Source: a virus (Duplodnaviria > Heunggongvirae > Uroviricota > Caudoviricetes). Taken from it: a DNA stretch of 64,000 nucleotides. This document shows, piece after piece, positions 1 through 64,000 of this stretch. Every line of letters starts with the position of its first letter. Positions within the stretch are counted from its first letter, which is position 1. The position numbers were made by a program, and so were the translations under genes. Where the stretch lies: IMG/VR virus record IMGVR_UViG_3300006217_000028. One strand, given 5' to 3'. The notes below the pieces were generated by a model. The model had not been told where the DNA came from. It saw nothing but the letters and a program-made list of their open reading frames with translations, and ran no database searches.

Positions 1-74
1 AATTTACCTCACACCTCAAACTGAGCTCCACAACCTCTGCCAATCTAAAAAGCACTTTCAAGGGCTTGTTCGCG

Positions 75-3000
75 ATGCTGGACATCGTTGGACAGGCCTT
101 TTCTGCTGTCTTTCATGCGGCAAAGCCTCTGCTCGGAATTTTCGGAAACCTTAGTGGAGGTGTGCTTGGCGTAACTGGCTCTTGGGGCGAATGGCTTGTT
201 AATCTCGATGAATCCATCCGAAAAAATGACACTTTTGGGAAAGCCATTCAGAAGGTTATCGACCTCGTTAAGGGTGCTAAAACGGCAGTCGATGAGTTTG
301 TTCAAAATGCAAAGGACAAATTCAATCTACCGACCCTTGACGAAATGAAAGTCTCAGTAAAGGACTTTGTCAAATCGCTGAAAGAGAACTTCAAGCTGCC
401 TGGATTTGAATCTTTCCATTCTGCTCTGGAAAAGGCGCATAAAAATCTGTCCAGCCTCAGCAATATTGCCAGATCGGTTAAAAACGCCGTTGCAAACGTC
501 TTCAAATCCATAGGAAAAGCGGCGGCTGATTTCGACATCGCGCATGCATTCCAAAGTATCCTTGGCGGTATTACCACCTTTATCGGTGGGATAGCCAAGA
601 TAGTCAGCGGGCTTATCAAGGACGTATTTACCAATATCGGTCAGGCCGATCTTGGCGGGTTGTTCCAGCTTGCCGGGGCATTTGCTACAGGCGGAATTGG
701 CATAGGCATCAAGAAGTTCTTTGACAGTATGTCTGACGCCTTTGGCGGCGTGGATGATTTGTTCGACAGCGCAGACGGTATGCTGAAGAAAGTTACTGGT
801 ATTTTAGACGGCGTCAAAGACTGTTTCAAAGCATACCAAACCGAGTTGAAGGCCTCTGCTTTGCTGAAGATAGCAGGCGCAATCGGCATTCTAGCCTTAT
901 CCTTGACCGCTATCGCGGGTATCGACGCTGAAAAGTTGAACGGGGCATTGGGTGCTATTACCATCCTCTTTACGGATTTGATGGCCTCCATGGCGATTTT
1001 CTCAAAGATAAGCGGTGAGATGAAGGGCGCGACAAAGACCACAACGCTGATGTTGGGGCTTGCTGTATCCATCCGAATTCTGGTTTCGGCGCTGAAGAGT
1101 GTTGCGGAATTGGAATGGGAGGACATAGGTAAAGGTCTTCTGGGCGTCACCGTCTTGATGGGTGAAATGGTCGCGGCACTGAAGCTGCTTGGCAGTGACG
1201 GCAAGAAAGTCGGTAAAGGGGCAACCAACGTCCTGGTTTTCGCGGCAGCAATAAAAGTGCTTGCATCGGCCTGTAAGGATCTTGGTCAACTGAGCTGGGA
1301 CGAGCTGGGAAAAGGTTTGCTTGGCATAGGCGTTCTGCTTGGGGAGATTGATATATTCCTCAACACGGCCAAATTTAGTGGAAAGACGATTACGACAGCA
1401 ACCGGCATCGTGGTCCTATCAGCCGCTATTAAGATTCTGGCGTCTGCCTGCAAGGACTTTGGGCAGATGAGCTGGGAAGGGATCGCCAAAGGTCTGGGCG
1501 GTATCGGCGTACTTCTTGCCGAAATCACGGCATTTACCAAGCTGAATGGAAGCGCGAAAGGGATGGTATCCACCGGTGTGTCGCTGATAGCTATTGGTGC
1601 GGCGATGAAGATATTTGCCTCGGCGGTATCGGACTTTGGCCAGATGTCATGGGAGCAGATAGGGAAAGGCCTGGCCGCTATGGGCGGAGCCTTAGCCGAG
1701 GTAGCCATAGCCGTCAATGTTATGCCTAAGAATATGCTGAGTGTAGGTGCCGGCCTCGTAGTTGTCGGCGCAGCTCTGGAAATCATCTCACATGTGCTTG
1801 GCAAAATGGGCGGTATGTCTTGGGAAGAGATTGCTAAAGGGCTTGTTGTCATAGGCGGCGCGCTTGCGGAACTCTCGATTGCGTTGAACCTCATGAAGGG
1901 CACCCTGACTGGTTCTGCGGCTTTGCTGGTGGCCTCTGCGGCGATCGCGGTACTGACCCCGTCTCTGGCGATTCTTGGAGCAATGAGTTGGGAGGCTATC
2001 GCGAAAGGGCTTGTCACCATTGCCGGGGCGTTCACCATCATGGGTGTGGCCGGAGCGGTATTAGGGCCTCTTACCCCGACCATCCTTGCTCTAAGCGGCG
2101 CATTCGCGTTGTTTGGAGTTGGCGTTGCGGCTATAGGCGTTGGTCTTGTAGCGGCGGGTGCTGGTTTGTCGGCGATTGCTGTCGGTCTTACAGCTTTGGC
2201 GGCGGCCACCGCGGCAGATGTAGGCGCAATCGTCGCGTCTCTATCACTTATTGTCACAGGTATTGCTGACCTGATTCCGGTTGTAATCGGTAAAATTGGT
2301 GAGGGCATTGTCGAGTTCGGTAAAGCCATAGCGCTTGGAGCACCTTCACTCGGTGAGGCCGCGAAAGCGATAATCCTTACGCTGGTCGACGTTCTGGTGG
2401 AATGCGTACCGCAGATTGCGGATGGTGCTTTACAGCTAATAGACGGCGTCTTAGCGGCTCTGGTTCAGTATACACCTTCTATCGTGAATTCGTTGTTCCA
2501 GTTCCTGATTCTTTTGCTGGACGGCGTGGCCGACAATCTCCCGGCACTTATTCAGTCCGCGATGAACGTAATCATGGCTTTCTTCCAAGGCGTGGTTGAC
2601 GCTTTGAGTGGGCTTGATGTGGATACGCTGATTAAGGGTGTTGCGGGCGTTGGGATTATGTCGGCCATGATGTTCGCCCTCAGCGCGGTGGCATCCCTTG
2701 TCCCAGGTGCTTTGATTGGCGTAGCGGGTATGGCGGCTGTTATCGCGGAAATGGCGTTACTACTGGCTGCCATTGGCGGGCTTGCCCAGATTCCTGGCCT
2801 GAACTGGCTGATAACTGAGGGGGGCAACCTTCTTCAAAATGTAGGTACCGCTATCGGGCAGTTTATCGGCGGTATTGCCGGTGGATTTATGACAGGTGTG
2901 TCCAGCCAATTCCCACAGATCGCCACAGACTTGTCCAATTTCATGACCAATCTCCAACCCTTTATTGATGGGGCTAGAGGTATCGACTCATCTATGATGG

Positions 3001-6000
3001 CGGGTGTTGGTGCCCTGGCCGGAGTAATACTTGCGCTGACGGCCGCTGATATCCTGAACGGAATTGCCTCCTGGATAACTGGAGGCTCATCGCTCTCGGA
3101 TTTCGCAGAACAGCTTGTCCCCTTTGGTGAGGCCATCGCGGCTTTCTCGGATGTGGTCGATGGGAAAATCAATGAGGGCGCTGTGTCCGCGGCAGCAAAC
3201 GCCGGAGCCATACTGGCTGAGCTGGCAGGCAATCTGCCCAACAGCGGCGGGGTCTTGGGTTGGATCATGGGCAATAACGACCTGGACGACTTTGCATCAA
3301 GGTTGGAGCCTTTCGCGGACGCTATTGTAACATTCTCGTCAAAAGTAGATGGTAAAGTCAGTGAGAGTGCGGTTCAGGCGGCAGCGAATGCTGGTGCAAC
3401 ATTAGCTGCTCTTGCGTCCGATTTGCCTAACACTGGCGGCGTACTCGGCTGGCTTGTGGGCGAAAACAACATCGATGATTTTGCGTCTCGACTGGTTCCG
3501 TTTGGAGAGGCTATTGCCGAGTTTTCATCCACGGTAAACGGAAAGGTCAGCGAAAGTGCCGTACAGGCTGCCGCTAATGCCGGCGCTACTTTGACCGCTC
3601 TTGCGAAGGATATTCCAAACAGCGGAGGGGTCTTGGGTTGGATTATGGGCGAAAACGACATTGATGCGTTTGGCTCACAACTGATTTCTTTCGGGGAGAA
3701 CTTTGCCGCCTACTCCGACAAAATGAGCAGCGTTGATTCAAATATCGTTACCGCGACTACAAATGCCGCGAAAGCTCTTGTATCATTGAGCAACAGCCTC
3801 CCTGAAAAGGGCGGATGGTTCTCTGGAGATATGAGCCTTTCTGACTTTGGCAGCGATATTTCCTTATTTGGCTCTTTCTTTGCCGGATTCTACAGTTCCA
3901 TAAGCGGGATTGACCCTTCGACTTTATCGGCGGTTATCGCCGAATTTGAGAAGATGGTATCTTTAGCAAATGGCGCGAGCAGCGTTGACTTTACCGGGAT
4001 GTCTACCTTTGGCCAGTCTTTGACCAATCTTGGGCAGGCTGGTGTCAATGGCTTTATCAAAGCGTTTACTGACGCTATGCCGCGTGTGAATGTACAAGGC
4101 GCTGCTTTGATTACCAATGCAAAAAACGGAGTTCAAACAGGGGTGTCTGGTTTCTACTCCCTTGGTATTAACGCCGGCCAAGGCTTTATCAATGGTCTCT
4201 ATGCCATGAACGGTCCTGCTTGGTCCGCGGGCTGGAGTATTGGCAACGCTGCACTCATGGCCGCAAAAGCCGCTCTGGACAGCCACTCTCCTTCCCGAGA
4301 GTTCATCTATTTGGGGCAGCATACCGGCGAGGGCTATGTGATTGGCGTTAATAATAGTATTGGTTCTGTCAAGAATGCTACATCGGCGATGATGAACCAA
4401 TCGATTGCTACCGCCAAAAAAGGAATCAACACCTTCGAGGACTGGCTGGATGAGCGGAAATACTACAACGAAATCTCCATCAAAGAAGAGCTTGCCGGTT
4501 GGGAACAGCTCCAGAAACAGTACAAGGAAGGTTCCGAGGAACGCAAGAAAATCGACCGGGAAGTGTTCCGTTGTCAAAATGAGCTTGTTAAAGCGACTTA
4601 TCAGTTCTCTGTTGACTGGATTGAAAAAGAGAAGTATTATAAGCGGCTCAGTCTGGAGGACGAGCTTGCCGCATGGAAACGGGTTCAGTCCCGGTATATG
4701 GCGGGCTCCGAGGAACGCAAACAAGCTGACCGGGAAGTGTTCCGGGTCGAGAATGAGCTGGAAGACGAGCGCTACCAGAAGAGACTTGACCACATCGACA
4801 ACGAGGTATTCTATGGCCGCATGAGTGTTCAGGAAGAATTGGCCGCTCTGGAAGAACTTCAGAAACAGTATGAAGTGAACTCCGAGAAATACCTTGAAAT
4901 CGATAAAATGATCTACTCCAAACGGAAAGAGGTCGTTAAGGAGTTTTACGATAATCTCAACGAGTACATCAATAACGAGAAGACGTATAACCGGATGGGT
5001 GATATAGGCGAGCTTGGCACAATCCTTGCGTATATTGACCAGTTCGAAGAAGGCACCGACGAATGGAAAAAGGGCATGACGGCGGCGTACAATCTGGTTA
5101 TTTCCATAGGCGAAGCGCAGCTCCAGTATGAAAAGGACGTGGCCGCTGCCGAAGCGGATCACGCTGAGAAACGCCTGCAACTGGAACGAGAGTATGCTGA
5201 CTATGTAAAAGAGGTCAATCAACAGCTTGAGGCAGATATAGAAAGCCTTAACAAGAAGTATGAGGATGCCGTCCAGTCCCGAGCCGACAGCCTGTACCGG
5301 TCTTATGGGCTGTTCGATGAGGTAAAACAGAAGGATGACGTAAGCGGCGATACGCTTATCAACAACCTGAAGGGCCAGGTCGCCGAGTTTGACGAATGGC
5401 AAGCTATGCTGAAGTCTCTTGCTGCCAAAGGTGTCAGCGGCGAATTGATTGAGGAACTTCAGGAGATGGGGCCGTCCTCGATTGCCAACGTCCGTGCCCT
5501 GAACGGTATGACCTCTACCCAGCTCACCCAGTATGTGAATCTTTGGTCCACAAAGCACCGTCAGGCCAAAGACCAGGCAACCAGTGAACTGGAAGGAATG
5601 CGGGTCGAAACCCAGAAACAGATTGCACAGCTCAAGGTTGATGCGGCAAATGACCTGGAGGAGTACAAGAAAGTCTGGCAGACAAAAATGTCCGAGTTGG
5701 ACGCCTCCTTACAGAAGACGCTTAAAGATCTGGAAACGGATTTCCATAAGTCTATTGGCCTGATTTCAAAATACACCCAGGAAGAGCTTAACACAATGGC
5801 TGGGAACGTCAGTCAGCTTTTGGGCGAAAAAGGGTTCAATATTGGAACAAATCTACTTCAGGGAATCATCAAGGGGTTTGAAGAGGAAAAACCCAACTTG
5901 ATTAACGCTTCAAAAGCTGTTGCGGCTAACATTGTAGATCCTATCGAAGGAGAACTGGATATCCATTCTCCTTCCCGGGTTACATATCAATTAGCGGTGT

Positions 6001-6479
6001 TTGCGGTACGCGGGTTCGTTAATGCTCTTAATGATATGTGCCCGAGCGTATATGACGCGAGTAATAACCTTGCCGAGGCATCCAGTGAAGGTATTGGAAA
6101 AGCTATCCAGTATATGATGCGGCTGCTTGATGGCGACATCGAAACACAGCCAACGATTCGTCCAGTGCTGGATTTGTCTGATGTGTCAAGTGCGGCAGCC
6201 AAGCTGGATAACCTGCTTTATGCAGAACGAACCGCACGGCTCGCAAGCGATCTTGAATTGAGTATGAACCGAAAATCTCCGGCGACGGGCAGAATTGTTA
6301 TAGACAACGGGGATGTGGTAGAGGCCATCCAAGATCTCAGGCGGGATATGGCTGCCATGTCAGACGCAGTCACGCATATGCAGGTAGTCTTGGACACAGG
6401 TGTTCTCGCTGGCGAAATGACCGGGCCTTTGGACAGGAATCTTGGCCGCAGGCAAATCTATAGAGGAAGGGGGAACTGA
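75..6479 (+). CDS. Tail tape measure protein (about 2135 aa). The reading frame is open back to nt 1, so the true start may lie upstream of the window; TTG at 66 and ATG at 75 are candidate starts.
   Basis: Very long ORF. Tandem hydrophobic repeats (about 6 copies of LSWDELGKGLLGIGVLLGEI-like units at nt 1150-2100). About 4 copies of DDFASRLVPFGEAIAEFSS...VDGKVSESAVQAAANAGATL (nt 3060-3700). Coiled-coil repeats YYxxxSxxEELAxWExLQKQY (nt 4450-4900). Two HSPSREF / IHSPSR motifs typical of TMP C-terminal regions. Lies immediately upstream of Dit/Tal. Confidence 0.85.
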   Translation: MLDIVGQAFSAVFHAAKPLLGIFGNLSGGVLGVTGSWGEWLVNLDESIRKNDTFGKAIQKVIDLVKGAKTAVDEFVQNAKDKFNLPTLDEMKVSVKDFVKSLKENFKLPGFESFHSALEKAHKNLSSLSNIARSVKNAVANVFKSIGKAAADFDIAHAFQSILGGITTFIGGIAKIVSGLIKDVFTNIGQADLGGLFQLAGAFATGGIGIGIKKFFDSMSDAFGGVDDLFDSADGMLKKVTGILDGVKDCFKAYQTELKASALLKIAGAIGILALSLTAIAGIDAEKLNGALGAITILFTDLMASMAIFSKISGEMKGATKTTTLMLGLAVSIRILVSALKSVAELEWEDIGKGLLGVTVLMGEMVAALKLLGSDGKKVGKGATNVLVFAAAIKVLASACKDLGQLSWDELGKGLLGIGVLLGEIDIFLNTAKFSGKTITTATGIVVLSAAIKILASACKDFGQMSWEGIAKGLGGIGVLLAEITAFTKLNGSAKGMVSTGVSLIAIGAAMKIFASAVSDFGQMSWEQIGKGLAAMGGALAEVAIAVNVMPKNMLSVGAGLVVVGAALEIISHVLGKMGGMSWEEIAKGLVVIGGALAELSIALNLMKGTLTGSAALLVASAAIAVLTPSLAILGAMSWEAIAKGLVTIAGAFTIMGVAGAVLGPLTPTILALSGAFALFGVGVAAIGVGLVAAGAGLSAIAVGLTALAAATAADVGAIVASLSLIVTGIADLIPVVIGKIGEGIVEFGKAIALGAPSLGEAAKAIILTLVDVLVECVPQIADGALQLIDGVLAALVQYTPSIVNSLFQFLILLLDGVADNLPALIQSAMNVIMAFFQGVVDALSGLDVDTLIKGVAGVGIMSAMMFALSAVASLVPGALIGVAGMAAVIAEMALLLAAIGGLAQIPGLNWLITEGGNLLQNVGTAIGQFIGGIAGGFMTGVSSQFPQIATDLSNFMTNLQPFIDGARGIDSSMMAGVGALAGVILALTAADILNGIASWITGGSSLSDFAEQLVPFGEAIAAFSDVVDGKINEGAVSAAANAGAILAELAGNLPNSGGVLGWIMGNNDLDDFASRLEPFADAIVTFSSKVDGKVSESAVQAAANAGATLAALASDLPNTGGVLGWLVGENNIDDFASRLVPFGEAIAEFSSTVNGKVSESAVQAAANAGATLTALAKDIPNSGGVLGWIMGENDIDAFGSQLISFGENFAAYSDKMSSVDSNIVTATTNAAKALVSLSNSLPEKGGWFSGDMSLSDFGSDISLFGSFFAGFYSSISGIDPSTLSAVIAEFEKMVSLANGASSVDFTGMSTFGQSLTNLGQAGVNGFIKAFTDAMPRVNVQGAALITNAKNGVQTGVSGFYSLGINAGQGFINGLYAMNGPAWSAGWSIGNAALMAAKAALDSHSPSREFIYLGQHTGEGYVIGVNNSIGSVKNATSAMMNQSIATAKKGINTFEDWLDERKYYNEISIKEELAGWEQLQKQYKEGSEERKKIDREVFRCQNELVKATYQFSVDWIEKEKYYKRLSLEDELAAWKRVQSRYMAGSEERKQADREVFRVENELEDERYQKRLDHIDNEVFYGRMSVQEELAALEELQKQYEVNSEKYLEIDKMIYSKRKEVVKEFYDNLNEYINNEKTYNRMGDIGELGTILAYIDQFEEGTDEWKKGMTAAYNLVISIGEAQLQYEKDVAAAEADHAEKRLQLEREYADYVKEVNQQLEADIESLNKKYEDAVQSRADSLYRSYGLFDEVKQKDDVSGDTLINNLKGQVAEFDEWQAMLKSLAAKGVSGELIEELQEMGPSSIANVRALNGMTSTQLTQYVNLWSTKHRQAKDQATSELEGMRVETQKQIAQLKVDAANDLEEYKKVWQTKMSELDASLQKTLKDLETDFHKSIGLISKYTQEELNTMAGNVSQLLGEKGFNIGTNLLQGIIKGFEEEKPNLINASKAVAANIVDPIEGELDIHSPSRVTYQLAVFAVRGFVNALNDMCPSVYDASNNLAEASSEGIGKAIQYMMRLLDGDIETQPTIRPVLDLSDVSSAAAKLDNLLYAERTARLASDLELSMNRKSPATGRIVIDNGDVVEAIQDLRRDMAAMSDAVTHMQVVLDTGVLAGEMTGPLDRNLGRRQIYRGRGN

Positions 6480-6480
6480 G

Positions 6481-7257
6481 ATGTCAAAAGAATCCAAGCA
6501 ATACCATTCTGTCATTTTCGGGGAAAAGAACTCCTGGGATGATTGGCACCTGATCCCCACCTCCCGGCCGGTGTTCAATCCGCCCAAACCGAAGCTCAAA
6601 ACCGTGGATGTTCCAGGTGGGGACGGCCTTCTGGATGTTTCCGAGCTCCTCACCGGATATCCGGTTTATGAGAACCGCACAGGTTCCATTGAGTTTATGG
6701 TCCATAACGGATATGAGGAATGGCAGGTGGCCTATTCGAACATCATGGACTATCTTCACGGGCAAAGGCTCCGGGCCGTTCTGGAAGACGACCCTGATTA
6801 TTTCTACGAGGGCCGCTATTCAGTCAACATCTGGAAATCAGATAAGTCCCACTCTTTGATTACCATTGACTACAGCGTAAACCCCTACAAGCAGTCCGTT
6901 CTCTCTACCACGGATGAATGGCTGTGGGACCCGTTTAATTTCCACACAGGCATGGCTCTGACAAGGACCTTCAAAAACATTCCGGTTACTGAAATCTATG
7001 AGCCCCACCACTTCATAGACGACATTATGGGCCGGGCTCCGGTATGCCCTACTTTCGATATCCAAACCGAAACAGGAGGCGGAATCTATATCCGTTTCGT
7101 GAATGAGCATTTGGATATTGACATTGAAAAACATGCTCCGGATGGGAAAAGACGCTATCCGGAGTTTGTCTTTCGTGGAAAAGCGCCGGTCATCTACTTC
7201 AAGACTGTAACCGGCCGGGGCACTGTGTCGGTAGATTACCGTTCAGGGAGGTTGTGA
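6481..7257 (+). CDS. Distal tail protein (Dit)-like phage tail family protein
   Basis: 259-aa ORF directly after the TMP in the position conserved for Dit in siphoviruses. ATG 6481 is preceded by GGAAGGGGGAA. The ORF-track start at 6442 overlaps the TMP and lacks an RBS. Confidence 0.55.
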   Translation: MSKESKQYHSVIFGEKNSWDDWHLIPTSRPVFNPPKPKLKTVDVPGGDGLLDVSELLTGYPVYENRTGSIEFMVHNGYEEWQVAYSNIMDYLHGQRLRAVLEDDPDYFYEGRYSVNIWKSDKSHSLITIDYSVNPYKQSVLSTTDEWLWDPFNFHTGMALTRTFKNIPVTEIYEPHHFIDDIMGRAPVCPTFDIQTETGGGIYIRFVNEHLDIDIEKHAPDGKRRYPEFVFRGKAPVIYFKTVTGRGTVSVDYRSGRL

Positions 7258-7259
7258 GT

Positions 7260-9935
7260 ATGTACAGTATTTATGCGGACGGGGTCTGCTTTTACAACGA
7301 TGCTTTCGCCCTGGAAGAACTGGCGGTGCTGGAGCCTAAGCTCACCATGGAGGACAACGCGGCCGGCTCTTTTAGTTTCAAGCTGCCGCAGAGCAATACC
7401 GCCTATGATTCGTTTGTCCGGCTTGCCACTGATATTTCTGTGTGTAAGAATGGAAAGGAGATATGGGCCGGTCGGGTGCTCACGGAAGATATGGATTTCT
7501 GGAACAACCGCAGTATTTATTGCGAGGGAGAGCTGGCGTTCTTCAATGACAGTTCCCAGCTGCAAAAGAAATACCACGGTACCATTCGCGGCTTTCTGGA
7601 AGCAATTATCGATGTCCATAACCAGCAGGTCAAGGCCAACCGGCAGTTTCAAGTGGGAGCGGTCACGGTTCAATTGGACGATCCCGCCGACTTTCTCACA
7701 GACTACCAGAAAACCATGGAGGTGGTCAACAGCTTGGTGGAAGCCTATGGCGGACACCTGCGTATCCGTAAGGTTGACGGAATCCGTTATCTGGACTATC
7801 TCTCAGACGACTCGCTGGAGGGAATCGACCAGTTGATTCAGTTTGGAGAAAATCTGCTGGATTTCACCAAGTCCTGGGATTCCACTGAGTATGCAACCGC
7901 CCTACTGCCTCTGGGTTCCAGAAATACCGGAGGAGCCTCCGATTCAGGCGGCAGTTCGGAAGAAGAACTCAGCGCCTACTACCTGACTGTGGAAAGCGTG
8001 AACGACGGTAAGCTCTATGTGGAAAATACCGCGGCCGTGGCCAAATACGGATGGATTGAGCGTGTGATTCGCTATGACGATGAGACGGACCCAGCGGCTC
8101 TGCTCAGCAAGGCAAAAAGCTATCTGAGCCAATTTCAAAATGGAGAAGTCACAGTGGTACTGCCCTATGGTGCGTTCCTTGGAACAACAGAAGAGGAGCC
8201 GGAGACGGATGAAACCATAACAGGCCTGGAATCCTATGTTACGGTGGAGAGCGTCAATCAGGGCAGTATCTTTGTGTCATCCTCCGAGCTGGTGGACAAG
8301 TACGGCTGGATTATCCAGATTGTCAACTTCGACGACGCCAGCGAGCCGGCCGAGCTGTTAGAGCGGGCGAAGAAGTACCTGCTGGACCTGCAATTCGACG
8401 CCATGCAGCTGGAGCTGAGTGCACTGGACCTGCATTATCTGAACCCGGAAATCAAAGACATCCGGCTGCTGGACAAAATCCGGGTGCTGTCCCGTCCCCA
8501 CCAGTTGGATGCCTGGTTTACGCTCACCCGGCTGGAAATTCCTCTGGATTCCCCGGAGAGTTCTAAGTTCATCCTGGGGGACACCGTCAAGACCTCATTG
8601 ACACAGGTCAACAACCAGATCAATACGGATTTGACAAAGAAGATCAATACCCTCCCCAAAGCCCATGATATTCTGGATGAGGCCAAGGAGAACGCGGTAC
8701 AGATCATTCAATCCGCTACCACAGGCCATATCACCATTACCCAAAACCAGCAAGGGGCGGACACCCTCTACATTTCTGAGGGAATGGACTATACCAAGTC
8801 CCAGCGCCTTTGGATATGGAACATGGGCGGCCTGGCTTATTCCAAGGATGGAGGCAAAACCGTTGAGGTCGCTATGACCATGGACGGCTCGATTACGGCC
8901 AATTTCATCACCGTAGGTACCATGGCCGCAGACCGTATCCGCACAGGACTTCTTCAATCCGAGAATGACAACTTCACTCTCAATCTGAACGACGGTACGC
9001 TGACCATGAAAAAAGGCTCCATTGATATAGGCGGCAAATTCACCGTTACCGATGAAGGACACCTGACTGCTAACGAGGCCACTATCATCGGTACAATCCG
9101 GGCATCCGCCGGTAGTATAGGCGGGCTGACCATCGACCCGGACGGTAAGCTCTACTCCAACAGCGGTAACTTGTATATCGGAGTCAACGGCTCGAATACC
9201 AACACGGAACGGGAGTATGCGTTCTGGACAGGAAACCCAACGCCTGGGAACGCGCCGTTCTGGGTAAAGAAAAACGGTGAGCTGTACGCCAGTAAAGGTA
9301 CATTCAGCGGCCGGCTGGAAGCGGCTACCGGCAATTTCCTCGGCGTGGTGCAGGCCAGCGACTTTCTGGACCGCAACGGCAACAGCATGTTCACAAGCCA
9401 GAACAAGTTTAAGGCCGACTATCTTGACCTATACGGGTTAACGGTCAGAAACAAATCCACGGGCCTGATTACATTCCAGGTGGACAAGAACGGCAAGGTT
9501 GCCATCAATGGCGACATCACTATGGGAGCGGCCAGTACCATTGACTGGGCCCTGGTGACCAACGTGAACATCAATTCCAACCCCGCCTATTCGCTGGCTC
9601 AGCAGGCCAAAAATGCCATTCCCAGTTACATTAAGTCAACACATATCAATGCGGTTACGATAGAGTCTCCTACGCTTCGCGGGGAAGAAATCAATGTAAT
9701 CGCGGGGAAGGAACGCGGCAGTTTCAATCTGTACGCTACGTATGGTTCCCGCCTTTATCACATGTTTACGATTGATTACTGGGAAGGAATGTCGCCGGAA
9801 GTTCATCTGTACAGTCCCGCTGACGCGGATATGTATTTCGGTAAAGATGGATATTGCTTTATCTATTTTATCGGGGATGTTTCGTTTGAAGGAACGGTCG
9901 ATTTTTCAAGGGCTACCGTAAAAGGTTTGAAATAA
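7260..9935 (+). CDS. Tail-associated lysin / tail tip protein (Tal-like minor structural protein)
   Basis: 891 aa, third gene of the TMP-Dit-Tal trio. Internal duplicated about 50-aa module (YLTVESVNDGKLYVENTAAVAKYGWIERVIRYDDETDPAALLSKAKSYL / YVTVESVNQGSIFVSSSELVDKYGWIIQIVNFDDASEPAELLERAKKYL). RBS GGGAGG before ATG 7260; GTG 7254 is an alternative start. Confidence 0.55.
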   Translation: MYSIYADGVCFYNDAFALEELAVLEPKLTMEDNAAGSFSFKLPQSNTAYDSFVRLATDISVCKNGKEIWAGRVLTEDMDFWNNRSIYCEGELAFFNDSSQLQKKYHGTIRGFLEAIIDVHNQQVKANRQFQVGAVTVQLDDPADFLTDYQKTMEVVNSLVEAYGGHLRIRKVDGIRYLDYLSDDSLEGIDQLIQFGENLLDFTKSWDSTEYATALLPLGSRNTGGASDSGGSSEEELSAYYLTVESVNDGKLYVENTAAVAKYGWIERVIRYDDETDPAALLSKAKSYLSQFQNGEVTVVLPYGAFLGTTEEEPETDETITGLESYVTVESVNQGSIFVSSSELVDKYGWIIQIVNFDDASEPAELLERAKKYLLDLQFDAMQLELSALDLHYLNPEIKDIRLLDKIRVLSRPHQLDAWFTLTRLEIPLDSPESSKFILGDTVKTSLTQVNNQINTDLTKKINTLPKAHDILDEAKENAVQIIQSATTGHITITQNQQGADTLYISEGMDYTKSQRLWIWNMGGLAYSKDGGKTVEVAMTMDGSITANFITVGTMAADRIRTGLLQSENDNFTLNLNDGTLTMKKGSIDIGGKFTVTDEGHLTANEATIIGTIRASAGSIGGLTIDPDGKLYSNSGNLYIGVNGSNTNTEREYAFWTGNPTPGNAPFWVKKNGELYASKGTFSGRLEAATGNFLGVVQASDFLDRNGNSMFTSQNKFKADYLDLYGLTVRNKSTGLITFQVDKNGKVAINGDITMGAASTIDWALVTNVNINSNPAYSLAQQAKNAIPSYIKSTHINAVTIESPTLRGEEINVIAGKERGSFNLYATYGSRLYHMFTIDYWEGMSPEVHLYSPADADMYFGKDGYCFIYFIGDVSFEGTVDFSRATVKGLK

Positions 9936-9956
9936 GTAAGAAAGGAGGCGCCTGGT

Positions 9957-10346
9957 ATGAAGAGAACTCTTAAAAACTCGGTTATGGTTGACATGCTCAT
10001 GCAGCTGAAACCGCTGCTTTCCCGACGTGACAAGATTGGCTATGCCGCTGCCCGGAATCATCGCAGGCTGGCCGAGTGCTTGACCGAGTATGAACGGTTC
10101 CGCAACAGTCTGATTGAGAAGTACGGTGAGTATGAGAAAGATGAGCACGGGAACGAACTCCCGTCAATCTCCCTGAGCTCTACTTCGCCCAATTTCAAAA
10201 TGTTTCTGAGCGAGCTCGCCCCTTACAATGAAATGGAGCATGAGGTGGAACTTATGGAGCTGCCCTACAGTGAGGTAATCGGCAGTTTGTCAGGAGAAGA
10301 AATCCTCGCGATTGACTGGATGCTGGTAGATGGGGAGGAAGAGTAA
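9957..10346 (+). CDS. Hypothetical phage protein (129 aa)
   Basis: Strong RBS AAGGAGG. Stop overlaps the next start (TAATG). Sits in the tail module. Confidence 0.5.
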   Translation: MKRTLKNSVMVDMLMQLKPLLSRRDKIGYAAARNHRRLAECLTEYERFRNSLIEKYGEYEKDEHGNELPSISLSSTSPNFKMFLSELAPYNEMEHEVELMELPYSEVIGSLSGEEILAIDWMLVDGEEE

Positions 10347-11449
10347 TGGCAGATATTTCTTCACAGCTCCAAAAAATACTGGAAGCCATATATGGCGAAG
10401 AGGTCCGAGGTTCTATCCATGACGCTCTGGCGGCCATGAATGTGGAATCCAACGCCGCCATGGAGTTTGCGGCTACGGCAAAGGATTCCGCTATGAACAG
10501 CGCTGCTGCCGCAAAGGCATCAGAGGAGAAAGCAGCCCTGTCCGAATCAGCAGCCAAAGAATCCGAAACTAACGCCGCTGCATCAGAGCAAGCAGCGTTT
10601 GAAAGCGCGTCAGAATCTATTGACGCGGCAAATGCCGCTAAAAATTCTGAAATAAATTCCGCCGCATCCGAGGCCGCAGCTAAGGCATCCGAAACCAATG
10701 CCGCCAACTCCGAATCAGCAGCAAAAGAATCGGAGACTAACGCTGCCGTATCGGCAGCCACTGCTACAGAGAAAGCGGCGGCATCCTCCGCCTCAGCAGA
10801 GGCCGCAAAAGCGTCCGAGGAAAAAGCCGCCGTATCAGAGAATGCCGCTAAGACTTCGGAGACCAACGCCGCATCCTCTGCCTCCACCGCGTCTGAAAAA
10901 GCGGCCGAGGCGTCTTCTTCCGCGTCTGCCGCAAAGGTTTCCGAAGCGAACGCCTCTGATTCTGAAGTGGCCGCGAAAAAGTCAGAGGTTAACGCGTCCG
11001 CATCCGCCAATGCCGCTGCGGCAAGCGAAACAAACGCAAAGGCCTCTGAAACAAGCGCCGCTCAATCTGCCGCTCACGCCATACAGGAGAGAGAAGACTA
11101 CTCCCAATGGGTGGAACAGCAGGAGGCCGCTTTTACTCAGTGGTTCGATGGTATTAAGGAACAATTTGGCGACGACGTTGCGGGCAATCTTACCAACCAG
11201 ATTAACAAAGAAGAAATCGACAGAATCCTGAGTGCGGGTTTTGCGGACGGCGTCAAGGAGTTCAGTGAGGACGGCACAACTATCACCATGACCGCTCCGG
11301 ATGGCCGGACTCTTACCAAGACCTTCACCAACAGCTTTCAGACCATGACGGCTGTTCTCAGGAAAGCCGATAAGACCGTTGCTGCCACACTGACAAAAGA
11401 GTTTGCGGCAGACGGAAGTACAATCAGCACGACTATAACCTACTCATGA
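10346..11449 (+). CDS. Structural protein with Ala/Ser/Glu-rich low-complexity repeats (putative fibre shaft or stalk)
   Basis: 367 aa. The central 200 aa are 10-11-residue repeats (AAKxSETNAAxSExAAKESETNAA). Globular N- and C-terminal ends. Located between Tal and the DGR-targeted fibre gene. Confidence 0.5.
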   Translation: MADISSQLQKILEAIYGEEVRGSIHDALAAMNVESNAAMEFAATAKDSAMNSAAAAKASEEKAALSESAAKESETNAAASEQAAFESASESIDAANAAKNSEINSAASEAAAKASETNAANSESAAKESETNAAVSAATATEKAAASSASAEAAKASEEKAAVSENAAKTSETNAASSASTASEKAAEASSSASAAKVSEANASDSEVAAKKSEVNASASANAAAASETNAKASETSAAQSAAHAIQEREDYSQWVEQQEAAFTQWFDGIKEQFGDDVAGNLTNQINKEEIDRILSAGFADGVKEFSEDGTTITMTAPDGRTLTKTFTNSFQTMTAVLRKADKTVAATLTKEFAADGSTISTTITYS

Positions 11450-11465
11450 AAGGAGAGAATTCAAA

Positions 11466-13976
11466 ATGGCAGAAGAAGATATGCTCTACGGCAAAGCACG
11501 GCATCTTTTCGGCGGCATCGAGCCGTCCAACATGAAAGCTTTTTCCGTAACCGCACCGGGCAGCGGTAGGCCGGTTATCACAGCGGTTCTGCCGGACAAT
11601 ACCGTTATCGATGGTCAGACCCTGTGTACTGTGGCGGGGGCCGTGATTCGCAAAAAGTCCACCGGCTACCCCAAGGACGAGTTCGATGGGGAGAAGGTAG
11701 CGGAAATCGCGGAATCTACTACCTTCACAGACGTCACTGCCAATGCGGACGGCACCTATTATTACGCGGCTTATCCGTTTACCACGCAGGGTGTATATAA
11801 CCGCAACCCGGCTAACCGGGCCGTGTTCAACGAACCAGAGCCTATGGCTGCTTTCACTTCCCGACTGGTATACAGTTCCGCGTCCCAGACCTCCCATGTG
11901 GAGCTGACCGCCACTCTGCCTCGGGGTGCGGCCGGAGCGGTGATTCGTAAATCCACCGTGGGCTATCCACAGGACGAGGAAGACGGCGAGGCGTTCCAGA
12001 ACATCACCGCCAGCACGGTTATCACAGACACAGACGTGGAAGAGGACGTCACCTATTACTATAGCGCCTTTGTCTACACCAGTACCGGAGCTTACAACCG
12101 AGACCCGGCCAACCGGACAAGCTGCACCGTATACGCGGGAGAAGCCCCGGACGACATGGCCGCTTTCAGTGTTGTATGCGACGCGGTCAATCAGGCGAAA
12201 ATCACGGCAACTCTTCCTGGCAACAAGACCGAAGGTGATGTTGAGATTTGCACTGTGGCCGGCGCCATTATTCGCCGCAAGACAGGCAGCTACCCAGTCA
12301 ACGAGACGGACGGCGAGGAAGTTACCGATTTGAAACAGAGCGGTACTTACACCGATATGGGCCTGACCGGCGATACAATCTACTATTACGCCGCTTTCCC
12401 CTACTCCGACCGGGGGATGTTCAACCGTAACCAGACTGCGGAAAATCAGGCAAGCTGTAAGGTGTTCGCTCCGGTTGCTCCCGGCAATATGAAAACATTC
12501 TCTGCCAGTTCCGCGGCCGCCGGCAAAATTGTCCTGACCGCCACTCTGCCGGACAATACCGTAGAGAGCGGGGTGACTACCAGTGCCGTGGCGGGCGTTA
12601 TGATCCGCAGGAAGCTGGACGGCTATCCCGCCAATGAAACAGATGGGACCCTGGTGGCAAACCTGACCGAGAGCGGAACCTACACGGATACGGACATTGT
12701 GGGCGGGCAGATGTACTACTATGGGGCGTTCCCCTATTCCGACAAAGGCCTGTACAATCAAAATGCGGTTCCGGACAATCAGGCCAGCGCCGAGGGTAAG
12801 ACCTATGAGTATCTCTATGGCTATGACCTGGACACTGCCAACAGCAATCCGGCTACCCGGGTCACTTACCCCGCAGACGTGGACAACACGGGCTTTGCCG
12901 CGGCAAAGATGGGAACCAGCGCGTTTAACTATGGCGGCTGGCCCAGCACTCCGGGCGAGAAATTCATGCCCAGGCCCTGTATGCTGACTTTTGCGGGAAA
13001 AGTAGACCACTACCTGAACCCCAATGACTATACAAAGAAAACAGATGGCACGGCCTCTAAAGTTGCGGATACATCCTTTGGCGGAAACGCCATGATGGAA
13101 TGGCCCAAAATCTTTGTAAAGCGTTGGCAGGAGGGCAATATCTACCACTTCCGTGTCTCTGATGTGAAGCTGGATGACGATTTCGAGTGCTGGTCCAACT
13201 ATGACCTCCAGAATCATGAGATTGAGCACTTCTACACGCCAATCTTCTTCGGCTCCAATGTTTCCAGTAAACTTCGCTCCATCAGTGGCCAGGCGAACAG
13301 CGTGTCGACTACTGCTGACCAGGAAATCACCTATGCCAAGGCAAACGGCGCGGACTGGTACACCGAGGTTGTGGCGGACCGTATGCTAATCAACGACTTG
13401 CTGACCATGATGGCCAAGTCTACCGATTTGCAGACCGCGTATGGCTCCGGCAGAACAAAGAGTTCCAACAGCAGCGCGATAGCTCCTGGTACCATGAACA
13501 CAAAAGGAATGTTCTGGGGTTCCACGAATGGTACGGACGGCGTCAAGGTTTTTGGCATGGAAAACTGGTGGGGGAACATTTGGCGGCGTATTGCCGGGTG
13601 GATGCTGGTAAATAGCGTTCAGAAAGTCAAGCTGACTCGCGGAACGAAAGACGGAACTACCGCAGCCGATTATAATACTACCGGCGATGGATATAAGTCT
13701 CTGAGTAATGCTGCGCCTACTGGTTCCAGCGGCGGCTACATTTCAAAATGTAAAACCGAGAAGTTTGGGCGGTTCCCATACGAGTTGTCGGGTTCGGCCA
13801 CAACCTTTGAGTGTGATGCTATGTGGTATTCCACTGGAACACGATACGCGTATGTCGGCGGCGGCTGGAACGATTACCTTCGAGCGGGTCCCTTCTGCGT
13901 GAACCTGGACAATGCGCCGTCGTACTCCAACTCGAGCCGTGGCGCGGCCCTCTCTTGTAAACCGCTTGCGGCCTAG
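11466..13976 (+). CDS. DGR target protein: putative receptor-binding tail fibre with 4-5 tandem about 100-aa Ig/FN3-like repeats and a C-terminal VR-bearing C-type-lectin/FGE-like domain
   Basis: 836 aa. Repeats such as TATLPDNTVxxG..CTVAGAxIRxKxxGYPxxExDGxxV...GTYTD....YYYAAFPYxxxGxxNRN occur 4-5 times (nt 11520-12790). The last about 37 codons are the DGR variable repeat, with ...YAYVGGGWNDYLRAGPFCVNLDNAPSYSNSSRGAAL reminiscent of CLec/FGE-fold VR scaffolds. Confidence 0.75.
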   Translation: MAEEDMLYGKARHLFGGIEPSNMKAFSVTAPGSGRPVITAVLPDNTVIDGQTLCTVAGAVIRKKSTGYPKDEFDGEKVAEIAESTTFTDVTANADGTYYYAAYPFTTQGVYNRNPANRAVFNEPEPMAAFTSRLVYSSASQTSHVELTATLPRGAAGAVIRKSTVGYPQDEEDGEAFQNITASTVITDTDVEEDVTYYYSAFVYTSTGAYNRDPANRTSCTVYAGEAPDDMAAFSVVCDAVNQAKITATLPGNKTEGDVEICTVAGAIIRRKTGSYPVNETDGEEVTDLKQSGTYTDMGLTGDTIYYYAAFPYSDRGMFNRNQTAENQASCKVFAPVAPGNMKTFSASSAAAGKIVLTATLPDNTVESGVTTSAVAGVMIRRKLDGYPANETDGTLVANLTESGTYTDTDIVGGQMYYYGAFPYSDKGLYNQNAVPDNQASAEGKTYEYLYGYDLDTANSNPATRVTYPADVDNTGFAAAKMGTSAFNYGGWPSTPGEKFMPRPCMLTFAGKVDHYLNPNDYTKKTDGTASKVADTSFGGNAMMEWPKIFVKRWQEGNIYHFRVSDVKLDDDFECWSNYDLQNHEIEHFYTPIFFGSNVSSKLRSISGQANSVSTTADQEITYAKANGADWYTEVVADRMLINDLLTMMAKSTDLQTAYGSGRTKSSNSSAIAPGTMNTKGMFWGSTNGTDGVKVFGMENWWGNIWRRIAGWMLVNSVQKVKLTRGTKDGTTAADYNTTGDGYKSLSNAAPTGSSGGYISKCKTEKFGRFPYELSGSATTFECDAMWYSTGTRYAYVGGGWNDYLRAGPFCVNLDNAPSYSNSSRGAALSCKPLAA
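13837..13947 (+). repeat. DGR variable repeat (VR), 3-prime end of the fibre gene
   Basis: About 111 bp roughly 88 percent identical to 14428-14538. At the differing positions the template copy has A, while this copy has G, T or C. Confidence 0.8.
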
Positions 13977-13992
13977 GAGAGGTCTGGAGAAC
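13975..13992 (+). promoter_or_regulatory. Perfect 18-bp palindrome GGAGAACCTAGGTTCTCC just after the VR and fibre stop (possible hairpin/cruciform target-recognition element)
   Basis: Its reverse complement equals itself. Lies 27 bp after the VR homology ends. No following T-run, so it is not a classic terminator. Confidence 0.5.
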
Positions 13993-14019
13993 CTAGGTTC
14001 TCCGGGAAAACGATGGCTA

Positions 14020-14343
14020 CTAGAGCATGGACGCTAGGCATTTAAGTTCGGCTACTTCATCCGCAGTTATTTCAGCGTCATCCCACTCTGAGACTTCAAC
14101 GGCGTGCATGGCGAATGCCGCGTATAGTTTCGGATCGTCCTTGATTTTGTTGACGAATAGTGACGCGCGATTTAATGCGGATTTGTTCATGGCCATCATG
14201 TCTTGTTGGGAAATGCTATATTTTACATGCACGTCTTCGATAACCTGTCTGAAGATGTAGCTGGCCAGTGCTTTTGCGTGAGCATCCGGTATGCTGTATG
14301 CTGTTCGTAAGAATAAAGCGCCCAGTTCATCCATAAGTTCCAT
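14020..14343 (-). CDS. Hypothetical 107-aa helical protein encoded antisense between VR and TR (candidate DGR accessory gene; not recognisably Avd)
   Basis: Clean ORF on the minus strand. The overlapping + strand ORF (14027-14260) is Ser-rich and looks spurious. The protein is acidic and helical, unlike basic Avd proteins. Confidence 0.4.
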   Translation of the reverse strand: MELMDELGALFLRTAYSIPDAHAKALASYIFRQVIEDVHVKYSISQQDMMAMNKSALNRASLFVNKIKDDPKLYAAFAMHAVEVSEWDDAEITADEVAELKCLASML

Positions 14344-14427
14344 CTCCTTGCTGCTTTTTCATAGATTATATCATTCTGTGGAAAAAGATGCAAGGTTCTG
14401 ATTTTAGGGGTATGCGCTGCGCCTGCG

Positions 14428-14538
14428 CGCGTATGTCGGCGGCAACTGGAACAATAACCTTCAAGCGGGTCCCTTCTACGTGAACCTGAACAATGCGCCG
14501 TCGAACTCCAACTCGAACATTGGCGCGGCCCAATCTTA
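14428..14538 (+). repeat. DGR template repeat (TR)
   Basis: Non-coding copy of the VR placed 130 bp upstream of the RT gene. Rich in AAC/AAT codons in the VR frame (AAC TGG AAC AAT AAC ... AAC TCC AAC TCG AAC ATT). About 14 mismatches to the VR, 13 of them at TR adenines. Confidence 0.8.
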
Positions 14539-14670
14539 TCCAATACATGGTAATATGTTTCTCGATTTTTAATGCAGCGCATATTCCTCACCCCTTGGTG
14601 AAAATCAACTCGATGCAAGCGCCTGCCGGTAGCTGAAAAAGGACGAAAGCGGGCGAGAGGATAAGAGAGA

Positions 14671-15774
14671 ATGAAATCCTACACTCACTTGTATGAAATA
14701 TGTACATCCGAACAAAACAGAATAAGAAGCGTGCAGTCGGCCAAGAAGAGCAAGCGTATCCGAAACATCATCAAGGCCCGGCATTTGTCTGACGCGGCTC
14801 TGGCGGAAAAATCCCGTGATTGGATTATCAATTACGAGATCAAGGAGCATGACCCCATTTATATTTTAGATGGGATCAGCCATAAGCAGCGGACAATCTA
14901 TGTGCCGACCTTGGAAGAGCTTATTGTCCAGCACTGCGTAGTGAACGCTCTCAAGCCCATGTTCTATAAAGGTATGTATGAGCACAGCTATGCCAGTCTG
15001 CCGGGACGAGGCTCCCACAAAGCCAAAAAGGTCATTGAGAAGTGGATTCGCACTGACGGGAAGAATGTAAAGTATGTCTTAAAAATGGACATCAGGCATT
15101 TCTTTGACAGCGTTCCCCACGATGTTCTCAAGGCAAAGCTCTCCAAACACATTCATGACGAGCTTATGCTGGATTTGCTGTTTAAGATTATTGACACCAC
15201 GGACGAGGGGATTCCTCTGGGGTTTCACACCTCCCAGTGGCTGGCAAACTGGTTCCTGCAAGGATTGGACCATTACATCAAGGAACAGCTCCAAGCAGCC
15301 CATTATGTCCGGTATATGGATGATATGGTGATTTTCGGCAGCAATAAAAAAGCCCTCCACAAGATGCGTCAGGCAATTTCGGAGTATCTTGGAAAAGAGC
15401 TTGGTCTTGCGTTAAAAGGAAATTGGCAGGTGTTCCGGTTCTCCTATGTGAAGAATGGCGAATACCTGGGGAGAGACCTTGACTTTATGGGATTCCGGTT
15501 TTACCGGGACCACACTGTTTTGCGGAGAAGTATCATGTACAAGGCCAGTAGGAAAGCGAAAAAACTTGCGTCAAAGGCCAGACCAACTGTTTACGACGCC
15601 CGGCAGATGCTATCGTATCTTGGCTGGATCAAGTCCACAGACACCTATTCTATGTATTCAAAATGGATTAAACCTTACGTCAACTTCAAGAACTTGAAAC
15701 GAAAGGTATCCAAGTCTGACAAGAATAATCCCTTACAGATATATTACCGGCTGGCGAGGGTTTATCAAACATAA
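14671..15774 (+). CDS. DGR reverse transcriptase
   Basis: 367 aa. RT motifs RTIYVPTLEELIVQHCVVNALKP (motifs 1-2). GIPLGFHTSQWLANWFL matches the DGR-specific (I/L)GxxxSQ form of the QGxxxSP motif. YVRYMDDMVIFG is the YxDD catalytic motif. The size is typical of DGR RTs. Confidence 0.85.
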   Translation: MKSYTHLYEICTSEQNRIRSVQSAKKSKRIRNIIKARHLSDAALAEKSRDWIINYEIKEHDPIYILDGISHKQRTIYVPTLEELIVQHCVVNALKPMFYKGMYEHSYASLPGRGSHKAKKVIEKWIRTDGKNVKYVLKMDIRHFFDSVPHDVLKAKLSKHIHDELMLDLLFKIIDTTDEGIPLGFHTSQWLANWFLQGLDHYIKEQLQAAHYVRYMDDMVIFGSNKKALHKMRQAISEYLGKELGLALKGNWQVFRFSYVKNGEYLGRDLDFMGFRFYRDHTVLRRSIMYKASRKAKKLASKARPTVYDARQMLSYLGWIKSTDTYSMYSKWIKPYVNFKNLKRKVSKSDKNNPLQIYYRLARVYQT

Positions 15775-15789
15775 AAAGGAGGCGGTTTC

Positions 15790-16080
15790 ATGGAACCTAC
15801 TTACCGGTATTCCGAAAGCACCGTCCGGCCAGAGCAGGTCCAGATTTCCGGCGATACCGTATATCTGCGCAAGGACATCAAAGAATCCAAGCGCGAAGAT
15901 ATGAACGGCGGGACAGTCAGCTATTGGACGTACCAGGAGGCGGCTATGTCAACCGAGGAGTTCAACCGGAATTCCAGCGCTCTTCTCCTGAAGAGGCAGT
16001 TGAACAGCGACGGCGACATGCTGGCCATTATGGAGGCCATGGCTGATATGTATGACGTGCTGGCTATGCTGATGGAGTAA
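15790..16080 (+). CDS. Hypothetical phage protein (96 aa)
   Basis: RBS AAAAGGAGG 7 nt upstream. Confidence 0.5.
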   Translation: MEPTYRYSESTVRPEQVQISGDTVYLRKDIKESKREDMNGGTVSYWTYQEAAMSTEEFNRNSSALLLKRQLNSDGDMLAIMEAMADMYDVLAMLME

Positions 16081-16086
16081 AGTGCA

Positions 16087-16215
16087 ATGAAAAAGAACTG
16101 GGATGATTGGGGCAATTTATGCGTTATCATTGGGAACATCATCTTGTATGGTGGAATCCTTTCGTTCGTAGGCTTTATTGCCCTTCTCGCAATATTGATT
16201 CGAAAGGGCTGTTGA
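16087..16215 (+). CDS. Small hydrophobic membrane peptide (42 aa)
   Basis: MKKNWDDWGNLCVIIGNIILYGGILSFVGFIALLAILIRKGC. Weak RBS GGAG. Too short for the ORF track. Confidence 0.3.
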   Translation: MKKNWDDWGNLCVIIGNIILYGGILSFVGFIALLAILIRKGC

Positions 16216-16216
16216 C

Positions 16217-16354
16217 ATGGTAAACATCTACTGTACGCTTATCATCAATAAGCGAAGGAACTTTGATGATATCCGGGAGGACTTCAAAGAAAAAGTAAAA
16301 GCCCGACTGAAAGAACTCGGTTACGATACCAATGGCGACAAGCTGGAGGCGTGA
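16217..16354 (+). CDS. Small protein (45 aa), paralogue of 16402-16533
   Basis: MVNIYCTLIINKRRNFDDIREDFKEKVKARLKELGYDTNGDKLEA. Matches the IINGRRSFDKVPDKFKDAVRADLEALG motif of the next ORF. Confidence 0.4.
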   Translation: MVNIYCTLIINKRRNFDDIREDFKEKVKARLKELGYDTNGDKLEA

Positions 16355-16401
16355 CCGTGCTTTTTTATATTTTAACTAAACTTCTGATTGGAGGTAACAA
16401 C

Positions 16402-16533
16402 ATGGTTGCATTGTATGTAGCGCTCATTATCAACGGCAGGCGGTCTTTCGATAAGGTGCCCGACAAGTTCAAGGATGCGGTCAGGGCTGACCTGGAGGCC
16501 CTGGGCCTTACCGAGAACGGCGCCCCGGTGTAA
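16402..16533 (+). CDS. Small protein (43 aa), paralogue of 16217-16354
   Basis: RBS GGAGGT before the internal ATG of track ORF 16351-16533. Confidence 0.45.
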   Translation: MVALYVALIINGRRSFDKVPDKFKDAVRADLEALGLTENGAPV

Positions 16534-16544
16534 GGTGACCGCCT

Positions 16545-16955
16545 ATGGTTGACACCGGAAGTTGGGTACTGGTCAGCAGGCGGCTGCCGCCATATTCCAG
16601 GCCGGATTCTAAGGCAATCGAGTCCTGGTGCGGCCTTTCTGCTGATCTTGATATGCTGCCCAAAACAGGATGCACAGGCAGCACGGCTTATTGCATCGAC
16701 ACAGGAGACCGTTACATGTTTGAGGAGACTACCGATACCTGGTATCCCATGCCCTCCTCGGGTGGCAGCGGTTCAGCTCCAGAGGGGGTGGAGTCCTACA
16801 CAGGACCCTACAGCGTGACCCCGAAAGCGTCCGTGACGCAGATCCTGCCCACTTCCAGCAAATACATGAAGAACAATGTTACCGTGGCTAAAATCCCATA
16901 TTCTGAGACGAGCAACGCATCTGACGGTACCACGGTAAGCATTGCGGCAAGCTGA
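16545..16955 (+). CDS. Hypothetical protein (136 aa) sharing its C-terminal module with 18431-19024
   Basis: C-terminus ...QILPTSSKYMKNNVTVAKIPYSETSNASDGTTVSI resembles ...QIVLPDEEYNCLSQVTVAAIPYVEAENAAGGTTVTI. Confidence 0.5.
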   Translation: MVDTGSWVLVSRRLPPYSRPDSKAIESWCGLSADLDMLPKTGCTGSTAYCIDTGDRYMFEETTDTWYPMPSSGGSGSAPEGVESYTGPYSVTPKASVTQILPTSSKYMKNNVTVAKIPYSETSNASDGTTVSIAAS

Positions 16956-16970
16956 TGGAGGTGATGGATA

Positions 16971-17306
16971 ATGGAAGGTGAATTCATTTCACGAGCTGAG
17001 CACGAGGAGTTCCGGCGCAGTATGGACGCCGAGCACCAGCGTCTGGAAGACGAAAATAACCGTCAGAACCGCCGCTTAGAAATCCTGGAAAGCGCCACTA
17101 AACAAATCGGGGACATTTCTACATCGGTAGAAAAGCTAGCTCTGAACATGGAGAATATGCTTAAGGAGCAGATTTCCCAGGGTAAACGCTTGACCGTGCT
17201 GGAGAGCCAGGATGGGCAGAAGTGGCGTCAGTTTGTGGGATATATCTTTGCAGCCGCTGTGGGTGTTATTGTCGGCTTTTTGTTTAAGCAGGCCGGGATT
17301 TTTTAA
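16971..17306 (+). CDS. XhlA-family haemolysin-like lysis-associated membrane protein
   Basis: 111 aa. N-terminal coiled coil (RRLEILESATKQIGDISTSVEKLALNMENMLKEQ) plus a C-terminal transmembrane helix (FVGYIFAAAVGVIVGFLF). Sits next to the holin. Confidence 0.6.
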   Translation: MEGEFISRAEHEEFRRSMDAEHQRLEDENNRQNRRLEILESATKQIGDISTSVEKLALNMENMLKEQISQGKRLTVLESQDGQKWRQFVGYIFAAAVGVIVGFLFKQAGIF

Positions 17307-17338
17307 CATCAAATATCATGAAGTGGGAGGAATAATCT

Positions 17339-17590
17339 ATGGATTTTGGAAAGGCAATCGAGGCTGTAAAGGCGGGTAGGAAAGCATCCCGCGCTGGATG
17401 GAACGGCAAAGGCCAGTATATCGAGCTGGCTGCCTGCGTCAGCTATAAAAATGCAGCCGGAGAAATCATCAACGTAAACCATGACGCGCTCGGCAACAAT
17501 GCGATTGCGTTTGTCGGTACTTCCGGCGTGCAGCTCGGTTGGCTGGCCTCTCAGGCAGATATGCTTGCCGAGGATTGGCAGATTCTGTAA
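17339..17590 (+). CDS. DUF2829-like phage protein
   Basis: MDFGKAIEAVKAGRKASRAGWNGKGQYI... is the characteristic DUF2829 N-terminus. Confidence 0.5.
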   Translation: MDFGKAIEAVKAGRKASRAGWNGKGQYIELAACVSYKNAAGEIINVNHDALGNNAIAFVGTSGVQLGWLASQADMLAEDWQIL

Positions 17591-17607
17591 GAGAAGAGGA
17601 AACAGAC

Positions 17608-17871
17608 ATGGTTGATAAAAACACTGGCGCCGAAGTTATCTTTTTGTGCGATGGTAAGGCTTGCCCAGAGGATAAAAAGGTAAACTGTTTTACCCAGCAA
17701 CCTGAAGAACGAACCCTCAACAGCTTCACTCATGAACCGGATAAGCCCTGTCGCCATACCGCAGACATAAGGCACGCCGTGAATTTTGAGGATTTCCACT
17801 CTGATGGAACGGCGTTTTGCGAGATAATTAAGGAGGAACTTCGCGACACGGTCTACTTCTGCAAGGGCTAG
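17608..17871 (+). CDS. Cys-rich small protein (87 aa), C-terminal AVNFxxF motif shared with 19561-19765
   Basis: RBS GAGGAAACAGAC before ATG 17608. Confidence 0.4.
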   Translation: MVDKNTGAEVIFLCDGKACPEDKKVNCFTQQPEERTLNSFTHEPDKPCRHTADIRHAVNFEDFHSDGTAFCEIIKEELRDTVYFCKG

Positions 17872-17956
17872 GAGAACGCTCGCGGGTGTAAGTTCGAACA
17901 CACGATCGCCGGGGCATATGGCCTAAACATTATGTACGACGAGTAGGAGGGTTCTT

Positions 17957-18160
17957 GTGAGAGCCATTATTATCGAAGGAAGTGTTAAGGAAATTTCTGA
18001 GTTTGTAAAAGGGCTCGAAAAAGAAAAAACCATTTATGATCTCGAAATGGAGATTTACGAGAAAACGCATTCAGGGCATAAAAGAACCATTTTTAGCTCA
18101 GAGGAAGCACCGAAAGAAGACAAGGACATTTCTGAGCATTTTGCAGCAAATAAGGAGTGA
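17957..18160 (+). CDS. Hypothetical small protein (67 aa)
   Basis: GTG start with RBS AGGAGGG. Lys/Glu-rich. Confidence 0.35.
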   Translation: MRAIIIEGSVKEISEFVKGLEKEKTIYDLEMEIYEKTHSGHKRTIFSSEEAPKEDKDISEHFAANKE

Positions 18161-18166
18161 TTCAAA

Positions 18167-18427
18167 ATGAACATCAACTGGAAAGTGCGCATCGCGAACA
18201 AGCAGTTCTGGTTCTCGCTGGTACCGGCGATTCTGCTGGTTATCCAGGCTGGCGCGGCCATCTTTGGTTATACTGTGAATTTCGGCGAGCTTGGGAACAG
18301 CCTGCTGGCCTTTGTGGACGCAGTGTTCGTTATCCTGGTGCTGCTGGGCATCGTCAATGACCCCACCACCGCCGGGTACGGTGACAGTCATCGGGCAAGG
18401 CATTACGAGACTCCTTGGGAGGATTAG
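18167..18427 (+). CDS. Holin (phi-LC3 / LL-H type)
   Basis: MNINWKVRIANKQFWFSLVPAILLVIQAGAAIFG...LGIVNDPTTAGYGDS. N-terminal NWK motif, transmembrane helices, and the conserved VNDPTT segment of this holin family. Confidence 0.75.
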   Translation: MNINWKVRIANKQFWFSLVPAILLVIQAGAAIFGYTVNFGELGNSLLAFVDAVFVILVLLGIVNDPTTAGYGDSHRARHYETPWED

Positions 18428-18430
18428 CCT

Positions 18431-19024
18431 ATGCCTGAAACCGTAACCAAGAACATCAACAAAGTCATCTACAACGGCGAGGTACTTATTGACCTGACCG
18501 CCGATACCGTGACTGCGGACAACCTGCTGAAGGATGTCACGGCCCATGACAAGTCCGGCTCGGCGATTGTCGGCGCCTGTCCCTTTGACGTGGATTCTTC
18601 CGATGCTACTGCCGCAGTCGGCGAACTGCTGGAAGGTAAGACCGCCTACGCCAGAGGGGCAAAGATTACCGGCGCCATGAAGGACAATGCCGCTGTCGCT
18701 GGGGTGATTGCCACCAAGGAGCAAGAATACACCGTTCCACAGGGCTACCACGACGGTTCGGGTAAGGTGTCCATCGACGCCAACGAACAGGCCAAGCTGG
18801 TTCCCGGAAACATTCGCGAGGGTGTAACTGTCCTGGGTGTTGAGGGTACTATGTCCGGCAGCGAGGACTCCAAGCCCCAGGCCAAGAGCGTAATACCCTC
18901 AGCAGAGGAGCAGATAGTTCTCCCCGACGAGGAGTACAACTGCCTGTCCCAGGTGACAGTGGCGGCGATTCCCTATGTGGAAGCGGAAAACGCGGCCGGA
19001 GGCACCACCGTAACCATTGGCTGA
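18431..19024 (+). CDS. Hypothetical protein (197 aa); N-module shared with 19038-19481, C-module shared with 16545-16955
   Basis: Paralogy visible by eye (NKVIYNGEVLIDLTADTVTADNLLKDVTAHDKSG vs NKVIANGEVLIDLTGDTVTAGSLKKGVTAHDKAG). No lysin catalytic motifs recognised. Confidence 0.5.
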   Translation: MPETVTKNINKVIYNGEVLIDLTADTVTADNLLKDVTAHDKSGSAIVGACPFDVDSSDATAAVGELLEGKTAYARGAKITGAMKDNAAVAGVIATKEQEYTVPQGYHDGSGKVSIDANEQAKLVPGNIREGVTVLGVEGTMSGSEDSKPQAKSVIPSAEEQIVLPDEEYNCLSQVTVAAIPYVEAENAAGGTTVTIG

Positions 19025-19037
19025 AGGAGTGAGCCAG

Positions 19038-19481
19038 ATGGCTGTAAATAAAGTTATAGCGAACGGCGAAGTCCTTATCGACCTGACTGGCGACACGGTA
19101 ACCGCCGGTTCGCTGAAAAAGGGCGTGACAGCCCATGACAAGGCCGGTGAGATTATCACTGGAACGCTTGACCAAAGTGAAGAAATTGACGACATTGACC
19201 TGGTACTGACCTATGGATTCTCTGAGGGAACAAGAACGTTTGCAGATGACGGCACTGTCGTAGCGCAGGACTCTGCCGGCAGGATGCTGACTCGGACGTT
19301 CTCCGAAGATGGAGAGACTTGTACGTCCGTACTCACTGACAAGGCTGGTGAAGAGCTTGGCAGAATGGTGAGAATCTATGGGGAGGACTTCTCCCAAGTC
19401 ACCATCACAGACCGGCACGGTAATGTCAAGGTCAAAAAGATTTCGTACAACGGTTCGCAGGTGGATGTGAACGTTGAGTAG
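19038..19481 (+). CDS. Hypothetical protein (147 aa), N-module paralogue of 18431-19024
   Basis: ATG 19038 is preceded by GAAGGAGTGAG; the track start at 19017 is TTG. Confidence 0.5.
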   Translation: MAVNKVIANGEVLIDLTGDTVTAGSLKKGVTAHDKAGEIITGTLDQSEEIDDIDLVLTYGFSEGTRTFADDGTVVAQDSAGRMLTRTFSEDGETCTSVLTDKAGEELGRMVRIYGEDFSQVTITDRHGNVKVKKISYNGSQVDVNVE

Positions 19482-19560
19482 ATAGAAGAAGATCCCGGCT
19501 GTCTATGAGATGCGTCTCAACGATGGCCGGGATTTCTTTTATATTTAAGGAGGAAATGAG

Positions 19561-19765
19561 CATGTCTAAAATATCATACTTATGTAAAGGTGAACGAGAA
19601 TGTTCTACAAATCCTCATTGTTTCAAAAATGGTGGAGAATGTAGATATAGTGACCGAGTACAAGACGCCGTAAATTTTGTAGAATTCCCTTATCCTGGAA
19701 GTGATTTTTTTGTAGAGCAGAGTGAGTTTATTTGCCCGGAATCAGTCCTACCAGATGACCGATAA
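19561..19765 (+). CDS. Cys-rich small protein (68 aa)
   Basis: RBS AAGGAGG. CxxxxxxC...C...C pattern and DAVNFVEF motif. Confidence 0.4.
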
Positions 19766-19844
19766 TCTCGGCAACATCTTTGGCGCCGTTTACAAATCGA
19801 TTTTGACTAGGGTGGAAGTGTAACATTAGAGCATCCTTCTGCTT

Positions 19845-20264
19845 TTAACGTAATTTCCTTACTACTCGCTTACCCCCAACGGCAGCTAAACTTCCAAAGG
19901 CAATACCGGCTAGAATGTACAGCAACTTATGAGACGTCGCCTTATGTAACTCGTATTGGCGGATATCAGACTGATCCACAGCGTTAGTATGCTCTTTGAT
20001 TCTATCTAGGTATTGCATTGCCTGTTCAAATGTCAAATCTTTTCTCTGTAGTTGCTCATGTATTATATCGATAGCTTTGCAATGTACGGTCATAACGTTT
20101 TCATGTGTTTTACTCGTTTCACTGTTAATATCACCATGAATACTTGAAACAACTTCAGCTATCTTACCGTTAAATTTTCTAAGCTCCTCAGGGATAGACA
20201 GCTCTTTGTCGCTAGTAATATCATTTGTGTTGACAAGGTTTTTCTTATCCACGATAACCTCCAT
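19845..20264 (-). CDS. Hypothetical membrane-anchored protein (139 aa) in an AT-rich moron island
   Basis: Only a few genes here are on the minus strand. C-terminal transmembrane helix LLYILAGIAFGSLAAVGG. Local GC is far below the phage average (about 19790-20560). Confidence 0.5.
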   Translation of the reverse strand: MEVIVDKKNLVNTNDITSDKELSIPEELRKFNGKIAEVVSSIHGDINSETSKTHENVMTVHCKAIDIIHEQLQRKDLTFEQAMQYLDRIKEHTNAVDQSDIRQYELHKATSHKLLYILAGIAFGSLAAVGGKRVVRKLR

Positions 20265-20342
20265 AGGTAATAGATTTCAAATGTAGCGCGAATTATGCAA
20301 GCCCTTTTATGACCGATAATATATGAAAGGATGGGAAATGGC

Positions 20343-20501
20343 ATGAAGAATTTCACTATGATGTTTGTTGGAGGATTGGCCGTAATTTTCGTTGTTGAAA
20401 GCATCACAATTGTCCGACAGCGAAAATTTATATCCATTCTTACAAGAGTGATTCTGAATGACATCAAGAACGATCAGGAAAACGGCAACGAGAGTGGGTA
20501 A
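20343..20501 (+). CDS. Small membrane peptide (52 aa)
   Basis: MKNFTMMFVGGLAVIFVVESITIV... In the AT-rich island. Confidence 0.3.
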   Translation: MKNFTMMFVGGLAVIFVVESITIVRQRKFISILTRVILNDIKNDQENGNESG

Positions 20502-20584
20502 AACCACTTTCTTTTATTTTTTGTAACCCATTATAAACTATAGGTCAAGGAAAGTCAACCCTGCTAACCGAAAGGAGAATCAAA

Positions 20585-20794
20585 GTGGGAAAACAACATT
20601 ACAGCCTAAAGCCCATCCAGGCTCAAGATGCTCTCAACGAGCTCTGCGAATATCTGCTAGGTAAAGATTATTATATAGTCGACCCACTAGGACCTAGCCA
20701 AGCCAACGCCATCATAGTCGATGACATCAAAGAGAAGTATCCTCCTGCTAATGGCGGATTCATTTCGTGGTTTCGCTGGAAGTTTGGGAGGTGA
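20585..20794 (+). CDS. Hypothetical protein (69 aa)
   Basis: GTG start with RBS AAGGAG. Confidence 0.4.
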   Translation: MGKQHYSLKPIQAQDALNELCEYLLGKDYYIVDPLGPSQANAIIVDDIKEKYPPANGGFISWFRWKFGR

Positions 20795-20799
20795 ACCGT

Positions 20800-20991
20800 A
20801 TGAATCATGAAAACACAACAGTGATAAGAGTAGACGAGCTTGCTAAAATACTCTCTATAGGCCGCAACACTGCCTACGAACTTGTCCGCTCCAGCAAAAT
20901 CCGCAGCGTGAAAATAGGTCGGACCTACAGAATTCCGCTCACGGCAGTAGAAGACTACTTGAATGCCTCTGACGAAACTGGTATAATGTAG
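20800..20991 (+). CDS. xis: Excisionase / helix-turn-helix DNA-binding protein
   Basis: 63 aa. VDELAKILSIGRNTAYELVRSSKIRSVKIGRTYRIPLTAVEDYL matches the excisionase-family HTH pattern. Immediately upstream of the integrase. Confidence 0.6.
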   Translation: MNHENTTVIRVDELAKILSIGRNTAYELVRSSKIRSVKIGRTYRIPLTAVEDYLNASDETGIM

Positions 20992-21030
20992 TCAGTATCT
21001 GCTGTACGGCATTTCTGAAAGGAGGCAATT

Positions 21031-22218
21031 ATGCCGAGCAGCAAAAAGACCGCCAATGGCGGCGGCAGTATCCGTAAGAAGACCGTGATGAAAAAGGGAA
21101 AAGAGTACATATATTGGGAAGCCCGTGTGACTGTCGGAGCTGATCCAATGACCGGAAAGCAGAGGCAGCGCTCCATTACAGGTAAGACCCAGCAAGAGGT
21201 TGCTCAAAAACTGAGGCAGCTTACCGCTGAAATAGACAACGGGACTTATCGCGAACCCTCTAAGATGACCGTAGGGGAGTGGTTGGATACTTGGCAGGAA
21301 CAGTATCTCAACGACCTAAAGCCTCTTACCAAAGAGATGTACGCGACCGCTGTCCGTATCCATCTGAAACCCGCCTTGGGGATGAAGAAATTAGACGCCT
21401 TGCTGCCGGCTGATATTCAACGGTTTTACAACTCCCTGATGCAAGGTGAAAAGCCTCTGTCGGCTAAGACCATAAAGAACATCCATGGGATTTTCCATAG
21501 GGCTTTGCAACAGGCCCTTGACTTAGGTTATCTTCGCAACAACCCCGCAAACCCATGCAGGCTTCCGAGAGTCGAGAAACCGATTATTCACACGCTTGAC
21601 GATGTGAGCACCAAGAAGTTTCTAAAAGCGATACAAGGCCATCGTTTTGAAAACCTCTTCCTCGTGACGCTGTTTACCGGGTTGCGTGAGGGAGAGGCTC
21701 TTGGGTTAAAATGGGATTGTGTGGACTTTACTGGCAGCTCTCTCTTGGTCGGGAGACAGCTCCAGCGTAAACGAGACGGCTCAAGTCAATACTACCTGAT
21801 TTCTCCGAAGAACGGCAAGTTTCGCAAAGTCGTCCTGGCTCCTTTCGTGTTGGATATTCTTCACAGGCAAAGAGCCGAACAGGAGATATGGAAACGCATC
21901 GCTGGTAAAAGCTGGATGGATACCGGGCTGGTATTCACGGATGAACTGGGTGACAATCTCACGCCTGAAACAGTCTATAAGAACTTCAAGAAGATTGCCA
22001 TTGAGATTGGATGCGAATCTCTGCATTTCCACAGTCTCAGACATTCCTACGCAGTAGCTGCCCTCCACAGCGGGGATGACATCAAGACTGTGCAGGAGAA
22101 TCTTGGGCACTACACGGCAGCCTTTACTTTGGATGTGTATGGACATGTTACCGACAAGATGAGGCAGGACAGCGCCGACCGTATGCAGAAATATATTGAT
22201 ATTCTACATGACGAGTAA
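21031..22218 (+). CDS. int: Tyrosine-type site-specific integrase
   Basis: 395 aa. The C-terminal catalytic region HSLRHSYAVAALHSGDDIKTVQENLGHYTAAFTLDVYGHV (R..H..R....Y) is the classic phage integrase signature. N-terminal SAM-like and core-binding domains. Confidence 0.9.
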   Translation: MPSSKKTANGGGSIRKKTVMKKGKEYIYWEARVTVGADPMTGKQRQRSITGKTQQEVAQKLRQLTAEIDNGTYREPSKMTVGEWLDTWQEQYLNDLKPLTKEMYATAVRIHLKPALGMKKLDALLPADIQRFYNSLMQGEKPLSAKTIKNIHGIFHRALQQALDLGYLRNNPANPCRLPRVEKPIIHTLDDVSTKKFLKAIQGHRFENLFLVTLFTGLREGEALGLKWDCVDFTGSSLLVGRQLQRKRDGSSQYYLISPKNGKFRKVVLAPFVLDILHRQRAEQEIWKRIAGKSWMDTGLVFTDELGDNLTPETVYKNFKKIAIEIGCESLHFHSLRHSYAVAALHSGDDIKTVQENLGHYTAAFTLDVYGHVTDKMRQDSADRMQKYIDILHDE

Positions 22219-22219
22219 A

Positions 22220-22580
22220 AGCTGGTAAGGGAAAATTAACGGAAAACTTCGTGCCGGGGAAAAGAAAAAATCCCAAAAAACGGCGGTGTTAAGCCATTTC
22301 TCAGGATTTATCTGTGGCAGGGGCAGAAGGATTCGAATTTACAGCAGTGCTGTTTCCTGGTGTTGTCTAGTGTTTATACATACTAGATGTTGCGCTTTTT
22401 CGGCGCCCCAATTACCGTCAAATACCTTCTAGTACCACCTAGTACCTCCCTCTTAAGGGAAAAAATAAGGGAAACTTTTTGAAACCTTCAGTACAGCAGA
22501 TACTCCATTTTTATGGTTTACCTAAAACAATAAGAAACATTTTCCTAGTTGATTCATTATCCGTAATCATATAGAATGTG
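22220..22580. other. Putative attP / integration-site region (non-coding, AT-rich)
   Basis: 360-bp non-coding gap directly after int. Contains direct repeats CTAGTACCACCTAGTACC, which could be arm-type sites, and a tRNA 3-prime-like string (TTCGAATCC...CCA on the minus strand around 22311-22345) that does not fold as a full tRNA. Confidence 0.35.
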
Positions 22581-22629
22581 ATTGAGAACATCGTCCGAAT
22601 TCTATCCTAGATTAAAGGAGAGCTCGGGT

Positions 22630-22944
22630 ATGGTTATCAATAATGAATCAAGTTGTCCAGAGTGCGGAGGTAAATTGAAATATTACGATAGAGTTGAGAG
22701 AATTGTACGGACGAAAGGCCGCAGTACCAAGTGGGTAACAGTACGCCGCCTGAAATGTTGCAGATGTGGTATGCTGCACAGAGAGCTTCCAGAGTATGTA
22801 TATCCGTATAAACAGTATGAGATGGAAGTCATCACGGGTGTTTTGGATGGGATAATTACATCAGACACCCTTGGATATGAGGATTATCCTTGTGGTATGA
22901 CCATGGCAAACTGGATTTCGCATAAATCCCAGTTCCTCTTATGA
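22630..22944 (+). CDS. Zinc-ribbon protein (CxxC...CCxC), DUF6431-like
   Basis: CPECGGKLKYYDRVERIVRTKGRSTKWVTVRRLKCCRCGMLHRELPEYVYPYKQY. RBS AAAGGAGAG. Confidence 0.45.
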   Translation: MVINNESSCPECGGKLKYYDRVERIVRTKGRSTKWVTVRRLKCCRCGMLHRELPEYVYPYKQYEMEVITGVLDGIITSDTLGYEDYPCGMTMANWISHKSQFLL

Positions 22945-22966
22945 ATACATACTTAGGAGGTTCACT

Positions 22967-23176
22967 ATGGCAAACAAGAGTACCGACATGGATAAAGAGA
23001 TGGTAAAGCTACTTGAGCACTTTGCGCAAGAGTACCACAAGATAGTTGTAAAAGAAACTGTAACGCTGGTTATGCTATGCGCCGGGGCATCGGTTCTGGC
23101 ATCTTTTACCGTTGAGAGTATAAAGCAGTGTGTTCGGGAACACAACTTCAGAAAGATGTATAGAAAAAAGAAGTGA
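22967..23176 (+). CDS. Hypothetical protein (69 aa)
   Basis: RBS TAGGAGG. Followed by a hairpin and T-run. Confidence 0.45.
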   Translation: MANKSTDMDKEMVKLLEHFAQEYHKIVVKETVTLVMLCAGASVLASFTVESIKQCVREHNFRKMYRKKK

Positions 23177-23206
23177 GGGGCCAGCACGGCCTCTTTCTTT
23201 TTTGCT
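23175..23206 (+). terminator. Rho-independent terminator
   Basis: GAGGGGCCAGCACGGCCTC followed by TTTCTTTTTT. Confidence 0.5.
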
Positions 23207-23207
23207 C

Positions 23208-23238
23208 CGCGAAATTCGCAAAGGCTATTGTGAAGGGA
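23208..23238 (+). promoter_or_regulatory. Conserved promoter-like motif, copy 1 (CGCGAAATTCGCAAAGGCTAT-TGTGAAGG)
   Basis: One of 10 copies sharing CGC, 18 nt, then T(A/G)TG(G/A)A, with exactly 21 nt from the C of CGC to the T. Confidence 0.5.
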
Positions 23239-23352
23239 GTGTCTTTTATTGGCGTTCTCTATTACTTTTTCACCGACTTCTTTTTTACTTTAGAATTATT
23301 CTAACCTAGAATAGAAATCGGAGGGAAACTTAAGCCGAAAGGAGCAAGTATT

Positions 23353-23775
23353 ATGAGTAAGAATTTGAGGCATCCGGAACTATCGGAGAAAAATCCATAC
23401 TGGATTGAGAGGCACCGTTACTACGAGCTTAAGCATTTCTGCTTGCAGTACCCTCTCTGGAAGAAAGCCTATGAGGCTATTGATGGAGCGCAAAAGCGTC
23501 ACGAAGATTTGGGTACAGTTATCCAAGTAAGCGGTCACAGAGACCCCACCGCAAAAGCGGCCGAGGCAATGATCTATTTTTCGACTAGGATGGACATGGT
23601 TAAGAAAGCCGCTGCTGATTCGGACGAACTACTCGCAAAGTATCTTGTCATAGGAATTACGGAGGGATGGTCCTACGATGCGCTGAAAGCTAGGTTAGAA
23701 ATTCCATGCGGTAAGGATACATATTATGACCGGTATAGGAAGTTCTTCTGGTTGCTGGACAAGATTAGAGGATAA
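23353..23775 (+). CDS. ArpU/RinA-family phage transcriptional regulator (sigma region-4-like)
   Basis: 140 aa. The C-terminal ...EIPCGKDTYYDRYRKFFWLLDKI resembles the conserved tail of RinA/ArpU activators. Size fits. Confidence 0.45.
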   Translation: MSKNLRHPELSEKNPYWIERHRYYELKHFCLQYPLWKKAYEAIDGAQKRHEDLGTVIQVSGHRDPTAKAAEAMIYFSTRMDMVKKAAADSDELLAKYLVIGITEGWSYDALKARLEIPCGKDTYYDRYRKFFWLLDKIRG

Positions 23776-23818
23776 GCGCAAAAATCGCAGTCCCTGTTAT
23801 GAAAGGAGGCGATATTTT

Positions 23819-24001
23819 ATGGCTGACAAAGGAACCGGAGTTCGTCAAGCAATGCGATCGTGTATTATCGACGAGGTTGCTAAACTGCGTAGGGAAGGTA
23901 AGTCTTACAAAGAAATCGCAGTGGACCTAGGGATACCGATAGGCTACGAAGTCCGCGAGCTGCTTTGTGATACCGCTGAAAAGAATCGCCAAAAGATGTG
24001 A
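23819..24001 (+). CDS. Small HTH DNA-binding protein (60 aa)
   Basis: KSYKEIAVDLGIPIGYEVRELL is a sigma-70 region 4 / LuxR-type HTH. RBS AAAGGAGG. Confidence 0.45.
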   Translation: MADKGTGVRQAMRSCIIDEVAKLRREGKSYKEIAVDLGIPIGYEVRELLCDTAEKNRQKM

Positions 24002-24130
24002 AGACGAAGGGGCTGTGGGGACACAGCCTTTTCTTCTTGATATTTTCCAGTACGCAAACGCCCGGGAAGCGTGCTATTTTAATATCGGAAAAATTCCCGG
24101 CTGGGAAATTTCGGAAAACATTTCAAACTC

Positions 24131-24160
24131 CGCGAGAATATCATCGCCTTTTATGGAACG
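24131..24160 (+). promoter_or_regulatory. Conserved promoter-like motif, copy 2 (CGCGAGAATATCATCGCCTTT-TATGGAACG)
   Basis: See the motif family. Upstream of 24189. Confidence 0.5.
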
Positions 24161-24188
24161 ATATTTTCATTGAAAGGGGCCCATAAAC

Positions 24189-24581
24189 ATGGACGAGAAA
24201 ATTAAAGAACTGTTGGACGAGGAGATACGGTCACAAATTATCGACCTTGCCTCATTCAAGAGCGGCAGTAAAGAAAAGGCGGATGCGATCGATGATCTGG
24301 CCACACTATACAAGCTGCGTATCGAGGAGGTTAAAGCCGAGATGGACCTGGACGATAAAGTCGACGCTCGCGACAGCGAAGACCGTTATCGTCAGGAACA
24401 GCTGAAGGAAAGGACCAAAGACCGGTACATCAACTTGGGCATAGCTGCGGCTGGTATTGTATTACCGCTGATATTTAACTGCGTCTGGATGAGCAAAGGG
24501 TTTGAGTTTGAGAAGACTGGAACATTTACCTCTACCACATTCCGAAATCTGTTCAGCCGTTTTAGGACGACCACGAAGTAA
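24189..24581 (+). CDS. Hypothetical protein with C-terminal membrane segment (130 aa)
   Basis: RBS AAAGGGG. Charged N-terminus and hydrophobic C-terminal third. Confidence 0.5.
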   Translation: MDEKIKELLDEEIRSQIIDLASFKSGSKEKADAIDDLATLYKLRIEEVKAEMDLDDKVDARDSEDRYRQEQLKERTKDRYINLGIAAAGIVLPLIFNCVWMSKGFEFEKTGTFTSTTFRNLFSRFRTTTK

Positions 24582-24630
24582 GTTCCAATCGGGGAGTGCG
24601 CGCAATACGCGTGTCCTCTTCGATTTTACT

Positions 24631-24661
24631 CGCTAAAAATACATATCCTTTTATGGAAAAG
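24631..24661 (+). promoter_or_regulatory. Conserved promoter-like motif, copy 3 (CGCTAAAAATACATATCCTTT-TATGGAAAAG)
   Basis: See the motif family. Upstream of 24752. Confidence 0.5.
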
Positions 24662-24751
24662 AGAACAAAGAGCTCTTTACTCTTGACTAATTCAAGGATG
24701 GACTGTACACTGATTACAGAACTTCCGAGTTAAACATAGGAGGAATATGTT

Positions 24752-24985
24752 ATGAATTTCTTTAATGAGGCAAAAATCAAGGCGTTCGAAACCGGACGAT
24801 ATATCTGCGAGAAATGCGGGTCCGTGATGAAATTCGAGAATGAATGGGAAGAAACCCTAATCTGCGAGAAATGTGGCCATGAGGTAGAGTTAGAGAAATA
24901 TGGCTTCACAGATGAAGAATATGAGGATCTGTATCCAACCTTAGAAGAAGTGTTGGAGCTGGAAGAAGGTTCGAACGACGATTAA
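24752..24985 (+). CDS. Zinc-ribbon small protein (77 aa)
   Basis: CEKCGSVMKF...CEKCGHEVE. RBS TAGGAGG. Confidence 0.5.
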   Translation: MNFFNEAKIKAFETGRYICEKCGSVMKFENEWEETLICEKCGHEVELEKYGFTDEEYEDLYPTLEEVLELEEGSNDD

Positions 24986-25007
24986 GAAACATAACAAAAA
25001 TTCACAG

Positions 25008-25043
25008 AGAGGAGAGTCCTGACGAGGGCTCTTTTCTTTTTTT
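25008..25043 (+). terminator. Rho-independent terminator
   Basis: GAGAGGAGAGTCCTGACGAGGGCTC followed by TTTTCTTTTTTT. Confidence 0.5.
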
Positions 25044-25044
25044 G

Positions 25045-25075
25045 CGCATTTTTTGCATTGTCTTTTATAGAAAAC
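25045..25075 (+). promoter_or_regulatory. Conserved promoter-like motif, copy 4 (CGCATTTTTTGCATTGTCTTT-TATAGAAAAC)
   Basis: See the motif family. Upstream of 25095. Confidence 0.5.
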
Positions 25076-25094
25076 TATAAATGGAGGTTGTCAT

Positions 25095-25310
25095 ATGGGA
25101 TACATAAAGCAAGGATTTCAATTGGTGATAGGGGTGTGTCTAGGAAAGGCGGTATATGACCTAATAAACAATGCCGGGGGTAGAGTAATTCAACACTTGG
25201 TGCCTGAAAAATATTGGAATATCCACCATCCTGATTATCCGCTTAGACCTAAGGTTGAAAAATCTGGGGAAATCCATAGTCAAAATCCGATAGGTTTCAA
25301 AGTAGATTGA
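25095..25310 (+). CDS. Hypothetical protein (71 aa)
   Basis: RBS ATGGAGG. Confidence 0.45.
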   Translation: MGYIKQGFQLVIGVCLGKAVYDLINNAGGRVIQHLVPEKYWNIHHPDYPLRPKVEKSGEIHSQNPIGFKVD

Positions 25311-25350
25311 GTCGCACAGGCTCTTTCTATTTTTTGTTGGGAGGACAACG

Positions 25351-25710
25351 ATGCGGTACCACTACAAGAAGCCTGTAATATGCCTGACTATGTACGGCAA
25401 AGTCTATATCTGTAATCATCCGGTGTACAACCGCTGCACTTTATTTCAGATAGGCGATAAAGGATTAGCCGTGATTCAGCAAAGGTTTTCTCACGATACG
25501 AAATCTACATATTGGAGCGAGATAGACCCATGGCTGGCAAACGATTTATATTTACATCCGAAATTCAAGCAATATTTTGACAGCCGTGCAGGAACTTGTA
25601 CGGACGAGCTTTATCCAACAGTAACAGTTAGGCAAATCATGTGGGCGTTAAAGATGAAACCGCTGAAAAGAGAAAGATGGGAAACCGTCTTCGATAGACG
25701 AAACATTTAA
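25351..25710 (+). CDS. Hypothetical protein (119 aa)
   Basis: RBS GGGAGGACAACG. Confidence 0.5.
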   Translation: MRYHYKKPVICLTMYGKVYICNHPVYNRCTLFQIGDKGLAVIQQRFSHDTKSTYWSEIDPWLANDLYLHPKFKQYFDSRAGTCTDELYPTVTVRQIMWALKMKPLKRERWETVFDRRNI

Positions 25711-25725
25711 TTTGTGGAGGACAGT

Positions 25726-25923
25726 ATGAAACAGCTTACTGGATATTTGAACATTGACAAAGTGTCCTTAACTTATCCGGATTTCTTGATGATAACCAAA
25801 AACGCTTGCAAAAACATCCGCGAGCGTTACTACGAAAAGTTAGATAAGGACACCGTATATACGTCGTTTACAATAGGACTTCGTGATGGTGAGATTTTGA
25901 TACGAAAACTTCCATACCATTAA
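25726..25923 (+). CDS. Hypothetical protein (65 aa; alternative GTG start at 25714)
   Basis: RBS GGAGG 5 nt before ATG 25726. Confidence 0.4.
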   Translation: MKQLTGYLNIDKVSLTYPDFLMITKNACKNIRERYYEKLDKDTVYTSFTIGLRDGEILIRKLPYH

Positions 25924-25929
25924 GTTTCA

Positions 25930-25957
25930 CGCAATTTTTGCAATTCATATTATGAAA
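25930..25957 (+). promoter_or_regulatory. Conserved promoter-like motif, copy 5 (CGCAATTTTTGCAATTCATAT-TATGAAAG)
   Basis: See the motif family. Upstream of 25981. Confidence 0.5.
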
Positions 25958-25980
25958 GTAAATCTGAAAGGAGCATTCGT

Positions 25981-26175
25981 ATGAAAGAATTCAAAGAATG
26001 GAACACCTGGTCAATCGGAGTCAAGATTGTAATGCTAGTATGGGCCGTACTTACGATAATAAGCGCTATTTATAGCGCCGTAAGTACAGTCCTGCTGGTC
26101 GAGCCGAAATGGTTCCGGGACGCCAGAAAGTACATGAGTTATCAAGTGAGAAAACACCGAAAGCAGATTTATTGA
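25981..26175 (+). CDS. Small membrane protein (64 aa)
   Basis: Hydrophobic core VKIVMLVWAVLTIISAIYSAVSTVLLV. RBS AAAGGAG. Confidence 0.5.
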   Translation: MKEFKEWNTWSIGVKIVMLVWAVLTIISAIYSAVSTVLLVEPKWFRDARKYMSYQVRKHRKQIY

Positions 26176-26182
26176 TTAAGGC

Positions 26183-26210
26183 GGAGGCCCGGGCAGGGCC
26201 TTTTCGTCTT
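26183..26210 (+). terminator. Rho-independent terminator
   Basis: GGAGGCCCGGGCAGGGCC followed by TTTTCGTCTT. Confidence 0.45.
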
Positions 26211-26211
26211 G

Positions 26212-26242
26212 CGCCAATTTTCCATGTTCCTTTATGAAAACC
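26212..26242 (+). promoter_or_regulatory. Conserved promoter-like motif, copy 6 (CGCCAATTTTCCATGTTCCTT-TATGAAAACC)
   Basis: See the motif family. Upstream of 26268. Confidence 0.5.
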
Positions 26243-26267
26243 ACATTCTGAAAGGAGCAGAAGGAGC

Positions 26268-26483
26268 ATGGACGAAATGAAAATTGTCTCTGGATTCACA
26301 ACTACACTGGTGTCGAAAGTGCTGAGGTTCGCTTTAAGGAAGAAGTTGGGTTATGATATTCATATCCAGCTTAACATCTTAGAAGCCACCATCAAAGACG
26401 GTAAGACGCATGTGCATATTGACGCGGATGCGGAGATGGATAAGGACGAGCTTGCAAAAGTTCTGAAGTCTGTTGGAATTTAA
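26268..26483 (+). CDS. Hypothetical protein (71 aa)
   Basis: RBS GAAAGGAGCAGAAGGAG. Confidence 0.5.
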   Translation: MDEMKIVSGFTTTLVSKVLRFALRKKLGYDIHIQLNILEATIKDGKTHVHIDADAEMDKDELAKVLKSVGI

Positions 26484-26485
26484 GA

Positions 26486-26515
26486 GATGGCCCGCAAGGG
26501 CTTTTCTCTTTTCGA
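26486..26515 (+). terminator. Rho-independent terminator
   Basis: GATGGCCCGCAAGGGC followed by TTTTCTCTTTTC. Confidence 0.45.
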
Positions 26516-26558
26516 TTTCCGTTGTGAACCTTTTACTTTTTAGAAAGGAGTATATGCT

Positions 26559-27407
26559 ATGAAATTGTTCAAGTCATTAAGCAGAGTCTGTTTCAAGGCG
26601 TGTATGAGCTTAAAACGAGGCTCACCTACTATTCTGACATGTGTTGGCGCTGTTGGATTTGTAGCAACTGTAGTGATGGCTGTGCGTGCTACGCCGAAAG
26701 CAGTTAAGTTGATAGAGAACGACAGCCTAAAACAACACGACGGCGACCCATATGCGTATACAAAGAAAGAGGCGGTTCGCTCTGCCTGGAAATGTTACCT
26801 TCCCTCCGCAGCCGTAGGCGCAGCGACTTTAGCCTGTATGTTTGGTGCAAACGCTTTGAACAAACGGCAGCAAGCGTCTATTGCTAGTTTATACGCCCTT
26901 GTGGACCGTTCTTATAAGGAGTATCGCAGTAAGGTCAAGGAACTTCTTGGGGAAGACGGAGACAAGCAGATCCGAGAAGAAATAGCCAAAGACAAGTGCG
27001 CCGAAACACGTCCGCCTGAAGAGGGTTACTTGCTATTCTGCGATGAGTATCGAGGGGAGTGTTTTGAGCGCACCATGACGCAGGTCATCCAGGCAGAGTA
27101 TCATTTTAACCGCAATTTTGTACTGCGGGGCGAGGCCAGCTTGAATGAGTTCTACAGTTTCTTGAACTTGGAGCCGATTGATGGCGGTGACGAAATCGGC
27201 TGGGACATTGGTTTTGGAGAGGAATTCGCAGGATATTCCTGGATAGATTTTGAGCACGAAACATTTACAATGGAAGACGGCATGGAATGCTGCTTGATAA
27301 ACTATCCATTTCCGCCAGTTCATCTGTTAGCTACTCTCGAAGACGTTGAGGAGTACAATAAAATGCTGGAGGCGTATTATCCGCAAAAATCGCAGGCTCT
27401 GTTATGA
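26559..27407 (+). CDS. Membrane-anchored protein, paralogue family member 1 (282 aa)
   Basis: N-terminal signal-anchor SPTILTCVGAVGFVATVVMAVRATPKAVKLI plus conserved segments shared with 27630-28397 and 29459-30400 (SAxxGAxxLAC...N..NKRQQA; GWDIGFG). Confidence 0.6.
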   Translation: MKLFKSLSRVCFKACMSLKRGSPTILTCVGAVGFVATVVMAVRATPKAVKLIENDSLKQHDGDPYAYTKKEAVRSAWKCYLPSAAVGAATLACMFGANALNKRQQASIASLYALVDRSYKEYRSKVKELLGEDGDKQIREEIAKDKCAETRPPEEGYLLFCDEYRGECFERTMTQVIQAEYHFNRNFVLRGEASLNEFYSFLNLEPIDGGDEIGWDIGFGEEFAGYSWIDFEHETFTMEDGMECCLINYPFPPVHLLATLEDVEEYNKMLEAYYPQKSQALL

Positions 27408-27422
27408 AAGGAGGCGTAGTGA

Positions 27423-27584
27423 ATGAACAAATCTAACCTTTTGAAAGGCTTGAGTATTCTTGCCGCAGGAGCCGGTTTAGTATTGAACATACTGAACAGT
27501 TTTATCGATGACAAGAAGATGGAGCAAAAGATTGAGGAAAAAGTGAATGAAGCGCTGTCCAAAAGAGAGCAGGAGTCCTGACAG
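27423..27584 (+). CDS. Small membrane protein (53 aa)
   Basis: MNKSNLLKGLSILAAGAGLVLNILNSF.... RBS AAAGGAGG. Its stop is embedded in a terminator hairpin. Confidence 0.35.
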
Positions 27585-27600
27585 GGACTCTTTCTCTTTA
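27566..27600 (+). terminator. Rho-independent terminator
   Basis: GGAGTCCTGACAGGGACTC followed by TTTCTCTTTATATTTTT. Confidence 0.5.
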
Positions 27601-27629
27601 TATTTTTACAATCGAAAGGAGAGTCAGAA

Positions 27630-28397
27630 ATGGCTAAGATCAATTTTTCAGCCATTGCCAAAACTTTTGGCCGAGGTTTGAAGGAACGAAGTCCTGAAAT
27701 CCTGGTTGGTATAGGTATCGTCGGAATGATAGGTGCAGCTATTATGGCGGTAAAGGCTACACCAAAAGCCTTGGAGCAGATTAAAGAAACTGAAAGGGAA
27801 ACGAAGGAGTCGCTCACTCCTAAAGATACTTTCAAGGTAACGTGGAGGAATTATGTTCCGTCCGTAGTAACGGGGACACTCTCGGCGGCCTGCATTATTG
27901 GCGCAAATTCTATACACCTGCGTAGGAAAGCAGCCTTGTCGGCGGCATGCGCTTTGTCAGAAACAGCATTGGCAAACTTCAAATCTCATGCCATCGAGCG
28001 TATCGGCGAAAAGAAAGTTAAGGAGATTGCGGACGATGTTGCAAAAGAGCAAATTGATAAGAACCCGGTTTCTGACAAAGAGATCATCTTCACGTCTAAG
28101 GGCAATACCCTTTGCTACGACCCATGGTGTGGCAGATATTTCAGAGGAGACATAGACTACATCCGGAAAGCAGAATATTATCTCAATCAAGAGATGCAGT
28201 CCATGGGTTATACATCGCTGAATAATTTCTACTATCTGATAGGCCTCGACGAAACCAGGGTTGGAGAAACGTTGGGGTGGAACATTGCAAATGGCCGGGT
28301 GGAACTCGACTTGAGTTCTCAGCTTGCAAAAAACGATGAGCCATGCGTTGTTTTGGGTTTTTATAAAGATCCCCATTACGATTTTGAGGGCCGGTAA
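27630..28397 (+). CDS. Membrane-anchored protein, paralogue family member 2 (255 aa)
   Basis: SPEILVGIGIVGMIGAAIMAVKATPKALEQI plus the conserved core shared with members 1 and 3. Confidence 0.6.
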   Translation: MAKINFSAIAKTFGRGLKERSPEILVGIGIVGMIGAAIMAVKATPKALEQIKETERETKESLTPKDTFKVTWRNYVPSVVTGTLSAACIIGANSIHLRRKAALSAACALSETALANFKSHAIERIGEKKVKEIADDVAKEQIDKNPVSDKEIIFTSKGNTLCYDPWCGRYFRGDIDYIRKAEYYLNQEMQSMGYTSLNNFYYLIGLDETRVGETLGWNIANGRVELDLSSQLAKNDEPCVVLGFYKDPHYDFEGR

Positions 28398-28399
28398 CC

Positions 28400-28428
28400 C
28401 GCGAAAAACACAACCTCTATTATGGAAC
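28400..28428 (+). promoter_or_regulatory. Conserved promoter-like motif, copy 7 (CGCGAAAAACACAACCTCTAT-TATGGAAC)
   Basis: See the motif family. Upstream of 28464. Confidence 0.5.
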
Positions 28429-28463
28429 AGAATTCCAAATAAACTTAAAGGAGCGTACAAATT

Positions 28464-28760
28464 ATGGAAAACGCAGAAGTTGTAACGAATGAGATTATCG
28501 ACATCGCTGATCATGTCATGGAGGCTGAACCGGCCCCGGTAACGGAGGTGATTGCCAAGCGCAATGGAGGCGCATTTATGACCGGAGCGATTGCGAGCAG
28601 TGTGGCCATTGCCGCGATCTATCTGGGCTACAAATATGTCGCCAGGCCGCTTTGGGCGAGACACAAGGCTAAGAGCCGGAAACCCGAAATGATCCATACG
28701 GACGGCAAAGAGGTCGAGACAGACAGCAGCAACGAAACGCCTGAGGAAGACGAGACCTGA
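28464..28760 (+). CDS. Small membrane protein (98 aa)
   Basis: Transmembrane helix GAFMTGAIASSVAIAAIYLGY. Acidic C-terminus. RBS AAAGGAG. Confidence 0.5.
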   Translation: MENAEVVTNEIIDIADHVMEAEPAPVTEVIAKRNGGAFMTGAIASSVAIAAIYLGYKYVARPLWARHKAKSRKPEMIHTDGKEVETDSSNETPEEDET

Positions 28761-28772
28761 GTGAAGAATTCT

Positions 28773-28820
28773 GAGAGGAGAGGGCGCCTGTAACAGGGCG
28801 TCTTCTCTTTTATATTTTTT
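28773..28820 (+). terminator. Rho-independent terminator
   Basis: GAGAGGGCGCCTGTAACAGGGCGTCTTCTC followed by TTTTATATTTTTTT. Confidence 0.5.
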
Positions 28821-28837
28821 TGAAAGGGGATTCCCCA

Positions 28838-29443
28838 ATGGAAGACTATAAGTCCAATTCCCATAAAGCACGGGAAAAGGAGAGTAAAAGGGCGGAGGCC
28901 CCGCCTAAAAAAGTGGAAAAAGTTGTTTCCGGAATCGCAAAGGTACAAAAGAAAAGCGGCGTTCAGAAGTTCGCCGGAGCGCTGGTATCGGATGATATGG
29001 AGAAAGTAAAAAGCTATATCCTTGAGGATGTTATCATACCGGCTCTTAAGGATACTATCCTGGACATTGTAAAAGCGGTTCTCGGAGTAAACGGACGCTC
29101 TGATAAAAACCGTTCTACCACAAAGGTACAGTATGGCAGTTTCTTTGACAAAGGCAACGGCCGTCGTGATAAAAGAGACTATCGTTCCAGAGATGACTGC
29201 GGTTACGATAATATCGTATTTTCATCAAGGGGTGACGCTGAGGCGGTATTAAGCACTATGGACGATATTTTGGACCAGTACGGTATTGTCAGTGTCAGCG
29301 ATTTGTACGAGGCGGCGGATATTGACACAAATAACTACACGCTCAATAAAATTGGTTGGACAAGTATCCGCAGCGCAGATATTATTCGGGTTCGAGATGG
29401 GTGGATGATTAAATTTCCAAAACCAGCCCCCATTGATGACTGA
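28838..29443 (+). CDS. Hypothetical basic protein (201 aa)
   Basis: ATG 28838 after RBS AAAGGGGA. Lys/Arg-rich N-terminal half. Confidence 0.5.
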   Translation: MEDYKSNSHKAREKESKRAEAPPKKVEKVVSGIAKVQKKSGVQKFAGALVSDDMEKVKSYILEDVIIPALKDTILDIVKAVLGVNGRSDKNRSTTKVQYGSFFDKGNGRRDKRDYRSRDDCGYDNIVFSSRGDAEAVLSTMDDILDQYGIVSVSDLYEAADIDTNNYTLNKIGWTSIRSADIIRVRDGWMIKFPKPAPIDD

Positions 29444-29458
29444 TTAAGGAGGAAATTC

Positions 29459-30400
29459 ATGAAAAACCTTGCTGTATCCGGCGCTTTGCAAAAGAAAATT
29501 AGCATGGCCGGACTGAAATTGAAAAAATACTCGCCAGAGATCCTGTTGATTGGTGGGGTTGTAGGGGTGGTGGCCACGATCGTGTTGGCCTGTCGTGCTA
29601 CTACGAAAGTTGGTGATGCCCTGTCAGAGGTTGCAGAGACCTCCGAAAAAATCAACGGCGCTCTTGCTGCTGGAGTAATTCGCCAGGCTTCTGACCCGGA
29701 AAAAGAAGAAAAGTATACGGAGGATGATGCCAAGCAAGACATGACTATTGCATATGTTCATACAGCGGTCAGGTTTGCGAAACTGTATGGTCCGGCGGCT
29801 CTTCTTGGCGCAGTGTCTATCTCCAGTATAGTCCTCTCCCACAATATCATGAATAAGCGCAATCAAGCTGTTTCTGCAACATTGGCAGCTGTTACAGCCA
29901 GCTACAGTGGTTATCGTAAGAGAGTAGCCGAGCGTTTCGGTGACGAGGTTGAGCGTGAACTCAAATATGGCATCAAAGCTCGGAAGTTTGAGGAAACGGT
30001 TACAGATGAGAAAGGCAAGGAAAAGAAAGTAAAAAGCACTGTTAATGTCGCCGACCCCAATGTAGAGGACCCCTACCTGCTCTGGTTTGATGATGTTACA
30101 AGACACTATGAGCCGAATCACGATTACAAGATGATGTTCCTGAAACAGGCCCAGAATCACGCGAACGACAAGCTCCGGGCGCAGGGATACTTGTTCCTCA
30201 GCGACGTGTATGACATGTTGGATATTGAGCGAACAAAAATGAGTCAGTGCGTAGGCTGGGTCTACCGGCCAGAGGATGACAGCCGGGACAACTATGTTGA
30301 CTTTGGTATCCAGGAGCTGAACAAGGTTTCCGGAGACACATACGAGCCCTCTATTTCGTTGTGCTTCAACGTGGATGGCAATATTCTCGATATGATTTGA
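29459..30400 (+). CDS. Membrane-anchored protein, paralogue family member 3 (313 aa)
   Basis: SPEILLIGGVVGVVATIVLACRATTKVGDAL plus the conserved core (NKRNQAVSATLAAV; GWVYRPEDD). Confidence 0.6.
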   Translation: MKNLAVSGALQKKISMAGLKLKKYSPEILLIGGVVGVVATIVLACRATTKVGDALSEVAETSEKINGALAAGVIRQASDPEKEEKYTEDDAKQDMTIAYVHTAVRFAKLYGPAALLGAVSISSIVLSHNIMNKRNQAVSATLAAVTASYSGYRKRVAERFGDEVERELKYGIKARKFEETVTDEKGKEKKVKSTVNVADPNVEDPYLLWFDDVTRHYEPNHDYKMMFLKQAQNHANDKLRAQGYLFLSDVYDMLDIERTKMSQCVGWVYRPEDDSRDNYVDFGIQELNKVSGDTYEPSISLCFNVDGNILDMI

Positions 30401-30413
30401 GGAGGAAAAAGTC

Positions 30414-30503
30414 ATGAAAGGTATTATATTTTTAGCAATGTCTGCTATGGCCGGTATCTGCTTTATGAGTGGCCTGACGATTCTTACAGGAGGTAAAACG
30501 TAA
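30414..30503 (+). CDS. Tiny hydrophobic peptide (29 aa)
   Basis: MKGIIFLAMSAMAGICFMSGLTILTGGKT. RBS GAGGAGG. Stop overlaps the next start (TAATG). Confidence 0.3.
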   Translation: MKGIIFLAMSAMAGICFMSGLTILTGGKT

Positions 30504-30679
30504 TGACAGACAGCTTTGGTAACTTTATCTCTATGCTGGACTATGTCCTGAACACAAAACGTAAGCGGCACATTACCGGCGGCGTTCTGTTGAGCGTATC
30601 CTTGCTCTTTGGAGGACTGGCGCTTACAGCCATCACGCTAAGAGCTGATACAGATGAGGAGGAAGAGGACGATGAATAA
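30503..30679 (+). CDS. Small membrane peptide (58 aa) with an acidic tail, translationally coupled
   Basis: ...GGVLLSVSLLFGGLALTAITL...DEEEEDDE. Overlaps the start of 30672. Confidence 0.3.
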   Translation: MTDSFGNFISMLDYVLNTKRKRHITGGVLLSVSLLFGGLALTAITLRADTDEEEEDDE

Positions 30680-31253
30680 AAATCTGTGTTTCATTCTCGG
30701 TTGGATCGGTGGGGCGGCCTGTGGGGTTTTGGCCACAAGAAAGTTTTTCCGTGACAAATATGAACAGCAGGCCCAAGAAGAGATTGATTCGGTAAAGGAG
30801 AGTTTCGCCAAACTGACCGAGAAGTATAAAAAGAGCAAAGAAAAGCTCAATGCGGTTTACGGTCAGAATGCTATCCCTACGGCTAAACCAGACTTGGCCG
30901 AGTATACAGCGAAATTGAACGAATTCCACTATGTATCCTCTGCACAGGAGCCGACTTACGGCAGTGATATTGAGGTGATATCTCCAGAGGAGTACGCTGA
31001 AGACGACAGCTACGATACCATCAGTCTCACCTACTATGCGGACGGAGTCCTGGCAGATGACGATGACCGGCACATGGACGAGGAATCTATCCGAAATGCT
31101 GTGGGAGAGGACCCCTTCAAGCATTTTGGGGAGTATGAGGAGGACACGGTATATATCCGAAACGACACGCAGAAAACGTACTATGAAATTTGCCGCGACG
31201 AACGGACATATGATGAGGTCTTGGAAGAGCGGCCATATCTTGAGGAGGACTAA
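30672..31253 (+). CDS. Hypothetical acidic protein with N-terminal membrane anchor (193 aa)
   Basis: MNKNLCFILGWIGGAACGVLA then a highly acidic body. The track ORF begins at 30654. Confidence 0.5.
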   Translation: MNKNLCFILGWIGGAACGVLATRKFFRDKYEQQAQEEIDSVKESFAKLTEKYKKSKEKLNAVYGQNAIPTAKPDLAEYTAKLNEFHYVSSAQEPTYGSDIEVISPEEYAEDDSYDTISLTYYADGVLADDDDRHMDEESIRNAVGEDPFKHFGEYEEDTVYIRNDTQKTYYEICRDERTYDEVLEERPYLEED

Positions 31254-31789
31254 TGAAGGAGAAGGACGTGCAGATGCTGTATTACGATTGGCTCTGTGCT
31301 CATATCGGCGAAAAAACTGGTGGATACAGCAAGCTGCTGGAATATCTCTATGCCCGGGATTTTACATACATAATCCCACTGGACGGGAACCGCGCGGCAG
31401 ACGGCATCGACCTGAGATACAATTTCGGACGGGAAAAGGGTATTGCGGACTACATCATCGCAAGCTATCTGGATCACCGCCCTTGCAGCATTCTGGAAAT
31501 GATGGTTGCGCTTGCCACTCGGTGTGAAGTACACATTATGGATAACCCCGAGTACGGAAACCGGACGAGTCAATGGTTTTGGGAAATGGTGCAAAATCTC
31601 GGATTGTCGAAGATGACAGATGGGAGATTTCGCCATGGGGACGCTGAGCGCATTATTAACCGGTTCCTCGACCGTGAGTACGGGCCTGACGGGAGTGGAG
31701 GACTATTCACTGTCGGGAGCGGTCATGGAGACATGAGGTCTGTTGAAATATGGTATCAGATGGAATGGTACTTGGACAGATTCGATTGA
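31253..31789 (+). CDS. Hypothetical protein (178 aa)
   Basis: Start overlaps the upstream stop (TAATGA). Confidence 0.5.
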   Translation: MKEKDVQMLYYDWLCAHIGEKTGGYSKLLEYLYARDFTYIIPLDGNRAADGIDLRYNFGREKGIADYIIASYLDHRPCSILEMMVALATRCEVHIMDNPEYGNRTSQWFWEMVQNLGLSKMTDGRFRHGDAERIINRFLDREYGPDGSGGLFTVGSGHGDMRSVEIWYQMEWYLDRFD

Positions 31790-31823
31790 TATTTTGTAAG
31801 AGAGGAGGAGAGCACTGGATGGT

Positions 31824-34800
31824 ATGTTTGATTTTCTGATGATTTCAACTCGAAGTACAAAGCGCGGCGTGATAGAGATCTATCCTAAGTTCATCATTAA
31901 GAACAGCTCAGACTTAATGATACGAGGCGGAGACTTTTACGCTGTATGGCTTGAAGATCGGGGATTATGGTCTACTGACGAGCAGGACGTAGTCCGATAC
32001 ATTGATCGAGAGCTTGATATTTACGCAAAAGAAAACAGCCAGCGCTTTGACTCCAACATACAGGTTCTGCATATGTGGGACAATGAATCCGGGATGATAG
32101 ACTCCTGGCACAAATACTGCCAAAAACAAATGTGGGATAACTACCACATGCTTGACGGCAAGCTGGTATTTACCAACAGCCCGACAGACAAGAAGGATTA
32201 TTCCAGCAAGAGGCTCACATATCCCTTGGAACCCTGTGAGACACCTGCCTATGACCGTCTGACATCGGTTCTGTATACCGACGAGGAGCGTCATAAGTTT
32301 GAATGGGCGATTGGCGCAATTGTTACTGGCGCATCAAAAAAGCTACAAAAGTTTATGGTGTTCTATGGTGCTGCCGGAACAGGTAAGTCGACCATCGTGA
32401 ACATTATCGACCAGCTATTCGAGGGGTATTCCGTTGCGTTTTCAGCGAAGGAACTGGGTTCAGCGAGCAGTGCGTTTGCTATGGAACAGTTTCGGGCGAA
32501 CCCGTTGGTAGCGATAGACAATGACGCAAAACTGTCTCGGATTGACGATAATACTCGCATCAACAAGTTGGTGTCCCATGAAGTTATGACTGTAAATGAG
32601 AAGTTCCAAAAGACCTATACGAATAGTTTTCAATGTTTCCTTTTCCTGGCCACGAACGAACCTGTGAAAATTACGGACGCAAAATCCGGCCTAATCCGGC
32701 GACTGATCGACGTAGTCCCAACCGGAGATAAAATACCGGTAAAAGAGTATAACTCGCTTGTGGAACAGGTAAAGTTCGAGCTGGGGGGTATTGCCTGCCA
32801 TTGCCGGGATGTGTATCTCGCTGACCCGCACAGGTATGACGATTATATCCCAACTCGGATGTTGGGAGCGACTAATGACTTTTACAACTTTGTGCTGGAC
32901 TCCTATCCCATTTTCAAACAGGACGATGGGGTTTCAGCCAGTGCGGCCTGGGCCATGTATAAAACTTATTGTGAGGAGGCAAGGGTGCTCAATCCATTAT
33001 CCAGCAGGCCGTTTAAGGAGGAACTAAAGAACTACTTCCGTGAGTTCAAAGACCGGCCCACCCTATCGGACGGTACAAGACCTAGGCAGTATTATAGCGG
33101 ATTTCGTTTTGAGAAGTTTATGTACGATCAAAACCAGGAAAGTGCAAATTCGGAAACAGGGCCGGCCTGGCTTAACTTAGCAGAGCAACCGTCTATATTT
33201 GATACTGTGTGTGCAGACTGTCCCGCTCAGTATGCGTCATCAAAGGATACGCCAACTAGAAAATGGGATAATGTTGTCACTAAGCTGTCGGATTTGGATA
33301 CTTCAAAGGTTCATTATGCGAAGGTGCAGGAGGCTCATATAGTCGCCGACTTTGATATGGTGGACGAAAATGGTAACAAGTCTTTAGAACTCAACATGAA
33401 AGAGGCCGTCAAATGGCCACCAACATACGCCGAACTAAGCAAAAGCGGTGCCGGTATCCATCTCCATTACATGTATACAGGTGATGTGTCAAAACTAAGC
33501 CGGGTATATGACGACCATATTGAAATTAAAGTATTTACAGGCAAGTCTTCACTCCGCCGCAAATTGACAAAGTGTAATAATCTCTCAATATCGGAGATCA
33601 GCTCTGGCTTGCCATTGAAGGAGGACAGCAAAATTGTAAATTTTGAATCTATAAAAAACGAGAAAGGGCTTCGCACACTGATAAAGCGTAATCTCGCTAA
33701 AGAGATACACCCAGGAACGAAACCAAGTGTGGATTTCATATATAAGATTTTGGAGGATGCATACAATGATGGCCTGAACTATGATGTGACCAATATGCGC
33801 GGTTCAGTCCTTGCTTTTGCGGCTGGCAGCACACATCAGGCCGATTACTGCATCAAACTTGTCAACAAGATGAAGTTCAAGTCGGACGAGCCGTCCGAGC
33901 CTATCGCTAATACTTTAGAAGAAAAGCCGCTGGTGTTCTATGATGTGGAGGTCTTCCCTAACCTATTCCTTGTGAACTGGAAGGTTCAGGGCGAGGGAAA
34001 GCCAGTTGCCAGAATGATTAACCCTAAGCCGAAAGAACTTGAGGAACTTCTTAGCTTTAGGTTAGTTGGATTTAACTGCCGCCGGTACGATAACCACATC
34101 CTGTATGCAAGATATATCGGATATGATAATGAGCAGTTGTACAAGCTTTCGCAGAAAATTATATCCGGAAATTCAAACTGTTTCTTTGGGGAAGCGTATA
34201 ACCTCTCCTACACGGATGTATATGACTTTTCCAGTAAAAAGCAGTCGCTCAAAAAGTTTGAGATCGAGCTTGGCATTCACCATCAAGAGCTGGGATTGCC
34301 TTGGGATCAACCAGTGCCGGAGGAGCTGTGGATTAAAGTTGCAGAGTATTGCGACAACGATGTTTTGGCTACCGAGGCGGTGTTCAATGCTCGTAAAGCT
34401 GATTTCACAGCTAGGCAAATTCTGGCCGACGTGGCTGGTATGACTGTCAATGACACGACCAACTCGCTGACTACCAGGATTATCTTCGGTAAGAACAAGA
34501 AACCACAGAACGTCTTCAACTACCGTAACATGGGGGTAATTCCTACAGACGAGGCGGTATGTACCCATACTATCACTCCGGATGGCGTCTTCTTTACCAA
34601 TTTCGGAGATGAGGATTACACCGTATTTGACGAGTGCGGATGTCCTATCTTTCCGGGGTATAAGTATGAAAACGGCAAGTCTACATATCGCGGTGAAGAA
34701 GTTGGCGAGGGTGGATATGTCTACTCTGAGCCTGGTATGTACAGCAACATTGCCCTGCTTGATATAGCCTCTATGCATCCGTCGAGCATCGTTGCCGAGA

Positions 34801-35876
34801 AACTGTTTGGAGAAGAGTACACGCAGCGATTCAAAGATATTTTGGACGCTCGTATCGCCATTAAGCACAAGGACTTTGATAAAGCCCGGAAGATGCTGAA
34901 TGGCGCTTTGGCGAAATATCTGAACGACGAAAATGCTGCTGCCGACTTGGCTCAGGCTTTGAAAATAGCCATTAACTCGGTGTATGGCCTGACTGCCGCA
35001 AACTTTGAGAACGCATTCCGCGATGCTCGGAACAAGGACAATATAGTTGCCAAGAGAGGCGCACTGTTCATGATCAACCTCAAGCATGAAGTACAGAAAC
35101 GCGGCTTCACCGTTGCTCATATCAAAACAGATTCCATCAAGATTCCGGACGCAACTCCCGAAATCATTCAGTTTGTTATGGATTACGGTCAGCAGTACGG
35201 CTACAACTTTGAGCATGAGGCTACTTATGACCGTATGTGCCTGGTAAACGACGCCGTGTATATTGCTAAATACGCAACGGTTGAGCGGTGTGTTGATTTG
35301 TACGGGCAAGACTATGTACTCAACGCCAAGGATACAGTGAAAGACTGTAAGAAACATCCTGGCGAATGGACTGCTACCGGAACCCAGTTCCAAGTTCCCT
35401 ACGTGTTCAAGAAACTTTTCAGCAGGGAAGACATCAAGTTCGAGGATATGTGCGAGACGAAATCGGTCAGCACCGCCATCTATATCGACCGTGATCCCGA
35501 GGAAGCCTTACGCTACATCAATAATCCAAACATGACTGTCGATACCGAGAGTGATATTTGGCTGGACAACAAGCATTTGCTGCACTTTGTCGGTAAAGTA
35601 GGCTTATTTACACCGGTAAAGCCTGGAGCAGGAGGCGGTACTTTGGTTCGTAAAAGCAAGGCGAAAGACGGTACAGATAAGTACGATGCCGTTACCGGGA
35701 CGAAGGGGCATAACTGGATGGAATCCGAGATGGTGCGTATCTTGAACAAAGAAGACTATATTGACCGCTCTTACTATGATAATTTGGTTACTGAAGCGGC
35801 CGAGTCCATCTCAAAGCACGGTGATTTCGAGTGGTTCACATCGGACGATGTTTTGGAGGCTGCCAAGACCGCGTAA
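31824..35876 (+). CDS. Multidomain replicase: SF3 (D5/P4-type) helicase + primase-like domain + family B DNA polymerase with 3-prime to 5-prime exonuclease
   Basis: 1350 aa. Walker A VFYGAAGTGKST. The P4/D5 helicase C-terminal signature ...SHEVMTVNEKFQKTYTNSFQCFLFLATNEP. Primase-like DxD (IVADFDMVDENG) and sGxGxH (SGAGIHLHYMY). PolB Exo I YDVEV and Exo II (delta-type) YCDNDVLAT. Motif A LLDIASMHPSSI (DxxSLYPS), motif B KIAINSVYG (KxxxNSxYG), motif C HIKTDSI (YGDTDS-like). Confidence 0.8.
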   Translation: MFDFLMISTRSTKRGVIEIYPKFIIKNSSDLMIRGGDFYAVWLEDRGLWSTDEQDVVRYIDRELDIYAKENSQRFDSNIQVLHMWDNESGMIDSWHKYCQKQMWDNYHMLDGKLVFTNSPTDKKDYSSKRLTYPLEPCETPAYDRLTSVLYTDEERHKFEWAIGAIVTGASKKLQKFMVFYGAAGTGKSTIVNIIDQLFEGYSVAFSAKELGSASSAFAMEQFRANPLVAIDNDAKLSRIDDNTRINKLVSHEVMTVNEKFQKTYTNSFQCFLFLATNEPVKITDAKSGLIRRLIDVVPTGDKIPVKEYNSLVEQVKFELGGIACHCRDVYLADPHRYDDYIPTRMLGATNDFYNFVLDSYPIFKQDDGVSASAAWAMYKTYCEEARVLNPLSSRPFKEELKNYFREFKDRPTLSDGTRPRQYYSGFRFEKFMYDQNQESANSETGPAWLNLAEQPSIFDTVCADCPAQYASSKDTPTRKWDNVVTKLSDLDTSKVHYAKVQEAHIVADFDMVDENGNKSLELNMKEAVKWPPTYAELSKSGAGIHLHYMYTGDVSKLSRVYDDHIEIKVFTGKSSLRRKLTKCNNLSISEISSGLPLKEDSKIVNFESIKNEKGLRTLIKRNLAKEIHPGTKPSVDFIYKILEDAYNDGLNYDVTNMRGSVLAFAAGSTHQADYCIKLVNKMKFKSDEPSEPIANTLEEKPLVFYDVEVFPNLFLVNWKVQGEGKPVARMINPKPKELEELLSFRLVGFNCRRYDNHILYARYIGYDNEQLYKLSQKIISGNSNCFFGEAYNLSYTDVYDFSSKKQSLKKFEIELGIHHQELGLPWDQPVPEELWIKVAEYCDNDVLATEAVFNARKADFTARQILADVAGMTVNDTTNSLTTRIIFGKNKKPQNVFNYRNMGVIPTDEAVCTHTITPDGVFFTNFGDEDYTVFDECGCPIFPGYKYENGKSTYRGEEVGEGGYVYSEPGMYSNIALLDIASMHPSSIVAEKLFGEEYTQRFKDILDARIAIKHKDFDKARKMLNGALAKYLNDENAAADLAQALKIAINSVYGLTAANFENAFRDARNKDNIVAKRGALFMINLKHEVQKRGFTVAHIKTDSIKIPDATPEIIQFVMDYGQQYGYNFEHEATYDRMCLVNDAVYIAKYATVERCVDLYGQDYVLNAKDTVKDCKKHPGEWTATGTQFQVPYVFKKLFSREDIKFEDMCETKSVSTAIYIDRDPEEALRYINNPNMTVDTESDIWLDNKHLLHFVGKVGLFTPVKPGAGGGTLVRKSKAKDGTDKYDAVTGTKGHNWMESEMVRILNKEDYIDRSYYDNLVTEAAESISKHGDFEWFTSDDVLEAAKTA

Positions 35877-35894
35877 AACGCACGTTATATAACG

Positions 35895-35937
35895 AAAGGG
35901 AGAGGACCTTAGAGGTTCTTTCCCTTTATTTTTTTCA
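35895..35937 (+). terminator. Rho-independent terminator
   Basis: AAAGGGAGAGGACCTTAGAGGTTCTTTCCCTTT followed by ATTTTTTT. Confidence 0.5.
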
Positions 35938-35951
35938 AGGGAGGCCAGATT

Positions 35952-36446
35952 ATGGCTCGCAAAGATATACCCAATATCATTATTGAAGAAGCTAATATCC
36001 TGTTCCGTAACTTCGCCGGTAAGGCGGACAAGTACAACCGTGAAGGCAACCGCAATTTCTGTGTGATTATCGACGATACGGAACAGGCGCAGAGACTCTT
36101 GGAAGACGGATGGAATGTTCGCATTCTTCCAGCCAGGGATGAAGACGAGGAGCCTCGCCATTACATCCAAGTAGCCGTGAGTTTCAAGAACATTCCGCCC
36201 CAGGTGCATCTGCTGACAGAACGGCAGCGTCGTAGAAAAGAGGCCGGAACACGACTGGACGAAGAGTCTATCGTATGCCTTGATACGGCAGATATTGTGA
36301 ACGTAGATCTTGTCATTCGTCCATACGAGTGGGAAGTCAACGACAAGAGAGGCGTCAAAGCCTATCTGAAGACCATGTATGTAACCATCGAAGAAGACGA
36401 GTTTGCTGAGAAGTACGCAGCTTTGGAGGGGCCTGCTGACGACTAA
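35952..36446 (+). CDS. Hypothetical protein (164 aa), possibly SSB-like (DUF2815-like)
   Basis: RBS AAGGGAGG. Placed after the polymerase. The call rests on weak pattern similarity only. Confidence 0.4.
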
Positions 36447-36550
36447 GCAAATGGATATTTTCGGAGTGCCGTCTTTACATGACGTGTTAAATGTCCAGTA
36501 AACCGAGATAAGAGGAAACAGCTCCATGTAAACTGAAAGGAGAATCTAGC

Positions 36551-37429
36551 ATGGCGAAGTATAAGAAACCGGATTGGAAACCGAATGATGCGCCAAATAG
36601 CTGGAATGCTCGCAAAGAAAAGAAACATCCCGAACCATTAAAAAAGTCCAGTCATTACCCATGGAGCTCTAGCGAAAACGTTTCGACATCGCTCAATCAT
36701 CAAGGGGAGTTTTCGAAAAAGATAAAAACTCTTGCGTATAGCAGACCCCTTTTTGAAGTGTGGAATGATTTTGTTATGCTTGCGTCCTGCGCCATATCCA
36801 ATGCGTTTGACAGAATGAATTTCGAACAGCGTGAGAATCTCTATATGCGTATTATCAGTAAGTATAGGGACAACGACCGTTATGTGTTTACAGAGTTACT
36901 TACGCTAACAGTTGACGCGCTGGAAAAGAATCCAGACCAGGACTTCCTCGGGAGTATCTTTATAGAGTTAGGGCTGGCCAATAAGCACAACGGACAATAT
37001 TTCACACCGTACGATGTTGCAAAAGCTATGGCAGAGATAACTCTTGGTGACGTTGAGGACACCTTGGCCAAGAGTGGAGCTGTTACAATACATGACTCAT
37101 GCTGCGGCAGCGGCGCTCTTTTAATTGCATCCATAAACGTAGCGCGTAAGAAGTTAAGTTGTAGTGGGATAAATTTCCAAAACGTTGTCTTTGTTTCGGC
37201 TCAAGATATTGACCCAACTGTGGCGGCCATGTGTTACATCCAGCTTTCACTTCATGGTGTAGCGGGGCACGTTAAGGTTGGAAACGCCCTTGTGGAGCCT
37301 GTAGCGACTACAGATTACTTCGAGAATTACTGGTTTACACCTATGTACTTTTCTGATGTATGGCGTACCCGGAGAACAATTGCGGCATTCATGGACTTGA
37401 TAGGGGGTATTGACAATGAAAAAATTTGA
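36551..37429 (+). CDS. HsdM-like N6-adenine methyltransferase homologue, truncated, lacking the NPPF catalytic motif
   Basis: 292 aa. DFLGSIFIELGLANKHNGQYFTPYDVAKAMAEI (HsdM N-terminal substrate-binding region). Motif I IHDSCCGSGALLIA (DPACGSG). ...DIDPTVAAMCYIQLSLHGV matches E.N..T..LA.MNL.LHGI. NPPF is replaced by ...YWFTPMYF..., and the protein ends about 150 aa short of a full HsdM. Confidence 0.55.
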   Translation: MAKYKKPDWKPNDAPNSWNARKEKKHPEPLKKSSHYPWSSSENVSTSLNHQGEFSKKIKTLAYSRPLFEVWNDFVMLASCAISNAFDRMNFEQRENLYMRIISKYRDNDRYVFTELLTLTVDALEKNPDQDFLGSIFIELGLANKHNGQYFTPYDVAKAMAEITLGDVEDTLAKSGAVTIHDSCCGSGALLIASINVARKKLSCSGINFQNVVFVSAQDIDPTVAAMCYIQLSLHGVAGHVKVGNALVEPVATTDYFENYWFTPMYFSDVWRTRRTIAAFMDLIGGIDNEKI

Positions 37430-37697
37430 CCTCGGTATGCTTGTAGCAACGCTCGGGGTAAACAGCCGCATGGCATTCGACACGAGTTTTCGCGTATTTG
37501 TAACAACTTCGTTACAACGATACGAAGCCTGCGATTGGGGCACTCTTAGCAACGAAGATAAAGCTCAAAGCGAATATGCGGTCGAGCATGATGAACGCAT
37601 CATGGGGCAGTACGAGTGTTCCGGTCAACCAAAAATATGGATCATCACCGAACCGAATCGGAGCACCACTACGGTTCTATTTCCTGAAGAATACTAA
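37416..37697 (+). CDS. Hypothetical protein (93 aa)
   Basis: RBS AGGGGGT. Overlaps the upstream stop by 14 nt. C-terminal KIWIITEPNRSTTTVLFPEEY. Confidence 0.45.
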   Translation: MKKFDLGMLVATLGVNSRMAFDTSFRVFVTTSLQRYEACDWGTLSNEDKAQSEYAVEHDERIMGQYECSGQPKIWIITEPNRSTTTVLFPEEY

Positions 37698-37707
37698 GGA
37701 GGCTATC

Positions 37708-38016
37708 ATGAGAGTGATTTTGACACTGGAAGACTGCCGGTGCAAATTGGTAGATTTCTATGAAACCGTAGCAAAAAGGGCAGGAATTAAGTTCGATGAC
37801 AATTCCATGTTCGACTGCCGGAAAATCCTGATTACAAAAAGGGTCCAATTTGAAATCAGGTCTTATTATCACGAACAGGGTATGACCGAGGAGGAAATCG
37901 GTATCACTCTTGCTCAGTATGGACCAAAAGCGTCATTGCAGGAAACCTTGGAGACGCCGTACATAGCCGAGATTCAGGACGGCTTTATCACCGAGTATCC
38001 AAGGTCTAGTGTGTAG
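37708..38016 (+). CDS. Hypothetical protein (102 aa)
   Basis: RBS AAGGAGG before the internal ATG. Stop abuts the next start (TAGATG). Confidence 0.45.
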   Translation: MRVILTLEDCRCKLVDFYETVAKRAGIKFDDNSMFDCRKILITKRVQFEIRSYYHEQGMTEEEIGITLAQYGPKASLQETLETPYIAEIQDGFITEYPRSSV

Positions 38017-39582
38017 ATGAGTATTGAACTTCGTAATCACCAGCTTGACGCAGTGCAGCGAATGCGTAACGGCTGTATCCTTTGCGGCGGGGTCGGTTCT
38101 GGCAAGTCCAGGGCGGCCCTGTCCTATTATTATCTTGAACAAGGCGGCGATCCCATCAGTTTGACGGGCGGCGAATATATGCCAATGGATGATACCAGAA
38201 TTCAAGACCTATATATCATCACTACCGCCAGAAAGCGCGATACGCTGGAATGGAACGGTGAACTCATACCGTTTCTGATGACCGCTGGCACTGAGAGCAA
38301 ACTATACAATCATAAAGTAATAATAGATTCCTGGAACAATATAGGAAAGTATTCGGATGTTACAGATGCTTTCTTTATATTTGATGAACAGAGGGTGGTT
38401 GGCTCTGGCGCATGGGTCAAAGCGTTCCTAAAAATCACCATGCGGAACAACTGGATTCTTTTATCAGCAACCCCAGGGGACACATGGTCTGACTATATTC
38501 CGGTGTTCATTGCTAACGGATTCTATAAAAATCGAACGGAGTTTATCCGCGAGCATATCATTTATAAGCGGTTCAGCAAGTTCCCGCAAGTAGACCGGTA
38601 TGTTAACACCAAAAGGCTTATTCGACTACGCGACCGCATCTTGGTAGACATGGATTTCGACAGACAAACTGTTTCCCATCACGAGGATGTACATGTCGGG
38701 TATGATGTTCTTGCCTATAAAGCGATAAAACGTGACCGTTGGAATCCGTTCGAGGATAAACCCATCAAAGACGCAAATGAGTTCTTTCGACTTCAAAGAA
38801 AGCTGGTAAACTCTGACGAGTCTCGCAGCGTCGCGGTTTTGGAGCTGATGGAAAAACATCCCAAAGCCATCATCTTCTATAACTTCGACTACGAGCTTGA
38901 TATTCTGAAAGAACTGGGTTACGCTGAAGGGACAGAAGTGGCAGAGTGGAACGGCCATAAGCATCAACCCATACCAGAAGGCGACGCTTGGGTCTACCTG
39001 GTTCAGTATAACGCCGGCTGTGAAGGATGGAACTGCGTTAAGACAGATACCATCATTTTCTACTCACTGAACTACAGCTATAAGGTGATGGAGCAAGCTT
39101 CTGGACGGATAGACAGGATGGACACGCCGTATAAGGATTTGTATTACTATCATCTGAAGTCAAACAGTTGGATTGACATCGAGATCAGTAAGTCGTTGGC
39201 TAATAAAAAAGACTTTAATGAGGGGGCGCATCGAGCAAAGGTGAAAAAGCAATTTGAAGAGGATGCGATAGCGGCTAAAATAGCACAGCGGCGAAGGCAG
39301 GTTCTTGTCCATAGCGTTATCTACTATCGGATGAATGATAACATTGTGGATGATCAAACCTGGTCGAAATGGGCGCTTGAGCTGGAAGAACTGCAAAAGG
39401 CATACCCCGAGATTGCCGCCAGCCTTCCTTATGCTGAAGAATTCAAAGACTTCGATCACTCCAGCGGCTACAATTTGCCTCTGGACGACCCGTGGGCTGT
39501 AAAAAAAGCGAAACAACTATTACAATGGGAAGGGAAAGGTTCTACGTATGGGACGCAAACTGAATTCGGAAACGCCGCTTGA
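38017..39582 (+). CDS. SF2 helicase (DEAD/SNF2-like phage-associated helicase)
   Basis: 521 aa. HQLDAV...CGGVGSGKS (motif I). FIFDEQ (motif II). LLSATPG (motif III). Confidence 0.65.
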   Translation: MSIELRNHQLDAVQRMRNGCILCGGVGSGKSRAALSYYYLEQGGDPISLTGGEYMPMDDTRIQDLYIITTARKRDTLEWNGELIPFLMTAGTESKLYNHKVIIDSWNNIGKYSDVTDAFFIFDEQRVVGSGAWVKAFLKITMRNNWILLSATPGDTWSDYIPVFIANGFYKNRTEFIREHIIYKRFSKFPQVDRYVNTKRLIRLRDRILVDMDFDRQTVSHHEDVHVGYDVLAYKAIKRDRWNPFEDKPIKDANEFFRLQRKLVNSDESRSVAVLELMEKHPKAIIFYNFDYELDILKELGYAEGTEVAEWNGHKHQPIPEGDAWVYLVQYNAGCEGWNCVKTDTIIFYSLNYSYKVMEQASGRIDRMDTPYKDLYYYHLKSNSWIDIEISKSLANKKDFNEGAHRAKVKKQFEEDAIAAKIAQRRRQVLVHSVIYYRMNDNIVDDQTWSKWALELEELQKAYPEIAASLPYAEEFKDFDHSSGYNLPLDDPWAVKKAKQLLQWEGKGSTYGTQTEFGNAA

Positions 39583-39790
39583 AATCACCATCAAGACTCG
39601 AAACAACCAAGAGCGCAACCAGATTGGCGAGAAGATTCATAATGTGCTAAAGGGTAATCCCGACTATGTTAATAACGCTATCGTTTTGAATATCGACCGT
39701 GATAAGCGGGTACGATTGTGGGTCTATGACGAATCAGAAACGCAGCTAAACATGGTTGCGACTAAGGAGGTGGCTCATGAAGACGGGTGA
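39548..39790 (+). CDS. Hypothetical protein (80 aa)
   Basis: Overlaps the helicase 3-prime end. Weak RBS. Confidence 0.35.
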   Translation: MGRKLNSETPLEITIKTRNNQERNQIGEKIHNVLKGNPDYVNNAIVLNIDRDKRVRLWVYDESETQLNMVATKEVAHEDG

Positions 39791-40004
39791 CGTGGTTATT
39801 GTAAAAGTCGATCCCTTCGTCGACAGGCATTACCTATACACCGGAAAAAGGAAGGCTGCCTTTATGACCGGCATAGTGGAGTTTGTATCTGAGCGGTGGA
39901 TAACGGTCATGCTGTTAAGCGACAAAAACCGTTCTCCGCTATACCGAGAGTCTTTCTGGAAGGAAAACGTTTACAAAAAACGCAGAAGGGGATATCAAAA
40001 ATGA
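39777..40004 (+). CDS. Hypothetical protein (75 aa)
   Basis: RBS AAGGAGGTGG before ATG 39777. Confidence 0.4.
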   Translation: MKTGDVVIVKVDPFVDRHYLYTGKRKAAFMTGIVEFVSERWITVMLLSDKNRSPLYRESFWKENVYKKRRRGYQK

Positions 40005-40366
40005 TTGACGCATCTCAAATCAATTGGAACATCATTGCGGTGGACTTTGACGGCACGTTGTGTGAGAACAAATATCCGAAGATAGGCGAACCGAATGAGC
40101 AGATCATCGCTTACATTCGCGGGATGAAAAAACTAGGCGCCCGGTTAATTCTTTGGACATGCCGTGCTGGGAAACTCCTCCAGGATGCGGTGGAGTGGTG
40201 TAGTGAACGGGGTATCGTCTTTGACGCCGTGAATGAGAATCTTCCGGACATCATCGAATATTTCGGCGGCGATACAAGGAAGGTCTACGCCCATGAGTAC
40301 ATAGATGATAAGAACTGCAAATTATTCGACTTGCCTTACAAGGCCGAGAGAGGAGAAATCAAATGA
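40001..40366 (+). CDS. HAD-superfamily hydrolase (putative nucleotidase/phosphatase)
   Basis: 121 aa. IIAVDFDGTLC is HAD motif I (DxDGT). Size and motifs resemble small 5-prime(3-prime)-deoxyribonucleotidases. Confidence 0.5.
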   Translation: MIDASQINWNIIAVDFDGTLCENKYPKIGEPNEQIIAYIRGMKKLGARLILWTCRAGKLLQDAVEWCSERGIVFDAVNENLPDIIEYFGGDTRKVYAHEYIDDKNCKLFDLPYKAERGEIK

Positions 40367-40923
40367 GTAAATCCTATTTTGACATCGCGATCGGAGTAGT
40401 TGGTCTTGCCGCCAGCCTGCTGGGCATCGGCTACGCTATTGGCCAGCGCAAAAAGCTGAAGGATGTGAGCGAGAAAATCGACCGCTCCGTGAGTGAGCTG
40501 TCCTCCAACATTAACATTGATATTTCGGAGGAAGTGGTCAACCGTGCCGTCACAAAAGCTATTGAGCGGGAAACTTCTCTTGCAGCCAGCCGTGCCACGG
40601 TTAATGTAGCGAACGCTATAGAATCCGATATCAGCGGTCAGGTGCGGAAGGCTGTCAACGACACTTATCAGGACATCAGGAAGTCCGTGGAAGAAGAGAC
40701 CGCGAAGAAAGTAGCGAAGATTGATATTTCTTCCTTGAAGAAGGAGGTCGTCAAAAAGGCCAAAGAGGCGGTTGCCGAGAAGTTTGACGACAGCTTGGAT
40801 GAGGTCCTGTCAGAGTTTAAGGACAATCTGGGGAATGTGGCAAAAATCTATCAATCGATAGCCAGCGTGTTCCCCAACTCTTCATCGGGAGGAAAAGCGT
40901 TCACGTTCAGCTTGGGCGCTTAG
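40363..40923 (+). CDS. Membrane-anchored coiled-coil protein (186 aa)
   Basis: N-terminal transmembrane helix IAIGVVGLAASLLGIGYAI then a long charged helical region. Confidence 0.5.
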   Translation: MSKSYFDIAIGVVGLAASLLGIGYAIGQRKKLKDVSEKIDRSVSELSSNINIDISEEVVNRAVTKAIERETSLAASRATVNVANAIESDISGQVRKAVNDTYQDIRKSVEEETAKKVAKIDISSLKKEVVKKAKEAVAEKFDDSLDEVLSEFKDNLGNVAKIYQSIASVFPNSSSGGKAFTFSLGA

Positions 40924-40988
40924 GCCTTGGCGAGTTCAGTTGATATTTTTCCTAATCAATGCTATACTCATAATAGATACACTCAGCA

Positions 40989-41019
40989 CGCGCAAAATAC
41001 AGTTTCTATTATGGAAGGA
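40989..41019 (+). promoter_or_regulatory. Conserved promoter-like motif, copy 8 (CGCGCAAAATACAGTTTCTAT-TATGGAAGGA)
   Basis: See the motif family. Upstream of 41033. Confidence 0.5.
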
Positions 41020-41032
41020 GGTTGACTAAGCT

Positions 41033-41233
41033 ATGGCTGAACGCGACAATTCTTACCTTCTGGATGGAGGTGATTCTGTGGGCATGACGAACGAACAGTA
41101 CAAGGGAATGCTGCTGGATGAGTTGGAAGATTGGCAGGAAGTCCTTGAGATGGCCGTTGCGTCCGAGAACGCCGAGATTCAGAAGAAGGCTGAGAAACAA
41201 ATCGCAAAGATCAATCAAAAGCTGAAGTTCTAA
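41033..41233 (+). CDS. Hypothetical protein (66 aa)
   Basis: RBS AAGGAGGT. Confidence 0.5.
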   Translation: MAERDNSYLLDGGDSVGMTNEQYKGMLLDELEDWQEVLEMAVASENAEIQKKAEKQIAKINQKLKF

Positions 41234-41245
41234 TCTCACTACCAA

Positions 41246-41290
41246 AGGAGAGGGTCTACGGAAACGTAGGCTCTTTCTTTTTATATTTTG
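41246..41290 (+). terminator. Rho-independent terminator
   Basis: GGAGAGGGTCTACGGAAACGTAGGCTC followed by TTTCTTTTTATATTTTG. Confidence 0.5.
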
Positions 41291-41304
41291 AAAGGAGATA
41301 AATC

Positions 41305-41634
41305 ATGAAAGTAAAAACCTTAATCACATATCTTTCTCAGTTTAATCCGGAGGCCACGGTCGCTCTAAATGATTATTACGGTTATGAGGCATTGTTTGTT
41401 CTTGCCCGGTCCGATGATGACAGCAAAGTGTGGATTGAGGGAGAAGCCGACTGTGATATTCAATCTGAGATCCTAGCTCGATACGAAGCTGTTGAGGCTG
41501 GCGAATTAACTGAACTTGATTTTTACTCTGATCTTATTGAAATAGGTATAGACTATGATTTGATAAAGCGTGAGATAGGAGAAAAGGAAGCCATTTGTAT
41601 GCAAAAGTTCTGTGAAGAACACGGACTGATATAG
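41305..41634 (+). CDS. Hypothetical protein (109 aa)
   Basis: RBS AAAGGAGA. Confidence 0.5.
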   Translation: MKVKTLITYLSQFNPEATVALNDYYGYEALFVLARSDDDSKVWIEGEADCDIQSEILARYEAVEAGELTELDFYSDLIEIGIDYDLIKREIGEKEAICMQKFCEEHGLI

Positions 41635-41661
41635 AGCAAACTGCTTTGAAAGGGTGATATC

Positions 41662-41928
41662 ATGAGCACCAATGTATGCCAGGAAACTCGCTTTTGCAAG
41701 GTGGGTGAGGAGCATGGCTATTTTCACACTTGGGAGCATTACTCAAAACCTCTTCCAGCTAGTCCACTAATTGGTGGCGAGCCTGCTGGAGTGTTTAGCC
41801 AGGTATTTGGAATTGTAGAGTTTCATGATGGCGTCCGCCGGATAGATCCAGTACGAATCACATTCCTCGACGAGGTTCCGAAAGAACTAATGGATATAAA
41901 GAAATATATCGAGGAGGAAATAAAGTAA
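41662..41928 (+). CDS. Hypothetical protein (88 aa)
   Basis: RBS AAAGGGTGA. Confidence 0.45.
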   Translation: MSTNVCQETRFCKVGEEHGYFHTWEHYSKPLPASPLIGGEPAGVFSQVFGIVEFHDGVRRIDPVRITFLDEVPKELMDIKKYIEEEIK

Positions 41929-41974
41929 AGCTAGAGACAGTCCTAGTTCTTATATACTTGAAAGGAGAAAAAAC

Positions 41975-44026
41975 ATGAGCATGGAATTTATCAACTTCAG
42001 AACGGCTATTATGGAGCACTTTGCCAAGCTGAGCGAGACTGCTGATCACCTTTACGAGGTAGAAGTAGACAAGGACGAACTGTGGAACCTGTATCTGGAC
42101 AGCTTCCCGGCTGGAACAAATGAAATCTATCGGGAGCGCCGCGAGTACGATTGCAGTTGCTGCCGGCAGTTCATCCGTGCTATCGGCAATGCTGTAGTCA
42201 TTAAAGACGCTATTGTCCATACCATTTGGGAACTTACCGATCTCGGTTCCACATTCCAGCCAGTTGCAGATGCTCTGGACGCTTTTATCAAGACCCACGC
42301 TGTCACGGATGTTTATATTTCCAAGTTTGCTAAGATTGGAACCAATAAGAACCACGAACAGCTTTCAGACGGCACTGTTAAAACATGGAATCATCTCTAT
42401 TTGGAACTCTCCTCCAAATTCGTCGATACGAGCAAACGTTCTGTCGGCGACCTTAAAGGACCGTACCGGGATACTAAAAACGTCTTCAAACGTTCTCTGG
42501 AGGAGATTACAGATGATGCCGTTGACACTGTGTTGGAACTGATTGGCCAGAAGTCCTTATACAAGGGTGAAGAGTGGCAGCACGCTTTGAAGGAGTTTAA
42601 GAAGTACAAGACCCTGTATACTGCCACGCCAGATGATCTCCGTGACAACTTTGCCTGGGAACAGTCTATGAAAGCCGGTATGACAGTGGGGCGAATCCGT
42701 AATCACAGCATGGGCACCCTTCTGACTAACATCAGCGAGGGAATGGCGCTGGATGAAGCTGTCCGTAAATACGAGGCTATCGTGGCCCCAACAAATTACA
42801 AGCGCCCGAAAGCTATTTATACGAAAAGGATGTTGGAGGATGCAAAGAAAACAATCTCTGACTTAGGATATTTGTCGTCCCTCGGAAGGCGGTTTGCCAC
42901 TTTGGATGACATCACGGTAAACAATATCCTGTTTGCCAATAGAAATGCAACGCGGCGTATCAATGCTGCAAATGATATTTTCGGTGAGATGGAGCAGGAA
43001 ATCTCAGTGGATCCGAGAAAGTTCTCTCGGGTACAGGAGATCTCGATTGAGGACTTCATTAAGAATGTCCTGCCGACTGCAACTTCTGTGGAGGCTTTGT
43101 TGGAAAACCGACACGCGTCAAATATGGTCTCGTTGATTGCTCCAGCCGAAAAGCAGAGCCCTTCAATGTTTAAGTGGAACAACGGCTTCAGCTGGGCCTA
43201 CGCTGGTAATATCACCGACAGTAATATCCGGGAAAATGTGAAGATGGCCGGTGGCAAGGTAGATGGTGTCCTTCGTTTCTCTATCCAGTGGAACGATGAA
43301 GATTACTGCCCGAACGACTATGATGCTCACTGCAAACTTCCCACTGGAAATGAAATTTATTATGGTTGTAAGCGAGATGCATATAGTGGTTGCGCACTGG
43401 ATGTCGATATCATCGACCCGAGACGGGGTATACCGGCAGTTGAGAATATCGTATGGCCGTCAAAAGAGCGCATTAGAAAAGGCACATATCTGATGTACGT
43501 TCACTGCTACACCAACAGGCGCGGAACAACTGGTTTTAAGGCGGAGATAGAGTTTGACGGAACAATCCACTCCTTTGAGTACAATAAGGCCCTTCGGCAG
43601 GATGAGATTGTCAAAGTTGCAGAGATTACCTATGATCCTGCAACCGGATTCTCTATCAGGCCACTGATCCCCGACACCGTGTCTGCCAGGGATATTTGGG
43701 GAGTCAAGAGTAACCAGTTTGTACCTGTCTCTGTAATCATGTTCTCCCCGAACTATTGGGATGAGCAGGATGGGATCGGGCACAGGCACTATTTCTTCAT
43801 GCTCAAGGATTGCGTCAACCCGGAAAGGCCAAATGGGTTCTATAACGAATTCCTGAAGCCGGAACTTGAGCAGCATCGTCGAGTCTTTGAAGCTCTCGGA
43901 AGCAAGGCGGCGGTACAGGACGTGGAGAATCAGCTTTCTGGACTGGGCTTCTCTGCTACCAAGCGGAACAGCCTGTTGGTTAAGGTCAAAGGCGCCACCG
44001 AGCGCATTTTGAAAATTATATTTTAA
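41975..44026 (+). CDS. Large hypothetical protein (683 aa)
   Basis: RBS AAAGGAGAAAAAAC. No motifs I can assign with confidence. Confidence 0.55.
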   Translation: MSMEFINFRTAIMEHFAKLSETADHLYEVEVDKDELWNLYLDSFPAGTNEIYRERREYDCSCCRQFIRAIGNAVVIKDAIVHTIWELTDLGSTFQPVADALDAFIKTHAVTDVYISKFAKIGTNKNHEQLSDGTVKTWNHLYLELSSKFVDTSKRSVGDLKGPYRDTKNVFKRSLEEITDDAVDTVLELIGQKSLYKGEEWQHALKEFKKYKTLYTATPDDLRDNFAWEQSMKAGMTVGRIRNHSMGTLLTNISEGMALDEAVRKYEAIVAPTNYKRPKAIYTKRMLEDAKKTISDLGYLSSLGRRFATLDDITVNNILFANRNATRRINAANDIFGEMEQEISVDPRKFSRVQEISIEDFIKNVLPTATSVEALLENRHASNMVSLIAPAEKQSPSMFKWNNGFSWAYAGNITDSNIRENVKMAGGKVDGVLRFSIQWNDEDYCPNDYDAHCKLPTGNEIYYGCKRDAYSGCALDVDIIDPRRGIPAVENIVWPSKERIRKGTYLMYVHCYTNRRGTTGFKAEIEFDGTIHSFEYNKALRQDEIVKVAEITYDPATGFSIRPLIPDTVSARDIWGVKSNQFVPVSVIMFSPNYWDEQDGIGHRHYFFMLKDCVNPERPNGFYNEFLKPELEQHRRVFEALGSKAAVQDVENQLSGLGFSATKRNSLLVKVKGATERILKIIF

Positions 44027-44039
44027 GGAGGACATAACA

Positions 44040-44426
44040 ATGGAGGCTAACAAAATGTTTGAGGTCGCGGTTCGTAACAAATTCCGCTTCCCCTTCAGAG
44101 GAGCTATTTCTGTGGAGGACCTGTGGGATCTGTCGGTTCAGCAGTTGGACGGCATCTTCAAAACACTCAAGTCCCAGGAAAAGAAGGCCACAGAAGAGAG
44201 CCTGTTGGACACCCAGACACCGGAAGACGAAATGCTGAAGACCAAAATCGAGATTATCCGGTACATCGTCTCGGTAAAGCTGGATGAGATTAAGGCGGCT
44301 CAGTACGCCAAGGATACTCGCGACAAACGCGAGAAGATAATGGCTGTTCTCGCCGACAAGCAGGATGAGGATCTTCGTAGCAAGACGTCGGAAGAGCTCC
44401 AGGCCATGTTGGAGCAGCTTAAATAA
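44040..44426 (+). CDS. Hypothetical protein (128 aa)
   Basis: RBS AAGGAGG. Lys/Glu-rich helical. Confidence 0.5.
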   Translation: MEANKMFEVAVRNKFRFPFRGAISVEDLWDLSVQQLDGIFKTLKSQEKKATEESLLDTQTPEDEMLKTKIEIIRYIVSVKLDEIKAAQYAKDTRDKREKIMAVLADKQDEDLRSKTSEELQAMLEQLK

Positions 44427-44440
44427 GAGAGTACGAATAA

Positions 44441-44480
44441 TGGGGAGGGCCTCAGAATGCTGGGGCTCTCTTTCATTATA
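44441..44480 (+). terminator. Rho-independent terminator
   Basis: GGGGAGGGCCTCAGAATGCTGGGGCTCTC followed by TTTCATTATATTTC. Confidence 0.4.
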
Positions 44481-44665
44481 TTTCAAGGAGAAAATGAGAT
44501 GAACGAGCTCGTAAAAGTATTACTTGTCACCTGTCTGGTTTGTTCTGAATGGCAGATGGCAAAAGGATATCATCGTAAGCAAAGTTTGATAGATATTGTT
44601 TATTGAGGGATTTTAAGACTTATCCTTATTATCTCTCTTAAATGACCAATCGAAAGGAGAAAAAG

Positions 44666-45421
44666 ATGCCTAATTGGGTTAAGAATATCGTTTGCATGAA
44701 GGGAATCGCTCAGGAACCGCTTTTCACGGAGGAGGGTGGCGTTAAGAAATTCGATTTTAATACGTTGATTCGTATGCCGCCATCACTCAATATTGAGAGT
44801 GGTTCCATGACTGATGAAAATATTATCTATTATCTTACCGAGCGGTGCACCATACCATTGGATAAGCTCTCAGAAGATAAAAAGGAACTTTTGAATAAGC
44901 TTGTCAGAAACATACTCGGCGGTGAGAAATGGCATGAGACAGTGTTTCTTAGAGTAATGTCTCATGCGTTCGATGAATCCGAGGAAAAAAAGACAAAACG
45001 ATATACGGATGGCGGAGTATATGTCGCCAACTATCAGCGCTATGGTGCACCAACATGGTATAACTGGTGCTGTGAAAATTGGGGGACAAAATGGAACGCT
45101 TGTAGAACAAACACTGTGGACGATAACACCATCAGCTTCAACACAGCTTGGGGAACTCCCTTACCTGTCATTGCACGATTAGCGGAGACGTATCCAAATC
45201 GAAAGATTGAGCATTGGTGGGCAGATGAAGATGTTGGTCGCAACGATGGATATGCTAAATACATCGGCGGCATTCGGGAAGTTTGTATTCATTATGATGA
45301 ATACTCAAAGGGTGCCTGTGCTACTTATATTCGCTGCTGGGGTGAGAGTAGGTGCTTATATAAAGATGAAGACGGAGAATGGCACAAACACGACTGTGAT
45401 GATTGCCATGGTTGCGACTGA
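44666..45421 (+). CDS. Cys-rich protein, DUF1281-like (251 aa)
   Basis: WCCENWGTKWNAC motif. C-terminal HKHDCDDCHGCD. RBS AAAGGAGAAAAAG. Confidence 0.45.
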   Translation: MPNWVKNIVCMKGIAQEPLFTEEGGVKKFDFNTLIRMPPSLNIESGSMTDENIIYYLTERCTIPLDKLSEDKKELLNKLVRNILGGEKWHETVFLRVMSHAFDESEEKKTKRYTDGGVYVANYQRYGAPTWYNWCCENWGTKWNACRTNTVDDNTISFNTAWGTPLPVIARLAETYPNRKIEHWWADEDVGRNDGYAKYIGGIREVCIHYDEYSKGACATYIRCWGESRCLYKDEDGEWHKHDCDDCHGCD

Positions 45422-45467
45422 TCTACTGTAAGTCCATGTAAAAACAAATTAAAATGAAGGAGGATCT

Positions 45468-46154
45468 ATGGATATTTTAGTTGGAAAACGCAATCAGGGT
45501 AAAACGACGCATTTGATTGAAATGTCAGCGGCTGGGAAAGGAATTATTGTGACACCGAGTGAGCGGAGCGTCAAGTACATTATCAATCGGGCCAAGGAAA
45601 TGAAGCTAGATATTCCCGAACCAATTAGTTGGGGTCGGTTAGTTTTGCCCGGTTATCATCGTGGTTACAGAGGCCCCTTCCTTCTCGATGAACTTGGCGG
45701 AATCCTAAGGGGGCTTGAAATCGAAACCGCAATTCTCGATGATGAATGTAATGTCGAGAATCTGTCTGGTGAACCGTTGCACTACGGTGATAGGCTGACT
45801 GAAAAGATCCGGGAGAGTGCAAAGGATTTCAACAAGCTTTCGGACTTTGACAAGTTTGTCCTAAATAACGGGTATCGGTATGAAACTCGGGAGGCGTTGC
45901 AAGCTGGATATGACCGTCACTGGAAAGCAACCCATGATATTTTGGTGACAATTGAGGAGTTTCTCGCAGAAGCTGAAAAGAAACCGAGTGATCCGGCCAC
46001 TGGTGTATATGAAGTCCTTGTCAGCCTTGTTGAGGATAAGAAACTCCGTCCCAGAGAAGTTCTCAGTTATGCGCACTTCCGTTGGTGTCTCGACGCTCCG
46101 GAGGCGATTGTCGCTTGGCAAACGTTTTCAGATTATGTTCATGAGCATGGGTGA
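45468..46154 (+). CDS. P-loop NTPase-like hypothetical protein (228 aa)
   Basis: GKRNQGKTT Walker-A-like motif. RBS GAAGGAGG. Confidence 0.5.
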   Translation: MDILVGKRNQGKTTHLIEMSAAGKGIIVTPSERSVKYIINRAKEMKLDIPEPISWGRLVLPGYHRGYRGPFLLDELGGILRGLEIETAILDDECNVENLSGEPLHYGDRLTEKIRESAKDFNKLSDFDKFVLNNGYRYETREALQAGYDRHWKATHDILVTIEEFLAEAEKKPSDPATGVYEVLVSLVEDKKLRPREVLSYAHFRWCLDAPEAIVAWQTFSDYVHEHG

Positions 46155-46734
46155 GCCGCTCCTCAACTGGAATGAGGTTGAACTGGCTATCAGAAAACTC
46201 CACGAAAATTTTCCAACTGCCGAATTGCTGCTTTCCACGATTGCTCCGTCCGGTCGAGAAGTTTGGGATAGTGTGATACAGCTCTCTACGGACATCAATA
46301 AGGTCGGCCTGCAATTCTCTATTCATAAGTCAACCGACCAGGATCGCAATCTACTTATCCCCTACGAAAATAAGCTGACATTGCGAGAAATCCGAGACAT
46401 TGGGATTGTTTGGTGGCGGGAAACTGGTCGGCATCCTTATCTCAACTATTGCATCGATGGATCCAACAATATGTACGCCGACGTAGAACGGCTTACTACA
46501 TTATTCTCACCAATTATATTTAACTTTACATTCAGCGTGGTCTGCTCCGCGAATGAAAGTATGAAGGAGGCTGGCTTCCGAGAGTTAGATACTGTGAGGG
46601 CTTTTGAAAGTAAGTTTGCAGAAAAAGGCTACAATACACGGGTGTTCAATCCAGATGGTCAGGACGACATTGGTGGCGGCTGCGGCCAGCTCTGGTATGT
46701 TCAGAAATGGATGAGGGAGAACGGACGAAAATGA
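46135..46734 (+). CDS. RlmN/Cfr-family C-terminal domain protein lacking the radical-SAM CxxxCxxC motif (199 aa)
   Basis: MFMSMGEPLLNWNEV matches RlmN MMGMGEPLLNLNNV. LQFSIHKSTDQDRNLLIP matches LAISLHAPNDEIRDEIVP. C-terminal VFNPDGQDDIGGGCGQL matches RKTRGDDIDAACGQL (the methyl-carrying Cys region). No Cys cluster in any upstream frame. First ATG codons overlap the stop of 45468-46154. Confidence 0.5.
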   Translation: MFMSMGEPLLNWNEVELAIRKLHENFPTAELLLSTIAPSGREVWDSVIQLSTDINKVGLQFSIHKSTDQDRNLLIPYENKLTLREIRDIGIVWWRETGRHPYLNYCIDGSNNMYADVERLTTLFSPIIFNFTFSVVCSANESMKEAGFRELDTVRAFESKFAEKGYNTRVFNPDGQDDIGGGCGQLWYVQKWMRENGRK

Positions 46735-46994
46735 CTGATGAACAACTCCTGAATTTTTGCCAAGATCATAATGTAGAAATTAGTTTTAGCTTCGAGTCCA
46801 CATCAAATAGTTATTTATTAAGAATGTGTAGATGGGGTAAAGATAACAAATCTGTAATTCAAAGCAACCATACTATTCATTATGAAGAATGTTCACGCTC
46901 AACATTTTGGCCGTTTATCATCAGAATGACTTTAACTGATATGCTCCATGAAATTGAGCACCAAGAGAGGAGAATAAGTAATGATCAAAATTGA
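46731..46994 (+). CDS. Hypothetical protein (87 aa)
   Basis: Overlaps the upstream stop. Cys/His-containing. Confidence 0.4.
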   Translation: MTDEQLLNFCQDHNVEISFSFESTSNSYLLRMCRWGKDNKSVIQSNHTIHYEECSRSTFWPFIIRMTLTDMLHEIEHQERRISNDQN

Positions 46995-47694
46995 AAACAC
47001 TCAGGTCGTTGGCCTGGAAGCGGCAATCCGTGGGATGCGGAATCCGATGAACAGTTGGGAGAAGTCGGATAGCATATTTGCTAATTCTGGAGATGACGAC
47101 GTACATTATTTGAATGGCGAACCCTGCATTTGCCATCCCAGTAACGAATACAGAGCATATATTGGCCCCAACGACCACGATCTCATGATGCGTTTGGCCA
47201 AGCAAGGGCCTGTTCACGGCAAGTTCCGCCGGATGATTGTGGTGTATGTTGACATCACCGCCCCGCTCTACTGGTGGAAACAGTTCGATACCTATCAGGT
47301 TGGTACTGTAAAAAACTCCTGCTCTACCATGCACAAGATTCACGCTAAGGAGTTTACATTGGAGGATTTTTCCAGCGAGTATCTAATTTGTTGGGGGGAC
47401 GTTGAGAAGGAAGTTCTTGTTGCTATGAAAGGCGTCCTTGACGCTTTGAACTTCGCCCGCAATAAGTATCTTGAAACGAAGGACGAAAGATACTGGTACC
47501 AGATGATCCAACTCCTACCTAACAGCTACAACCAAAAACGGACGGTCATGCTGAACTACGAGGTCCTGGCTAATATCTATCAGTATCGCTGGAATCACAA
47601 GCTGGACGAATGGCGAGAGTTCTGCGTGTGGATAGACTCCCTACCCTACAGCGATATTATCGCTTGCAGTTCATATGGTGAAGACCGTGAATAA
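46981..47694 (+). CDS. ThyX-like (flavin-dependent thymidylate synthase fold) protein with substituted RHR motif
   Basis: 237 aa. HGKFRRMIVVYVDITAPLYWWKQF matches ThyX [25 protein letters not shown]. At the ThyX RHRxxSxxxxSxRY position the sequence reads DTYQVGTVKNSCSTMH. N-terminal MIKIENTQVVGLEAAIRGMRN and C-terminal RTVMLNYEVLANIYQYR also align to ThyX. Confidence 0.5.
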   Translation: MIKIENTQVVGLEAAIRGMRNPMNSWEKSDSIFANSGDDDVHYLNGEPCICHPSNEYRAYIGPNDHDLMMRLAKQGPVHGKFRRMIVVYVDITAPLYWWKQFDTYQVGTVKNSCSTMHKIHAKEFTLEDFSSEYLICWGDVEKEVLVAMKGVLDALNFARNKYLETKDERYWYQMIQLLPNSYNQKRTVMLNYEVLANIYQYRWNHKLDEWREFCVWIDSLPYSDIIACSSYGEDRE

Positions 47695-47896
47695 GCAGCT
47701 GAGAAAGCGGTATAACCTCTGGCTATTCAAGAAGTATGGTTTTAACCGGGGACCATTCTTCGAGCGAATTCCTACGATTTACAAGTTGATTCCGCTGTGG
47801 TCGCCATCTTTGTATCATCACTGCGAAGGAACACAAATTTGTGAGCGGGTTATTCAAGGTCTTGAAGAAGGAATTAAAAAATATGAGCGAGGTTAA
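47675..47896 (+). CDS. Hypothetical protein (73 aa)
   Basis: Overlaps the 3-prime end of the previous gene. Weak signals. Confidence 0.3.
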   Translation: MVKTVNKQLRKRYNLWLFKKYGFNRGPFFERIPTIYKLIPLWSPSLYHHCEGTQICERVIQGLEEGIKKYERG

Positions 47897-48068
47897 CTAT
47901 CCGACTGATATTTTGGTAGTTGATGGTATGGGAGTATCAGTTGAAGAGACTATGGAAATTATTAAGGCACATAAGGAGGGTTATGGGCCTAATTCTTTCC
48001 ATGACGTCCCTTTTGACATATACATCATTAAAAAATTGGAGGTACCTATCTATGAAATTCTTTGTTGA
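47883..48068 (+). CDS. Hypothetical protein (61 aa)
   Basis: Internal ATG of track ORF 47841-48068. Confidence 0.3.
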   Translation: MSEVNYPTDILVVDGMGVSVEETMEIIKAHKEGYGPNSFHDVPFDIYIIKKLEVPIYEILC

Positions 48069-48984
48069 GAAAATTGAAAAGACCTACACTCGCTACGGCG
48101 CGGAATACACAGAAGTTGAACGCCGCCTCCGGCTTGATCGAATCATCATCTGCGGTGTAGCAGCCATCGTTGCTCTCGGACTGATATTTACCAGCTTCAC
48201 TGTTGTTGGGGCGGGCCATACTGGCGTGGTGTCCACGTTTGGTCAGGTAAGCGAGGACGTTTTGCAAGAGGGGTTCCACTTCAAGGCGCCCTGGCAGAAA
48301 GTCACCAAGATGGACAACCGGATCGTCAAGCTGGAGGTATCCACTGAGGCTTTCAGCTCAGACCTGCAAACGGTCAACGTGAACTTGGCCGTCAACTATC
48401 GCGTTGACACGGCGAAGTCTTTTTCCATTGTCAAGAACGTGGGCACCAACTATGAGGATGTACTTATTACGCCAGCAGTCAACGAGGTTATGAAGTCGAT
48501 TATGGCCAGCTATACTGCTGAGCAGAGCATTACCAACCGAAACATCATTTCTACAGCCTTGCTCGATGAATTGAACGATAAACTTTCAGACAGCGGAATT
48601 TATGTTTCAGATATTAACATCATTGACTTCGACTTTAGCGACGTATATGTGGCAGCTATCGAATCCAAGCAGGTTGCAGAACAAGAGAAACTTCGGGCAA
48701 AAATCGAACAGGAGCAGCTTACTATGGAAAAAGAGTCGGAGTCTGCCCGTCGGATAATCGACGCCGAAGCCGCTGCGGAGGTTGCCAAAATTGAGGCGGA
48801 AGCGGCGGCGTATGCTGGTGAGAAAGAGGCTGCCGCAAATGAAAAGATTGCGGAATCTCTGACACGGCCGCTCATCGAGTATTACAAAATCCAGCAGTGG
48901 GATGGTAAGCTCCCTTCGGTTACAGGAGCGGATACCATTATAACGATGGGTAACGAGAAATCGGACGAGAGCAAGGAGGAGTAA
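48052..48984 (+). CDS. SPFH / band-7 (prohibitin-like) domain membrane protein
   Basis: 310 aa. N-terminal transmembrane helix. GHTGVVSTFGQV...GFHFKAPWQKV...VNYRVD are SPFH core motifs. C-terminal Ala/Glu coiled coil. RBS GGAGGT. Confidence 0.7.
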   Translation: MKFFVEKIEKTYTRYGAEYTEVERRLRLDRIIICGVAAIVALGLIFTSFTVVGAGHTGVVSTFGQVSEDVLQEGFHFKAPWQKVTKMDNRIVKLEVSTEAFSSDLQTVNVNLAVNYRVDTAKSFSIVKNVGTNYEDVLITPAVNEVMKSIMASYTAEQSITNRNIISTALLDELNDKLSDSGIYVSDINIIDFDFSDVYVAAIESKQVAEQEKLRAKIEQEQLTMEKESESARRIIDAEAAAEVAKIEAEAAAYAGEKEAAANEKIAESLTRPLIEYYKIQQWDGKLPSVTGADTIITMGNEKSDESKEE

Positions 48985-48987
48985 TCA

Positions 48988-49194
48988 GTGGAAATTATAA
49001 CTCCGGGAAATCTCGAACGATTACACAACCCGAAGATATTTACGTGTAAAAGATGTGGATGTGTTTTCAAAGCTACCGATAAGGAGTATGTCTATAGCGA
49101 TTATATAGCCGCTACCCATGATGGCATATACGCTTCATGTACGTGTCCGTGCTGTGAAGACACTGTATATCTTTACTCATCAGACTTGGAATAA
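48988..49194 (+). CDS. Cys-rich zinc-ribbon protein (68 aa)
   Basis: CKRCGC...CTCPCC. GTG start right after the upstream stop. Confidence 0.45.
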   Translation: MEIITPGNLERLHNPKIFTCKRCGCVFKATDKEYVYSDYIAATHDGIYASCTCPCCEDTVYLYSSDLE

Positions 49195-49218
49195 TCCATT
49201 ATACAGTCGACTTTACTT

Positions 49219-49249
49219 CGTGAAAATTACAGACGCTATTGTGAAAGAG
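49219..49249 (+). promoter_or_regulatory. Conserved promoter-like motif, copy 10 (CGTGAAAATTACAGACGCTAT-TGTGAAAGAG)
   Basis: See the motif family. Followed by hairpin AGAGCTGAGAGAAATCTTGGCTCTTT. Upstream of 49303. Confidence 0.45.
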
Positions 49250-49302
49250 CTGAGAGAAATCTTGGCTCTTTTATATTTTTATTAGGAAGGGGCAAGGTTA
49301 GT

Positions 49303-49551
49303 ATGAACGAAACTGGCAAAGAAATCTTGTGTACCGGGTGCGCCCACAGAGAAGTATGCGAGCGAAAAAACGAATACCAGCACGCCGCGGTACTTGCAAA
49401 CGACATCATCGAAGAATTGATGGATAGAGTACGTTTACAGTTGCGCACTATTCCTTGGGTTCATGTACGGTCACCTGAAGTAAATTGCGATTATTTCATG
49501 AGGCGGCGCAAAATGGCGACGGTATGGGACAACGGAGGTACCAATGAGTAA
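49303..49551 (+). CDS. Hypothetical protein (82 aa)
   Basis: RBS AGGAAGGGG. Confidence 0.45.
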   Translation: MNETGKEILCTGCAHREVCERKNEYQHAAVLANDIIEELMDRVRLQLRTIPWVHVRSPEVNCDYFMRRRKMATVWDNGGTNE

Positions 49552-50506
49552 AGAATACGATGAATACCTACAAGAGCATCGATCAAACCTCTGCTTTGGT
49601 CTGGAATGGCTTAAGCAGAATCTTCCTGAGGTGCTTGAAGGAGCGTACAATATTGACTGGCTCGTTCAGAACGCCCATGACCATTCTAAGTACGGGTCGG
49701 AAGAATACAACGCCTACGATACATATTTCTACACAAACATCAAATCGTATCGCGTCCAGCAGGATTTTCAGCTAGCCTGGCTCCATCACATCCATCATAA
49801 CCCTCACCATTGGCAGCACTGGGTGCTTATCAACGACGATCCAGCAGAAGGAACTGTCTGCCTTGAGATGCCGCGATGCTATATCATTGAAATGATTTGC
49901 GACTGGTGGTCTTTCAGTTGGGCTAAGAATGATTTGACGGAGATATTTCGTTGGTATGACGAGCATCGGGAACACATACTGCTGCATAAGAACACTCGAG
50001 AGATGGTCGAGGATATTCTTGGCAAAATGGCGGAAAAACTTGACTATACGGGCGAGTTGTGTCATCATGGTGTAAAAGGGCAGAAGTGGGGTGTACGCAA
50101 TGGGCCGCCGTATCCTTTAGGCGAAGGTGATAAGTCGGCGGAGGAGAGAAAAGCTGATGGTAATAGAACTAACATCGTCAAACAGGCGATTCAGTCGGGA
50201 AAAGTTTCGACTAAAATTAACCGTGAAAAGCAAAAAAGACATACACAAGATGACCACACGCCAGGAAAAAGCTATATTCATGGAGATTTAATAGAGGCGC
50301 AACACCTTGTGGATACACTCAGTGGTACAGGGAAAGCACTTGAAGGGCGAGACGGAGCTTGGAACCATCGCGAAAGAGTTTCACATAGCGACATAATCGG
50401 TACGCATGTAGACGAAAAGGGTGTCGAAACTCCATCTAAAAATGCGATAATCGTTTATTCCAAGACTGGAAGTCACATTTATCCAGCAAAGAAGAAAGGA
50501 GACTAA
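49544..50506 (+). CDS. Hypothetical protein (320 aa) with His-rich segment HHIHHNPHHWQHW
   Basis: RBS GGAGGT. The C-terminal 20 aa recur in degenerate form at 50841-50900. Confidence 0.5.
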   Translation: MSKEYDEYLQEHRSNLCFGLEWLKQNLPEVLEGAYNIDWLVQNAHDHSKYGSEEYNAYDTYFYTNIKSYRVQQDFQLAWLHHIHHNPHHWQHWVLINDDPAEGTVCLEMPRCYIIEMICDWWSFSWAKNDLTEIFRWYDEHREHILLHKNTREMVEDILGKMAEKLDYTGELCHHGVKGQKWGVRNGPPYPLGEGDKSAEERKADGNRTNIVKQAIQSGKVSTKINREKQKRHTQDDHTPGKSYIHGDLIEAQHLVDTLSGTGKALEGRDGAWNHRERVSHSDIIGTHVDEKGVETPSKNAIIVYSKTGSHIYPAKKKGD

Positions 50507-50508
50507 AT

Positions 50509-50721
50509 ATGGAACTTACACAGGCGTTGGAAGGAAAACGTGTTCGAATCGTGGACATCGACGACAAGGTGTTCGAGGGAACTGTAACTGACTATTTCTT
50601 TCCTGAAGACAACGAGCCAGAAGGTGTCTCTGGGATAGCATTAGAAGACTGCCCACAGCGTCCGGGAGTGTGGCTTGGCTTTAATGAGCCCGAAATCAAG
50701 TCTATCGAGGTTATAGCATAG
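50509..50721 (+). CDS. Hypothetical small protein (70 aa)
   Basis: RBS AAAGGAGA. Has a truncated paralogue at 50896-51000. Confidence 0.5.
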   Translation: MELTQALEGKRVRIVDIDDKVFEGTVTDYFFPEDNEPEGVSGIALEDCPQRPGVWLGFNEPEIKSIEVIA

Positions 50722-50840
50722 GGGATTTGAATTATACTCAGCAGCCGGTAGACGAGTTGAGCGGAACGGGACAAGCAAAAAAAAGATAGATACGGTAACA
50801 ACTGGGTCAATAAAGAGGCCGTTATGAAACCGATTCTGCT

Positions 50841-51000
50841 ATGATTGTCTACTCAAAGACGGGTACCCACATTTACCCGAGAAAGGACGATAAAAATGAT
50901 TGAACTCAGAACACTCGAGGGCGAAAGAGTCTGTTTAGTTAGCACTAGCGGAGAGATATATGAGGGTAAGGTTGGGGATTACATTTTTCCCGAGAGGTGA
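50841..51000 (+). pseudogene. Degenerate tandem duplicate of 50447-50721 (gene tail plus small gene), truncated by stops
   Basis: MIVYSKTGTHIYPRKDDKND vs AIIVYSKTGSHIYPAKKKGD. MIELRTLEGERVCLVSTSGEIYEGKVGDYIFPER* vs MELTQALEGKRVRIVDIDDKVFEGTVTDYFFPEDNEPEG.... Confidence 0.45.
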
Positions 51001-51010
51001 TTTCCTGATA

Positions 51011-51163
51011 TGGATGAGAGCTATCAAGAGGTTCGCTATGATCTATACTGTAAGAACTGTAAACACTTTCGCTTACATGAGTATGAAGAGCCTTGCAACG
51101 AATGCCTAGAGTGTCCAGCGAGGCTTGACTCAAACATTCCAGAACGATTTGAAAAGAAGTAAA
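51011..51163 (+). CDS. Cys-rich small protein (50 aa)
   Basis: MDESYQEVRYDLYCKNCKHFRLHEYEEPCNECLECPARL.... Confidence 0.3.
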
Positions 51164-51181
51164 CAGGTGACGAAGGAAAAA

Positions 51182-51218
51182 GAGCTTAGAGAAATCTAGG
51201 CTCTTTCTTCATTTTTTA
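51182..51218 (+). terminator. Rho-independent terminator
   Basis: AGAGCTTAGAGAAATCTAGGCTCT followed by TTCTTCATTTTTT. Confidence 0.45.
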
Positions 51219-51224
51219 TAGGAG

Positions 51225-51410
51225 ATGAAAAAACACATGATAAAGCAAATCACATATCAAGACGGCCTTTCCTCTTTTTGGGTGGAGCGAGCTGAAGATG
51301 GATATTTGGCTTATCTGTCATTCAAGCACTATTTACGTGGAATAACGTCGCCAATGCTCATGGCTCACTTGGGTCAAAACGGGCTAAGGGCGGCGTATTT
51401 TTCTGTGTAA
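51225..51410 (+). CDS. Hypothetical protein (61 aa; alternative start 51237)
   Basis: RBS GGAG. Confidence 0.35.
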   Translation: MKKHMIKQITYQDGLSSFWVERAEDGYLAYLSFKHYLRGITSPMLMAHLGQNGLRAAYFSV

Positions 51411-51482
51411 TCATTACGGGTGCTTTTGGAACGAAGCCTATTGGTCATATCTTAAAACTATAAAAACAAGGAGTAACTAACG

Positions 51483-51740
51483 ATGAAAACTTTGAAAAAC
51501 AAAATTGCAGTGGCACTTTCCGCGCTCTTTCTGATGGGGGTCCTGGCTGGGTGCAACAAGACGTTTATAGACACAACATATGCGTTCGACTATGCCTATG
51601 TGGAACTTCCCAATGGCACGGTAGTCGAAGGTAAAGTTCAGTCATGGAAAGACTTTGATGACGGAGATCAGATTCAAGTGACCATAGACGGAAAAACATA
51701 TCTTACAAACAGCACACGGGTCGTACTTGTAACGAGGTGA
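51483..51740 (+). CDS. Lipoprotein (85 aa)
   Basis: Signal peptide with lipobox MKTLKNKIAVALSALFLMGVLAGC. RBS AAGGAG. Confidence 0.55.
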   Translation: MKTLKNKIAVALSALFLMGVLAGCNKTFIDTTYAFDYAYVELPNGTVVEGKVQSWKDFDDGDQIQVTIDGKTYLTNSTRVVLVTR

Positions 51741-51747
51741 TATAAGG

Positions 51748-52080
51748 ATGAAGGTTAACGTTTTAGGAACTGATTACACGATTGTTTTGGTTAGCGACGC
51801 CGAAGACAAACGGCTATCCAACATTGATGGGTTTTGTGACGAGTCCACGAGCGAAATTCGTGTAGATAATTACGAATCTCATCGGGGCGACCCGCACAAC
51901 AAAGCAAACTTGGATAAGCAAATCAAAAAGAACATCCGGCATGAATTGATTCACGCGTTTCTGTTTGAGAGCGGTCTTGCCGAGAACAGCCCCTGGGCAC
52001 AAAACGAAGAATTGGTCGACTGGATTGCGATACAGGGGCCAAAGCTGTGGAAAGCATGGCAGGAGGCGGATGCTGTATGA
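51748..52080 (+). CDS. HExxH zinc-metallopeptidase-like protein (110 aa)
   Basis: RHELIHAFL motif. RBS GAGGTGATATAAGG. Confidence 0.4.
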   Translation: MKVNVLGTDYTIVLVSDAEDKRLSNIDGFCDESTSEIRVDNYESHRGDPHNKANLDKQIKKNIRHELIHAFLFESGLAENSPWAQNEELVDWIAIQGPKLWKAWQEADAV

Positions 52081-52601
52081 TTATGTCCGGTCTAGAAATT
52101 CACCAACACATCGGCAAAGAGATTGTTATCAATCCATTCGATGAATCCAGGCTCAATCCGAACAGCTACAACCTACGGTTGGCTGACGAGCTGCTGGTAT
52201 ACAACAATAAAGTCCTGTTTATGGATGAGGATAACCCCGTAACACACATTGCGATTCCTAGAACCGGCTTACTTCTGGAGCCGGGAAAACTATATCTTGG
52301 GCGGACCTTGGAGTACACAAAAACCGAAGGGTTTGTACCAATGCTTGAGGGACGCTCTTCTGTTGGTAGACTCGGGTTGTTCATCCATGTGACAGCAGGT
52401 TTCGGGGATGTCGGTTTTGCTGGCTACTGGACGCTGGAAATGCACTGTGTTCAGCCAGTGATGGTATTTCCGGGGGTGGAAATATGCCAGATTTACTACC
52501 ATACACTGCAAGGAGATTATAAGCCTTATCAGTCCGGCAAATATCAAAACAATAATGGTGTGCAGCCAAGTATGCTATGGAAAGACTTTCTTGCTAAATA
52601 A
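52077..52601 (+). CDS. dcd: dCTP deaminase
   Basis: 174 aa. GRSSVGRLGLFIHVTAGFGDVGFAGYWTLEMHC aligns with E. coli Dcd [33 protein letters not shown]. Start overlaps the upstream stop (ATGA). Confidence 0.7.
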   Translation: MIMSGLEIHQHIGKEIVINPFDESRLNPNSYNLRLADELLVYNNKVLFMDEDNPVTHIAIPRTGLLLEPGKLYLGRTLEYTKTEGFVPMLEGRSSVGRLGLFIHVTAGFGDVGFAGYWTLEMHCVQPVMVFPGVEICQIYYHTLQGDYKPYQSGKYQNNNGVQPSMLWKDFLAK

Positions 52602-52612
52602 AGCGCGATTTA

Positions 52613-52822
52613 GTGATGGTTCCTTTGGGGTTTCTATGCACGATTGCCAACGTATTGTATGCGCTCACATCATGGAGTGTGTTTGCGAGATTGGCGGTTA
52701 CGTTGGCGAAGCTTGATCTAAAGGTCTATTTGCTAATACGATATATTGCAGCAACATGGCTAACTGAAAAAGAACTTTCCGAGATAGAGTCTGAACTAGA
52801 TATATTTCATAAAGACAGTTAA
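52613..52822 (+). CDS. Small membrane protein (69 aa)
   Basis: Hydrophobic N-terminal half. Confidence 0.4.
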   Translation: MMVPLGFLCTIANVLYALTSWSVFARLAVTLAKLDLKVYLLIRYIAATWLTEKELSEIESELDIFHKDS

Positions 52823-52825
52823 TCT

Positions 52826-52866
52826 CATTAGAGAAGAGTTGCGGCAGCAGCTTTTCTCTTTTTTGT
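52826..52866 (+). terminator. Rho-independent terminator
   Basis: AGAGAAGAGTTGCGGCAGCAGCTTTTCTCT followed by TTTTTGTTG. Confidence 0.45.
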
Positions 52867-52880
52867 TGAAAGGAGACAGC

Positions 52881-52991
52881 GATGATTGGGTACTACACGG
52901 ACTACGGCTACATGGGATATGTTGGCGGTGAGTGGATGCTTTTTGCTACCGAGGATGAATACTACGAATATCTTAAGGAGGATGCGGCGTG
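52881..52991 (+). CDS. Small Tyr-rich peptide (36 aa)
   Basis: RBS AAAGGAGACAGCG. Stop overlaps the next GTG start. Confidence 0.3.
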
Positions 52992-53621
52992 AATACCAAA
53001 GTACAGGCTCACAAGGAAATCTGTGAGTATTTGAACAACTTGTACGAACGCAAGAACCATGACTATGGTGACAGCTTTCATCAGACCTTTGTTGAGGAAG
53101 GGATGGCAATGGTCCGAATCCGGCTGGGGGACAAGCTTTCTCGGTTTAAGACTTTGACTCTTAATGGCAGCCAACAGGTGCAGGATGAGTCGGTACGCGA
53201 CACTTTGCTCGACCTGGCTAACTATGCCATCATGACTGTGATGGAGATGGAGATGGATTTAGTCGACATGAATGAATCGAAAACCGATGAAGAATCTGAC
53301 ATCACAATTCGTGATCCCTTGAGCATGGTTCAAGCGAATGACGAACATTCAGTAGTTTCGACTCCTTATTGTTTTGGTTATCACATGGCCGCAAAAGAGT
53401 TTCTCGAAGAGGTCAATGACCATATTGCGAAATATGGTTTAATCAGTGTAGCTGATGTAAGGCGTATGCGAAATGAACCTGCAAAAGCGGAAGATACATA
53501 TCTCGGCTGGATATCAAAAATCTCTGTTAAAAATATAACTCAAGGGTTTTCCAAAAAGAGAGGTGGTAGCTATTATTGGGTTAAGTTTCCGACCCCAGTA
53601 AAATTAGATGGCGTAAAATAA
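52989..53621 (+). CDS. DUF1599-like phage protein (210 aa)
   Basis: N-terminal KNHDYGDSFHQTF...GMAMVRIRLGDKLSRF resembles the DUF1599 domain found in phages. Confidence 0.4.
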   Translation: MNTKVQAHKEICEYLNNLYERKNHDYGDSFHQTFVEEGMAMVRIRLGDKLSRFKTLTLNGSQQVQDESVRDTLLDLANYAIMTVMEMEMDLVDMNESKTDEESDITIRDPLSMVQANDEHSVVSTPYCFGYHMAAKEFLEEVNDHIAKYGLISVADVRRMRNEPAKAEDTYLGWISKISVKNITQGFSKKRGGSYYWVKFPTPVKLDGVK

Positions 53622-53655
53622 CGCCAAAATCAAACCGAATCGGAGGGATATAGTC

Positions 53656-54165
53656 ATGGATATTCCGAGATATATCCATTATGGAGCGACAGAATTCATA
53701 CCCACGAAAGGATTCCCAATCAAAAATCTAGAGCATTTCATGAAACCAAAAGGTGGATTATGGGCCTCACGGAAAAACGCTTCATTTGGTTGGAAAGACT
53801 GGTGTGAACAGGAAGATTTCCGGCATTGTGACATGGAAAATTCGTTTGAGTTTACATTTACTAACCAGGCAAAAATAGTTACGATTAGCACAGTTCAACA
53901 GCTGCACAATCTTCCCCAAATGGAGGATGGTGGACTTTCATGGTGTTATAGCATTGACTTTGAGAAATGCTTACACTTGGGGATTGATGCGATAGAGCTT
54001 TGCTGGTATGGGAACGAATACCGCGATGTAGCATTTGGCGATTTGTATACCGAATTATATGGATGGGATTGTGATTCTATAGTTGTACTAAATCCAGATG
54101 CAATCAAGCAGATAGATAATCAAAAAGAAAGAGAGGCATCTTCATGTATATTATCAAGGATCTAA
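53656..54165 (+). CDS. Hypothetical protein (169 aa)
   Basis: RBS ATCGGAGGG. Confidence 0.5.
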   Translation: MDIPRYIHYGATEFIPTKGFPIKNLEHFMKPKGGLWASRKNASFGWKDWCEQEDFRHCDMENSFEFTFTNQAKIVTISTVQQLHNLPQMEDGGLSWCYSIDFEKCLHLGIDAIELCWYGNEYRDVAFGDLYTELYGWDCDSIVVLNPDAIKQIDNQKEREASSCILSRI

Positions 54166-54347
54166 CAAAATCTGTTCGACCTACATATCATATACGCGAT
54201 GCTAAGGATGCTAAAGACATCGTAATCGGTATTACCGGGAACGACTTGTATGGCTGTGAGGCATTGAACATAGCAGTCAACATGCATTTTGGTGATCGGT
54301 TTTTAAGATCTAATCTCTATTCAATTCGGTGTGTCGAGGAACATTGA
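54144..54347 (+). CDS. Hypothetical protein (67 aa)
   Basis: RBS GAGAGG. Overlaps the upstream gene's end. Confidence 0.4.
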   Translation: MYIIKDLTKSVRPTYHIRDAKDAKDIVIGITGNDLYGCEALNIAVNMHFGDRFLRSNLYSIRCVEEH

Positions 54348-54350
54348 TGA

Positions 54351-54581
54351 ATGTTAAGCTATAATTTAGTATTCAATAAACTCATAGCACTCGTACTGAT
54401 TGGTGCGGGGGCTTTTGCTGTTTGGATGGAGGGCGATGGTACATTCCTGATGTTTGCGCTGTTAATCGGCGTGCCTATATTCTTCGCAAAAGAAAACTGG
54501 ACAACGATTGAAGTGAGAGAAATTGATGAAGAACTATCCACCACTTCCATTACCACCGAAACCACCAATAGAGTTGTGTAA
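54351..54581 (+). CDS. Small membrane protein (76 aa)
   Basis: Two hydrophobic helices (LIALVLIGAGAFAVWM; FLMFALLIGVPIFFA). Confidence 0.4.
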   Translation: MLSYNLVFNKLIALVLIGAGAFAVWMEGDGTFLMFALLIGVPIFFAKENWTTIEVREIDEELSTTSITTETTNRVV

Positions 54582-54801
54582 TTCTTGGAGTAATTGGGTT
54601 CTTGGTATCATGTCACCATCTAAGCACTTTTACGGGTCTATTCAGCCGGCAGAATCGATCCTTTGCTAGTCGCTTGTTTTTTGAGCAGGAATGGAGATAC
54701 CATCAGAACATGCTGCTCTGTAAAATTGAGGCCAGACTGATGAACAGCTATGAATGGAAGTGCTACTACCGAAACGAGAGAAGGAAAAAGAGGTTAGCGT
54801 G

Positions 54802-55026
54802 ATGGATCAATATGAATACAGAAAAAAGCAATTAGAACGCCAGAGGCAACTCCTGAATGATATGGTAAAGGGAGTCGATTGTGACCCTGATATCTGGAAT
54901 CTGAAATACATGCTTACTGAAATAGCGCCTGGTTCTCGTGCATGGAGATCCGGATATATTCGTTCGCTTAGGAGAGCAATTAGAGCGCTTGAGCGGGAAA
55001 ATAAAGAAAAGGAGCGAACTGGATGA
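54802..55026 (+). CDS. Hypothetical protein (74 aa)
   Basis: Internal ATG of track ORF 54754-55026. Coiled-coil-like. Confidence 0.4.
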   Translation: MDQYEYRKKQLERQRQLLNDMVKGVDCDPDIWNLKYMLTEIAPGSRAWRSGYIRSLRRAIRALERENKEKERTG

Positions 55027-55334
55027 AAGCAGCATATCGACCCCGGTTAAGTGCCGGAGAACGTAAAGCTATGGATATGGAAATCAAGCGCCAGTGTGCC
55101 GAGTACGATAAGAGGAATGCTGCTGAGATTGATGCTATGGTGCTGTGGATACTCCATCAGGAGTTTGGCTTTGGACCAGAAAGACTGCGTAGATTCCACG
55201 AGCGTTTCTTTGCTGGCATGGATGCTTTGGTAAAGAGGTACGAGATGGAGGACGAGGCTTGGATCTGCACGCAGAAGCTTAGAGAGTATGGGGTGGATGT
55301 GGAGAGTTGGGCGGATAATATGAACCACTCATAA
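55023..55334 (+). CDS. Hypothetical protein (103 aa)
   Basis: RBS AGGAGCGAACTGG. Overlaps the upstream stop. Confidence 0.5.
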   Translation: MKAAYRPRLSAGERKAMDMEIKRQCAEYDKRNAAEIDAMVLWILHQEFGFGPERLRRFHERFFAGMDALVKRYEMEDEAWICTQKLREYGVDVESWADNMNHS

Positions 55335-56081
55335 CTCTGGCTCGATAAAAGTATAATCAGGCAAGGTTTTATCGCTTTCAAACTCAACACCGTAGTATTT
55401 ATAGGCAACCCGGGATACAGGCGAGTTTGAAAAAACATCCACATATGCGCCACTGTATACATATGCTGAGTTGCCTTCCCAAAACGTGGGACCTTTATAT
55501 GTTGTAACCGACTTGTAGTGCGTATTCCTCCTCTTAGTATACCAATTCTCCTTTAGGTACTCCTGCCTCTCGTTACTGTCAAGATTTGGAAAATCCTCAT
55601 CCTCCCCCTTCACCAACACTACCACCCGGTTCATCTTTGCCTCGTCAAGGCCCAGCTGTTCCGCTAGGCAGAACAGACGGTAGGCCTTTTCAAAGTGGAG
55701 CTCATCCTTATCGCTCAGACCATATCCGTTGGCGTATATTACCCCCAGATTGTTACAGGCCTGAGCCTGATAGTCGCTCTCGATTACGCTGGCAATCTTG
55801 TACCAGTATATAGCATCGGTATATTCTCCGGTCTCATAATAGTGCTGGGCGAGAAACATCTGAGACTTAACGTCACCAGCGTTTGCCTTAACCACATAGT
55901 CGGTGTTCCATGGAAAAAATTGGGGGTACACATCAGACACAAAGGCCAGCATTCCCACAAAAATGCTGAGAGAGCTGACAATCCCTGCAACCAAATTCAC
56001 CCTCTCAAGCCACGGTTTCTTCGTCTTCTGTACAGATCCCCCACACTTTATGTATAAAATTGGCCGAATTCTCCTCTTCAT
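55329..56081 (-). CDS. Sel1/TPR-like repeat membrane protein (250 aa), minus-strand moron
   Basis: Transmembrane helix VAGIVSSLSIFVGMLAFV. Repeats ...AQHYYETGEYTDAIYWYKIAS... / ...AQACNNLGVIYANGYG... typical of Sel1 repeats. AT-rich region 55330-56300. Opposite strand to the neighbouring genes. Confidence 0.55.
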   Translation of the reverse strand: MKRRIRPILYIKCGGSVQKTKKPWLERVNLVAGIVSSLSIFVGMLAFVSDVYPQFFPWNTDYVVKANAGDVKSQMFLAQHYYETGEYTDAIYWYKIASVIESDYQAQACNNLGVIYANGYGLSDKDELHFEKAYRLFCLAEQLGLDEAKMNRVVVLVKGEDEDFPNLDSNERQEYLKENWYTKRRNTHYKSVTTYKGPTFWEGNSAYVYSGAYVDVFSNSPVSRVAYKYYGVEFESDKTLPDYTFIEPEL

Positions 56082-56290
56082 AATAGTTTACCTCTACTCT
56101 ATGATAATACTTACTATAAAGATTATAGCAAACCCAGATGGTTTGTCAATATCTTTTTCGTTACGAAAAAATTCTGTGCGGTCAAGTTGTAAAGAACTAT
56201 GGAAAGACACTTATTTGACAAAAATGTGACGGACAAAGAGTCTATTATTATGCAGGTAACTGCGGACAACCAAATTTGAGGAGGTAACAG

Positions 56291-56554
56291 ATGGAACGAC
56301 TAACTAAACCTGATAGCGACTATTGTCATGACAGATGCGGCAGTGTAAATGGTTGCACAAGGCTTACGGGCGACAAAAAGCGCTGCCGTGACTACGACTT
56401 GTACGAAAGGTTGAAGATTTATGAGAATGTTTGGCCCGCCATAGTCCTATTAGAGATAGAAAGCTCATTGCTACAAGGCAACGGAGCTGAGACGCTAATC
56501 AACGATCTACTGAATCGGCATCTATATCAGGAGGTATCAAAAAGTAATGAATAA
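56291..56554 (+). CDS. Hypothetical protein (87 aa)
   Basis: RBS GAGGAGGT. Confidence 0.45.
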   Translation: MERLTKPDSDYCHDRCGSVNGCTRLTGDKKRCRDYDLYERLKIYENVWPAIVLLEIESSLLQGNGAETLINDLLNRHLYQEVSKSNE

Positions 56555-56711
56555 CACTAAAAGGGACAAGACGGTAATCGGAACTGGTACCGGTTTTGAA
56601 CGAATTCGGCGCATAACCGGTTATCTGGTCGGCACTATTGACCGCTGGAACAACTCCAAAAGAGCTGAGGAACGCGACCGTGTCAAGCATGAGATGGGAG
56701 GCAAACAATGA
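56547..56711 (+). CDS. Small basic protein (54 aa)
   Basis: RBS AGGAGGT 10 nt upstream. Stop overlaps the next ATG. Confidence 0.35.
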   Translation: MNNTKRDKTVIGTGTGFERIRRITGYLVGTIDRWNNSKRAEERDRVKHEMGGKQ

Positions 56712-56995
56712 ACAAGACTGATAATCTGATGATTACTGCGGGGGTCGTCTCGGCCATGGCCGGCAGCGAATATTCTACACCGATGCTTAAGATGAGGTCG
56801 AATCGGCGGTCGATGGGGCAGCAAGTGCGCTGTCACATATGTGGTAAGGCGCGTGTGACACTATGTAAAGATGACTCCAACCCCGGCAAGTACATATGTA
56901 AGGCGTGCAAAGACTCGCTCATGCAAGCTATACCAAAGGCTGTTCTGAAGGAAGCATGTAACAAGATCAAAGAAGAATTGTACAATGAGTTATAA
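56708..56995 (+). CDS. Zinc-finger protein (95 aa)
   Basis: CHICGKARVTLCKDDSNPGKYICKACKD. Confidence 0.5.
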   Translation: MNKTDNLMITAGVVSAMAGSEYSTPMLKMRSNRRSMGQQVRCHICGKARVTLCKDDSNPGKYICKACKDSLMQAIPKAVLKEACNKIKEELYNEL

Positions 56996-57027
56996 CATAT
57001 AGACTGCTTATTCGTTAAGAAAGGACA

Positions 57028-57237
57028 TTGCATTTTATGACGGAAAGAGATCAGCGAAAGAATGCGGAGGGCTATGCAGATCCTACAGCGTACGAGGCCA
57101 TTCGAAATGTCGATAAAGATGACGAACGCTTTCATCGACTGCTGCACACAATCTTTTATATTTGTGAGTTGGCTGGCTTTCAGATCGAAGGTCGGGTCGT
57201 GCTCGTAGACAAGAGAAACGGAAGGGTATGGAGGTAG
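57028..57237 (+). CDS. Hypothetical protein (69 aa)
   Basis: RBS AAAGGACATTG. Confidence 0.45.
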   Translation: MHFMTERDQRKNAEGYADPTAYEAIRNVDKDDERFHRLLHTIFYICELAGFQIEGRVVLVDKRNGRVWR

Positions 57238-57244
57238 TAAATAT

Positions 57245-57472
57245 ATGGCTTTATCAAAACTGGCGCCTAAGTGCCGAGCCTGCCCTAAGGTGCTCACATG
57301 CGACCATAAAGAGATGGAAATGCATGGATTCCTGCCGATTCCCGAAGGTGGGTTTAATAATCCGGATGTTGATATTGTTGCGGGAGTTGACATCGACGGA
57401 TTATACCCGACTTTACCGGACGAACTCAAGCAGACCCTGACGAGAATCATGGAGGAGCGTAGTTGCAGCTGA
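57245..57472 (+). CDS. Hypothetical protein (75 aa)
   Basis: RBS GGAGGT. Confidence 0.45.
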   Translation: MALSKLAPKCRACPKVLTCDHKEMEMHGFLPIPEGGFNNPDVDIVAGVDIDGLYPTLPDELKQTLTRIMEERSCS

Positions 57473-57489
57473 TAAAAAGGAGGATGAAG

Positions 57490-57876
57490 ATGGTCTACTC
57501 GGACGAACAGGTAGCGAGACTAGAAAGCATTGTGGATGCTCTATGCGGTAAAGGACTTTTCAAATTTGCAGAACAAATCAGCCTTATAATGGAGGCAGTT
57601 GGCGAGTTTATGCAGTCCGTGAAAACAGTTACTGACTTTATAGCGGAAATGACAGCTCAATATATTCCACCAGAACCAGTCGACTTATTGTCGTTGGAGG
57701 AGGCATTTCAAAAGTTTGAAAAAGAGGCTAGCACCGTTTTAGACCGTAGCTTGTCTCCCCGTGAATACGGAGAACGGTTGAGCTGGGGTTCTCGCGACCA
57801 TCGGTACAAGTCTAGAAACTATCCTTACATACCGCTGTTCAAAAGGAATCTTCCATATCAAAAAAGAGCCGGGTAA
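57490..57876 (+). CDS. Hypothetical protein (128 aa)
   Basis: RBS AAAGGAGGATGAAG before ATG 57490. Confidence 0.45.
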   Translation: MVYSDEQVARLESIVDALCGKGLFKFAEQISLIMEAVGEFMQSVKTVTDFIAEMTAQYIPPEPVDLLSLEEAFQKFEKEASTVLDRSLSPREYGERLSWGSRDHRYKSRNYPYIPLFKRNLPYQKRAG

Positions 57877-57899
57877 AAGTATTATGGAGGGCAAAAATC

Positions 57900-58320
57900 G
57901 CTTGCCCTCTTCCGTCTTCAGAAAAAAATTCGGCTATTCTAGGTTAAAAACCCGGTGGATTTGGTTCTATTTTAGAATTAAATAATTGTACCACTAGGTA
58001 GTGAAAAACTGGCCAAAACCTGTCCAGAGGCCCAATTTTCTGTCCAAATACTTGAAATTCCAAAGTGGTGTAAAGGTGTTTGCTTTACAAAAACTGCTGA
58101 TTTTGGCCCAATTTTTGGACAGATGTACCACCTTTGTACCACTTTTTTTAACAAACTGGTACAACAAAAACCCAGTAATAATGCGGCTTTGCGGGCTCTT
58201 TGTACCAGTTTCCCACTTTTTTCTCTTAATTTAATGCGAAGAAAAAATTAATAATTATAAGTAAATATGGTCAAAAAAACTGGCCAACTGGCCAAAGGGC
58301 CATTAAGGAGGTGATTTTGC
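57900..58320. repeat. Repeat-dense non-coding region (candidate operator / iteron / origin): TGTACCAC-type and TGGCCAA / GGCCCAATTTT-type repeats
   Basis: TTGTACCACTAGG (57986). ATGTACCACCTTTGTACCAC (58124-58145). CTGGTACAAC (58158, inverted). TTTGTACCAG (58198). ACTGGCCAAAACCTGTCCAGAGGCCCAATTTTCTGTCCAAA (58007-58047) vs TTTTGGCCCAATTTTTGGACAGATG (58094-58118). AACTGGCCAACTGGCCAAAGGGCCA (58276-58300). A related CTAGTACCACCTAGTACC lies in the attP region at 22425. Confidence 0.5.
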
Positions 58321-58321
58321 A

Positions 58322-58496
58322 GTGAAAACCACGTGGCAAGATATTTTCAACGCGTTCAAACAAAAATACCCACGATTATCTTTGACAGCCGTTTCGTATC
58401 GCCCCTGTGATTTCATGACAATCGAGGTATTTTTAAGTGATGGTCAGCGTGTTCTCTATAGCGGATTTGGAGGGCAGGCAAAAGTGATATCGTGAA
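58322..58496 (+). CDS. Small protein (57 aa), GTG start
   Basis: RBS AAGGAGGTGA 7 nt before GTG. Confidence 0.3.
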
Positions 58497-58514
58497 AGTG
58501 TATTTAGGTATTCC

Positions 58515-58660
58515 ATTTTGTGAAAGGATGTGGTATACTGTACGTGCGAGACAATTCAATAAATCTTCTAGGCTTTATGGGACTAATACTCTGGCAAAGA
58601 GTGTTTTTCCTCTTATCTCGTATACCCTAAAGCCTAGGGAATGGGAATTGTCTCGCAAAC
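58515..58660 (+). promoter_or_regulatory. Promoter (TTGTGA, 17 nt, TGgTATACT) followed by a long imperfect inverted repeat forming a structured 5-prime leader for gene 58740
   Basis: Arms GCGAGACAATTCAATAAATCTTCTAGGCTTTATGGG (58546-58581) and CCCTAAAGCCTAGGGAATGGGAATTGTCTCGC (58625-58656) share a perfect 12-bp outer stem GCGAGACAATTC/GAATTGTCTCGC and a 10-bp inner stem CTAGGCTTTA/TAAAGCCTAG around a loop of about 43 nt. Confidence 0.5.
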
Positions 58661-58739
58661 AATGAGGGATACACGTTTGCGGGTGCGTCTCTTCATCGGG
58701 GCGCACTTTTATATTCTCGCTCAAATCGGAGGAATACTC

Positions 58740-59804
58740 ATGCCAGAGCAATACGAGTTTTCAGAGATGATAAACACGAATAATTTCTCAATAATGGAAT
58801 ACGAGGCGCCAATTGACCTTGCGACAAACTCCCAATTTAATAAACTGGCACTTAATCCACAGCAGAAAATTCAAGTTGGCGCTTTACTTCAACATACTCC
58901 TGCTGTAGCTGCCGCTAAAGCTATGAGTGACGTATACGTCCTTACCGTTCCGAAGGGACTGCCATATACCTTAATGGAACTTAAGCGTGGCGGTTATGCG
59001 GGAATATTTGTTGGCCAGGATAGTAAGATTGTTGGAATACCCGCTCTCCAAAAAATGACAGCTCCTGTTGCGGCTGTCGGCGCTTTTACCGCTATGGCGG
59101 CTGTGTCGGGGCAATATTTCCTATCGCAAATCAATGACGAGATGAAAATGATGCGTCAGAGCGTTGATGAAATTCTGAACTTTTTGAATGACGATAAACA
59201 ATCCGAGCTGTTGGCAGAGGTGAGTTTTGTTAAATATGCATTCCAAAACTACAGCTCAATTATGCAGTGTGACACGCAGCGGATTGCCACTATTATAGGG
59301 CTACAAGCTGCAAAAAAAGTCGCCACAAAAAATGTCGAATTCTATACAAGAGGGCTTGATAGTGCTCTGTCTAATAAGACAGATGTATTCGAATCCATTG
59401 ATGCTGCCGAAAAGGCTAAAGATAGTCTTGATCTATCTATCCAGCTATCCACTATGAGTTCTTTGCTCGAAGTATACTATTCACAGAATTTTGACCCTAC
59501 CTATTTGAAATGGGTCGAGTCTTCAGAAATAAAGTATATAACCGACCACTCCAAAAAAGTCAATGATATTTTTAACCGGCTGACTGGTAGGCTTGATGGT
59601 GTGGGAAAGGGAATCTTTTCCAAAGCGGTTAAAGATGACCGAAGGTCTGCTTATCAGGAAAAGCTCTCAGCATTGTTCGAGTCTCTTAGCGCGGATGATG
59701 AGCCGCAACTTTGTAAATCTTTAAGATCGGCACTAGGGGTTATTACCTCTGAAACAAAGCTTTACCTGACCAAAAACGGGGATGCGTACTTAAAAGCTAT
59801 ATAG
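58740..59804 (+). CDS. Hypothetical protein (354 aa)
   Basis: RBS GGAGGAATACTC. The track ORF starts at 58641 inside the inverted repeat. Confidence 0.55.
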   Translation: MPEQYEFSEMINTNNFSIMEYEAPIDLATNSQFNKLALNPQQKIQVGALLQHTPAVAAAKAMSDVYVLTVPKGLPYTLMELKRGGYAGIFVGQDSKIVGIPALQKMTAPVAAVGAFTAMAAVSGQYFLSQINDEMKMMRQSVDEILNFLNDDKQSELLAEVSFVKYAFQNYSSIMQCDTQRIATIIGLQAAKKVATKNVEFYTRGLDSALSNKTDVFESIDAAEKAKDSLDLSIQLSTMSSLLEVYYSQNFDPTYLKWVESSEIKYITDHSKKVNDIFNRLTGRLDGVGKGIFSKAVKDDRRSAYQEKLSALFESLSADDEPQLCKSLRSALGVITSETKLYLTKNGDAYLKAI

Positions 59805-59814
59805 AGTCTATGAC

Positions 59815-59862
59815 AAGATGAAGCAGGGATGTTTTACAGCACCCCTGCTTTTCTTTTTGCTC
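59815..59862 (+). terminator. Rho-independent terminator
   Basis: AGCAGGGATGTTTTACAGCACCCCTGCT followed by TTTCTTTTTGCTCTTTTTT. Confidence 0.5.
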
Positions 59863-59873
59863 TTTTTTAGCTA

Positions 59874-59902
59874 CGCGAAAAACGCACACCCTTTTATGAA
59901 GA
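59874..59902 (+). promoter_or_regulatory. Conserved promoter-like motif, copy 9 (CGCGAAAAACGCACACCCTTT-TATGAAGAG)
   Basis: See the motif family. Followed by hairpin AGAGAGAAGAAAATAAGGCCCGAAATACCTTTTGGGCTTTCTCT. Upstream of 59975. Confidence 0.5.
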
Positions 59903-59974
59903 GAGAAGAAAATAAGGCCCGAAATACCTTTTGGGCTTTCTCTTTTGAACTTTTTGTGGGAGGTGGGATTTTAC

Positions 59975-60265
59975 ATGCTTGAGAGCCAATTTCAACATGA
60001 TCTCATCGAAGATCTGGAAACAATGCTTCCAGACTGTATTATTCTGAAAAATGATCCTAATTATATCCAAGGTATTCCCGACCTTCTGGTGCTCTATCGG
60101 AATAAGTGGGCTGCTTTGGAGTGTAAGAAAAGCGCAACCGCTAAACAGCAACCGAACCAGGAGTATTATGTTGGGTGTATGAATGCGATGTCTTTTTCTA
60201 GGTTCATATATCCTGAAAATAAGGAGGAAGTTTTACATGAACTTCTACAGGCATTCCGATCTTGA
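59975..60265 (+). CDS. PD-(D/E)XK nuclease-like protein (VRR-NUC-like, 96 aa)
   Basis: GIPDLLVLYRNKWAALECKK shows a PD...E.K catalytic signature. RBS GGGAGGTGGG. Confidence 0.5.
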   Translation: MLESQFQHDLIEDLETMLPDCIILKNDPNYIQGIPDLLVLYRNKWAALECKKSATAKQQPNQEYYVGCMNAMSFSRFIYPENKEEVLHELLQAFRS

Positions 60266-60794
60266 AGGGCAGCACGCCTTTCTTGGAGCAAGCAAATTTC
60301 ATTGGATACGTTATGATGAAACAAAACTTGCGGATAGCTATACCAAGTTTCTTGCTATACAAAAGGGTACAGAACTCCACTCCTTCGCAGCTCAGTGTAT
60401 CCGTTTGGGGCAAAAGCTCCCTAAATCCAAGAAAACACTGAATATGTATGTTAACGACGCTATTGGCTTTAAGATGACGCCCGAGCAGCCTTTGTTCTAC
60501 TCAGAAAACTGTTTTGGCACGGCGGACGCGATCTCATTTCGAAAGAACCACCTCCAGATACACGATCTGAAGACAGGCGTAATACCCGCCCATATGGAGC
60601 AGCTGCTAATTTATGCTGCTCTTTTTTGTTTGGAGTATCAGATGAAAGCCTCTGGTATTACGATTGAACTTCGTATCTACCAGGCAAATGATATTTTAGT
60701 TTGCGTACCTACGTCAGAAGACGTAGCCCAGGTTATCGACAAGATTGTAACCTTCGACAAGGTGATTAACAAAATTAAACTTCAGGAGGGTTAA
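60237..60794 (+). CDS. PD-(D/E)XK-family nuclease-like protein (185 aa)
   Basis: CFGTADAISF...LQIHDLKTG (D...D.K). RBS AAGGAGGAAG. Overlaps the previous gene by 29 nt. Confidence 0.4.
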   Translation: MNFYRHSDLEGQHAFLGASKFHWIRYDETKLADSYTKFLAIQKGTELHSFAAQCIRLGQKLPKSKKTLNMYVNDAIGFKMTPEQPLFYSENCFGTADAISFRKNHLQIHDLKTGVIPAHMEQLLIYAALFCLEYQMKASGITIELRIYQANDILVCVPTSEDVAQVIDKIVTFDKVINKIKLQEG

Positions 60795-60798
60795 TCTT

Positions 60799-63618
60799 AT
60801 GGGGGCAATTTTGAACGAGATAGAAGATGTGCTGATGCACTATGGTATGCCGAGGCGTTCTGGACGGTATCCCTGGGGGTCAGGGGAAAATCCCTATCAG
60901 CATAGCGGCGACTTTCTCAGCCGTGTGTATGAGCTTAGAAAGCAAAACTTTACTTACACAGATGAGGATGGTAAGCTGTGGACTGGTGATACCGCTATCG
61001 CGAAGTCTATGGGCCTTACCAGCAGTCAGCTCAGAACTCAGATGAGTCTAGCAAAGGATGAGCGAAGATCACTACAAGTAGCCACGGCCAAGGGGCTGCG
61101 CGAGAAAGGGTACAGCCTTAATGAAATTGCCGAAAAGATGGGTTTCGCAAATGATTCATCTGTGCGCTCCCTACTCAACGAGAATGCTGAGGCTCGTATG
61201 AACAAGGCGAGAAATGTTGCCGATATTCTGCGGAATGAACTGGAAACAAAGAAAATGATCGACGTTGGCGCCGGTGTTGAGCGTGAACTCGGGGTCTCTC
61301 GGGAAAAACTCGAAGAGGCCCTCTATATTTTGCAGATGGAAGGTTATCCCGTCTACGGTGGTGGCGTTGCGCAGGCTACCAACAAAGGCAAGCAAACCAA
61401 CCTGAAAGTTCTATGCCAACCGGGTACGGAACACAAAGAGATGTACGAATACGGTGAGATACAGTCGCTTATCGACTATACTTCCGATGATGGCGGCGAA
61501 ACGTTTCGCAAGGCGTTTCAGTACCCTGAAAGTATGGATTCTGGCCGGCTACAAATTCGTTATGCGGAAGATGGCGGTGTCAACAAAGACGGCGTGATTG
61601 AACTTCGCCGAGGCGTTTCTGACTTGTCGCTAGGCGAATCCAACTATGCTCAGGTTCGAATTCTTGTCGACGGAAACCGGTATATCAAAGGTATGGCGGT
61701 TTATGGAGATGATGCTGACTTCCCTCCAGGGGTCGATGTAATCTTTAACACAAACAAGAAAAGCGGCGTTCCAAAGATGGATGTACTAAAACCCATCAGC
61801 GCTGACCCCGACAATCCCTTTGGGTCCCTTATTAAAGAGCATGGCGGGCAAAGCACCTACATCGACAAAGATGGTAAAGAAAGGCTGTCTCTTATCAATA
61901 AGCGCGCTGAAGAAGGCGATTGGGGGGATTGGAGCGACAATCTTCCCTCCCAGTTCTTATCAAAGCAAAGTATGCCGCTTATCAAGAAACAGCTTAATCT
62001 GGCTGCCGCTGATAGAGAGGCTGAATTCAACGAAATCTGTGCTCTTACCAATCCAACCGTTAAGAAACGGCTGTTACAATCGTTCGCTGATGATTGCGAT
62101 GCAGCGGCTGTGCATCTGAAAGCAGCGGCATTGCCAAGACAAAAGTATCAGGTAATTCTACCATTGACTTCCGTCAAGGACGCAGAAGTATATGCTCCTA
62201 ATTACCATGATGGCGAGACTGTGGCTCTTATTCGGTACCCCCATGGGGGTACTTTCGAGATACCTATCCTTAAGGTAAATAACAAGCTTCCTGAAGGGCA
62301 GAGAGTGCTTGGAAAGACCCCAGCTGACGCTATCGGAATAAATAAAAAGGTTGCTGATCGGTTATCAGGCGCTGACTTTGATGGGGACACGGTTATGGTA
62401 ATTCCCTGTAATTCCTCCCGGTCTAATGTGAAGATTACCTCGACTCCTCCTTTGAGGGGGCTTGAGGGATTTGACCCCAAAGATAAGTACCAGTATGACA
62501 CAAAGACCATGGACTCTGCCGGTAATGTTCACTATTACCGTAATGGGGTCGAATTCAAAGCGATGCGGAATACCCAGACAGAGATGGGTAAGATTTCCAA
62601 CTTGATTACGGATATGACGTTGAAAGGAGCCTGTCAGGATGAAATAGCCCGTGCCGTCCGGCACAGTATGGTTGTCATCGATGCTGAAAAACATGGCTTG
62701 GACTATAAGCGCAGCGCCCAGGAAAATGGTATATCCGCCCTTAAAAAGAGCTACCAGTACCGAGTTGATGAAGACGGTACTGTTCATGACGGAGCGTCAA
62801 CCCTTATTTCCAGGGCCAGCTCTGAGAAGTCGGTACCCAAGCGGCGTGGCAGTCCACAGATAGACCCTGATACTGGCGAGCAGAGCTGGAAACTTGCTAG
62901 AGATAGTGATCGTTTCTACACTGTGGAAAAAGTTAACAAGCGAACCGGCGAAGTAAAAACCGTGCAAAAAGAGCGAACTCAGCAGAGCACACAAATGGCC
63001 GAGACTCGTGACGCTAGGCGTCTGTCCTCCGGTACAAAACAGGAAGAAGCCTACGCTGATTATGCTAATCGGATGAAAGCACTTGGCAATAAAGCGAGAA
63101 AAGAGATGGTTTCGACTGGCCGCATAAAGTATGATGCCTCAGCTAAAGCGGTCTACAAGAAAGAAGTCGATTCTCTTAATGCAAAGCTGAATGTATCCTT
63201 GAAGAATGCTCCACGCGAACGCCAGGCTCAGACAATGGCCAACGCTACCATGAAGGCTAAAAAGCAAGAGTATCCAGACATGACTAAGGCTGAAGAGAAA
63301 AAAGCGAGTCAGCAAGCTCTTACTGCATCGCGCTTAAAAGTTGGTGCACAGCGCAGCCCGATTAAAATTACTGATCGTGAATGGGAAGCGATTCAAGCAG
63401 GCGCAATCACTGAGAATCAACTGTCAAAAATTCTTAACAATGCGGACATTGACGACATCCGGAAAAGAGCAACGCCTCGGGCAACGACACAGCTCAGCCA
63501 GTCTAAAATCAGTTTGATCTCCTCTCTCAAGGCGTCTGGCTACACTACGTCGCAAATCGCTGCTCGTCTCGGCATATCGTCTTCTACTGTAACAAAGTAT
63601 CTCAATGGAAAGGGGTGA
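60799..63618 (+). CDS. Putative YonO-like single-polypeptide two-barrel RNA polymerase with N- and C-terminal sigma-region-4-like HTH modules
   Basis: 939 aa. ...ALIRYPHGGTFEIPILKVNNKLPEGQRVLGKTPADAIGINKKVADRLSGADFDGDTVMVIP aligns with the beta-prime DPBB catalytic loop [48 protein letters not shown] (R.P, EP.L, ADFDGD..MaV.P). HTH-like GYSLNEIAEKMGFANDSSVRSLL at aa about 95-120. GYTTSQIAARLGISSSTVTKYL at the extreme C-terminus. Size is close to SPbeta YonO. Confidence 0.45.
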   Translation: MGAILNEIEDVLMHYGMPRRSGRYPWGSGENPYQHSGDFLSRVYELRKQNFTYTDEDGKLWTGDTAIAKSMGLTSSQLRTQMSLAKDERRSLQVATAKGLREKGYSLNEIAEKMGFANDSSVRSLLNENAEARMNKARNVADILRNELETKKMIDVGAGVERELGVSREKLEEALYILQMEGYPVYGGGVAQATNKGKQTNLKVLCQPGTEHKEMYEYGEIQSLIDYTSDDGGETFRKAFQYPESMDSGRLQIRYAEDGGVNKDGVIELRRGVSDLSLGESNYAQVRILVDGNRYIKGMAVYGDDADFPPGVDVIFNTNKKSGVPKMDVLKPISADPDNPFGSLIKEHGGQSTYIDKDGKERLSLINKRAEEGDWGDWSDNLPSQFLSKQSMPLIKKQLNLAAADREAEFNEICALTNPTVKKRLLQSFADDCDAAAVHLKAAALPRQKYQVILPLTSVKDAEVYAPNYHDGETVALIRYPHGGTFEIPILKVNNKLPEGQRVLGKTPADAIGINKKVADRLSGADFDGDTVMVIPCNSSRSNVKITSTPPLRGLEGFDPKDKYQYDTKTMDSAGNVHYYRNGVEFKAMRNTQTEMGKISNLITDMTLKGACQDEIARAVRHSMVVIDAEKHGLDYKRSAQENGISALKKSYQYRVDEDGTVHDGASTLISRASSEKSVPKRRGSPQIDPDTGEQSWKLARDSDRFYTVEKVNKRTGEVKTVQKERTQQSTQMAETRDARRLSSGTKQEEAYADYANRMKALGNKARKEMVSTGRIKYDASAKAVYKKEVDSLNAKLNVSLKNAPRERQAQTMANATMKAKKQEYPDMTKAEEKKASQQALTASRLKVGAQRSPIKITDREWEAIQAGAITENQLSKILNNADIDDIRKRATPRATTQLSQSKISLISSLKASGYTTSQIAARLGISSSTVTKYLNGKG

Positions 63619-63878
63619 GCTTGGTGATTGAAAGAAGATGCGCTCTGACCACCTTTGACAACCCGTACGATCCGTTCGACGAGTTCACTCAGTGGTGGCT
63701 CTATGACGAGATGCGTGGTTACCATTCTTGCGCGTATCTTGCTCGTATCGCCAGAACCTCCGATCAGTTCACCGATGAGGAGAATGATAGAGAGGTAGAG
63801 AGAGCCATCGACGAAATTATCGATCTTGATTTCATGGCGATATACAAGAAAGTGGTTCAAGAAACAGTTGCGGCTTAG
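63615..63878 (+). CDS. Hypothetical phage protein (87 aa)
   Basis: GTG start overlapping the upstream stop. Conserved-looking DNPYDPFDEFTQWWLYDE motif. Confidence 0.45.
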   Translation: MSLVIERRCALTTFDNPYDPFDEFTQWWLYDEMRGYHSCAYLARIARTSDQFTDEENDREVERAIDEIIDLDFMAIYKKVVQETVAA

Positions 63879-64000
63879 ATTGCAATCTTTTGTTTCGTAA
63901 ATCTTTAGAACGAGTAGATTCTAGTCAAGCCGCAATAAAGGATAGCTGTCATACCTCGCGAACCTATGGTGAGTATATAGGAGGGGGTCTCTCAAAACAC

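Follow-up and report, generated by a model that had tools for sequence, protein, structure and literature searches.

Do a tail gene, a repeat pair and a reverse transcriptase (RT) gene, found side by side at positions 11466-15774 of a 64-kb viral sequence (the window, that is, the whole stretch of DNA analysed), form a genuine diversity-generating retroelement (DGR), and if so, of what kind? The first-pass annotation had proposed a complete DGR, with a fibre ORF, a TR and an RT together on one strand. All three are present on the + strand, and VR, TR and RT are all there; each of the checks that had been suggested gave a result that speaks for a DGR. Completeness calls for a qualification with respect to accessory genes, as Avd is missing. 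The locus is almost certainly a minimal, Avd-less DGR carried by a temperate, siphovirus-like Oscillospiraceae phage (Acutalibacter-type hosts). No nucleotide-level match to the window was found among deposited phage genomes. The features of the locus are the following:

11466-13976, + strand: DGR target gene, a tail protein of 836 aa (ORF, PHROG match and gene position)
13254-13973, + strand: predicted CLec/FGE-like C-terminal ligand-binding domain of 240 aa
13847-13940, + strand: diversified part of the VR (ungapped alignment to TR 14428-14521)
13941-13958, + strand: IMH-like 3' end of the VR (GC-rich stretch and family-fixed differences from the TR)
13949-14005, + strand: two conserved hairpins after, and overlapping, the VR end (DNA fold; relatives)
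14007-14400, - strand: inserted cassette with an orphan ORF (VR-to-TR offset compared with relatives)
14406-14421, + strand: 5' strand of the TR-bracketing duplex, AGGGGTATGCGCTGCG (pairing with 14573-14588, covariation)
14428-14539, + strand: TR, non-coding, with 28 adenines (alignment to the VR)
14573-14588, + strand: 3' strand of the TR-bracketing duplex, TGCAGCGCATATTCCT (covariation)
14589-14669, + strand: structured TR-RT spacer RNA, Rfam RT-18 (RF03021; cmscan)
14671-15774, + strand: DGR-type RT of 367 aa, pI 9.8 (RVT_1, phrog_1423, 8ub7_A, motifs)

The best ungapped alignment of the two repeats has an offset of 581 (91/111 matches; the runner-up offset has 41 matches), which places the true VR at 13847-13958 against the TR at 14428-14539, with the 3' limit of the VR 15 nt short of the target stop codon. 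The VR had been located 10 nt away, at 13837-13947, and the offset of 591 that this implies gives only ~23% identity. At the corrected offset, the proposed identity of about 88% is recovered (87.5%, 14/112 mismatches), as is the claim that 13 of the 14 mismatches fall on TR adenines. The count rises to 15 when the full 113 nt of the analysed stretch are taken, again with 13 at the 28 TR adenines (hypergeometric P = 7.6e-8); tabulated by TR base, the substitutions are thus adenine-specific. In the diversified part itself (VR 13847-13940 versus TR 14428-14521), this holds for 10 of 11 mismatches. At non-adenine positions, VR and TR are the same at 83/84, compared with 39/84 for the next-best site on either strand of the whole 64-kb window, in which nothing else resembles a TR/VR pair. 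Three of the adenine-site mismatches (13951, 13952, and 13957) are identical in every family VR and are therefore regarded as fixed differences of the IMH versus IMH* type, not as diversification. As had been noticed, the TR is full of AAC and AAT codons in the VR frame (10 AAY codons). The diversified part has 14 adenine-containing TR codons, which correspond to as many variable codons of the target (residues 796-825); a stop codon is out of reach for every one of them, and the theoretical VR repertoire is ~1.8e14 proteins.

The same 111-113-nt TR/VR pair is found at 69 related loci, where 1188/1901 TR-A sites are mismatched (62%) versus 53/5827 non-A sites (0.9%), 36 of these 53 being at the repeat boundary or in a fixed IMH column. 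Variable columns of the diversified part coincide with TR adenines in every case, and VR polymorphism among the relatives is confined to A sites. Similarly, a close relative (L081) differs from the window at 21 positions of the 112-nt VR, 18 of them A sites; its flanks hold 11 differences in 400 nt upstream and one in 280 nt downstream. In another close relative (L086), with flanks that are 97.7% identical, the TR differs from the window TR at 11 positions, and the VR compared with its own TR has 17 A mismatches and no non-A mismatch, carrying the TR base at every non-A position. The L086 VR therefore bears the non-A changes of its own TR, which testifies to copying from TR to VR within this lineage. 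More generally, close relatives show a few differences between their TRs, and at the non-A positions each VR tracks the TR of its own locus. This indirect, comparative evidence points to a transfer of information from TR to VR.

The RT gene was found as annotated, with the motifs PLGFHTSQ (LGxxxSQ) and YMDD. It matches the profiles RVT_1 (3e-20) and phrog_1423 (2e-105), and its best PDB match is 8ub7_A, a 328-aa reverse transcriptase (E 6e-29), with group II intron RTs at 1e-17. We take 8ub7 to be the Bordetella phage bRT, as its R74, I181, and Q187 fit the published bRT numbering. In the alignment to 8ub7_A, R74 is conserved, L183 and Q189 correspond to bRT I181 and Q187, and the YMDD motifs are aligned. 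The RT is therefore closest to bRT, and its scores against the NCBIfam models of group II, retron, and DRT enzymes lie far under the cut-offs. Were it instead the RT of a group II intron, a retron or a defence system, the repeats would be an ordinary diverged duplication; we consider the probability of this to be negligible. Weak matches to the group II model TIGR04416 (127 bits), to Drt3a (75 bits), and to PADLOC RT models speak for it, but the scores are far under the curated cut-offs (300, 200, and others), the only Rfam match in the window is RT-18, with no intron or retron RNA family, and the mismatches are adenine-specific both here and in the 69 relatives. In addition, the motif is LGxxxSQ and not QGxxxSP, and [I/V/L]GxxxSQ in place of QGxxxSP is the signature of DGR RTs (PMC7826257). 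A group II intron was rejected (TIGR04416, 126.8 bits versus a cut-off of 300; no group II RNA in the Rfam scan), as was a retron or defence-associated RT (18-75 bits for the Retron and Drt NCBIfam models versus cut-offs of 200-600); no retron RNA was found in the Rfam scan of the window. The neighbours of the RT locus are tail and lysis genes.

The 836-aa ORF that had been proposed to end in the VR was retrieved at 11466-13976 on the + strand. It matches phrog_5302 'tail protein' (4e-108 over aa 398-835). A conserved anchor at the N-terminus is followed by four ~110-aa tandem repeats (aa ~20-470), then by a central domain, and finally by the C-terminal CLec-fold domain with the VR; relatives of 614-617 aa have two N-terminal repeats, compared with four here. 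In a high-confidence model, the C-terminus adopts the CLec/FGE fold of known DGR variable proteins, as had been suspected, and the VR, at the 3' end of this coding gene, is thus predicted to lie in a variation-tolerant fold. Upstream of the target are genes for the tape measure (66-6479), a Prophage_tail protein (7254-9935), and an Ala-rich fibre-like protein (10346-11449). The putative "tail fibre" identity of the target and its presumed part in "tropism switching" are based on this gene position and on the PHROG tail-protein annotation. It could also be an accessory adhesin (attaching reversibly, for example, to glycans on the host surface or to the gut environment) and not the primary receptor-binding protein, so that the DGR would tune adherence and not tropism; we regard this as unlikely, albeit worth weighing. 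A prophage of Acutalibacter sp. 1XD8-36, 97-98% related, has lost the entire target through an in-frame deletion, although this prophage may be non-viable. Moreover, the number of N-terminal repeats varies (four in the window, two in most relatives), the fibre-like protein and the large Prophage_tail protein upstream could be the primary receptor binders, and the DGR targets of Faecalibacterium phages include non-tail, Hoc-like proteins (PMC11792537). However, the target matches PHROG tail-protein families and is the last gene of the tail module, with the lysis genes coming right after; Faecalibacterium phage FP_Epona has the same arrangement, and its homologue is annotated as BPP-1-like Mtd. 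We thus favor a receptor-binding tail protein as the probable target.

In DGRs of the BPP-1 type (Architecture B: avd-TR-RT), a basic protein of ~128 aa, Avd (PF05635), is encoded next to the TR and the RT. The 37 ORFs scanned in the 64-kb window gave no match to Avd or to any further known accessory gene, and assignment to Architecture B was rejected. Consequently, the BPP-1 mechanism, which is Avd-dependent, is not transferable unchanged. Because Avd is poorly conserved, there is a small chance that a very divergent one lies elsewhere. Between VR and TR there is a single ORF, on the opposite strand, with an acidic product (pI 4.8). It belongs to a lineage-specific cassette of 390 nt inserted between the VR hairpins and the TR; the VR-to-TR offset is 581 here versus 204-278 in ~70 relatives, where only ~100 nt separate VR and TR. 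This ORF (reverse strand, 14020-14343, likely start 14334, 104 aa) comes with a ribosome-binding site (AAGGAG) and an extended -10 element (TGATATAAT); it has only three homologues, all near-identical, among 5.8 billion proteins, and no match in Pfam, PHROG, NCBIfam or PADLOC. L086 has a different cassette at the equivalent place.

The TR is bracketed by a long-range RNA duplex (14406-14421 with 14573-14588). In 23 distinct family sequences, 88% of the cells are paired, compared with 17-59% in slid controls, and six pairs have changed on both sides, and there are 26 double-change cells, a level attained in 0/500 shuffles. The spacer that follows matches RT-18 (RF03021) over the whole model (1-84 of 84; cmscan 45.0 bits versus a gathering threshold of 41.3) and ends 1 nt before the RT start codon. 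RT-18 is also found at the equivalent place in 13/14 related loci (42.6-53.4 bits), and its long stem shows compensatory changes (RNAalifold). The duplex leads straight into the first stem-loop of RT-18 (CACC-CCUU-GGUG) and a run of AAAA; in BPP-1, a duplex, a stem-loop, and adenosines constitute the 'cPRT Stop' (bioRxiv 10.1101/2023.10.23.563531). A nearly invariant motif in the tail of RT-18, GGAUAAGA (14659-14666), is complementary to the nearly invariant TR end TCTTATCC (14534-14541), an 8-nt complementarity read from the sequence and, with both strands so conserved, beyond a covariation test.

A GC-rich stretch, GGCGCGGCCC, is common to VR and TR and is followed by TCTCTTGT in the VR versus the IMH*-like AATCTTAT in the TR. 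Repeat positions 105, 106, and 111 are T, C (C in 67/69), and G in the family VRs, and differ in the TRs; the residues encoded at the VR end are conserved (GAALSCKPLA in eight sequences). Two hairpins come next, the first with an outer stem CCTCTC/GAGAGG (13949-13982) around a small inner hairpin, and the second formed by GGAGAACC-TA-GGTTCTCC (13984-14005). This nested architecture is kept in ~50 distinct related sequences, in which the inner hairpins vary in sequence and still pair; for the window sequence alone, the folding z-scores of the hairpins are not significant. The putative directionality elements of a DGR are thus present: a GC-rich stretch, an IMH versus IMH* difference, and, downstream of the VR, inverted repeats. 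That this DGR is genuine is borne out by repeats that differ adenine-specifically, by the class of the RT and the fold predicted for the target, by the covariation of the RNA duplex, and by the TR-to-VR transfer among relatives.

In the mechanism that we propose, an RNA extending from ~14406 to the RT gene would be transcribed, with the TR held between the 16-bp duplex and the structured RT-18 spacer. Reverse transcription of the TR by the RT, possibly self-primed by the spacer RNA, would give a cDNA that is faithful at all bases but adenines. In the 3' end of the tail-protein gene, this cDNA would take the place of the homologous VR; the GC-rich block, the IMH-like end, and the VR-only hairpins would give the process its direction. 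As a result, 14 codons, mostly AAY, would be randomized in the C-terminal CLec-fold ligand-binding domain, which would presumably alter what the phage tail binds. A more speculative idea, which we rate as a long shot, is that RT-18 takes over in this Avd-less family the positioning done by Avd in BPP-1: the nearly invariant spacer motif GGAUAAGAGAG would both pair with the TR end UCUUAUCC (8 bp, the self-priming duplex) and, via AAGAGAG, complement the VR-specific IMH-like CTCTCTT, guiding the RNA-cDNA complex to the target DNA. If true, this double role of RT-18 would amount to an RNA-guided step in DGR target recognition.

Homing may well still take place in this very genome. It seems improbable that the element is a fossil or silent here, that is, active in ancestors and then arrested (e.g., by the cassette or by a change near the priming site), leaving a frozen VR. 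The sole non-A mismatch, near the 3' end of the repeat, is compatible with such an arrest: TR 14520 is T, the VR has G, and most relatives have A. The difference may stem from a TR mutation later than the last homing event or from an RT error at a non-A position. Since every homing event should rewrite this region, the simplest explanation is an A-to-T change in the TR after the last homing, in which case no homing has occurred in this genome since; however, bRT misincorporates at non-A bases at the ~1% level (PMC7826257). In the window lineage, a hairpin located directly 3' of the TR in many relatives (TCTTAT/ATAAGA) has also been lost, with CCAATACATGG in its place, transcription of the inserted gene runs head-on towards the target gene, and the promoter search gave no convincing candidate for the TR RNA. 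Nevertheless, L086 and L083 have the same spacer sequence and likewise an inserted cassette, and their VRs track their own TR perfectly at non-A positions. The RT ORF is intact with all its motifs, as are the RNA duplex, RT-18, the IMH, and the hairpins. Furthermore, TR position 29, which is G in most relatives, among them the close relatives aligned to the window, is A in only 6/69 family TRs, the window's included; at this new, lineage-specific adenine the window VR has T. We therefore prefer an element that is probably still homing.

In lacking Avd, the locus resembles the accessory-free Architecture A1 (target-TR-RT; Wu et al. 2018, PMC5758913); Architecture A accounts for 29% of the DGRs in the catalogue, and there is an RT lineage entirely without avd. 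The same gene order, with tail genes, a target with a C-terminal VR, a non-coding TR, an RT, XkdX-like small genes, and lysis genes, is found in isolated phages, namely FP_Epona (MG711462) and the Butyrivibrio phages Idris/Arawn, whose targets have a homologous C-terminal region (30-39% identity over 84-98% of a 396-aa query). Compared with these phages, the window alone has a 390-nt reverse-strand-gene cassette between VR and TR, and its target is of 836 aa with four N-terminal repeats. The locus resembles the DGR of Bordetella phage BPP-1 (mtd-avd-TR-brt) in its adenine-specific differences, in its AAY-rich TR, in a GC-rich block that gives way to IMH/IMH*-type divergence, in the hairpin that follows the VR, in the [I/V/L]GxxxSQ motif and conserved R74 of the RT, and in a TR bracketed by an upstream/spacer RNA duplex, then a stem-loop and adenosines. 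In contrast, the window lacks the Avd that BPP-1 requires, its spacer matches RT-18 whereas the BPP-1 motif is RT-10 (PMC5737381), its RT is only distantly related (alignment over residues 72-333), and its target is much larger, with N-terminal repeat domains. The variable protein of a Thermus aquaticus prophage, TaqVP (PDB 5VF4), shows a sequence identity of 15-18%; that DGR has an avd gene, and its host and phage type differ.

This kind of DGR is very common and has already been described in gut Clostridia phages, where accessory-free elements acting on CLec-fold tail proteins are abundant; the one studied here is well formed, not surprising, and as a DGR adds little. Its family, however, with >300 related viral contigs and >3000 target homologues, is material for asking how DGRs work without Avd. 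The orphan Rfam motif RT-18 is now placed in a DGR spacer, and the TR-bracketing duplex similar to the 'cPRT Stop', surveyed so far only in Avd-containing DGRs, is kept in this Avd-less family. Finally, the cassette insertions between VR and TR, together with the deletion variant in a cultured Acutalibacter strain, offer natural comparisons on the role of both the element and its target.

The interpretation of this locus as a diversity-generating retroelement (DGR), proposed in the first-pass annotation, was supported by every test that could be run, and on sequence evidence the element is a DGR. As had been claimed, its three parts lie together on the forward strand:

11466-13976, + strand: target, a tail-protein ORF of 836 aa (ORF call)
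13847-13958, + strand: VR, placed by its best ungapped offset (581) to the TR
14428-14539, + strand: TR, placed by the same offset to the VR
14671-15774, + strand: reverse transcriptase (RT), 367 aa (Pfam RVT_1, 3e-20; phrog_1423, 2e-105)

In ungapped VR/TR alignment, offset 581 gives 91/111 matches, with 41 for the runner-up offset. A VR had previously been annotated at 13837-13947; its existence stands, but the coordinates were 10 nt off, and the offset of 591 that they imply, at which VR and TR do not align, was replaced by 581. The substitutions, tabulated by TR base, are adenine-specific as predicted: 13 of the 14 mismatches over 112 nt of VR/TR occur at TR adenines, and over 113 nt the count is 15, again with 13 at the 28 TR adenines (hypergeometric P = 7.6e-8). 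At the non-A TR positions the VR matches 83/84, and the next best site in the whole window, both strands included, matches only 39/84, which indicates a single target and a pair far beyond chance; this search found no second VR on either strand. In the VR frame, the TR contains 10 AAY codons, and within its diversified part 14 codons contain adenine; adenine mutagenesis was computed to yield approximately 1.8e14 possible proteins, among which a stop codon can never arise. The sole non-A mismatch, at 14520 (TR position 93; T in the TR, G in the VR, and A in 63/69 relatives), most likely reflects either a TR mutation that came later or a rare error of the RT, and there may have been no homing in this particular genome since that mutation. 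At TR position 29 (14456) the TR reads A, as in 6/69 TRs, whereas most relatives have G; the VR has T. The change from G to A at 14456 adds a mutable site and that from A to T at 14520 removes one. Together, these two positions show that the TR itself evolves, altering which codons get diversified.

A megablast search with the locus found no match among 50,697 deposited phage genomes. Plain blastn recovered only short fragments of the relatives' TR/VR pairs because A-site mismatches are so dense. An adenine-tolerant scan used in its place identified a TR/VR pair of 109-113 nt in 69 loci; mismatches per locus number 11-24 at A and 0-2 at non-A positions. Summed over these loci, the VR departs from the TR at 1188 of 1901 adenines versus 53 of 5827 other bases (of these 53, the repeat boundary or a single fixed column accounts for 36), and the VR polymorphism at A sites that had been anticipated in relatives is thus present. 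Two related loci are particularly close. The flanks of L081 are nearly identical to those of the window (11 differences in 400 nt upstream, 1 in 280 nt downstream), and the VRs differ at 21/112 positions, 18 of which are A sites. In L086, with flanks 97.7% identical, the TR differs from that of the window at 11 positions, and the VR has 17 A mismatches and 0 non-A mismatches to its own TR, every non-A base being identical; a VR that follows its own TR is what TR-to-VR copying would predict. The L081, L086, and TR position 29 comparisons speak to activity in the lineage of the window. The element is probably active at present in this exact genome. Two 90%-identity clusters of target homologues, P0044 and P0062, contain unusually many distinct member sequences (2464 and 5235, respectively), as would be expected in public metagenomes from DGR hypervariation of a conserved protein.

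The RT had been described as DGR-type, with an LGxxxSQ variant and a YMDD motif, and further searches agree. Its best match among all PDB sequences is the 328-aa chain 8ub7_A (E 6e-29), whose residue numbering fits that of Bordetella phage bRT, which has R74 and a [I/V/L]GxxxSQ motif with I181 as first and Q187 as last residue (PMC7826257); at the aligned positions the RT of the window has R74, LGFHTSQ, and YMDD. Group II intron RTs (1e-17) and retron RTs (1e-15 or weaker) were weaker PDB matches, the curated NCBIfam RT families, including group II intron, retron, and Drt, all scored far below their cut-offs, and an Rfam scan of the whole 64 kb returned a single family, RT-18. The PDB ranking, motifs, NCBIfam scores, and Rfam scan rule out group II intron, retron, and defence-RT readings. 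Relatives of the RT number 326 in IMG/VR and 113 in species-representative genomes, mostly of Oscillospiraceae, Lachnospiraceae, and other Clostridia; among the latter genomes, the closest are in a mouse-gut Oscillospiraceae MAG and in Acutalibacter sp. 1XD8-36.

Residues 398-835 of the target match phrog_5302 'tail protein' (4e-108). Residues ~20-470 (11523-12875) comprise four tandem repeats of ~110 aa each (AGAVIRRK..GYP..E.DG......YYY.AFPY...G.YN), versus two in most target relatives (614-617 aa), and these repeats match no Pfam family. For the fold, sequence searches of Pfam, NCBIfam, and PDB were all empty, and a diverse target profile aligned the VR region of the window onto the VR of TaqVP (limits from PMC6328139) at a non-significant E of 0.51. 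A first AlphaFold model (396 aa, 42 close homologues) failed, with a pLDDT of 43, and was replaced by a model of the C-terminal 240 aa based on 89 diverse representatives (pLDDT 95.8, pTM 0.91). Foldseek against PDB placed TaqVP at the top (E 5.7e-8), followed by Mtd, formylglycine-generating enzymes, and TvpA, and it recovered all four solved DGR variable proteins. The CLec fold suspected for the fibre C-terminus has the support of a confident prediction. These 240 aa match 2044 representative clusters of proteins of very different lengths, and the domain is C-terminal in nearly all matches listed. The target would presumably act as the primary receptor-binding protein. The surrounding genes are:

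66-6479: tape measure, upstream of the target
7254-9935: Prophage_tail protein, upstream of the target
10346-11449: Ala-rich fibre-like protein, upstream of the target
16217-16354: small ORF downstream of the target, no family match
16351-16533: small ORF downstream of the target, no family match
16971-17306: ORF of the PHROG 'hemolysin' family phrog_937
17339-17590, + strand: 83-aa ORF matching the Thoeris anti-defence Tad2-like domain (PF11195, E 1e-21)
18167-18427: holin
21031-22218: tyrosine integrase
22582-22944: DUF6431 protein

The positions homologous to the two small ORFs are annotated XkdX in phage FP_Epona. The Tad2-like ORF lies between the DGR and the holin, and has a homologue at the same place in the related locus L083. 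Holin, integrase, and DUF6431 genes (18167-22944) come after the tail, DGR, and lysis genes and before the replication genes, on the same strand. Given this order from lysis to integrase to replication, the window resembles a temperate phage genome that is circularly permuted, not a prophage integrated between host sequences. The window has no tRNA genes.

No match to the family of Avd, the accessory variability determinant of BPP-1-type DGRs, was found among the 37 ORFs of the window, and the VR-TR gap is only ~100 nt in most relatives. Two other candidates were rejected: the reverse-strand ORF between VR and TR, as Avd, is an acidic orphan without family match, and for the 96-aa ORF after the RT, which is acidic (pI 4.5) and belongs to phrog_20201 of unknown function, there was no evidence of an accessory role. 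The genes directly after the RT are read as part of the tail-lysis junction, since in FP_Epona the RT is followed by XkdX-type genes and genes for lysis. Other studies have described DGRs of this type: 29% have no accessory gene (Architecture A of Wu et al.) and one RT lineage is devoid of avd (PMC5758913). Among isolated phages, FP_Epona and the Butyrivibrio phages Idris and Arawn share the target-TR-RT order and genomic position of the window; the FP_Epona homologue of the target is annotated 'BPP-1-like major tropism determinant', and DGRs are frequent in Faecalibacterium phages (PMC11792537). With accessory-free precedents in Architecture A, FP_Epona, and Idris/Arawn, the element belongs to a known kind of DGR; its way of working without Avd is inferred. 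Its directionality and RNA elements are:

Hairpin 1, after the VR: outer stem CCTCTC/GAGAGG, starting inside the IMH-like end and enclosing an inner hairpin (fold and comparison)
Hairpin 2, after the VR: GGAGAACC-TA-GGTTCTCC (fold and comparison)
14406-14421: 5' strand of a TR-bracketing duplex, just upstream of the TR
14573-14588: 3' strand of the duplex, 34 nt downstream of the TR, 16 bp with 14406-14421
14589-14669: Rfam RT-18 (45 bits; gathering score 41.3), directly after the duplex 3' strand

At 13951, 13952, and 13957, the family VRs read T, C (67/69), and G, and the TRs read otherwise. Because the VR bases are fixed there and the TRs differ, these differences are not diversification; of the 13 A-site mismatches initially attributed to mutagenesis, the last three are thus fixed differences. 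The ten bases before 13951 (GGCGCGGCCC) are the same in VR and TR. The BPP-1 element has a GC-rich block and a distinction between 3' directionality ends, IMH (VR) and IMH* (TR), to which GGCGCGGCCC and the fixed VR/TR differences here correspond (PMC5758913). The nested hairpin arrangement occurs in ~50 distinct relatives, in which the inner hairpins vary in sequence and remain paired. Single-sequence folding energies in the window are not significant (z -0.3 downstream of the VR, -0.4 in the TR spacer), so it is comparative evidence that supports the structures. Across 23 distinct family sequences, 88% of cells of the TR duplex are paired (17-59% in slid controls), six pairs have changed on both sides, and the 26 cells with double change were reached by 0/500 shuffles.

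The RT-18 match opens with a first stem-loop and an AAAA run, and is found at the same place in 13/14 relatives, with a long stem showing compensatory changes. RT-1 to RT-19 were described by Weinberg et al. as RT-associated motifs, of which only RT-10 was assigned to a DGR (the BPP-1 spacer), with the speculation that others may belong to DGRs (PMC5737381); in the window, RT-18 forms a DGR spacer. Duplex, stem-loop, and adenosines follow one another in an order similar to that of the 'cPRT Stop' in the bRT-Avd-RNA cryo-EM structure, a type of element surveyed only in Avd-containing DGRs (bioRxiv 10.1101/2023.10.23.563531). In addition, the spacer contains a nearly invariant motif, GGATAAGA (14659-14666), that is exactly complementary to TCTTATCC (14534-14541), which spans the TR end; we estimate the chance expectation of such an 8-mer match within the 129-nt spacer at ~0.002. 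The AAGAGAG half of GGATAAGAGAG (14659-14666) is also complementary to the VR-specific IMH-like CTCTCTT (13951-13957). [quoted passage not shown] A promoter and terminator scan gave nothing above shuffled expectation. A proximal TCTTAT/ATAAGA hairpin after the TR, present in many relatives, is absent from the lineage of the window and is therefore not required.

The VR-to-TR distance is 581 nt in the window versus 204-278 in other loci, and the window carries an insertion:

14007-14400: inserted cassette, ~390 nt, exactly between the VR hairpins and the TR-duplex 5' strand
14020-14343, - strand: orphan ORF in the cassette, 104-107 aa, acidic, with a ribosome-binding site and an extended -10 element of its own

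A search of 5.8 billion proteins returned only three near-identical homologues of the cassette protein, and family searches gave no match. This reverse-strand acidic orphan cassette is common to the window and the related loci L001, L081, and L083. A different cassette occupies the same slot in L086 (2371-2730), with a 65-aa forward ORF and its own promoter-like and terminator-like sequences (read by eye), and in ~70 other relatives the slot is empty. The VR-TR spacer thus appears to take up small moron-like cassettes, and resembles a hotspot of moron insertion within a DGR. The 97-98% related prophage of Acutalibacter sp. 1XD8-36 lacks window 10605-14890 through an in-frame deletion, which removes the target gene, VR, TR, and RT N-terminus. 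The deletion is carried by L002 (5556-7001) and L088 (the cultured isolate 1XD8-36 itself, NZ_QZDU01000001.1); through it the N-terminal ~84 aa of the Ala-rich fibre-like protein run straight into RT residue ~76, and its junction lies at a shared AAGCAGCG microhomology.

More generally, the element is textbook in design, and its class is very abundant and already described. Incremental but useful additions are its RNA anatomy without Avd, the placing of RT-18 in a DGR spacer, and the slot for cassettes.

What the first reader, a model, noticed from the sequence alone, without database searches (positions are those of the whole stretch)
13837..14538. Adenine-specific VR/TR mismatch pattern with a single non-A exception
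The TR-to-VR changes are: AA to GG (14443-14444); A to G and A to T in ACAATAACC vs ACGATTACC; five single A to G or A to T changes; AAC-ATT vs AGC-CGT (A to G, A to C, plus one T to G that is the only non-adenine change); AA to TC in CCCAATCT vs CCCTCTCT; and A to G just before homology ends. The 3-prime ends diverge into different short GC-rich stretches (VR GGCGCGGCCCTCTCTTGTAAACC vs TR GGCGCGGCCCAATCTTATCCAAT). That is where an IMH / IMH* pair would be expected.
Basis: seen in the sequence. Interest (0 to 1): 0.7.

Follow-up and report, generated by a model that had tools for sequence, protein, structure and literature searches.

The report
Diversity-generating retroelement in a gut phage
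This is a standard diversity-generating retroelement in a phage of a gut Clostridia bacterium: a reverse transcriptase copies a template repeat, making errors only at adenines, and overwrites the tip of the phage's receptor-binding tail protein. It is an ordinary member of a large, already described family.

Summary
VR (13847-13958, the 3' end of an 836-aa tail protein gene) and TR (14428-14539) align without gaps at an offset of 581. They differ at 14 positions: 13 are TR adenines and one is T-to-G (Fisher p = 1.5e-8). TR lies 132 nt upstream of an intact reverse transcriptase gene, and an Rfam RT-18 RNA fills the spacer between them.

Seventy-one related TR/VR pairs show the same pattern: 60% of A sites differ, against 0.35% of non-A sites. 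They also refine the reading. The three 3'-most "A changes" (AA to TC, A to G) are not mutagenesis products.

One non-A exception is ordinary: 21% of family members have at least one.

The element has no Avd gene, which matches the known Architecture A. TR is bracketed by a covarying 14-bp RNA duplex, analogous to the Bordetella phage "cPRT Stop". The gene between VR and TR is an unrelated reverse-strand insertion.

It is a new member of a known kind, of low to moderate interest.

The parts
11466..13976 (+). Target gene: 836-aa tail / receptor-binding protein. The N-terminal half holds four ~100-aa repeats. VR is at the C-terminus.
   Evidence: ORF. PHROG 5302 'tail protein' 4e-108. More than 3,000 homologs, with hypervariable residues exactly at the AAY-derived positions.
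13847..13940 (+). VR body (variable repeat, the region that gets rewritten)
   Evidence: Ten A-derived differences plus one T>G against TR. 76.6% identical to sister phage L081, while the rest of the gene is 98.7% identical.
13941..13963 (+). IMH: shared GC-rich GGCGCGGCCC followed by TCTCTTGTAAACC
   Evidence: VR bases at 13951, 13952 and 13957 are essentially invariant in the family whatever the TR base is. TR polymorphisms are mirrored in VR up to col 104 (13950) and not beyond.
13964..14006 (+). Conserved non-coding element downstream of IMH, including the inverted repeat GGAGAACC/GGTTCTCC (13986-14003)
   Evidence: Nearly invariant sequence in 34 distinct relatives. DNA fold -15.7 kcal/mol, z = -2.1. 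A role in target recognition is inferred from the Bordetella phage DGR (PMC5758913).
14020..14343 (-). Lineage-specific inserted gene (107-aa ORF, probable start 14334). Not part of the DGR core.
   Evidence: Absent from about 70 relatives, whose VR-TR start-to-start spacing is ~215 nt. L081 carries a different insert at the same site. Acidic, pI 4.8. No Pfam, PHROG, NCBIfam or PDB match.
14407..14420 (+). 5' arm of the RNA duplex that brackets TR (GGGGUAUGCGCUGC)
   Evidence: Pairs with 14574-14587. In 30 distinct relatives 91% of cells are paired, 8 of 14 pairs show compensatory changes, and 0 of 500 shuffles reach the observed score.
14428..14531 (+). TR body (template repeat, the copied part)
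14522..14544 (+). IMH*: the same GC-rich run followed by AATCTTATCCAAT
   Evidence: Fixed differences from IMH at 14532, 14533 and 14538. The CTTATC motif is conserved even where the RT is only 40-55% identical.
14574..14587 (+). 3' arm of the TR-bracketing duplex (GCAGCGCAUAUUCC)
14589..14669 (+). Spacer RNA: Rfam RT-18 (RF03021)
   Evidence: 45.0 bits against a gathering score of 41.3, E = 1e-6. The same family is found at the same place in 8 of 12 relatives tested.
14671..15774 (+). Reverse transcriptase, 367 aa
   Evidence: Pfam RVT_1 3e-20, PHROG 1423 2e-105. DGR signature LGFHTSQ at residue 183 and YMDD at 215. Below the cut-off of every NCBIfam group II, retron, Drt and Abi model.

Best explanation
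This is a diversity-generating retroelement of the accessory-gene-free type (target-VR, TR, spacer RNA, RT). It is carried by a roughly 60-kb temperate tailed phage of Acutalibacter-like Oscillospiraceae.

Proposed mechanism:
1. An RNA spanning about 14400 to the RT gene folds so that the sequence just upstream of TR pairs with spacer 14574-14587, closing TR into a loop. A small hairpin, an A-rich run and the RT-18 stem follow.
2. The RT binds this RNA and copies TR from its 3' end (about 14531) back towards the duplex, inserting random bases opposite adenines only.
3. The cDNA replaces VR between IMH (13941 onward) and the 5' end of homology (13847). This recodes up to 11 Asn-type codons at the tip of the receptor-binding protein.
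4. Direction (TR to VR only) is set by the 3' ends. IMH* belongs to the RNA template. IMH, together with its conserved downstream inverted repeat, marks the DNA target.

What is shown: the anatomy, the adenine specificity, the concerted evolution of TR and VR, the fixed IMH/IMH* differences, and the covarying duplex.

What is inferred by analogy with the Bordetella phage BPP-1 DGR: self-priming, the stop function of the duplex, target recognition by the inverted repeat, and activity without Avd.

The single T>G is most likely a rare non-adenine RT error or an ordinary point mutation that arose after the last homing event.
For: - Adenine-specific, directional mismatches.
- A sites fall at codon positions 1 and 2.
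- The RT is intact, with the DGR motif.
- RT-18 scores above Rfam's gathering threshold in the spacer, here and in relatives.
- 71 related TR/VR pairs: 1094 of 1819 A sites are changed, against 19 of 5494 non-A sites.
- Non-A TR polymorphisms are mirrored in the cognate VR up to col 104, both in the window versus L081 and family-wide.
- The VR body is 76.6% identical to L081, while the upstream part of the gene is 98.7% identical. 16 of the 22 differences fall at TR-A columns.
- Window-specific TR 14456 is A where the family has G, and it is matched by VR T. This indicates homing after that TR change.
- IMH and IMH* differ at fixed positions.
- The TR-bracketing duplex covaries. It matches the described 'cPRT Stop' arrangement of duplex, stem-loop and adenosines (bioRxiv 10.1101/2023.10.23.563531).
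- No Avd family hit among ORFs of 75-220 aa starting between 1 and about 52.8 kb. Accessory-free DGRs are a known class (PMC5758913).
Against: - No direct evidence of current activity. There is a single sequence and no within-population VR variants from this sample.
- The promoter of the TR RNA was not found. The reverse-strand insert may interrupt read-through from the tail gene.
- Small ORFs starting beyond about 52.8 kb were not scanned for Avd.
- The priming site is unknown.
Confidence: 0.93

Rival explanations
1. The element is a fossil. The VR/TR pattern records past DGR activity, but the element no longer works in this phage.
For: - One non-A mismatch.
- A foreign reverse-strand gene sits between VR and TR, where relatives have only about 105 nt.
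- No promoter was detected for the TR RNA.
- A sister prophage (L002/L083, Acutalibacter sp. 1XD8-36) has deleted the target gene, VR, TR and the RT N-terminus.
Against: - The RT ORF and its catalytic motifs are intact.
- All RNA elements are intact.
- VR is in frame.
- VR records a window-specific TR change at col 29.
- L001 and L081 carry similar inserts and keep all the parts.
Confidence: 0.12
2. The T>G exception is a relic. TR 14520 was once A (an AAT codon, as in 65 of 72 relatives), VR received G by normal A-mutagenesis, and TR later mutated A to T.
For: - The column is A in most family TRs.
- Arg at this codon is a common outcome in relatives, 14 of 114.
- Non-A mismatches in the family are enriched next to A sites (12 of 19, p = 0.013).
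Against: - T at this column is shared by the window, L001 and L081, and L081's VR has T.
- The window's VR reflects a younger, window-specific TR change at col 29.
- This column lies nearest to IMH, so every homing event should rewrite it.
Confidence: 0.15
3. The two copies are a plain duplication that diverged by random drift or by selection, with no retroelement involved.
For: None beyond the existence of a 112-nt direct repeat.
Against: - 13 of 14 differences fall at adenines of one copy only (p = 1.5e-8).
- The same asymmetry is seen in 71 independent pairs.
- An RT and a known RT-associated RNA are adjacent.
Confidence: 0.01
4. The element does need an accessory protein, supplied either by the 96-aa gene just after the RT (15790-16080) or by the reverse 107-aa gene between VR and TR.
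For: - The 96-aa gene follows the RT within about 15-30 nt in most of the 114 of 160 related loci that have both genes (up to ~570 nt in a few), down to 41% RT identity.
- The 107-aa protein occupies the position that avd holds in BPP-1 and is a confident helical bundle.
Against: - Homologs of the 96-aa gene directly follow the tail protein gene in phages that have no RT or TR (L162, L163). It is therefore a phage gene, and the DGR was inserted next to it.
Confidence: 0.08

Closest known systems
Bordetella phage BPP-1 DGR (mtd-VR, avd, TR, brt)
   Same: - Target is a phage receptor-binding tail protein with VR at its C-terminus.
- AAY codons and adenine-only mutagenesis.
- GC-rich IMH/IMH* with fixed differences.
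- Inverted repeat downstream of IMH.
- Spacer of about 130-140 nt between TR and RT.
- An RNA duplex between the sequence upstream of TR and the spacer, followed by a small stem-loop and adenosines.
   Different: - No avd gene.
- The spacer RNA belongs to Rfam RT-18, not RT-10.
- The RT is unrelated at a close level.
- In most relatives VR and TR are separated by only about 105 nt.
Accessory-free DGRs (Architecture A1; avd-lacking Lineage 3) of Wu et al. 2018, PMC5758913
   Same: Core layout of target-VR, TR, RT on one strand with no avd, HRDC, MSL or CH1 gene. Usually zero or one non-A substitution.
   Different: Membership of their named lineage was not tested, because there is no RT tree against their set. 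Here an unrelated gene is inserted between VR and TR.
Rfam RT-18 RNA (RF03021; Weinberg et al. 2017, PMC5737381)
   Same: Full-length match above the gathering score, immediately upstream of an RT gene.
   Different: The original paper tied only RT-10 to a DGR and speculated about the other RT motifs. Here RT-18 lies in the TR-RT spacer of a clear DGR, and its first hairpin abuts the TR-bracketing duplex, which the Rfam model does not include.
'cPRT Stop' duplex of the BPP-1 DGR RNA (bioRxiv 10.1101/2023.10.23.563531)
   Same: About 13-14 bp pairing between the sequence upstream of TR and the spacer, followed by a short stem-loop and adenosines. TR/VR homology ends 7 nt from the duplex.
   Different: That survey covered only DGRs with Avd. 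This one has none. Function here is inferred, not tested.

Membership tests
Diversity-generating retroelement | TR/VR repeat pair whose differences fall at adenines of the TR copy | tested here: met
   13 of 14 differences are at TR-A, p = 1.5e-8. Same pattern in 71 relatives.
Diversity-generating retroelement | Adjacent reverse transcriptase with the DGR motif [I/V/L]GxxxSQ and YxDD | tested here: met
   RVT_1 3e-20. LGFHTSQ at residue 183 and YMDD at 215. Below the cut-off of all group II, retron, Drt and Abi models.
Diversity-generating retroelement | VR inside a protein-coding target, with TR adenines at codon positions 1 and 2 (AAY codons) | tested here: met
   24 of 25 adenines at positions 1 or 2; 10 AAY codons; VR at the C-terminus of a tail protein.
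Diversity-generating retroelement | IMH at the VR 3' end and a non-identical IMH* at the TR 3' end, starting with a GC-rich segment | tested here: met
   Shared GGCGCGGCCC followed by fixed VR/TR differences, conserved over the family.
Diversity-generating retroelement | Inverted repeat downstream of IMH (present in about a third of DGRs) | tested here: met
   GGAGAACC/GGTTCTCC at 13986-14003 within a conserved element. No covariation, because the sequence is nearly invariant. Function not testable here.
Diversity-generating retroelement | Ongoing mutagenic retrohoming | not testable with these tools
   Comparative support only: concerted TR/VR evolution and a hyperdivergent VR between 98.7%-identical genes.
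Diversity-generating retroelement | Variable protein with a C-type lectin fold displaying VR | tested here: inconclusive
   AF2 model pLDDT 36. No PDB sequence match. Only the motif pattern GGxW...GPF...L...S...GAA is suggestive.
Avd-containing DGRs (Architecture B, BPP-1 type) | avd gene in the cassette | tested here: not met
   No Avd family hit in neighbouring ORFs or in any 75-220-aa ORF starting between 1 and about 52.8 kb. The gene between VR and TR is acidic, reverse-oriented and structurally unlike any PDB chain.
Rfam RT-18 | Score at or above the family gathering threshold over the full model | tested here: met
   45.0 against 41.3 bits, model positions 1-84.

The most novel reading that the evidence does not exclude
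This abundant gut-phage DGR clade is a true two-component system: RT plus an RNA carrying TR, the bracketing duplex and the RT-18 fold. The RNA structure would take over the role Avd plays in BPP-1. The invariant IMH* tail UCUUAUCC (14534-14541) would pair with GGAUAAGA (14659-14666) to place a priming adenosine, which would explain in RNA terms why only TR, and not the VR transcript, can serve as template.
Probability: 0.35. Interest if true: 0.5.

Novelty: new member of a known kind. Interest (0 to 1): 0.25.

Why it matters
- It adds a cleanly dissected example of the accessory-free DGR type, which is common in gut Clostridia phages. In this collection the RT matched 326 viral contigs, and the target protein family has more than 3,000 members.
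- Family comparison separates true mutagenesis sites from fixed IMH/IMH* differences. Single-pair inspection cannot do this.
- It links Rfam RT-18 to a DGR spacer.
- It shows that a 'cPRT Stop'-like duplex also exists in a DGR without Avd.
- A compact RT-plus-RNA DGR would be attractive for the targeted-mutagenesis tools now being built from BPP-1 parts.

Tried and rejected
1. The 107-aa reverse gene as an Avd analogue: rejected. It is absent in relatives, acidic, and has no fold match.
2. The 96-aa gene after the RT as a DGR accessory: rejected. It follows the tail gene in phages without a DGR.
3. Structure of the target's C-terminal 436 aa: the model is unusable (pLDDT 36), so no fold search was run. 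PDB sequence and profile searches were empty.
4. Near-identity search of the phage GenBank collection: no match.
5. A second VR in the window: none found.
6. Pairing of the IMH* tail with GGAUAAGA: exact complement here, with a few compensatory cases, but the anchored test is weak (3.23 against 2.98 of 6 flank pairs). Kept only as an idea.
7. Covariation in the stems downstream of VR: none, because the sequence is nearly invariant.
8. Sigma-70 promoter scan of 13800-14800: nothing found.
9. My GS linkers in the concatenated-ORF Pfam scans produced spurious 'Serglycin' hits. These should be ignored.
Full report
**1. Observation**

A 112-nt direct repeat aligns without gaps at an offset of 581: 13847-13958 against 14428-14539. 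There are 14 mismatches. Thirteen are at adenines of the downstream copy (A>G x8, A>T x3, A>C x2). One is T>G (14520 against 13939).

Thirteen of 28 adenines are changed, against 1 of 83 other bases (Fisher p = 1.5e-8). The upstream copy is the last 112 nt before the end of an 836-aa ORF (11466-13976). In that reading frame, 24 of the 25 adenines of the variable body are at codon position 1 or 2, and ten codons are AAY.

- AA>GG is at 14444-14445.
- There are four isolated single changes, not five.
- Homology starts at 13847.
- The GC-rich run is shared by both copies rather than different between them.

**2. What surrounds it**

- The ORF is a phage tail protein (PHROG 5302, 4e-108). It is preceded by other tail proteins.
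- A 367-aa reverse transcriptase gene starts 132 nt after the downstream copy (RVT_1 3e-20; PHROG 1423 2e-105). It carries the DGR signature LGFHTSQ and YMDD. It falls below the curated cut-off of every group II, retron, Drt and Abi model.
- The spacer 14589-14669 matches Rfam RT-18 above its gathering score (45.0 against 41.3 bits).
- The window as a whole is a temperate phage or prophage. It encodes an integrase, a holin, an ssDNA-binding protein and others.
- Its nearest relatives are in a mouse-gut Oscillospiraceae genome bin and in Acutalibacter isolates.

So the upstream copy is VR, the downstream copy is TR, and the whole is a diversity-generating retroelement.

**3. Family evidence**

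The RT matched 326 viral contigs and 113 genome contigs, of which 80 loci each were kept. In 71 distinct TR/VR pairs, 1094 of 1819 TR-adenine sites differ from VR, against 19 of 5494 non-adenine sites.

Non-adenine TR polymorphisms are mirrored in each cognate VR up to column 104. That column is the end of the GC-rich run.

The sister phage L081 gives the clearest contrast:

| Region | Identity to L081 |
|---|---|
| Target gene upstream of VR | 98.7% |
| VR body | 76.6% |

Sixteen of the 22 VR-body differences fall at TR-adenine columns. Homologous proteins are hypervariable exactly at the AAY-derived residues and invariant between them. This is the expected signature of repeated TR-to-VR transfer with adenine mutagenesis.

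**4. IMH and IMH***

At mutagenised columns, VR shows all four bases (entropy 1-2 bits). The last three "A changes" behave differently:
- Opposite TR 14533, VR is C in 58 of 60 pairs.
- Opposite TR 14538, VR is G in 70 of 70.
- Opposite TR 14532, VR is T in 4 of the 5 pairs whose TR has A there, and C in the fifth. In the other pairs both copies have T.

These are fixed differences, not mutagenesis outcomes. Information transfer therefore stops at about 13950/14531.

IMH continues into a roughly 45-nt non-coding element that is nearly invariant in 34 distinct relatives. It contains the inverted repeat GGAGAACC/GGTTCTCC. By analogy with the Bordetella phage DGR (PMC5758913), this marks the DNA target. 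That step is inferred.

**5. The single non-A exception**

It is not unusual. Fifteen of 71 family pairs (21%) have at least one non-A mismatch, and a published survey found them in 23% of DGRs (PMC5758913).

Column 93 is A in 65 of 72 family TRs, so a relic of an older TR was considered. Three points argue against it:
- T is shared by the window, L001 and L081, and L081's VR has T.
- The window's VR already reflects a younger, window-specific TR change (14456 G>A, read out as T).
- This column lies next to IMH, so every homing event should rewrite it.

A rare RT error at a non-adenine is more likely. Such errors run at about 0.5% at uracil for the Bordetella enzyme, which is near the detection baseline (PMC7826257). 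A later point mutation is also possible. In the family, non-A mismatches are enriched next to adenines (12 of 19, p = 0.013). The window's exception fits that pattern, since it follows the mutated A at 14519.

**6. RNA anatomy**

GGGGUAUGCGCUGC (14407-14420, ending 7 nt before TR) pairs with GCAGCGCAUAUUCC (14574-14587), so TR is enclosed in a loop. I aligned 30 distinct relatives by anchors that are independent of the variable positions. The result:
- 91% of cells are paired.
- 8 of 14 pairs show compensatory changes.
- 0 of 500 shuffles reach the observed covariation.
- Slid registers collapse.

The 3' arm is followed by the hairpin CACC-CCUU-GGUG and by AAAAU, which are the first elements of RT-18. 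This is the arrangement described as the 'cPRT Stop' in the Bordetella phage RNA: an upstream:spacer duplex, then a stem-loop, then adenosines. That work surveyed only DGRs with Avd (bioRxiv 10.1101/2023.10.23.563531). The stop and scaffold function here is inferred.

**7. Accessory genes**

No Avd family hit was found among the neighbouring ORFs, or among any ORF of 75-220 aa starting between 1 and about 52.8 kb. Small ORFs beyond that were not scanned.

In about 70 relatives, VR and TR are only about 105 nt apart with no gene between them.

The window's 107-aa reverse-strand gene (14020-14343) is an insertion:
- L081 has a different small gene at the same spot.
- A homolog of the 107-aa gene in another phage is likewise a lone reverse gene.
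- The protein is acidic and folds confidently into five helices (pLDDT 94).
- It has no structural neighbour.

The 96-aa gene after the RT is widely syntenic. However, it also follows the tail gene directly in phages that have no RT or TR. It is therefore a phage gene, and TR-RT was inserted next to it.

The cassette thus corresponds to the known accessory-free Architecture A (29% of DGRs, PMC5758913).

**8. Verdict**

The finding is real and correctly interpreted. It is a canonical DGR of a well-populated, already catalogued type, so a specialist would not be surprised. The added value is modest:
- IMH/IMH* defined by family comparison.
- RT-18 tied to a DGR spacer.
- A covarying TR-bracketing duplex in a DGR without Avd.
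- A permissive insertion site between VR and TR.

Activity, the priming site, Avd independence and the target fold remain untested.

Noticed in passing
window 14020-14343 (-), with L081:4458-4898 for comparison: The gap between the conserved post-VR element and TR is an insertion hot-spot. The window carries a reverse 107-aa acidic helical protein. By eye it has an extended -10 promoter (TGaTATAAT at 14373-14365, TTGCAT at 14393-14388), which is below the scan tool's threshold. L081 carries an unrelated forward 65-aa acidic ORF with its own promoter and terminator at the same place. The 107-aa family has about 80 homologs, including a 5539-aa protein with 7 copies of the domain. It has no Pfam, PHROG or PDB relative.
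   Followed up: partly
window 17339-17590 (+): An 83-aa protein matching Pfam PF11195, the Thoeris anti-defense 2 (Tad2)-like domain, at 1.3e-19. It lies about 1.6 kb downstream of the DGR.
   Followed up: no
L002 / L083 (Acutalibacter sp. 1XD8-36) against window 10604-14891: A closely related prophage (RT remnant 98% identical) has a clean deletion joining window 10604 to about 14891. This removes the target gene, VR, TR and the first 75 RT codons, so the DGR and its target were lost together.
   Followed up: partly
window 15790-16080 (+): A 96-aa gene lies 15-30 nt after the RT in most of the 114 of 160 related loci that have both genes. In phages without a DGR it directly follows the tail protein gene (L162, L163). 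This marks the point where TR-RT was inserted.
   Followed up: yes
window 11466-12750 (+): The N-terminal half of the target protein consists of four ~100-110-aa repeats (motif G/S-YP-x-(D/N)E-x-DGE ... YYY-x-AFPY). Homologs of 617, 738 and 836 aa differ in repeat number.
   Followed up: no
window 60799-63618 (+): A 939-aa protein with a weak hit to the RNA-dependent RNA polymerase family (PF05183, 2.3e-4, below cut-off) and a C-terminal helix-turn-helix. It might be a single-subunit phage RNA polymerase.
   Followed up: no
window 49544-50506 (+) and 47920-48984 (+): A DUF5662 + Ntox50 (bacterial toxin 50) protein and an SPFH/Band 7 protein, both in the phage's early or accessory region.
   Followed up: no
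window 14534-14541 and 14659-14666: The IMH* tail TCTTATCC is the exact reverse complement of GGATAAGA, which lies 5 nt upstream of the RT start codon. Both are nearly invariant across DGRs with 40-100% RT identity. A few lineages show compensatory changes, but the overall test is weak.
   Followed up: partly
L167:2899-3987 and 5388-6605: A related metagenomic phage contig carries two RVT_1 genes 1.4 kb apart, downstream of the same tail gene.
   Followed up: no

Follow-up and report, generated by a model that had tools for sequence, protein, structure and literature searches.

The window analyzed here, a stretch of 64,000 nt from the IMG/VR virus record IMGVR_UViG_3300006217_000028, contains a 29-bp bipartite repeat upstream of short genes, which raises the question of what this element is and by which enzyme it is read. 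In the first-pass annotation, ten copies were described and interpreted as a phage-specific promoter or activator site. The motif as described is real and was, if anything, understated. All ten copies were found again at their coordinates and on the plus strand, and the distance between the C at position 1 and the T at position 22 is 21 nt in 10/10. The gap between the boxes, given as N8, had to be corrected to 5 nt, as the left box comprises 13 nt and the right box 10 nt (13 + 5 + 10 + 1 = 29). Four further copies at 20287, 22919, 23777 and 27382, scoring 22-31 bits, and a degenerate copy at 35870 (18 bits) had been missed, so that a matrix scan of the window yields 15 copies, including the weak one, all on the plus strand. 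Minus-strand copies, which the annotation had considered evidence against its reading, are absent from the window, where no minus-strand match above 10 bits was detected.

The loose pattern CGC-N8-CA-N7-TTATG with at most one mismatch has 18 matches, compared to 4.06 ± 2.19 in shuffled sequences. A matrix derived from sites of the Faecalibacterium phage FP_oengus alone, and thus independent of the window, finds 12 plus-strand and no minus-strand sites, compared to 0.54 in random sequence. For all 15 copies, a plus-strand start codon follows within at most 145 nt, and 4 of the 15 directly adjoin the 3′ end of the ORF before them or overlap with it.

Among the newly added copies, CGCGAATTATGCAAGCCCTTTTATGACCG (20287..20315, +, 24.7 bits) is also found by the FP_oengus matrix and is followed by an ORF of 56 aa (20331-20501), a terminator, and Tad8-like, Xis-like and integrase genes. 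The copy at 22919..22947 (+, 22.0 bits), an exact pattern match, overlaps the end of a DUF6431 ORF and precedes ORF 22967-23176. At 23777..23805 (+, 31.3 bits), the motif starts 2 nt past the stop codon of ORF 23353-23775, and its 3′ end GAAAG merges with the Shine-Dalgarno sequence GGAGG of ORF 23819-24001, while the copy at 27382..27410 (+, 30.0 bits) is located within the final codons of the DUF6353 ORF 26559-27407 and upstream of ORF 27423-27581. The degenerate copy at 35870..35898 (+, 18.4 bits), in which CTnTTATG is replaced by TATATAACG, is located where the DNA polymerase gene ends, directly upstream of a strong hairpin with a T-run (35895-35938, -30.7 kcal/mol); its role as a functional site is doubtful.

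The ten copies known before, all on the plus strand, are located at 23208..23236 (with a leader hairpin and its T-run at 23234-23260 before ORF 23353-23775), 24131..24159 (found by both matrices, upstream of ORF 24189-24581), 24631..24659 (zinc-ribbon ORF 24752-24985), 25045..25073 (ORF 25095-25310), 25930..25958 (ORF 25981-26175), 26212..26240 (ORF 26268-26483), 28400..28428 (ORF 28464-28760), 40989..41017 (the Shine-Dalgarno sequence of ORF 41033-41233 begins within the 3′ end of the motif), 49219..49247 (a hairpin with a T-run at 49243-49285 starts at motif position 25, followed by ORFs 49303-49551 and 49544-50506) and, as the last one, 59874..59902 (leader hairpin with a T-run at 59899-59946). 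A terminator hairpin had been assumed upstream of each of them. This applies to about five of the ten (23208, 24631, 25045, 26212 and 59874), where hairpins of -18 to -24 kcal/mol are followed by a T-run, and not to the others.

The phage of the window is an Oengus-like gut phage related to the actinophage clusters DJ, AU and BI and to the Lactococcus Nevevirus; an assignment to SPbeta-like phages was rejected. In 80 related IMG/VR loci (1.14 Mb), 599 plus-strand matches and no minus-strand match were found. In FP_oengus, the copies (at least 15) are confined to the region from the integrase gene to the polymerase-like gene; its 27-kb late region contains none, and neither does the late region of the window's own phage (L093). 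Homologous motifs with the same spacing could be identified in the same genome arm of Gordonia phage Secretariat, Arthrobacter phage Arcadia, Lactococcus P092 and Streptomyces Scap1, with the common core ACA-N4-CTnT(T/A)ATG-R-R-A. The 46-nt Secretariat version matches 130 of 50,697 phage records in 840 places, on the plus strand in every record among those listed. Motif records are assigned to Gordonia (55), Streptomyces (53), Rhodococcus (4) and Siphovirus (11), and the polymerase-like gene is present in 55, 54, 4 and 12 records, respectively; the lone Microbacterium record with a motif match also has this gene. In all motif-bearing lineages, a polymerase-like protein of about 900 aa with a DFDGD loop and helix-turn-helix (HTH) regions at both ends is encoded at the right genome end, a co-occurrence that may reflect mere shared ancestry of the whole clade.

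The position of the transcription start can be deduced from the genes directly behind the motif. G25 is invariant, positions 26-30 are almost all purines and the segment 25-31 is purine-rich. The 5′ ends of 56 tRNA genes in related phages (28 unique contexts) are located at motif positions 27-30, a tRNA-like gene of FP_oengus (Rfam, 47.9 bits) starts at position 27, and Shine-Dalgarno sequences start at positions 27-29 in 24% of 312 unique sites and never before position 25. As the tRNA genes begin 2-5 nt past G25, transcription appears to begin right beside the TTAT box, in the manner of T7-type promoters. The most likely start site is G25 itself (e.g., 23232, 24155 and 59898 in the window), although the tRNAs could in principle be processed from longer read-through transcripts. 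With this start, the element would span about -24 to +5, beginning with CGC (-24 to -22), an A/T tract (-20 to -15) and (A)CA (-14 to -12), followed by C-T (-7 and -6) and TTAT (-4 to -1), and ending in the purine run GRAAR (+1 to +5). Judged by its sequence, this layout is that of a T7-type and not of a sigma-70 promoter. The first-pass annotation was correct in stating that an upstream -35 consensus is absent, and of its two readings, a phage-specific non-sigma-70 promoter-like element before short early cassettes is retained. A pure activator site is unlikely because the conserved block extends up to the inferred start site.

Three candidate readers had been proposed. ORF 23353-23775, annotated as ArpU/RinA-like, has no Pfam or NCBIfam match, so that this annotation is unsupported; it is a member of PHROG 11237. 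Nor is it supported as the reader, being restricted to the gut clade while the distribution of the motif is far wider. For the 60-aa product of ORF 23819-24001, regarded as a cognate HTH factor, only a sub-threshold match to sigma-70 region 4 was obtained, and the protein is not conserved together with the motif. The 939-aa protein (60799..63618, +) is retained as the best candidate, without the label YonO-like, as no similarity to SPbeta YonO was detected by BLAST or profile comparison; its sequence points to a two-barrel RNA-polymerase-like family distinct from that of YonO. It contains an invariant SGADFDGD at residues 523-530, an invariant N-terminal HYGxxRxSGRYPWGSG, HTH-like regions near residues 60-145 and a C-terminal HTH at about residues 897-938. 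Among the proteins conserved in all lineages, it is the only one with a transcription or DNA-binding signature. The AlphaFold model has a mean pLDDT of 59, no PDB sequence match was found outside the HTH regions, and the polymerase fold is not firmly established. In every lineage examined, an 87-aa ORF (63615..63878, +, PHROG 4303) is located directly downstream and could encode a partner of the polymerase.

The copy at 59874 and its leader terminator head an operon encoding a VRR-Nuc-like protein, a Cas4-like exonuclease and the polymerase-like protein. This operon is located at the right end of the virion DNA beside cos, and the same arrangement is found in FP_oengus, MT835495 and Secretariat. 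As a motif copy and a leader hairpin with a U-run precede the polymerase gene, the first polymerase molecules would have to originate from the virion, a host promoter or leaky read-through; no host promoter was found for this gene.

Very likely, the 29-bp repeat serves as a promoter exclusive to one large group of phages, comprising the Oengus-like gut phages, the clusters DJ, AU and BI with their relatives, and the Lactococcus Nevevirus. On balance, we favor the reading that this clade-specific promoter (-24 to +5) is recognized by the phage's own 939-aa polymerase-like protein, a view held with moderate confidence. The motif would drive rightward transcription of the non-structural arm, with about one promoter per short gene cassette and an intrinsic terminator closing many of the cassettes. 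The N- and C-terminal HTH domains may contact the two upstream boxes, which are one helical turn apart, while the AT-rich TTAT would be melted. The late genes are perhaps reached by read-through after joining of the genome ends, because no motif copy is present beyond cos.

An alternative that we regard as possible, if rather unlikely, is a host core RNA polymerase redirected by a phage factor, either a very divergent sigma factor or an appropriator of the T4 MotA/AsiA type binding CGC...ACA, with the 939-aa protein serving only the late genes in the manner of YonO. An enzyme already present in the cell would be a simpler start for an operon behind its own motif and leader terminator. Cassettes bounded by intrinsic terminators, which the host polymerase obeys, are typical of host-read genes, and the exact TATAAT of the actinophage (Gordonia, Arthrobacter) and Lactococcus versions could serve as a host -10 element. 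In SPbeta, a distant analogue, the host enzyme transcribes the early genes and YonO the late genes from a single start site (PMC5467207). These points count against reading by the phage polymerase. Possible factors would be clade-conserved proteins without assigned function (products of 178, 207 and 87 aa encoded at 31253, 28820 and 63615, respectively, plus three DUF6353 paralogs), but Pfam, NCBIfam and PHROGs show no sigma or HTH signature in any of them. Moreover, -10 recognition by the sigma-70 family does not allow transcription to begin at G25, immediately next to the AT box, the gut clade has no consistent A at the would-be -11 (in 144 unique sites, position 20 is T 66 times and A 65 times), and no distinct motif for late promoters was seen beyond the polymerase gene.

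A conventional "-10 only" promoter for host sigma-A, with TnTTAT/TATAAT as the -10 element and upstream boxes that are incidental or UP-element-like, is an improbable explanation of the motif. The -35 element is often absent from actinobacterial promoters, which speaks for this explanation, as does the exact TATAAT of the lineages named above. It was also adopted in the Vardy genome announcement (PMC9671010). Against this, the box of FP_oengus is CTTTAT, position 20 is divided between T and A as described, and no register provides an A at -11 plus a T at -7 in every lineage. The tRNA 5′ ends and Shine-Dalgarno sequences start just 3-6 nt past the hexamer, and CGC and ACA are invariant across hosts of two phyla. 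The only perfect host-type promoter of the phage (TTGACA-16-TGnTATAAT, minus strand, 56149-56122) is canonical and quite unlike the motif.

Very improbable is an operator of a master repressor that keeps the prophage silent at many early promoters, like the SPbeta element SPBRE bound by MrpR. The phage is temperate, with a tyrosine integrase gene at 21031-22218, and copy number and early-gene placement parallel SPBRE, including the copies before the polymerase gene and just after the DNA polymerase gene. However, the motif is dissimilar to SPBRE in sequence, SPbeta has no copy of it, a MrpR/YopR homologue is absent from the window, and the full motif is kept in strictly lytic DJ and AU phages without integrase or repressor. 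The element also lacks symmetry, occurs strictly on one strand and keeps a fixed position with respect to gene starts, and an operator would leave the location of the promoter itself unexplained. Hardly credible, finally, are "boundary sequences" chiefly promoting recombination and gene shuffling between phages, a role put forward for the AU 32-bp repeat (bioRxiv 10.1101/2020.01.10.891226) and suggested by a variant (L094) with extra small-gene cassettes before the terminase gene, several with a motif copy upstream: recombination joints require neither a fixed strand, invariant single bases nor a fixed distance to tRNA 5′ ends or Shine-Dalgarno sequences, their persistence across phyla would be unexpected, and the mosaicism more plausibly arises as a side effect of portable promoter-gene-terminator cassettes.

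For reading by the phage polymerase, the precedent is the Thermus phage P23-45, a siphovirus whose single-chain two-barrel polymerases with a DxDxD loop transcribe early genes from conserved motifs repeated about 14 and 7 times before pre-early and early genes (PMC10770324). There too, the motifs are unlike host promoters and co-vary with the presence of the polymerase among relatives (PMC10770324). Neither the polymerases nor the motifs of both systems are detectably related in sequence. P23-45 has two enzymes (virion RNAP gp96 and non-virion RNAP gp64), one of them fused to the tape measure protein, whereas only one DxDGD protein, with HTH domains at both ends, was found in the phage of the window, and its tape measure protein has no such loop. 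The assignment in P23-45 is based on ChIP-seq and mapped transcription start sites, while it is deduced from sequence here.

The promoters of T7, T3 and SP6 share with the motif a contiguous conserved block of about 23-29 bp in many copies on a single strand, an AT-rich box abutting the +1 G and a purine-rich initially transcribed sequence, and the Streptomyces and Gordonia versions (CTATAGTGAGACC and CTATAATGAGACC, respectively) resemble CTATAGGGAGACC of T7. This resemblance is one of layout, not ancestry: the putative double-psi beta-barrel fold of the candidate enzyme is unrelated in class to that of T7-like polymerases, and no T7-like polymerase was seen among the part of the ORFs that was screened in the window and the adjoining late region. 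YonO of SPbeta likewise consists of a single polypeptide and is a distant relative of multisubunit RNA polymerases (PMC5467207). It is encoded at the early/late junction upstream of a long late operon, but its promoter sequence is not defined, whereas the motif described here is multi-copy and located in the early arm. SPBRE, with about ten copies in early-gene promoter regions and one before the polymerase gene (PMC10516654), has a sequence of about CAAATACAAAWAATATGTATA set in the spacer of canonical sigma-A promoters, and its protein MrpR is a recombinase-like repressor.

Closest are two published repeats, one of 50 bp from Gordonia cluster DJ (Vardy; PMC9671010) and one of 32 bp, termed a "boundary" repeat, from Arthrobacter cluster AU (bioRxiv 10.1101/2020.01.10.891226); for the comparison, sequences of the cluster relatives Secretariat and Arcadia stood in for them. 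Box order and spacing, genome arm and polymerase-like gene are the same, and the three appear to belong to one element family. Both reports concerned single clusters and read the element as a sigma-70 -10 box (PMC9671010) or a recombination joint (bioRxiv 10.1101/2020.01.10.891226). New in comparison are the proposed links to the polymerase-like protein and to the start site and the link to Firmicutes phages, which would amount to one promoter family across phages of gut Firmicutes and soil Actinobacteria.

All ten copies of the 29-bp motif reported in the first-pass annotation were recovered on the + strand of the window, and the distance of 21 nt from the C of CGC (motif position 1) to the T at position 22 was confirmed in each of them. 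The gap "N8" in the motif title is a slip, as the two boxes as written leave 5 nt between them. A position matrix derived from the ten copies revealed four more strong + strand copies at 20287, 22919, 23777 and 27382 and a degenerate + strand copy at 35870, while the minus strand of the window contains no site above 10 bits, in agreement with the uniform orientation described earlier. The conserved block comprises exactly 29 bp (CGC-r-AAAwt-n-r-CA, N4, C-T-n-TTATG-r-AA-r), and no conservation was detected in its 5′ and 3′ flanks among the 15 window copies.

A loose motif pattern matched the window 18 times, compared to 4.06 ± 2.19 matches in shuffled sequences, and a matrix built only from Faecalibacterium phage FP_oengus recovered 12 window copies, all on the + strand, where 0.54 were expected. 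Due to this excess and this recovery, the motif is considered to occur beyond chance. All 15 copies are located directly 5′ of a + strand ORF, four of them overlapping or abutting the end of the preceding ORF. The motif is very probably a promoter of some kind, and its reading as a phage-specific promoter is supported.

A terminator had been described upstream of each copy; an obvious one is present for about half of them and absent for the remainder. Terminator-like hairpins starting at motif positions 25–27 follow four copies (23234–23260, 35895–35938, 49243–49285 and 59899–59946). These hairpins, which give an order of promoter and then terminator, could be attenuators, could act as a filter that tells polymerases apart, or could stabilise the 5′ end. 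A near-identical repeat of the hairpin at 49243 is located at 51179–51206.

For the comparison with related phages, 80 IMG/VR relatives (1.14 Mb) were collected via a neighboring 140-aa protein and scanned with the window matrix, resulting in 599 matches on the + strand and none on the minus strand. FP_oengus contains at least 15 copies, all located between the integrase gene and the gene for a polymerase-like protein, and none in its late genes (27 kb). The continuation of the window phage past cos (L093) is likewise free of motif copies from cos to the capsid genes, with none ahead of the terminase gene. In a near-identical phage variant (L094, 14793–18300), a series of additional small genes has been inserted ahead of the terminase gene, and motif copies head several of them, so that promoter-gene cassettes seem to move as units.

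The 29-bp motif is still recognizable in phages of both Actinobacteria and Firmicutes. Homologous elements with the box order and spacing of the window motif were identified in Gordonia phage Secretariat (CGCAnnnATTACAyGCCCTATAATGAGAC), Arthrobacter phage Arcadia (CGCGTAAATTACAnGGGCTATAATGAGAA), Lactococcus phage P092 (TTTAAGTTTTACATACCCTATAATGAAAG) and Streptomyces phage Scap1 (CGCAAGTTTTACAGCCTCTATAGTGAGAC). A 46-nt Secretariat version matched 130 of 50,697 phage records in 840 places, on the + strand in every record listed. By genus counts over the 50,697 phage records, motif and polymerase-like gene co-occur among related phages, with 55 motif holders vs. 55 gene holders for Gordonia, 53 vs. 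54 for Streptomyces, 4 vs. 4 for Rhodococcus and 11 vs. 12 for Siphovirus. The sole apparent motif outlier, Microbacterium phage Count, also has the polymerase module. Both are found together in 6 of 6 lineages examined in detail, the relatives compared all being carriers of the gene. Pieces of the motif had been seen before, judged by its form in the cluster relatives Secretariat and Arcadia: a 50-bp motif "with a sigma-70 -10" was described for DJ phage Vardy (PMC9671010) and a 32-bp "boundary sequence", interpreted as a recombination joint, for cluster AU (bioRxiv 10.1101/2020.01.10.891226). In neither paper was the repeat connected with the polymerase-like gene or with further hosts.

The position of the transcription start is constrained by tRNA genes. 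In FP_oengus, motif position 27 is the first base of a tRNA-like gene (L084 2936–3005; Rfam, 47.9 bits). The 80 gut relatives contain 56 tRNA genes, in 28 unique contexts, that begin at positions 27–30, and most of them show a T-rich, terminator-tail-like stretch just 5′ of the motif. tRNA genes directly after a motif copy are found, among others, in L009 (12929–13004), L007 (9358–9433) and L026 (3815–3892); the window itself contains no tRNA. Since a functional tRNA needs its 5′ end, a motif promoter must fire at or before position 27. The Shine-Dalgarno sequence begins at positions 27–29 in 24% of 312 unique sites and never before position 25. G2, C12, A13 and G25 show no variation and T21 and T24 hardly any, and positions 25–31 are purine-rich, with 26–30 almost wholly purine. 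In the simplest reading of these sequences, transcription would start at the invariant G25, which abuts TTAT, and the promoter would span -24 to +5 with an AT-rich stretch from -4 to -1 and a purine-rich start. In principle, the tRNAs could instead be cut from longer transcripts. The gut-relative tRNAs include 17 ochre suppressors (anticodon TTA), two cases with the anticodon TCA and tRNA-like genes with odd anticodon loops, which may point to recoding or to suppression of stop codons within the clade.

Among the proteins conserved in every motif-bearing lineage, only the 939-aa polymerase-like protein (60799–63618, + strand) has a transcription or DNA-binding signature. It contains SGADFDGD, an invariant sequence that corresponds to the RNA polymerase metal-binding loop, together with HTH-like segments around residues 60–145 (lambda cI/Xre-like) and a C-terminal HTH (sigma region 4/resolvase-like). 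The phage encodes the DxDGD loop and, probably, the double-psi beta-barrel core that go with promoters of the two-barrel RNA polymerase class, as in P23-45, AR9, crAss and YonO. PDB sequence searches with the protein gave matches to the HTH regions only. In a preprint, the "HTH protein" was described as matching Pfam RdRP by HHpred (P = 95.7%), with a DxDGD loop and an HTH at both ends (bioRxiv 10.1101/842583). On balance, we lean towards this protein as the reader of the motif. The upstream boxes, CGC at -24 to -22 and ACA at -14 to -12, are separated by one helical turn, a layout that the two HTH domains of the protein would fit. More tentatively, a single polypeptide uniting a minimal two-barrel RNA polymerase and two terminal HTH domains might recognize the 29-bp duplex promoter (-24 to +5) without a sigma factor, either carried in the virion or in a self-activating loop on its own promoter. 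In thousands of gut and soil phages, such an enzyme and its promoter might together drive the entire non-structural programme independently of the host.

An N-terminal HYGxxRxSGRYPWGSG (residues 12–29; window 60799–60900) is invariant in all seven lineages aligned and might, if the virion carries the enzyme, serve as a signal for its packaging or ejection. Covariation of the C-terminal HTH with the CGC box was considered, the box being CGC in most lineages and TTT in P092; as the HTH is also conserved in P092, there is no covariation signal. A second profile search for polymerase diversity returned the already found gut sequences with 68–73% identity.

The other proteins proposed as cognate factors did not hold up. 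The ORF at 23353–23775, regarded as an ArpU/RinA-like regulator, has no Pfam or NCBIfam match, and the small HTH protein lacks family support; neither is conserved beyond the gut clade. An ArpU/RinA site would be located ahead of the packaging/late operon; the motif instead occupies the early arm, and this phage has no copy before the terminase gene. That the host core polymerase reads the motif under the guidance of some other phage factor is the likeliest of the rival readings, for which the intrinsic terminators in the cassettes and the perfect TATAAT of the elements from actinophages and Lactococcus leave room; we regard it as rather improbable.

A plain sigma-A promoter is unlikely. The misfit to the sigma-70 layout noted previously, with no -35 consensus, was confirmed in the 15 window copies and in 144 unique gut-clade sites. 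No information content for a -35 hexamer was detected 5′ of CGC in the window copies, and upstream of CGC in the 144 unique relatives only T-richness at positions -1 and 0 was found; with CGC(A) taken as the -35, the spacer would be 14 nt, compared to 16–18 bp in a sigma-70 promoter. Position 20, the would-be -11 A, is split almost evenly between T (66 of the 144 sites) and A (65), with C in 7 and G in 6, and the would-be -10 hexamer of FP_oengus (positions 19–24) reads CTTTAT. None of the alternative reading registers gives A at -11 together with T at -7 across all lineages, and TATAAT as a -10 feature is restricted to the actinophage and Lactococcus lineages. Indirectly, the tRNA genes point the same way, as they begin only 3–6 nt past the hexamer and sigma-70 starts about 6–8 nt past the -10. 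Sigma-A was therefore rejected in any register because of the variable position 20, the CTTTAT of FP_oengus and the tRNA and Shine-Dalgarno sequences being too close; a sigma-70 -10 element located at positions 19–24 could not give the predicted start at G25. Taken together, it is quite likely that the motif is read otherwise than via sigma-70-type recognition.

An operator like SPBRE of SPbeta is also unlikely. SPBRE is bound by the repressor MrpR and embedded in canonical sigma-A promoters (PMC10516654), and its sequence is unrelated to the motif. A tblastn search of YopR (MrpR) against the window gave nothing below E = 2, and SPbeta scanned with the window matrix contains no convincing motif copy. 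A purely recombinational role of the repeat, for which the moving cassettes might be cited, is unlikely for an element that has a fixed strand, a fixed distance to tRNA 5′ ends and Shine-Dalgarno sequences and invariant single bases, and that persists in phages of two phyla.

A perfect sigma-70-type promoter is present on the minus strand of the window at 56122–56149 (TTGACA-16-TGnTATAAT; TTGACA, 16-nt spacer and TG-extended TATAAT, 12/12 matches). It is wholly unlike the motif and precedes the minus-strand ORF 55329–56081 (250 aa, weak TPR match). Very few other genes of the window run leftward; this one is probably expressed by the host polymerase as a lysogeny or moron gene. In FP_oengus, a canonical-looking promoter was found ahead of an unannotated ORF.

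The motif copy at 59874 heads the operon of VRR-Nuc, Cas4 and the polymerase-like protein and is directly followed by a hairpin and U-run. The same order before the polymerase operon is found in FP_oengus, MT835495 and Secretariat; the leader hairpins of the window and Secretariat look similar, which may be chance. If the motif is read only by the phage enzyme, the first polymerase molecules must come from elsewhere, namely from the virion, a host promoter or read-through, and no host promoter supplying them was found. A few genes 5′ of the polymerase operon, AT-rich intergenic regions of about 200–300 bp with short repeats were observed in L084 (FP_oengus, 26890–27100), L088 (32901–33208) and L091 (23062–23365), examples of the repeats being TGGCCAAAAA in FP_oengus and TTGACA/TTGTCAAA in the actinophages. 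These regions could be a replication origin or contain host-type promoters for the first polymerase molecules. A separate late promoter 3′ of the polymerase gene was recognized neither in FP_oengus nor in the continuation of the window phage.

The window region shows no DNA similarity to known phages. An SPbeta-like phage, suggested at first by the gene layout, was rejected, as there is no DNA match and no YopR or YonO similarity; the label "YonO-like" of the first-pass annotation is likewise not supported, and the window contains no YonO relative. Homologs of the 939-aa protein with 38–54% identity were found in 250 phage records, including FP_oengus, a human-gut contig, Gordonia cluster DJ (Deejayvirinae), Arthrobacter cluster AU, Streptomyces cluster BI, and Rhodococcus, Microbacterium, Curtobacterium and Lactococcus (Nevevirus) phages. 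In the isolate genomes listed, this gene occupies the right genome end. The common synteny consists of DUF6353 proteins, primase-polymerase, ssDNA-binding protein, helicase, VRR-Nuc-like protein, Cas4-like exonuclease, polymerase-like protein and an 87-aa ORF. The 87-aa ORF is followed by a cos-like sequence (GGAGGGGGTCTCTCAAAACACACCCCCTCCCTGCATCGCGCC; window about 63975–64000, continuing in L093 13190–13240), which resembles cos ends known from phages of Gordonia and Streptomyces, so that the polymerase-like gene lies at the right terminus of the DNA in the virion. The contig MT835495 was discarded as an informative relative: it begins just before the polymerase operon and runs into apparently non-phage (probably host) DNA, and is therefore silent on early promoters. 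The common ancestry of these Actinobacteria and Firmicutes phages was already argued in a preprint that does not mention promoters (bioRxiv 10.1101/842583).

Further genes were annotated in the window. Downstream of the motif copy at 20287, a lysogeny/counter-defence block (20585–22218) contains a Tad8-like Thoeris inhibitor (20585–20794, Pfam E = 6e-14), an HTH_17 excisionase-like ORF (20800–20991) and a tyrosine integrase (21031–22218). Three DUF6353 (PHROG 2152) paralogs are located at 26559–27407, 27630–28397 and 29459–30400, and each of five annotated phages compared has at least one homolog. The cassette of the motif copy at 49219 encodes a DUF5662 and Ntox50 toxin domain ORF (49544–50506, Pfam E = 9e-17). 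Accessory genes of the early arm encode an N6 DNA methylase (36551–37429) and an SPFH/Band 7 protein (47920–48984), and a dCTP-deaminase-like protein (52047–52601, pre-computed Pfam on L093) is also located there.

At least 8,000 database proteins match the polymerase family, some on hundreds of gut contigs, and most are labeled "HTH DNA-binding protein". Promoters for phage polymerases are already known as a class, and none has been defined for the present single-chain two-barrel family. A candidate promoter with a predicted start base in easily grown phages (the SEA-PHAGES isolates of Gordonia, Arthrobacter and Streptomyces, and Lactococcus P092) is directly testable and would recast repeats earlier called sigma-70 boxes or recombination joints. 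In metagenomes, the motif is a simple sequence marker of the early genes of the clade, and it could serve in a small orthogonal expression system for Gram-positive hosts.

With a start at G25, the layout of the motif matches that of T7-type promoters. No T7-family polymerase was seen when about 50 of the larger window ORFs were compared with Pfam or in the pre-computed Pfam calls of the adjoining late region, and a DxDGD loop occurs in no window protein other than the 939-aa ORF. Even YonO, which has been studied best among such enzymes, has neither a defined promoter nor a settled mode of recognition (PMC5467207). A polymerase fused to the tape measure protein as in Thermus phage P23-45 was rejected, as the tape measure protein has no DxDxD loop and no similarity to the polymerase-like protein. 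P23-45 is the closest worked-out precedent for the combination of motif and phage polymerase: two-barrel phage polymerases transcribe pre-early and early genes from repeated motifs, which co-vary with the presence of the polymerase (PMC10770324).
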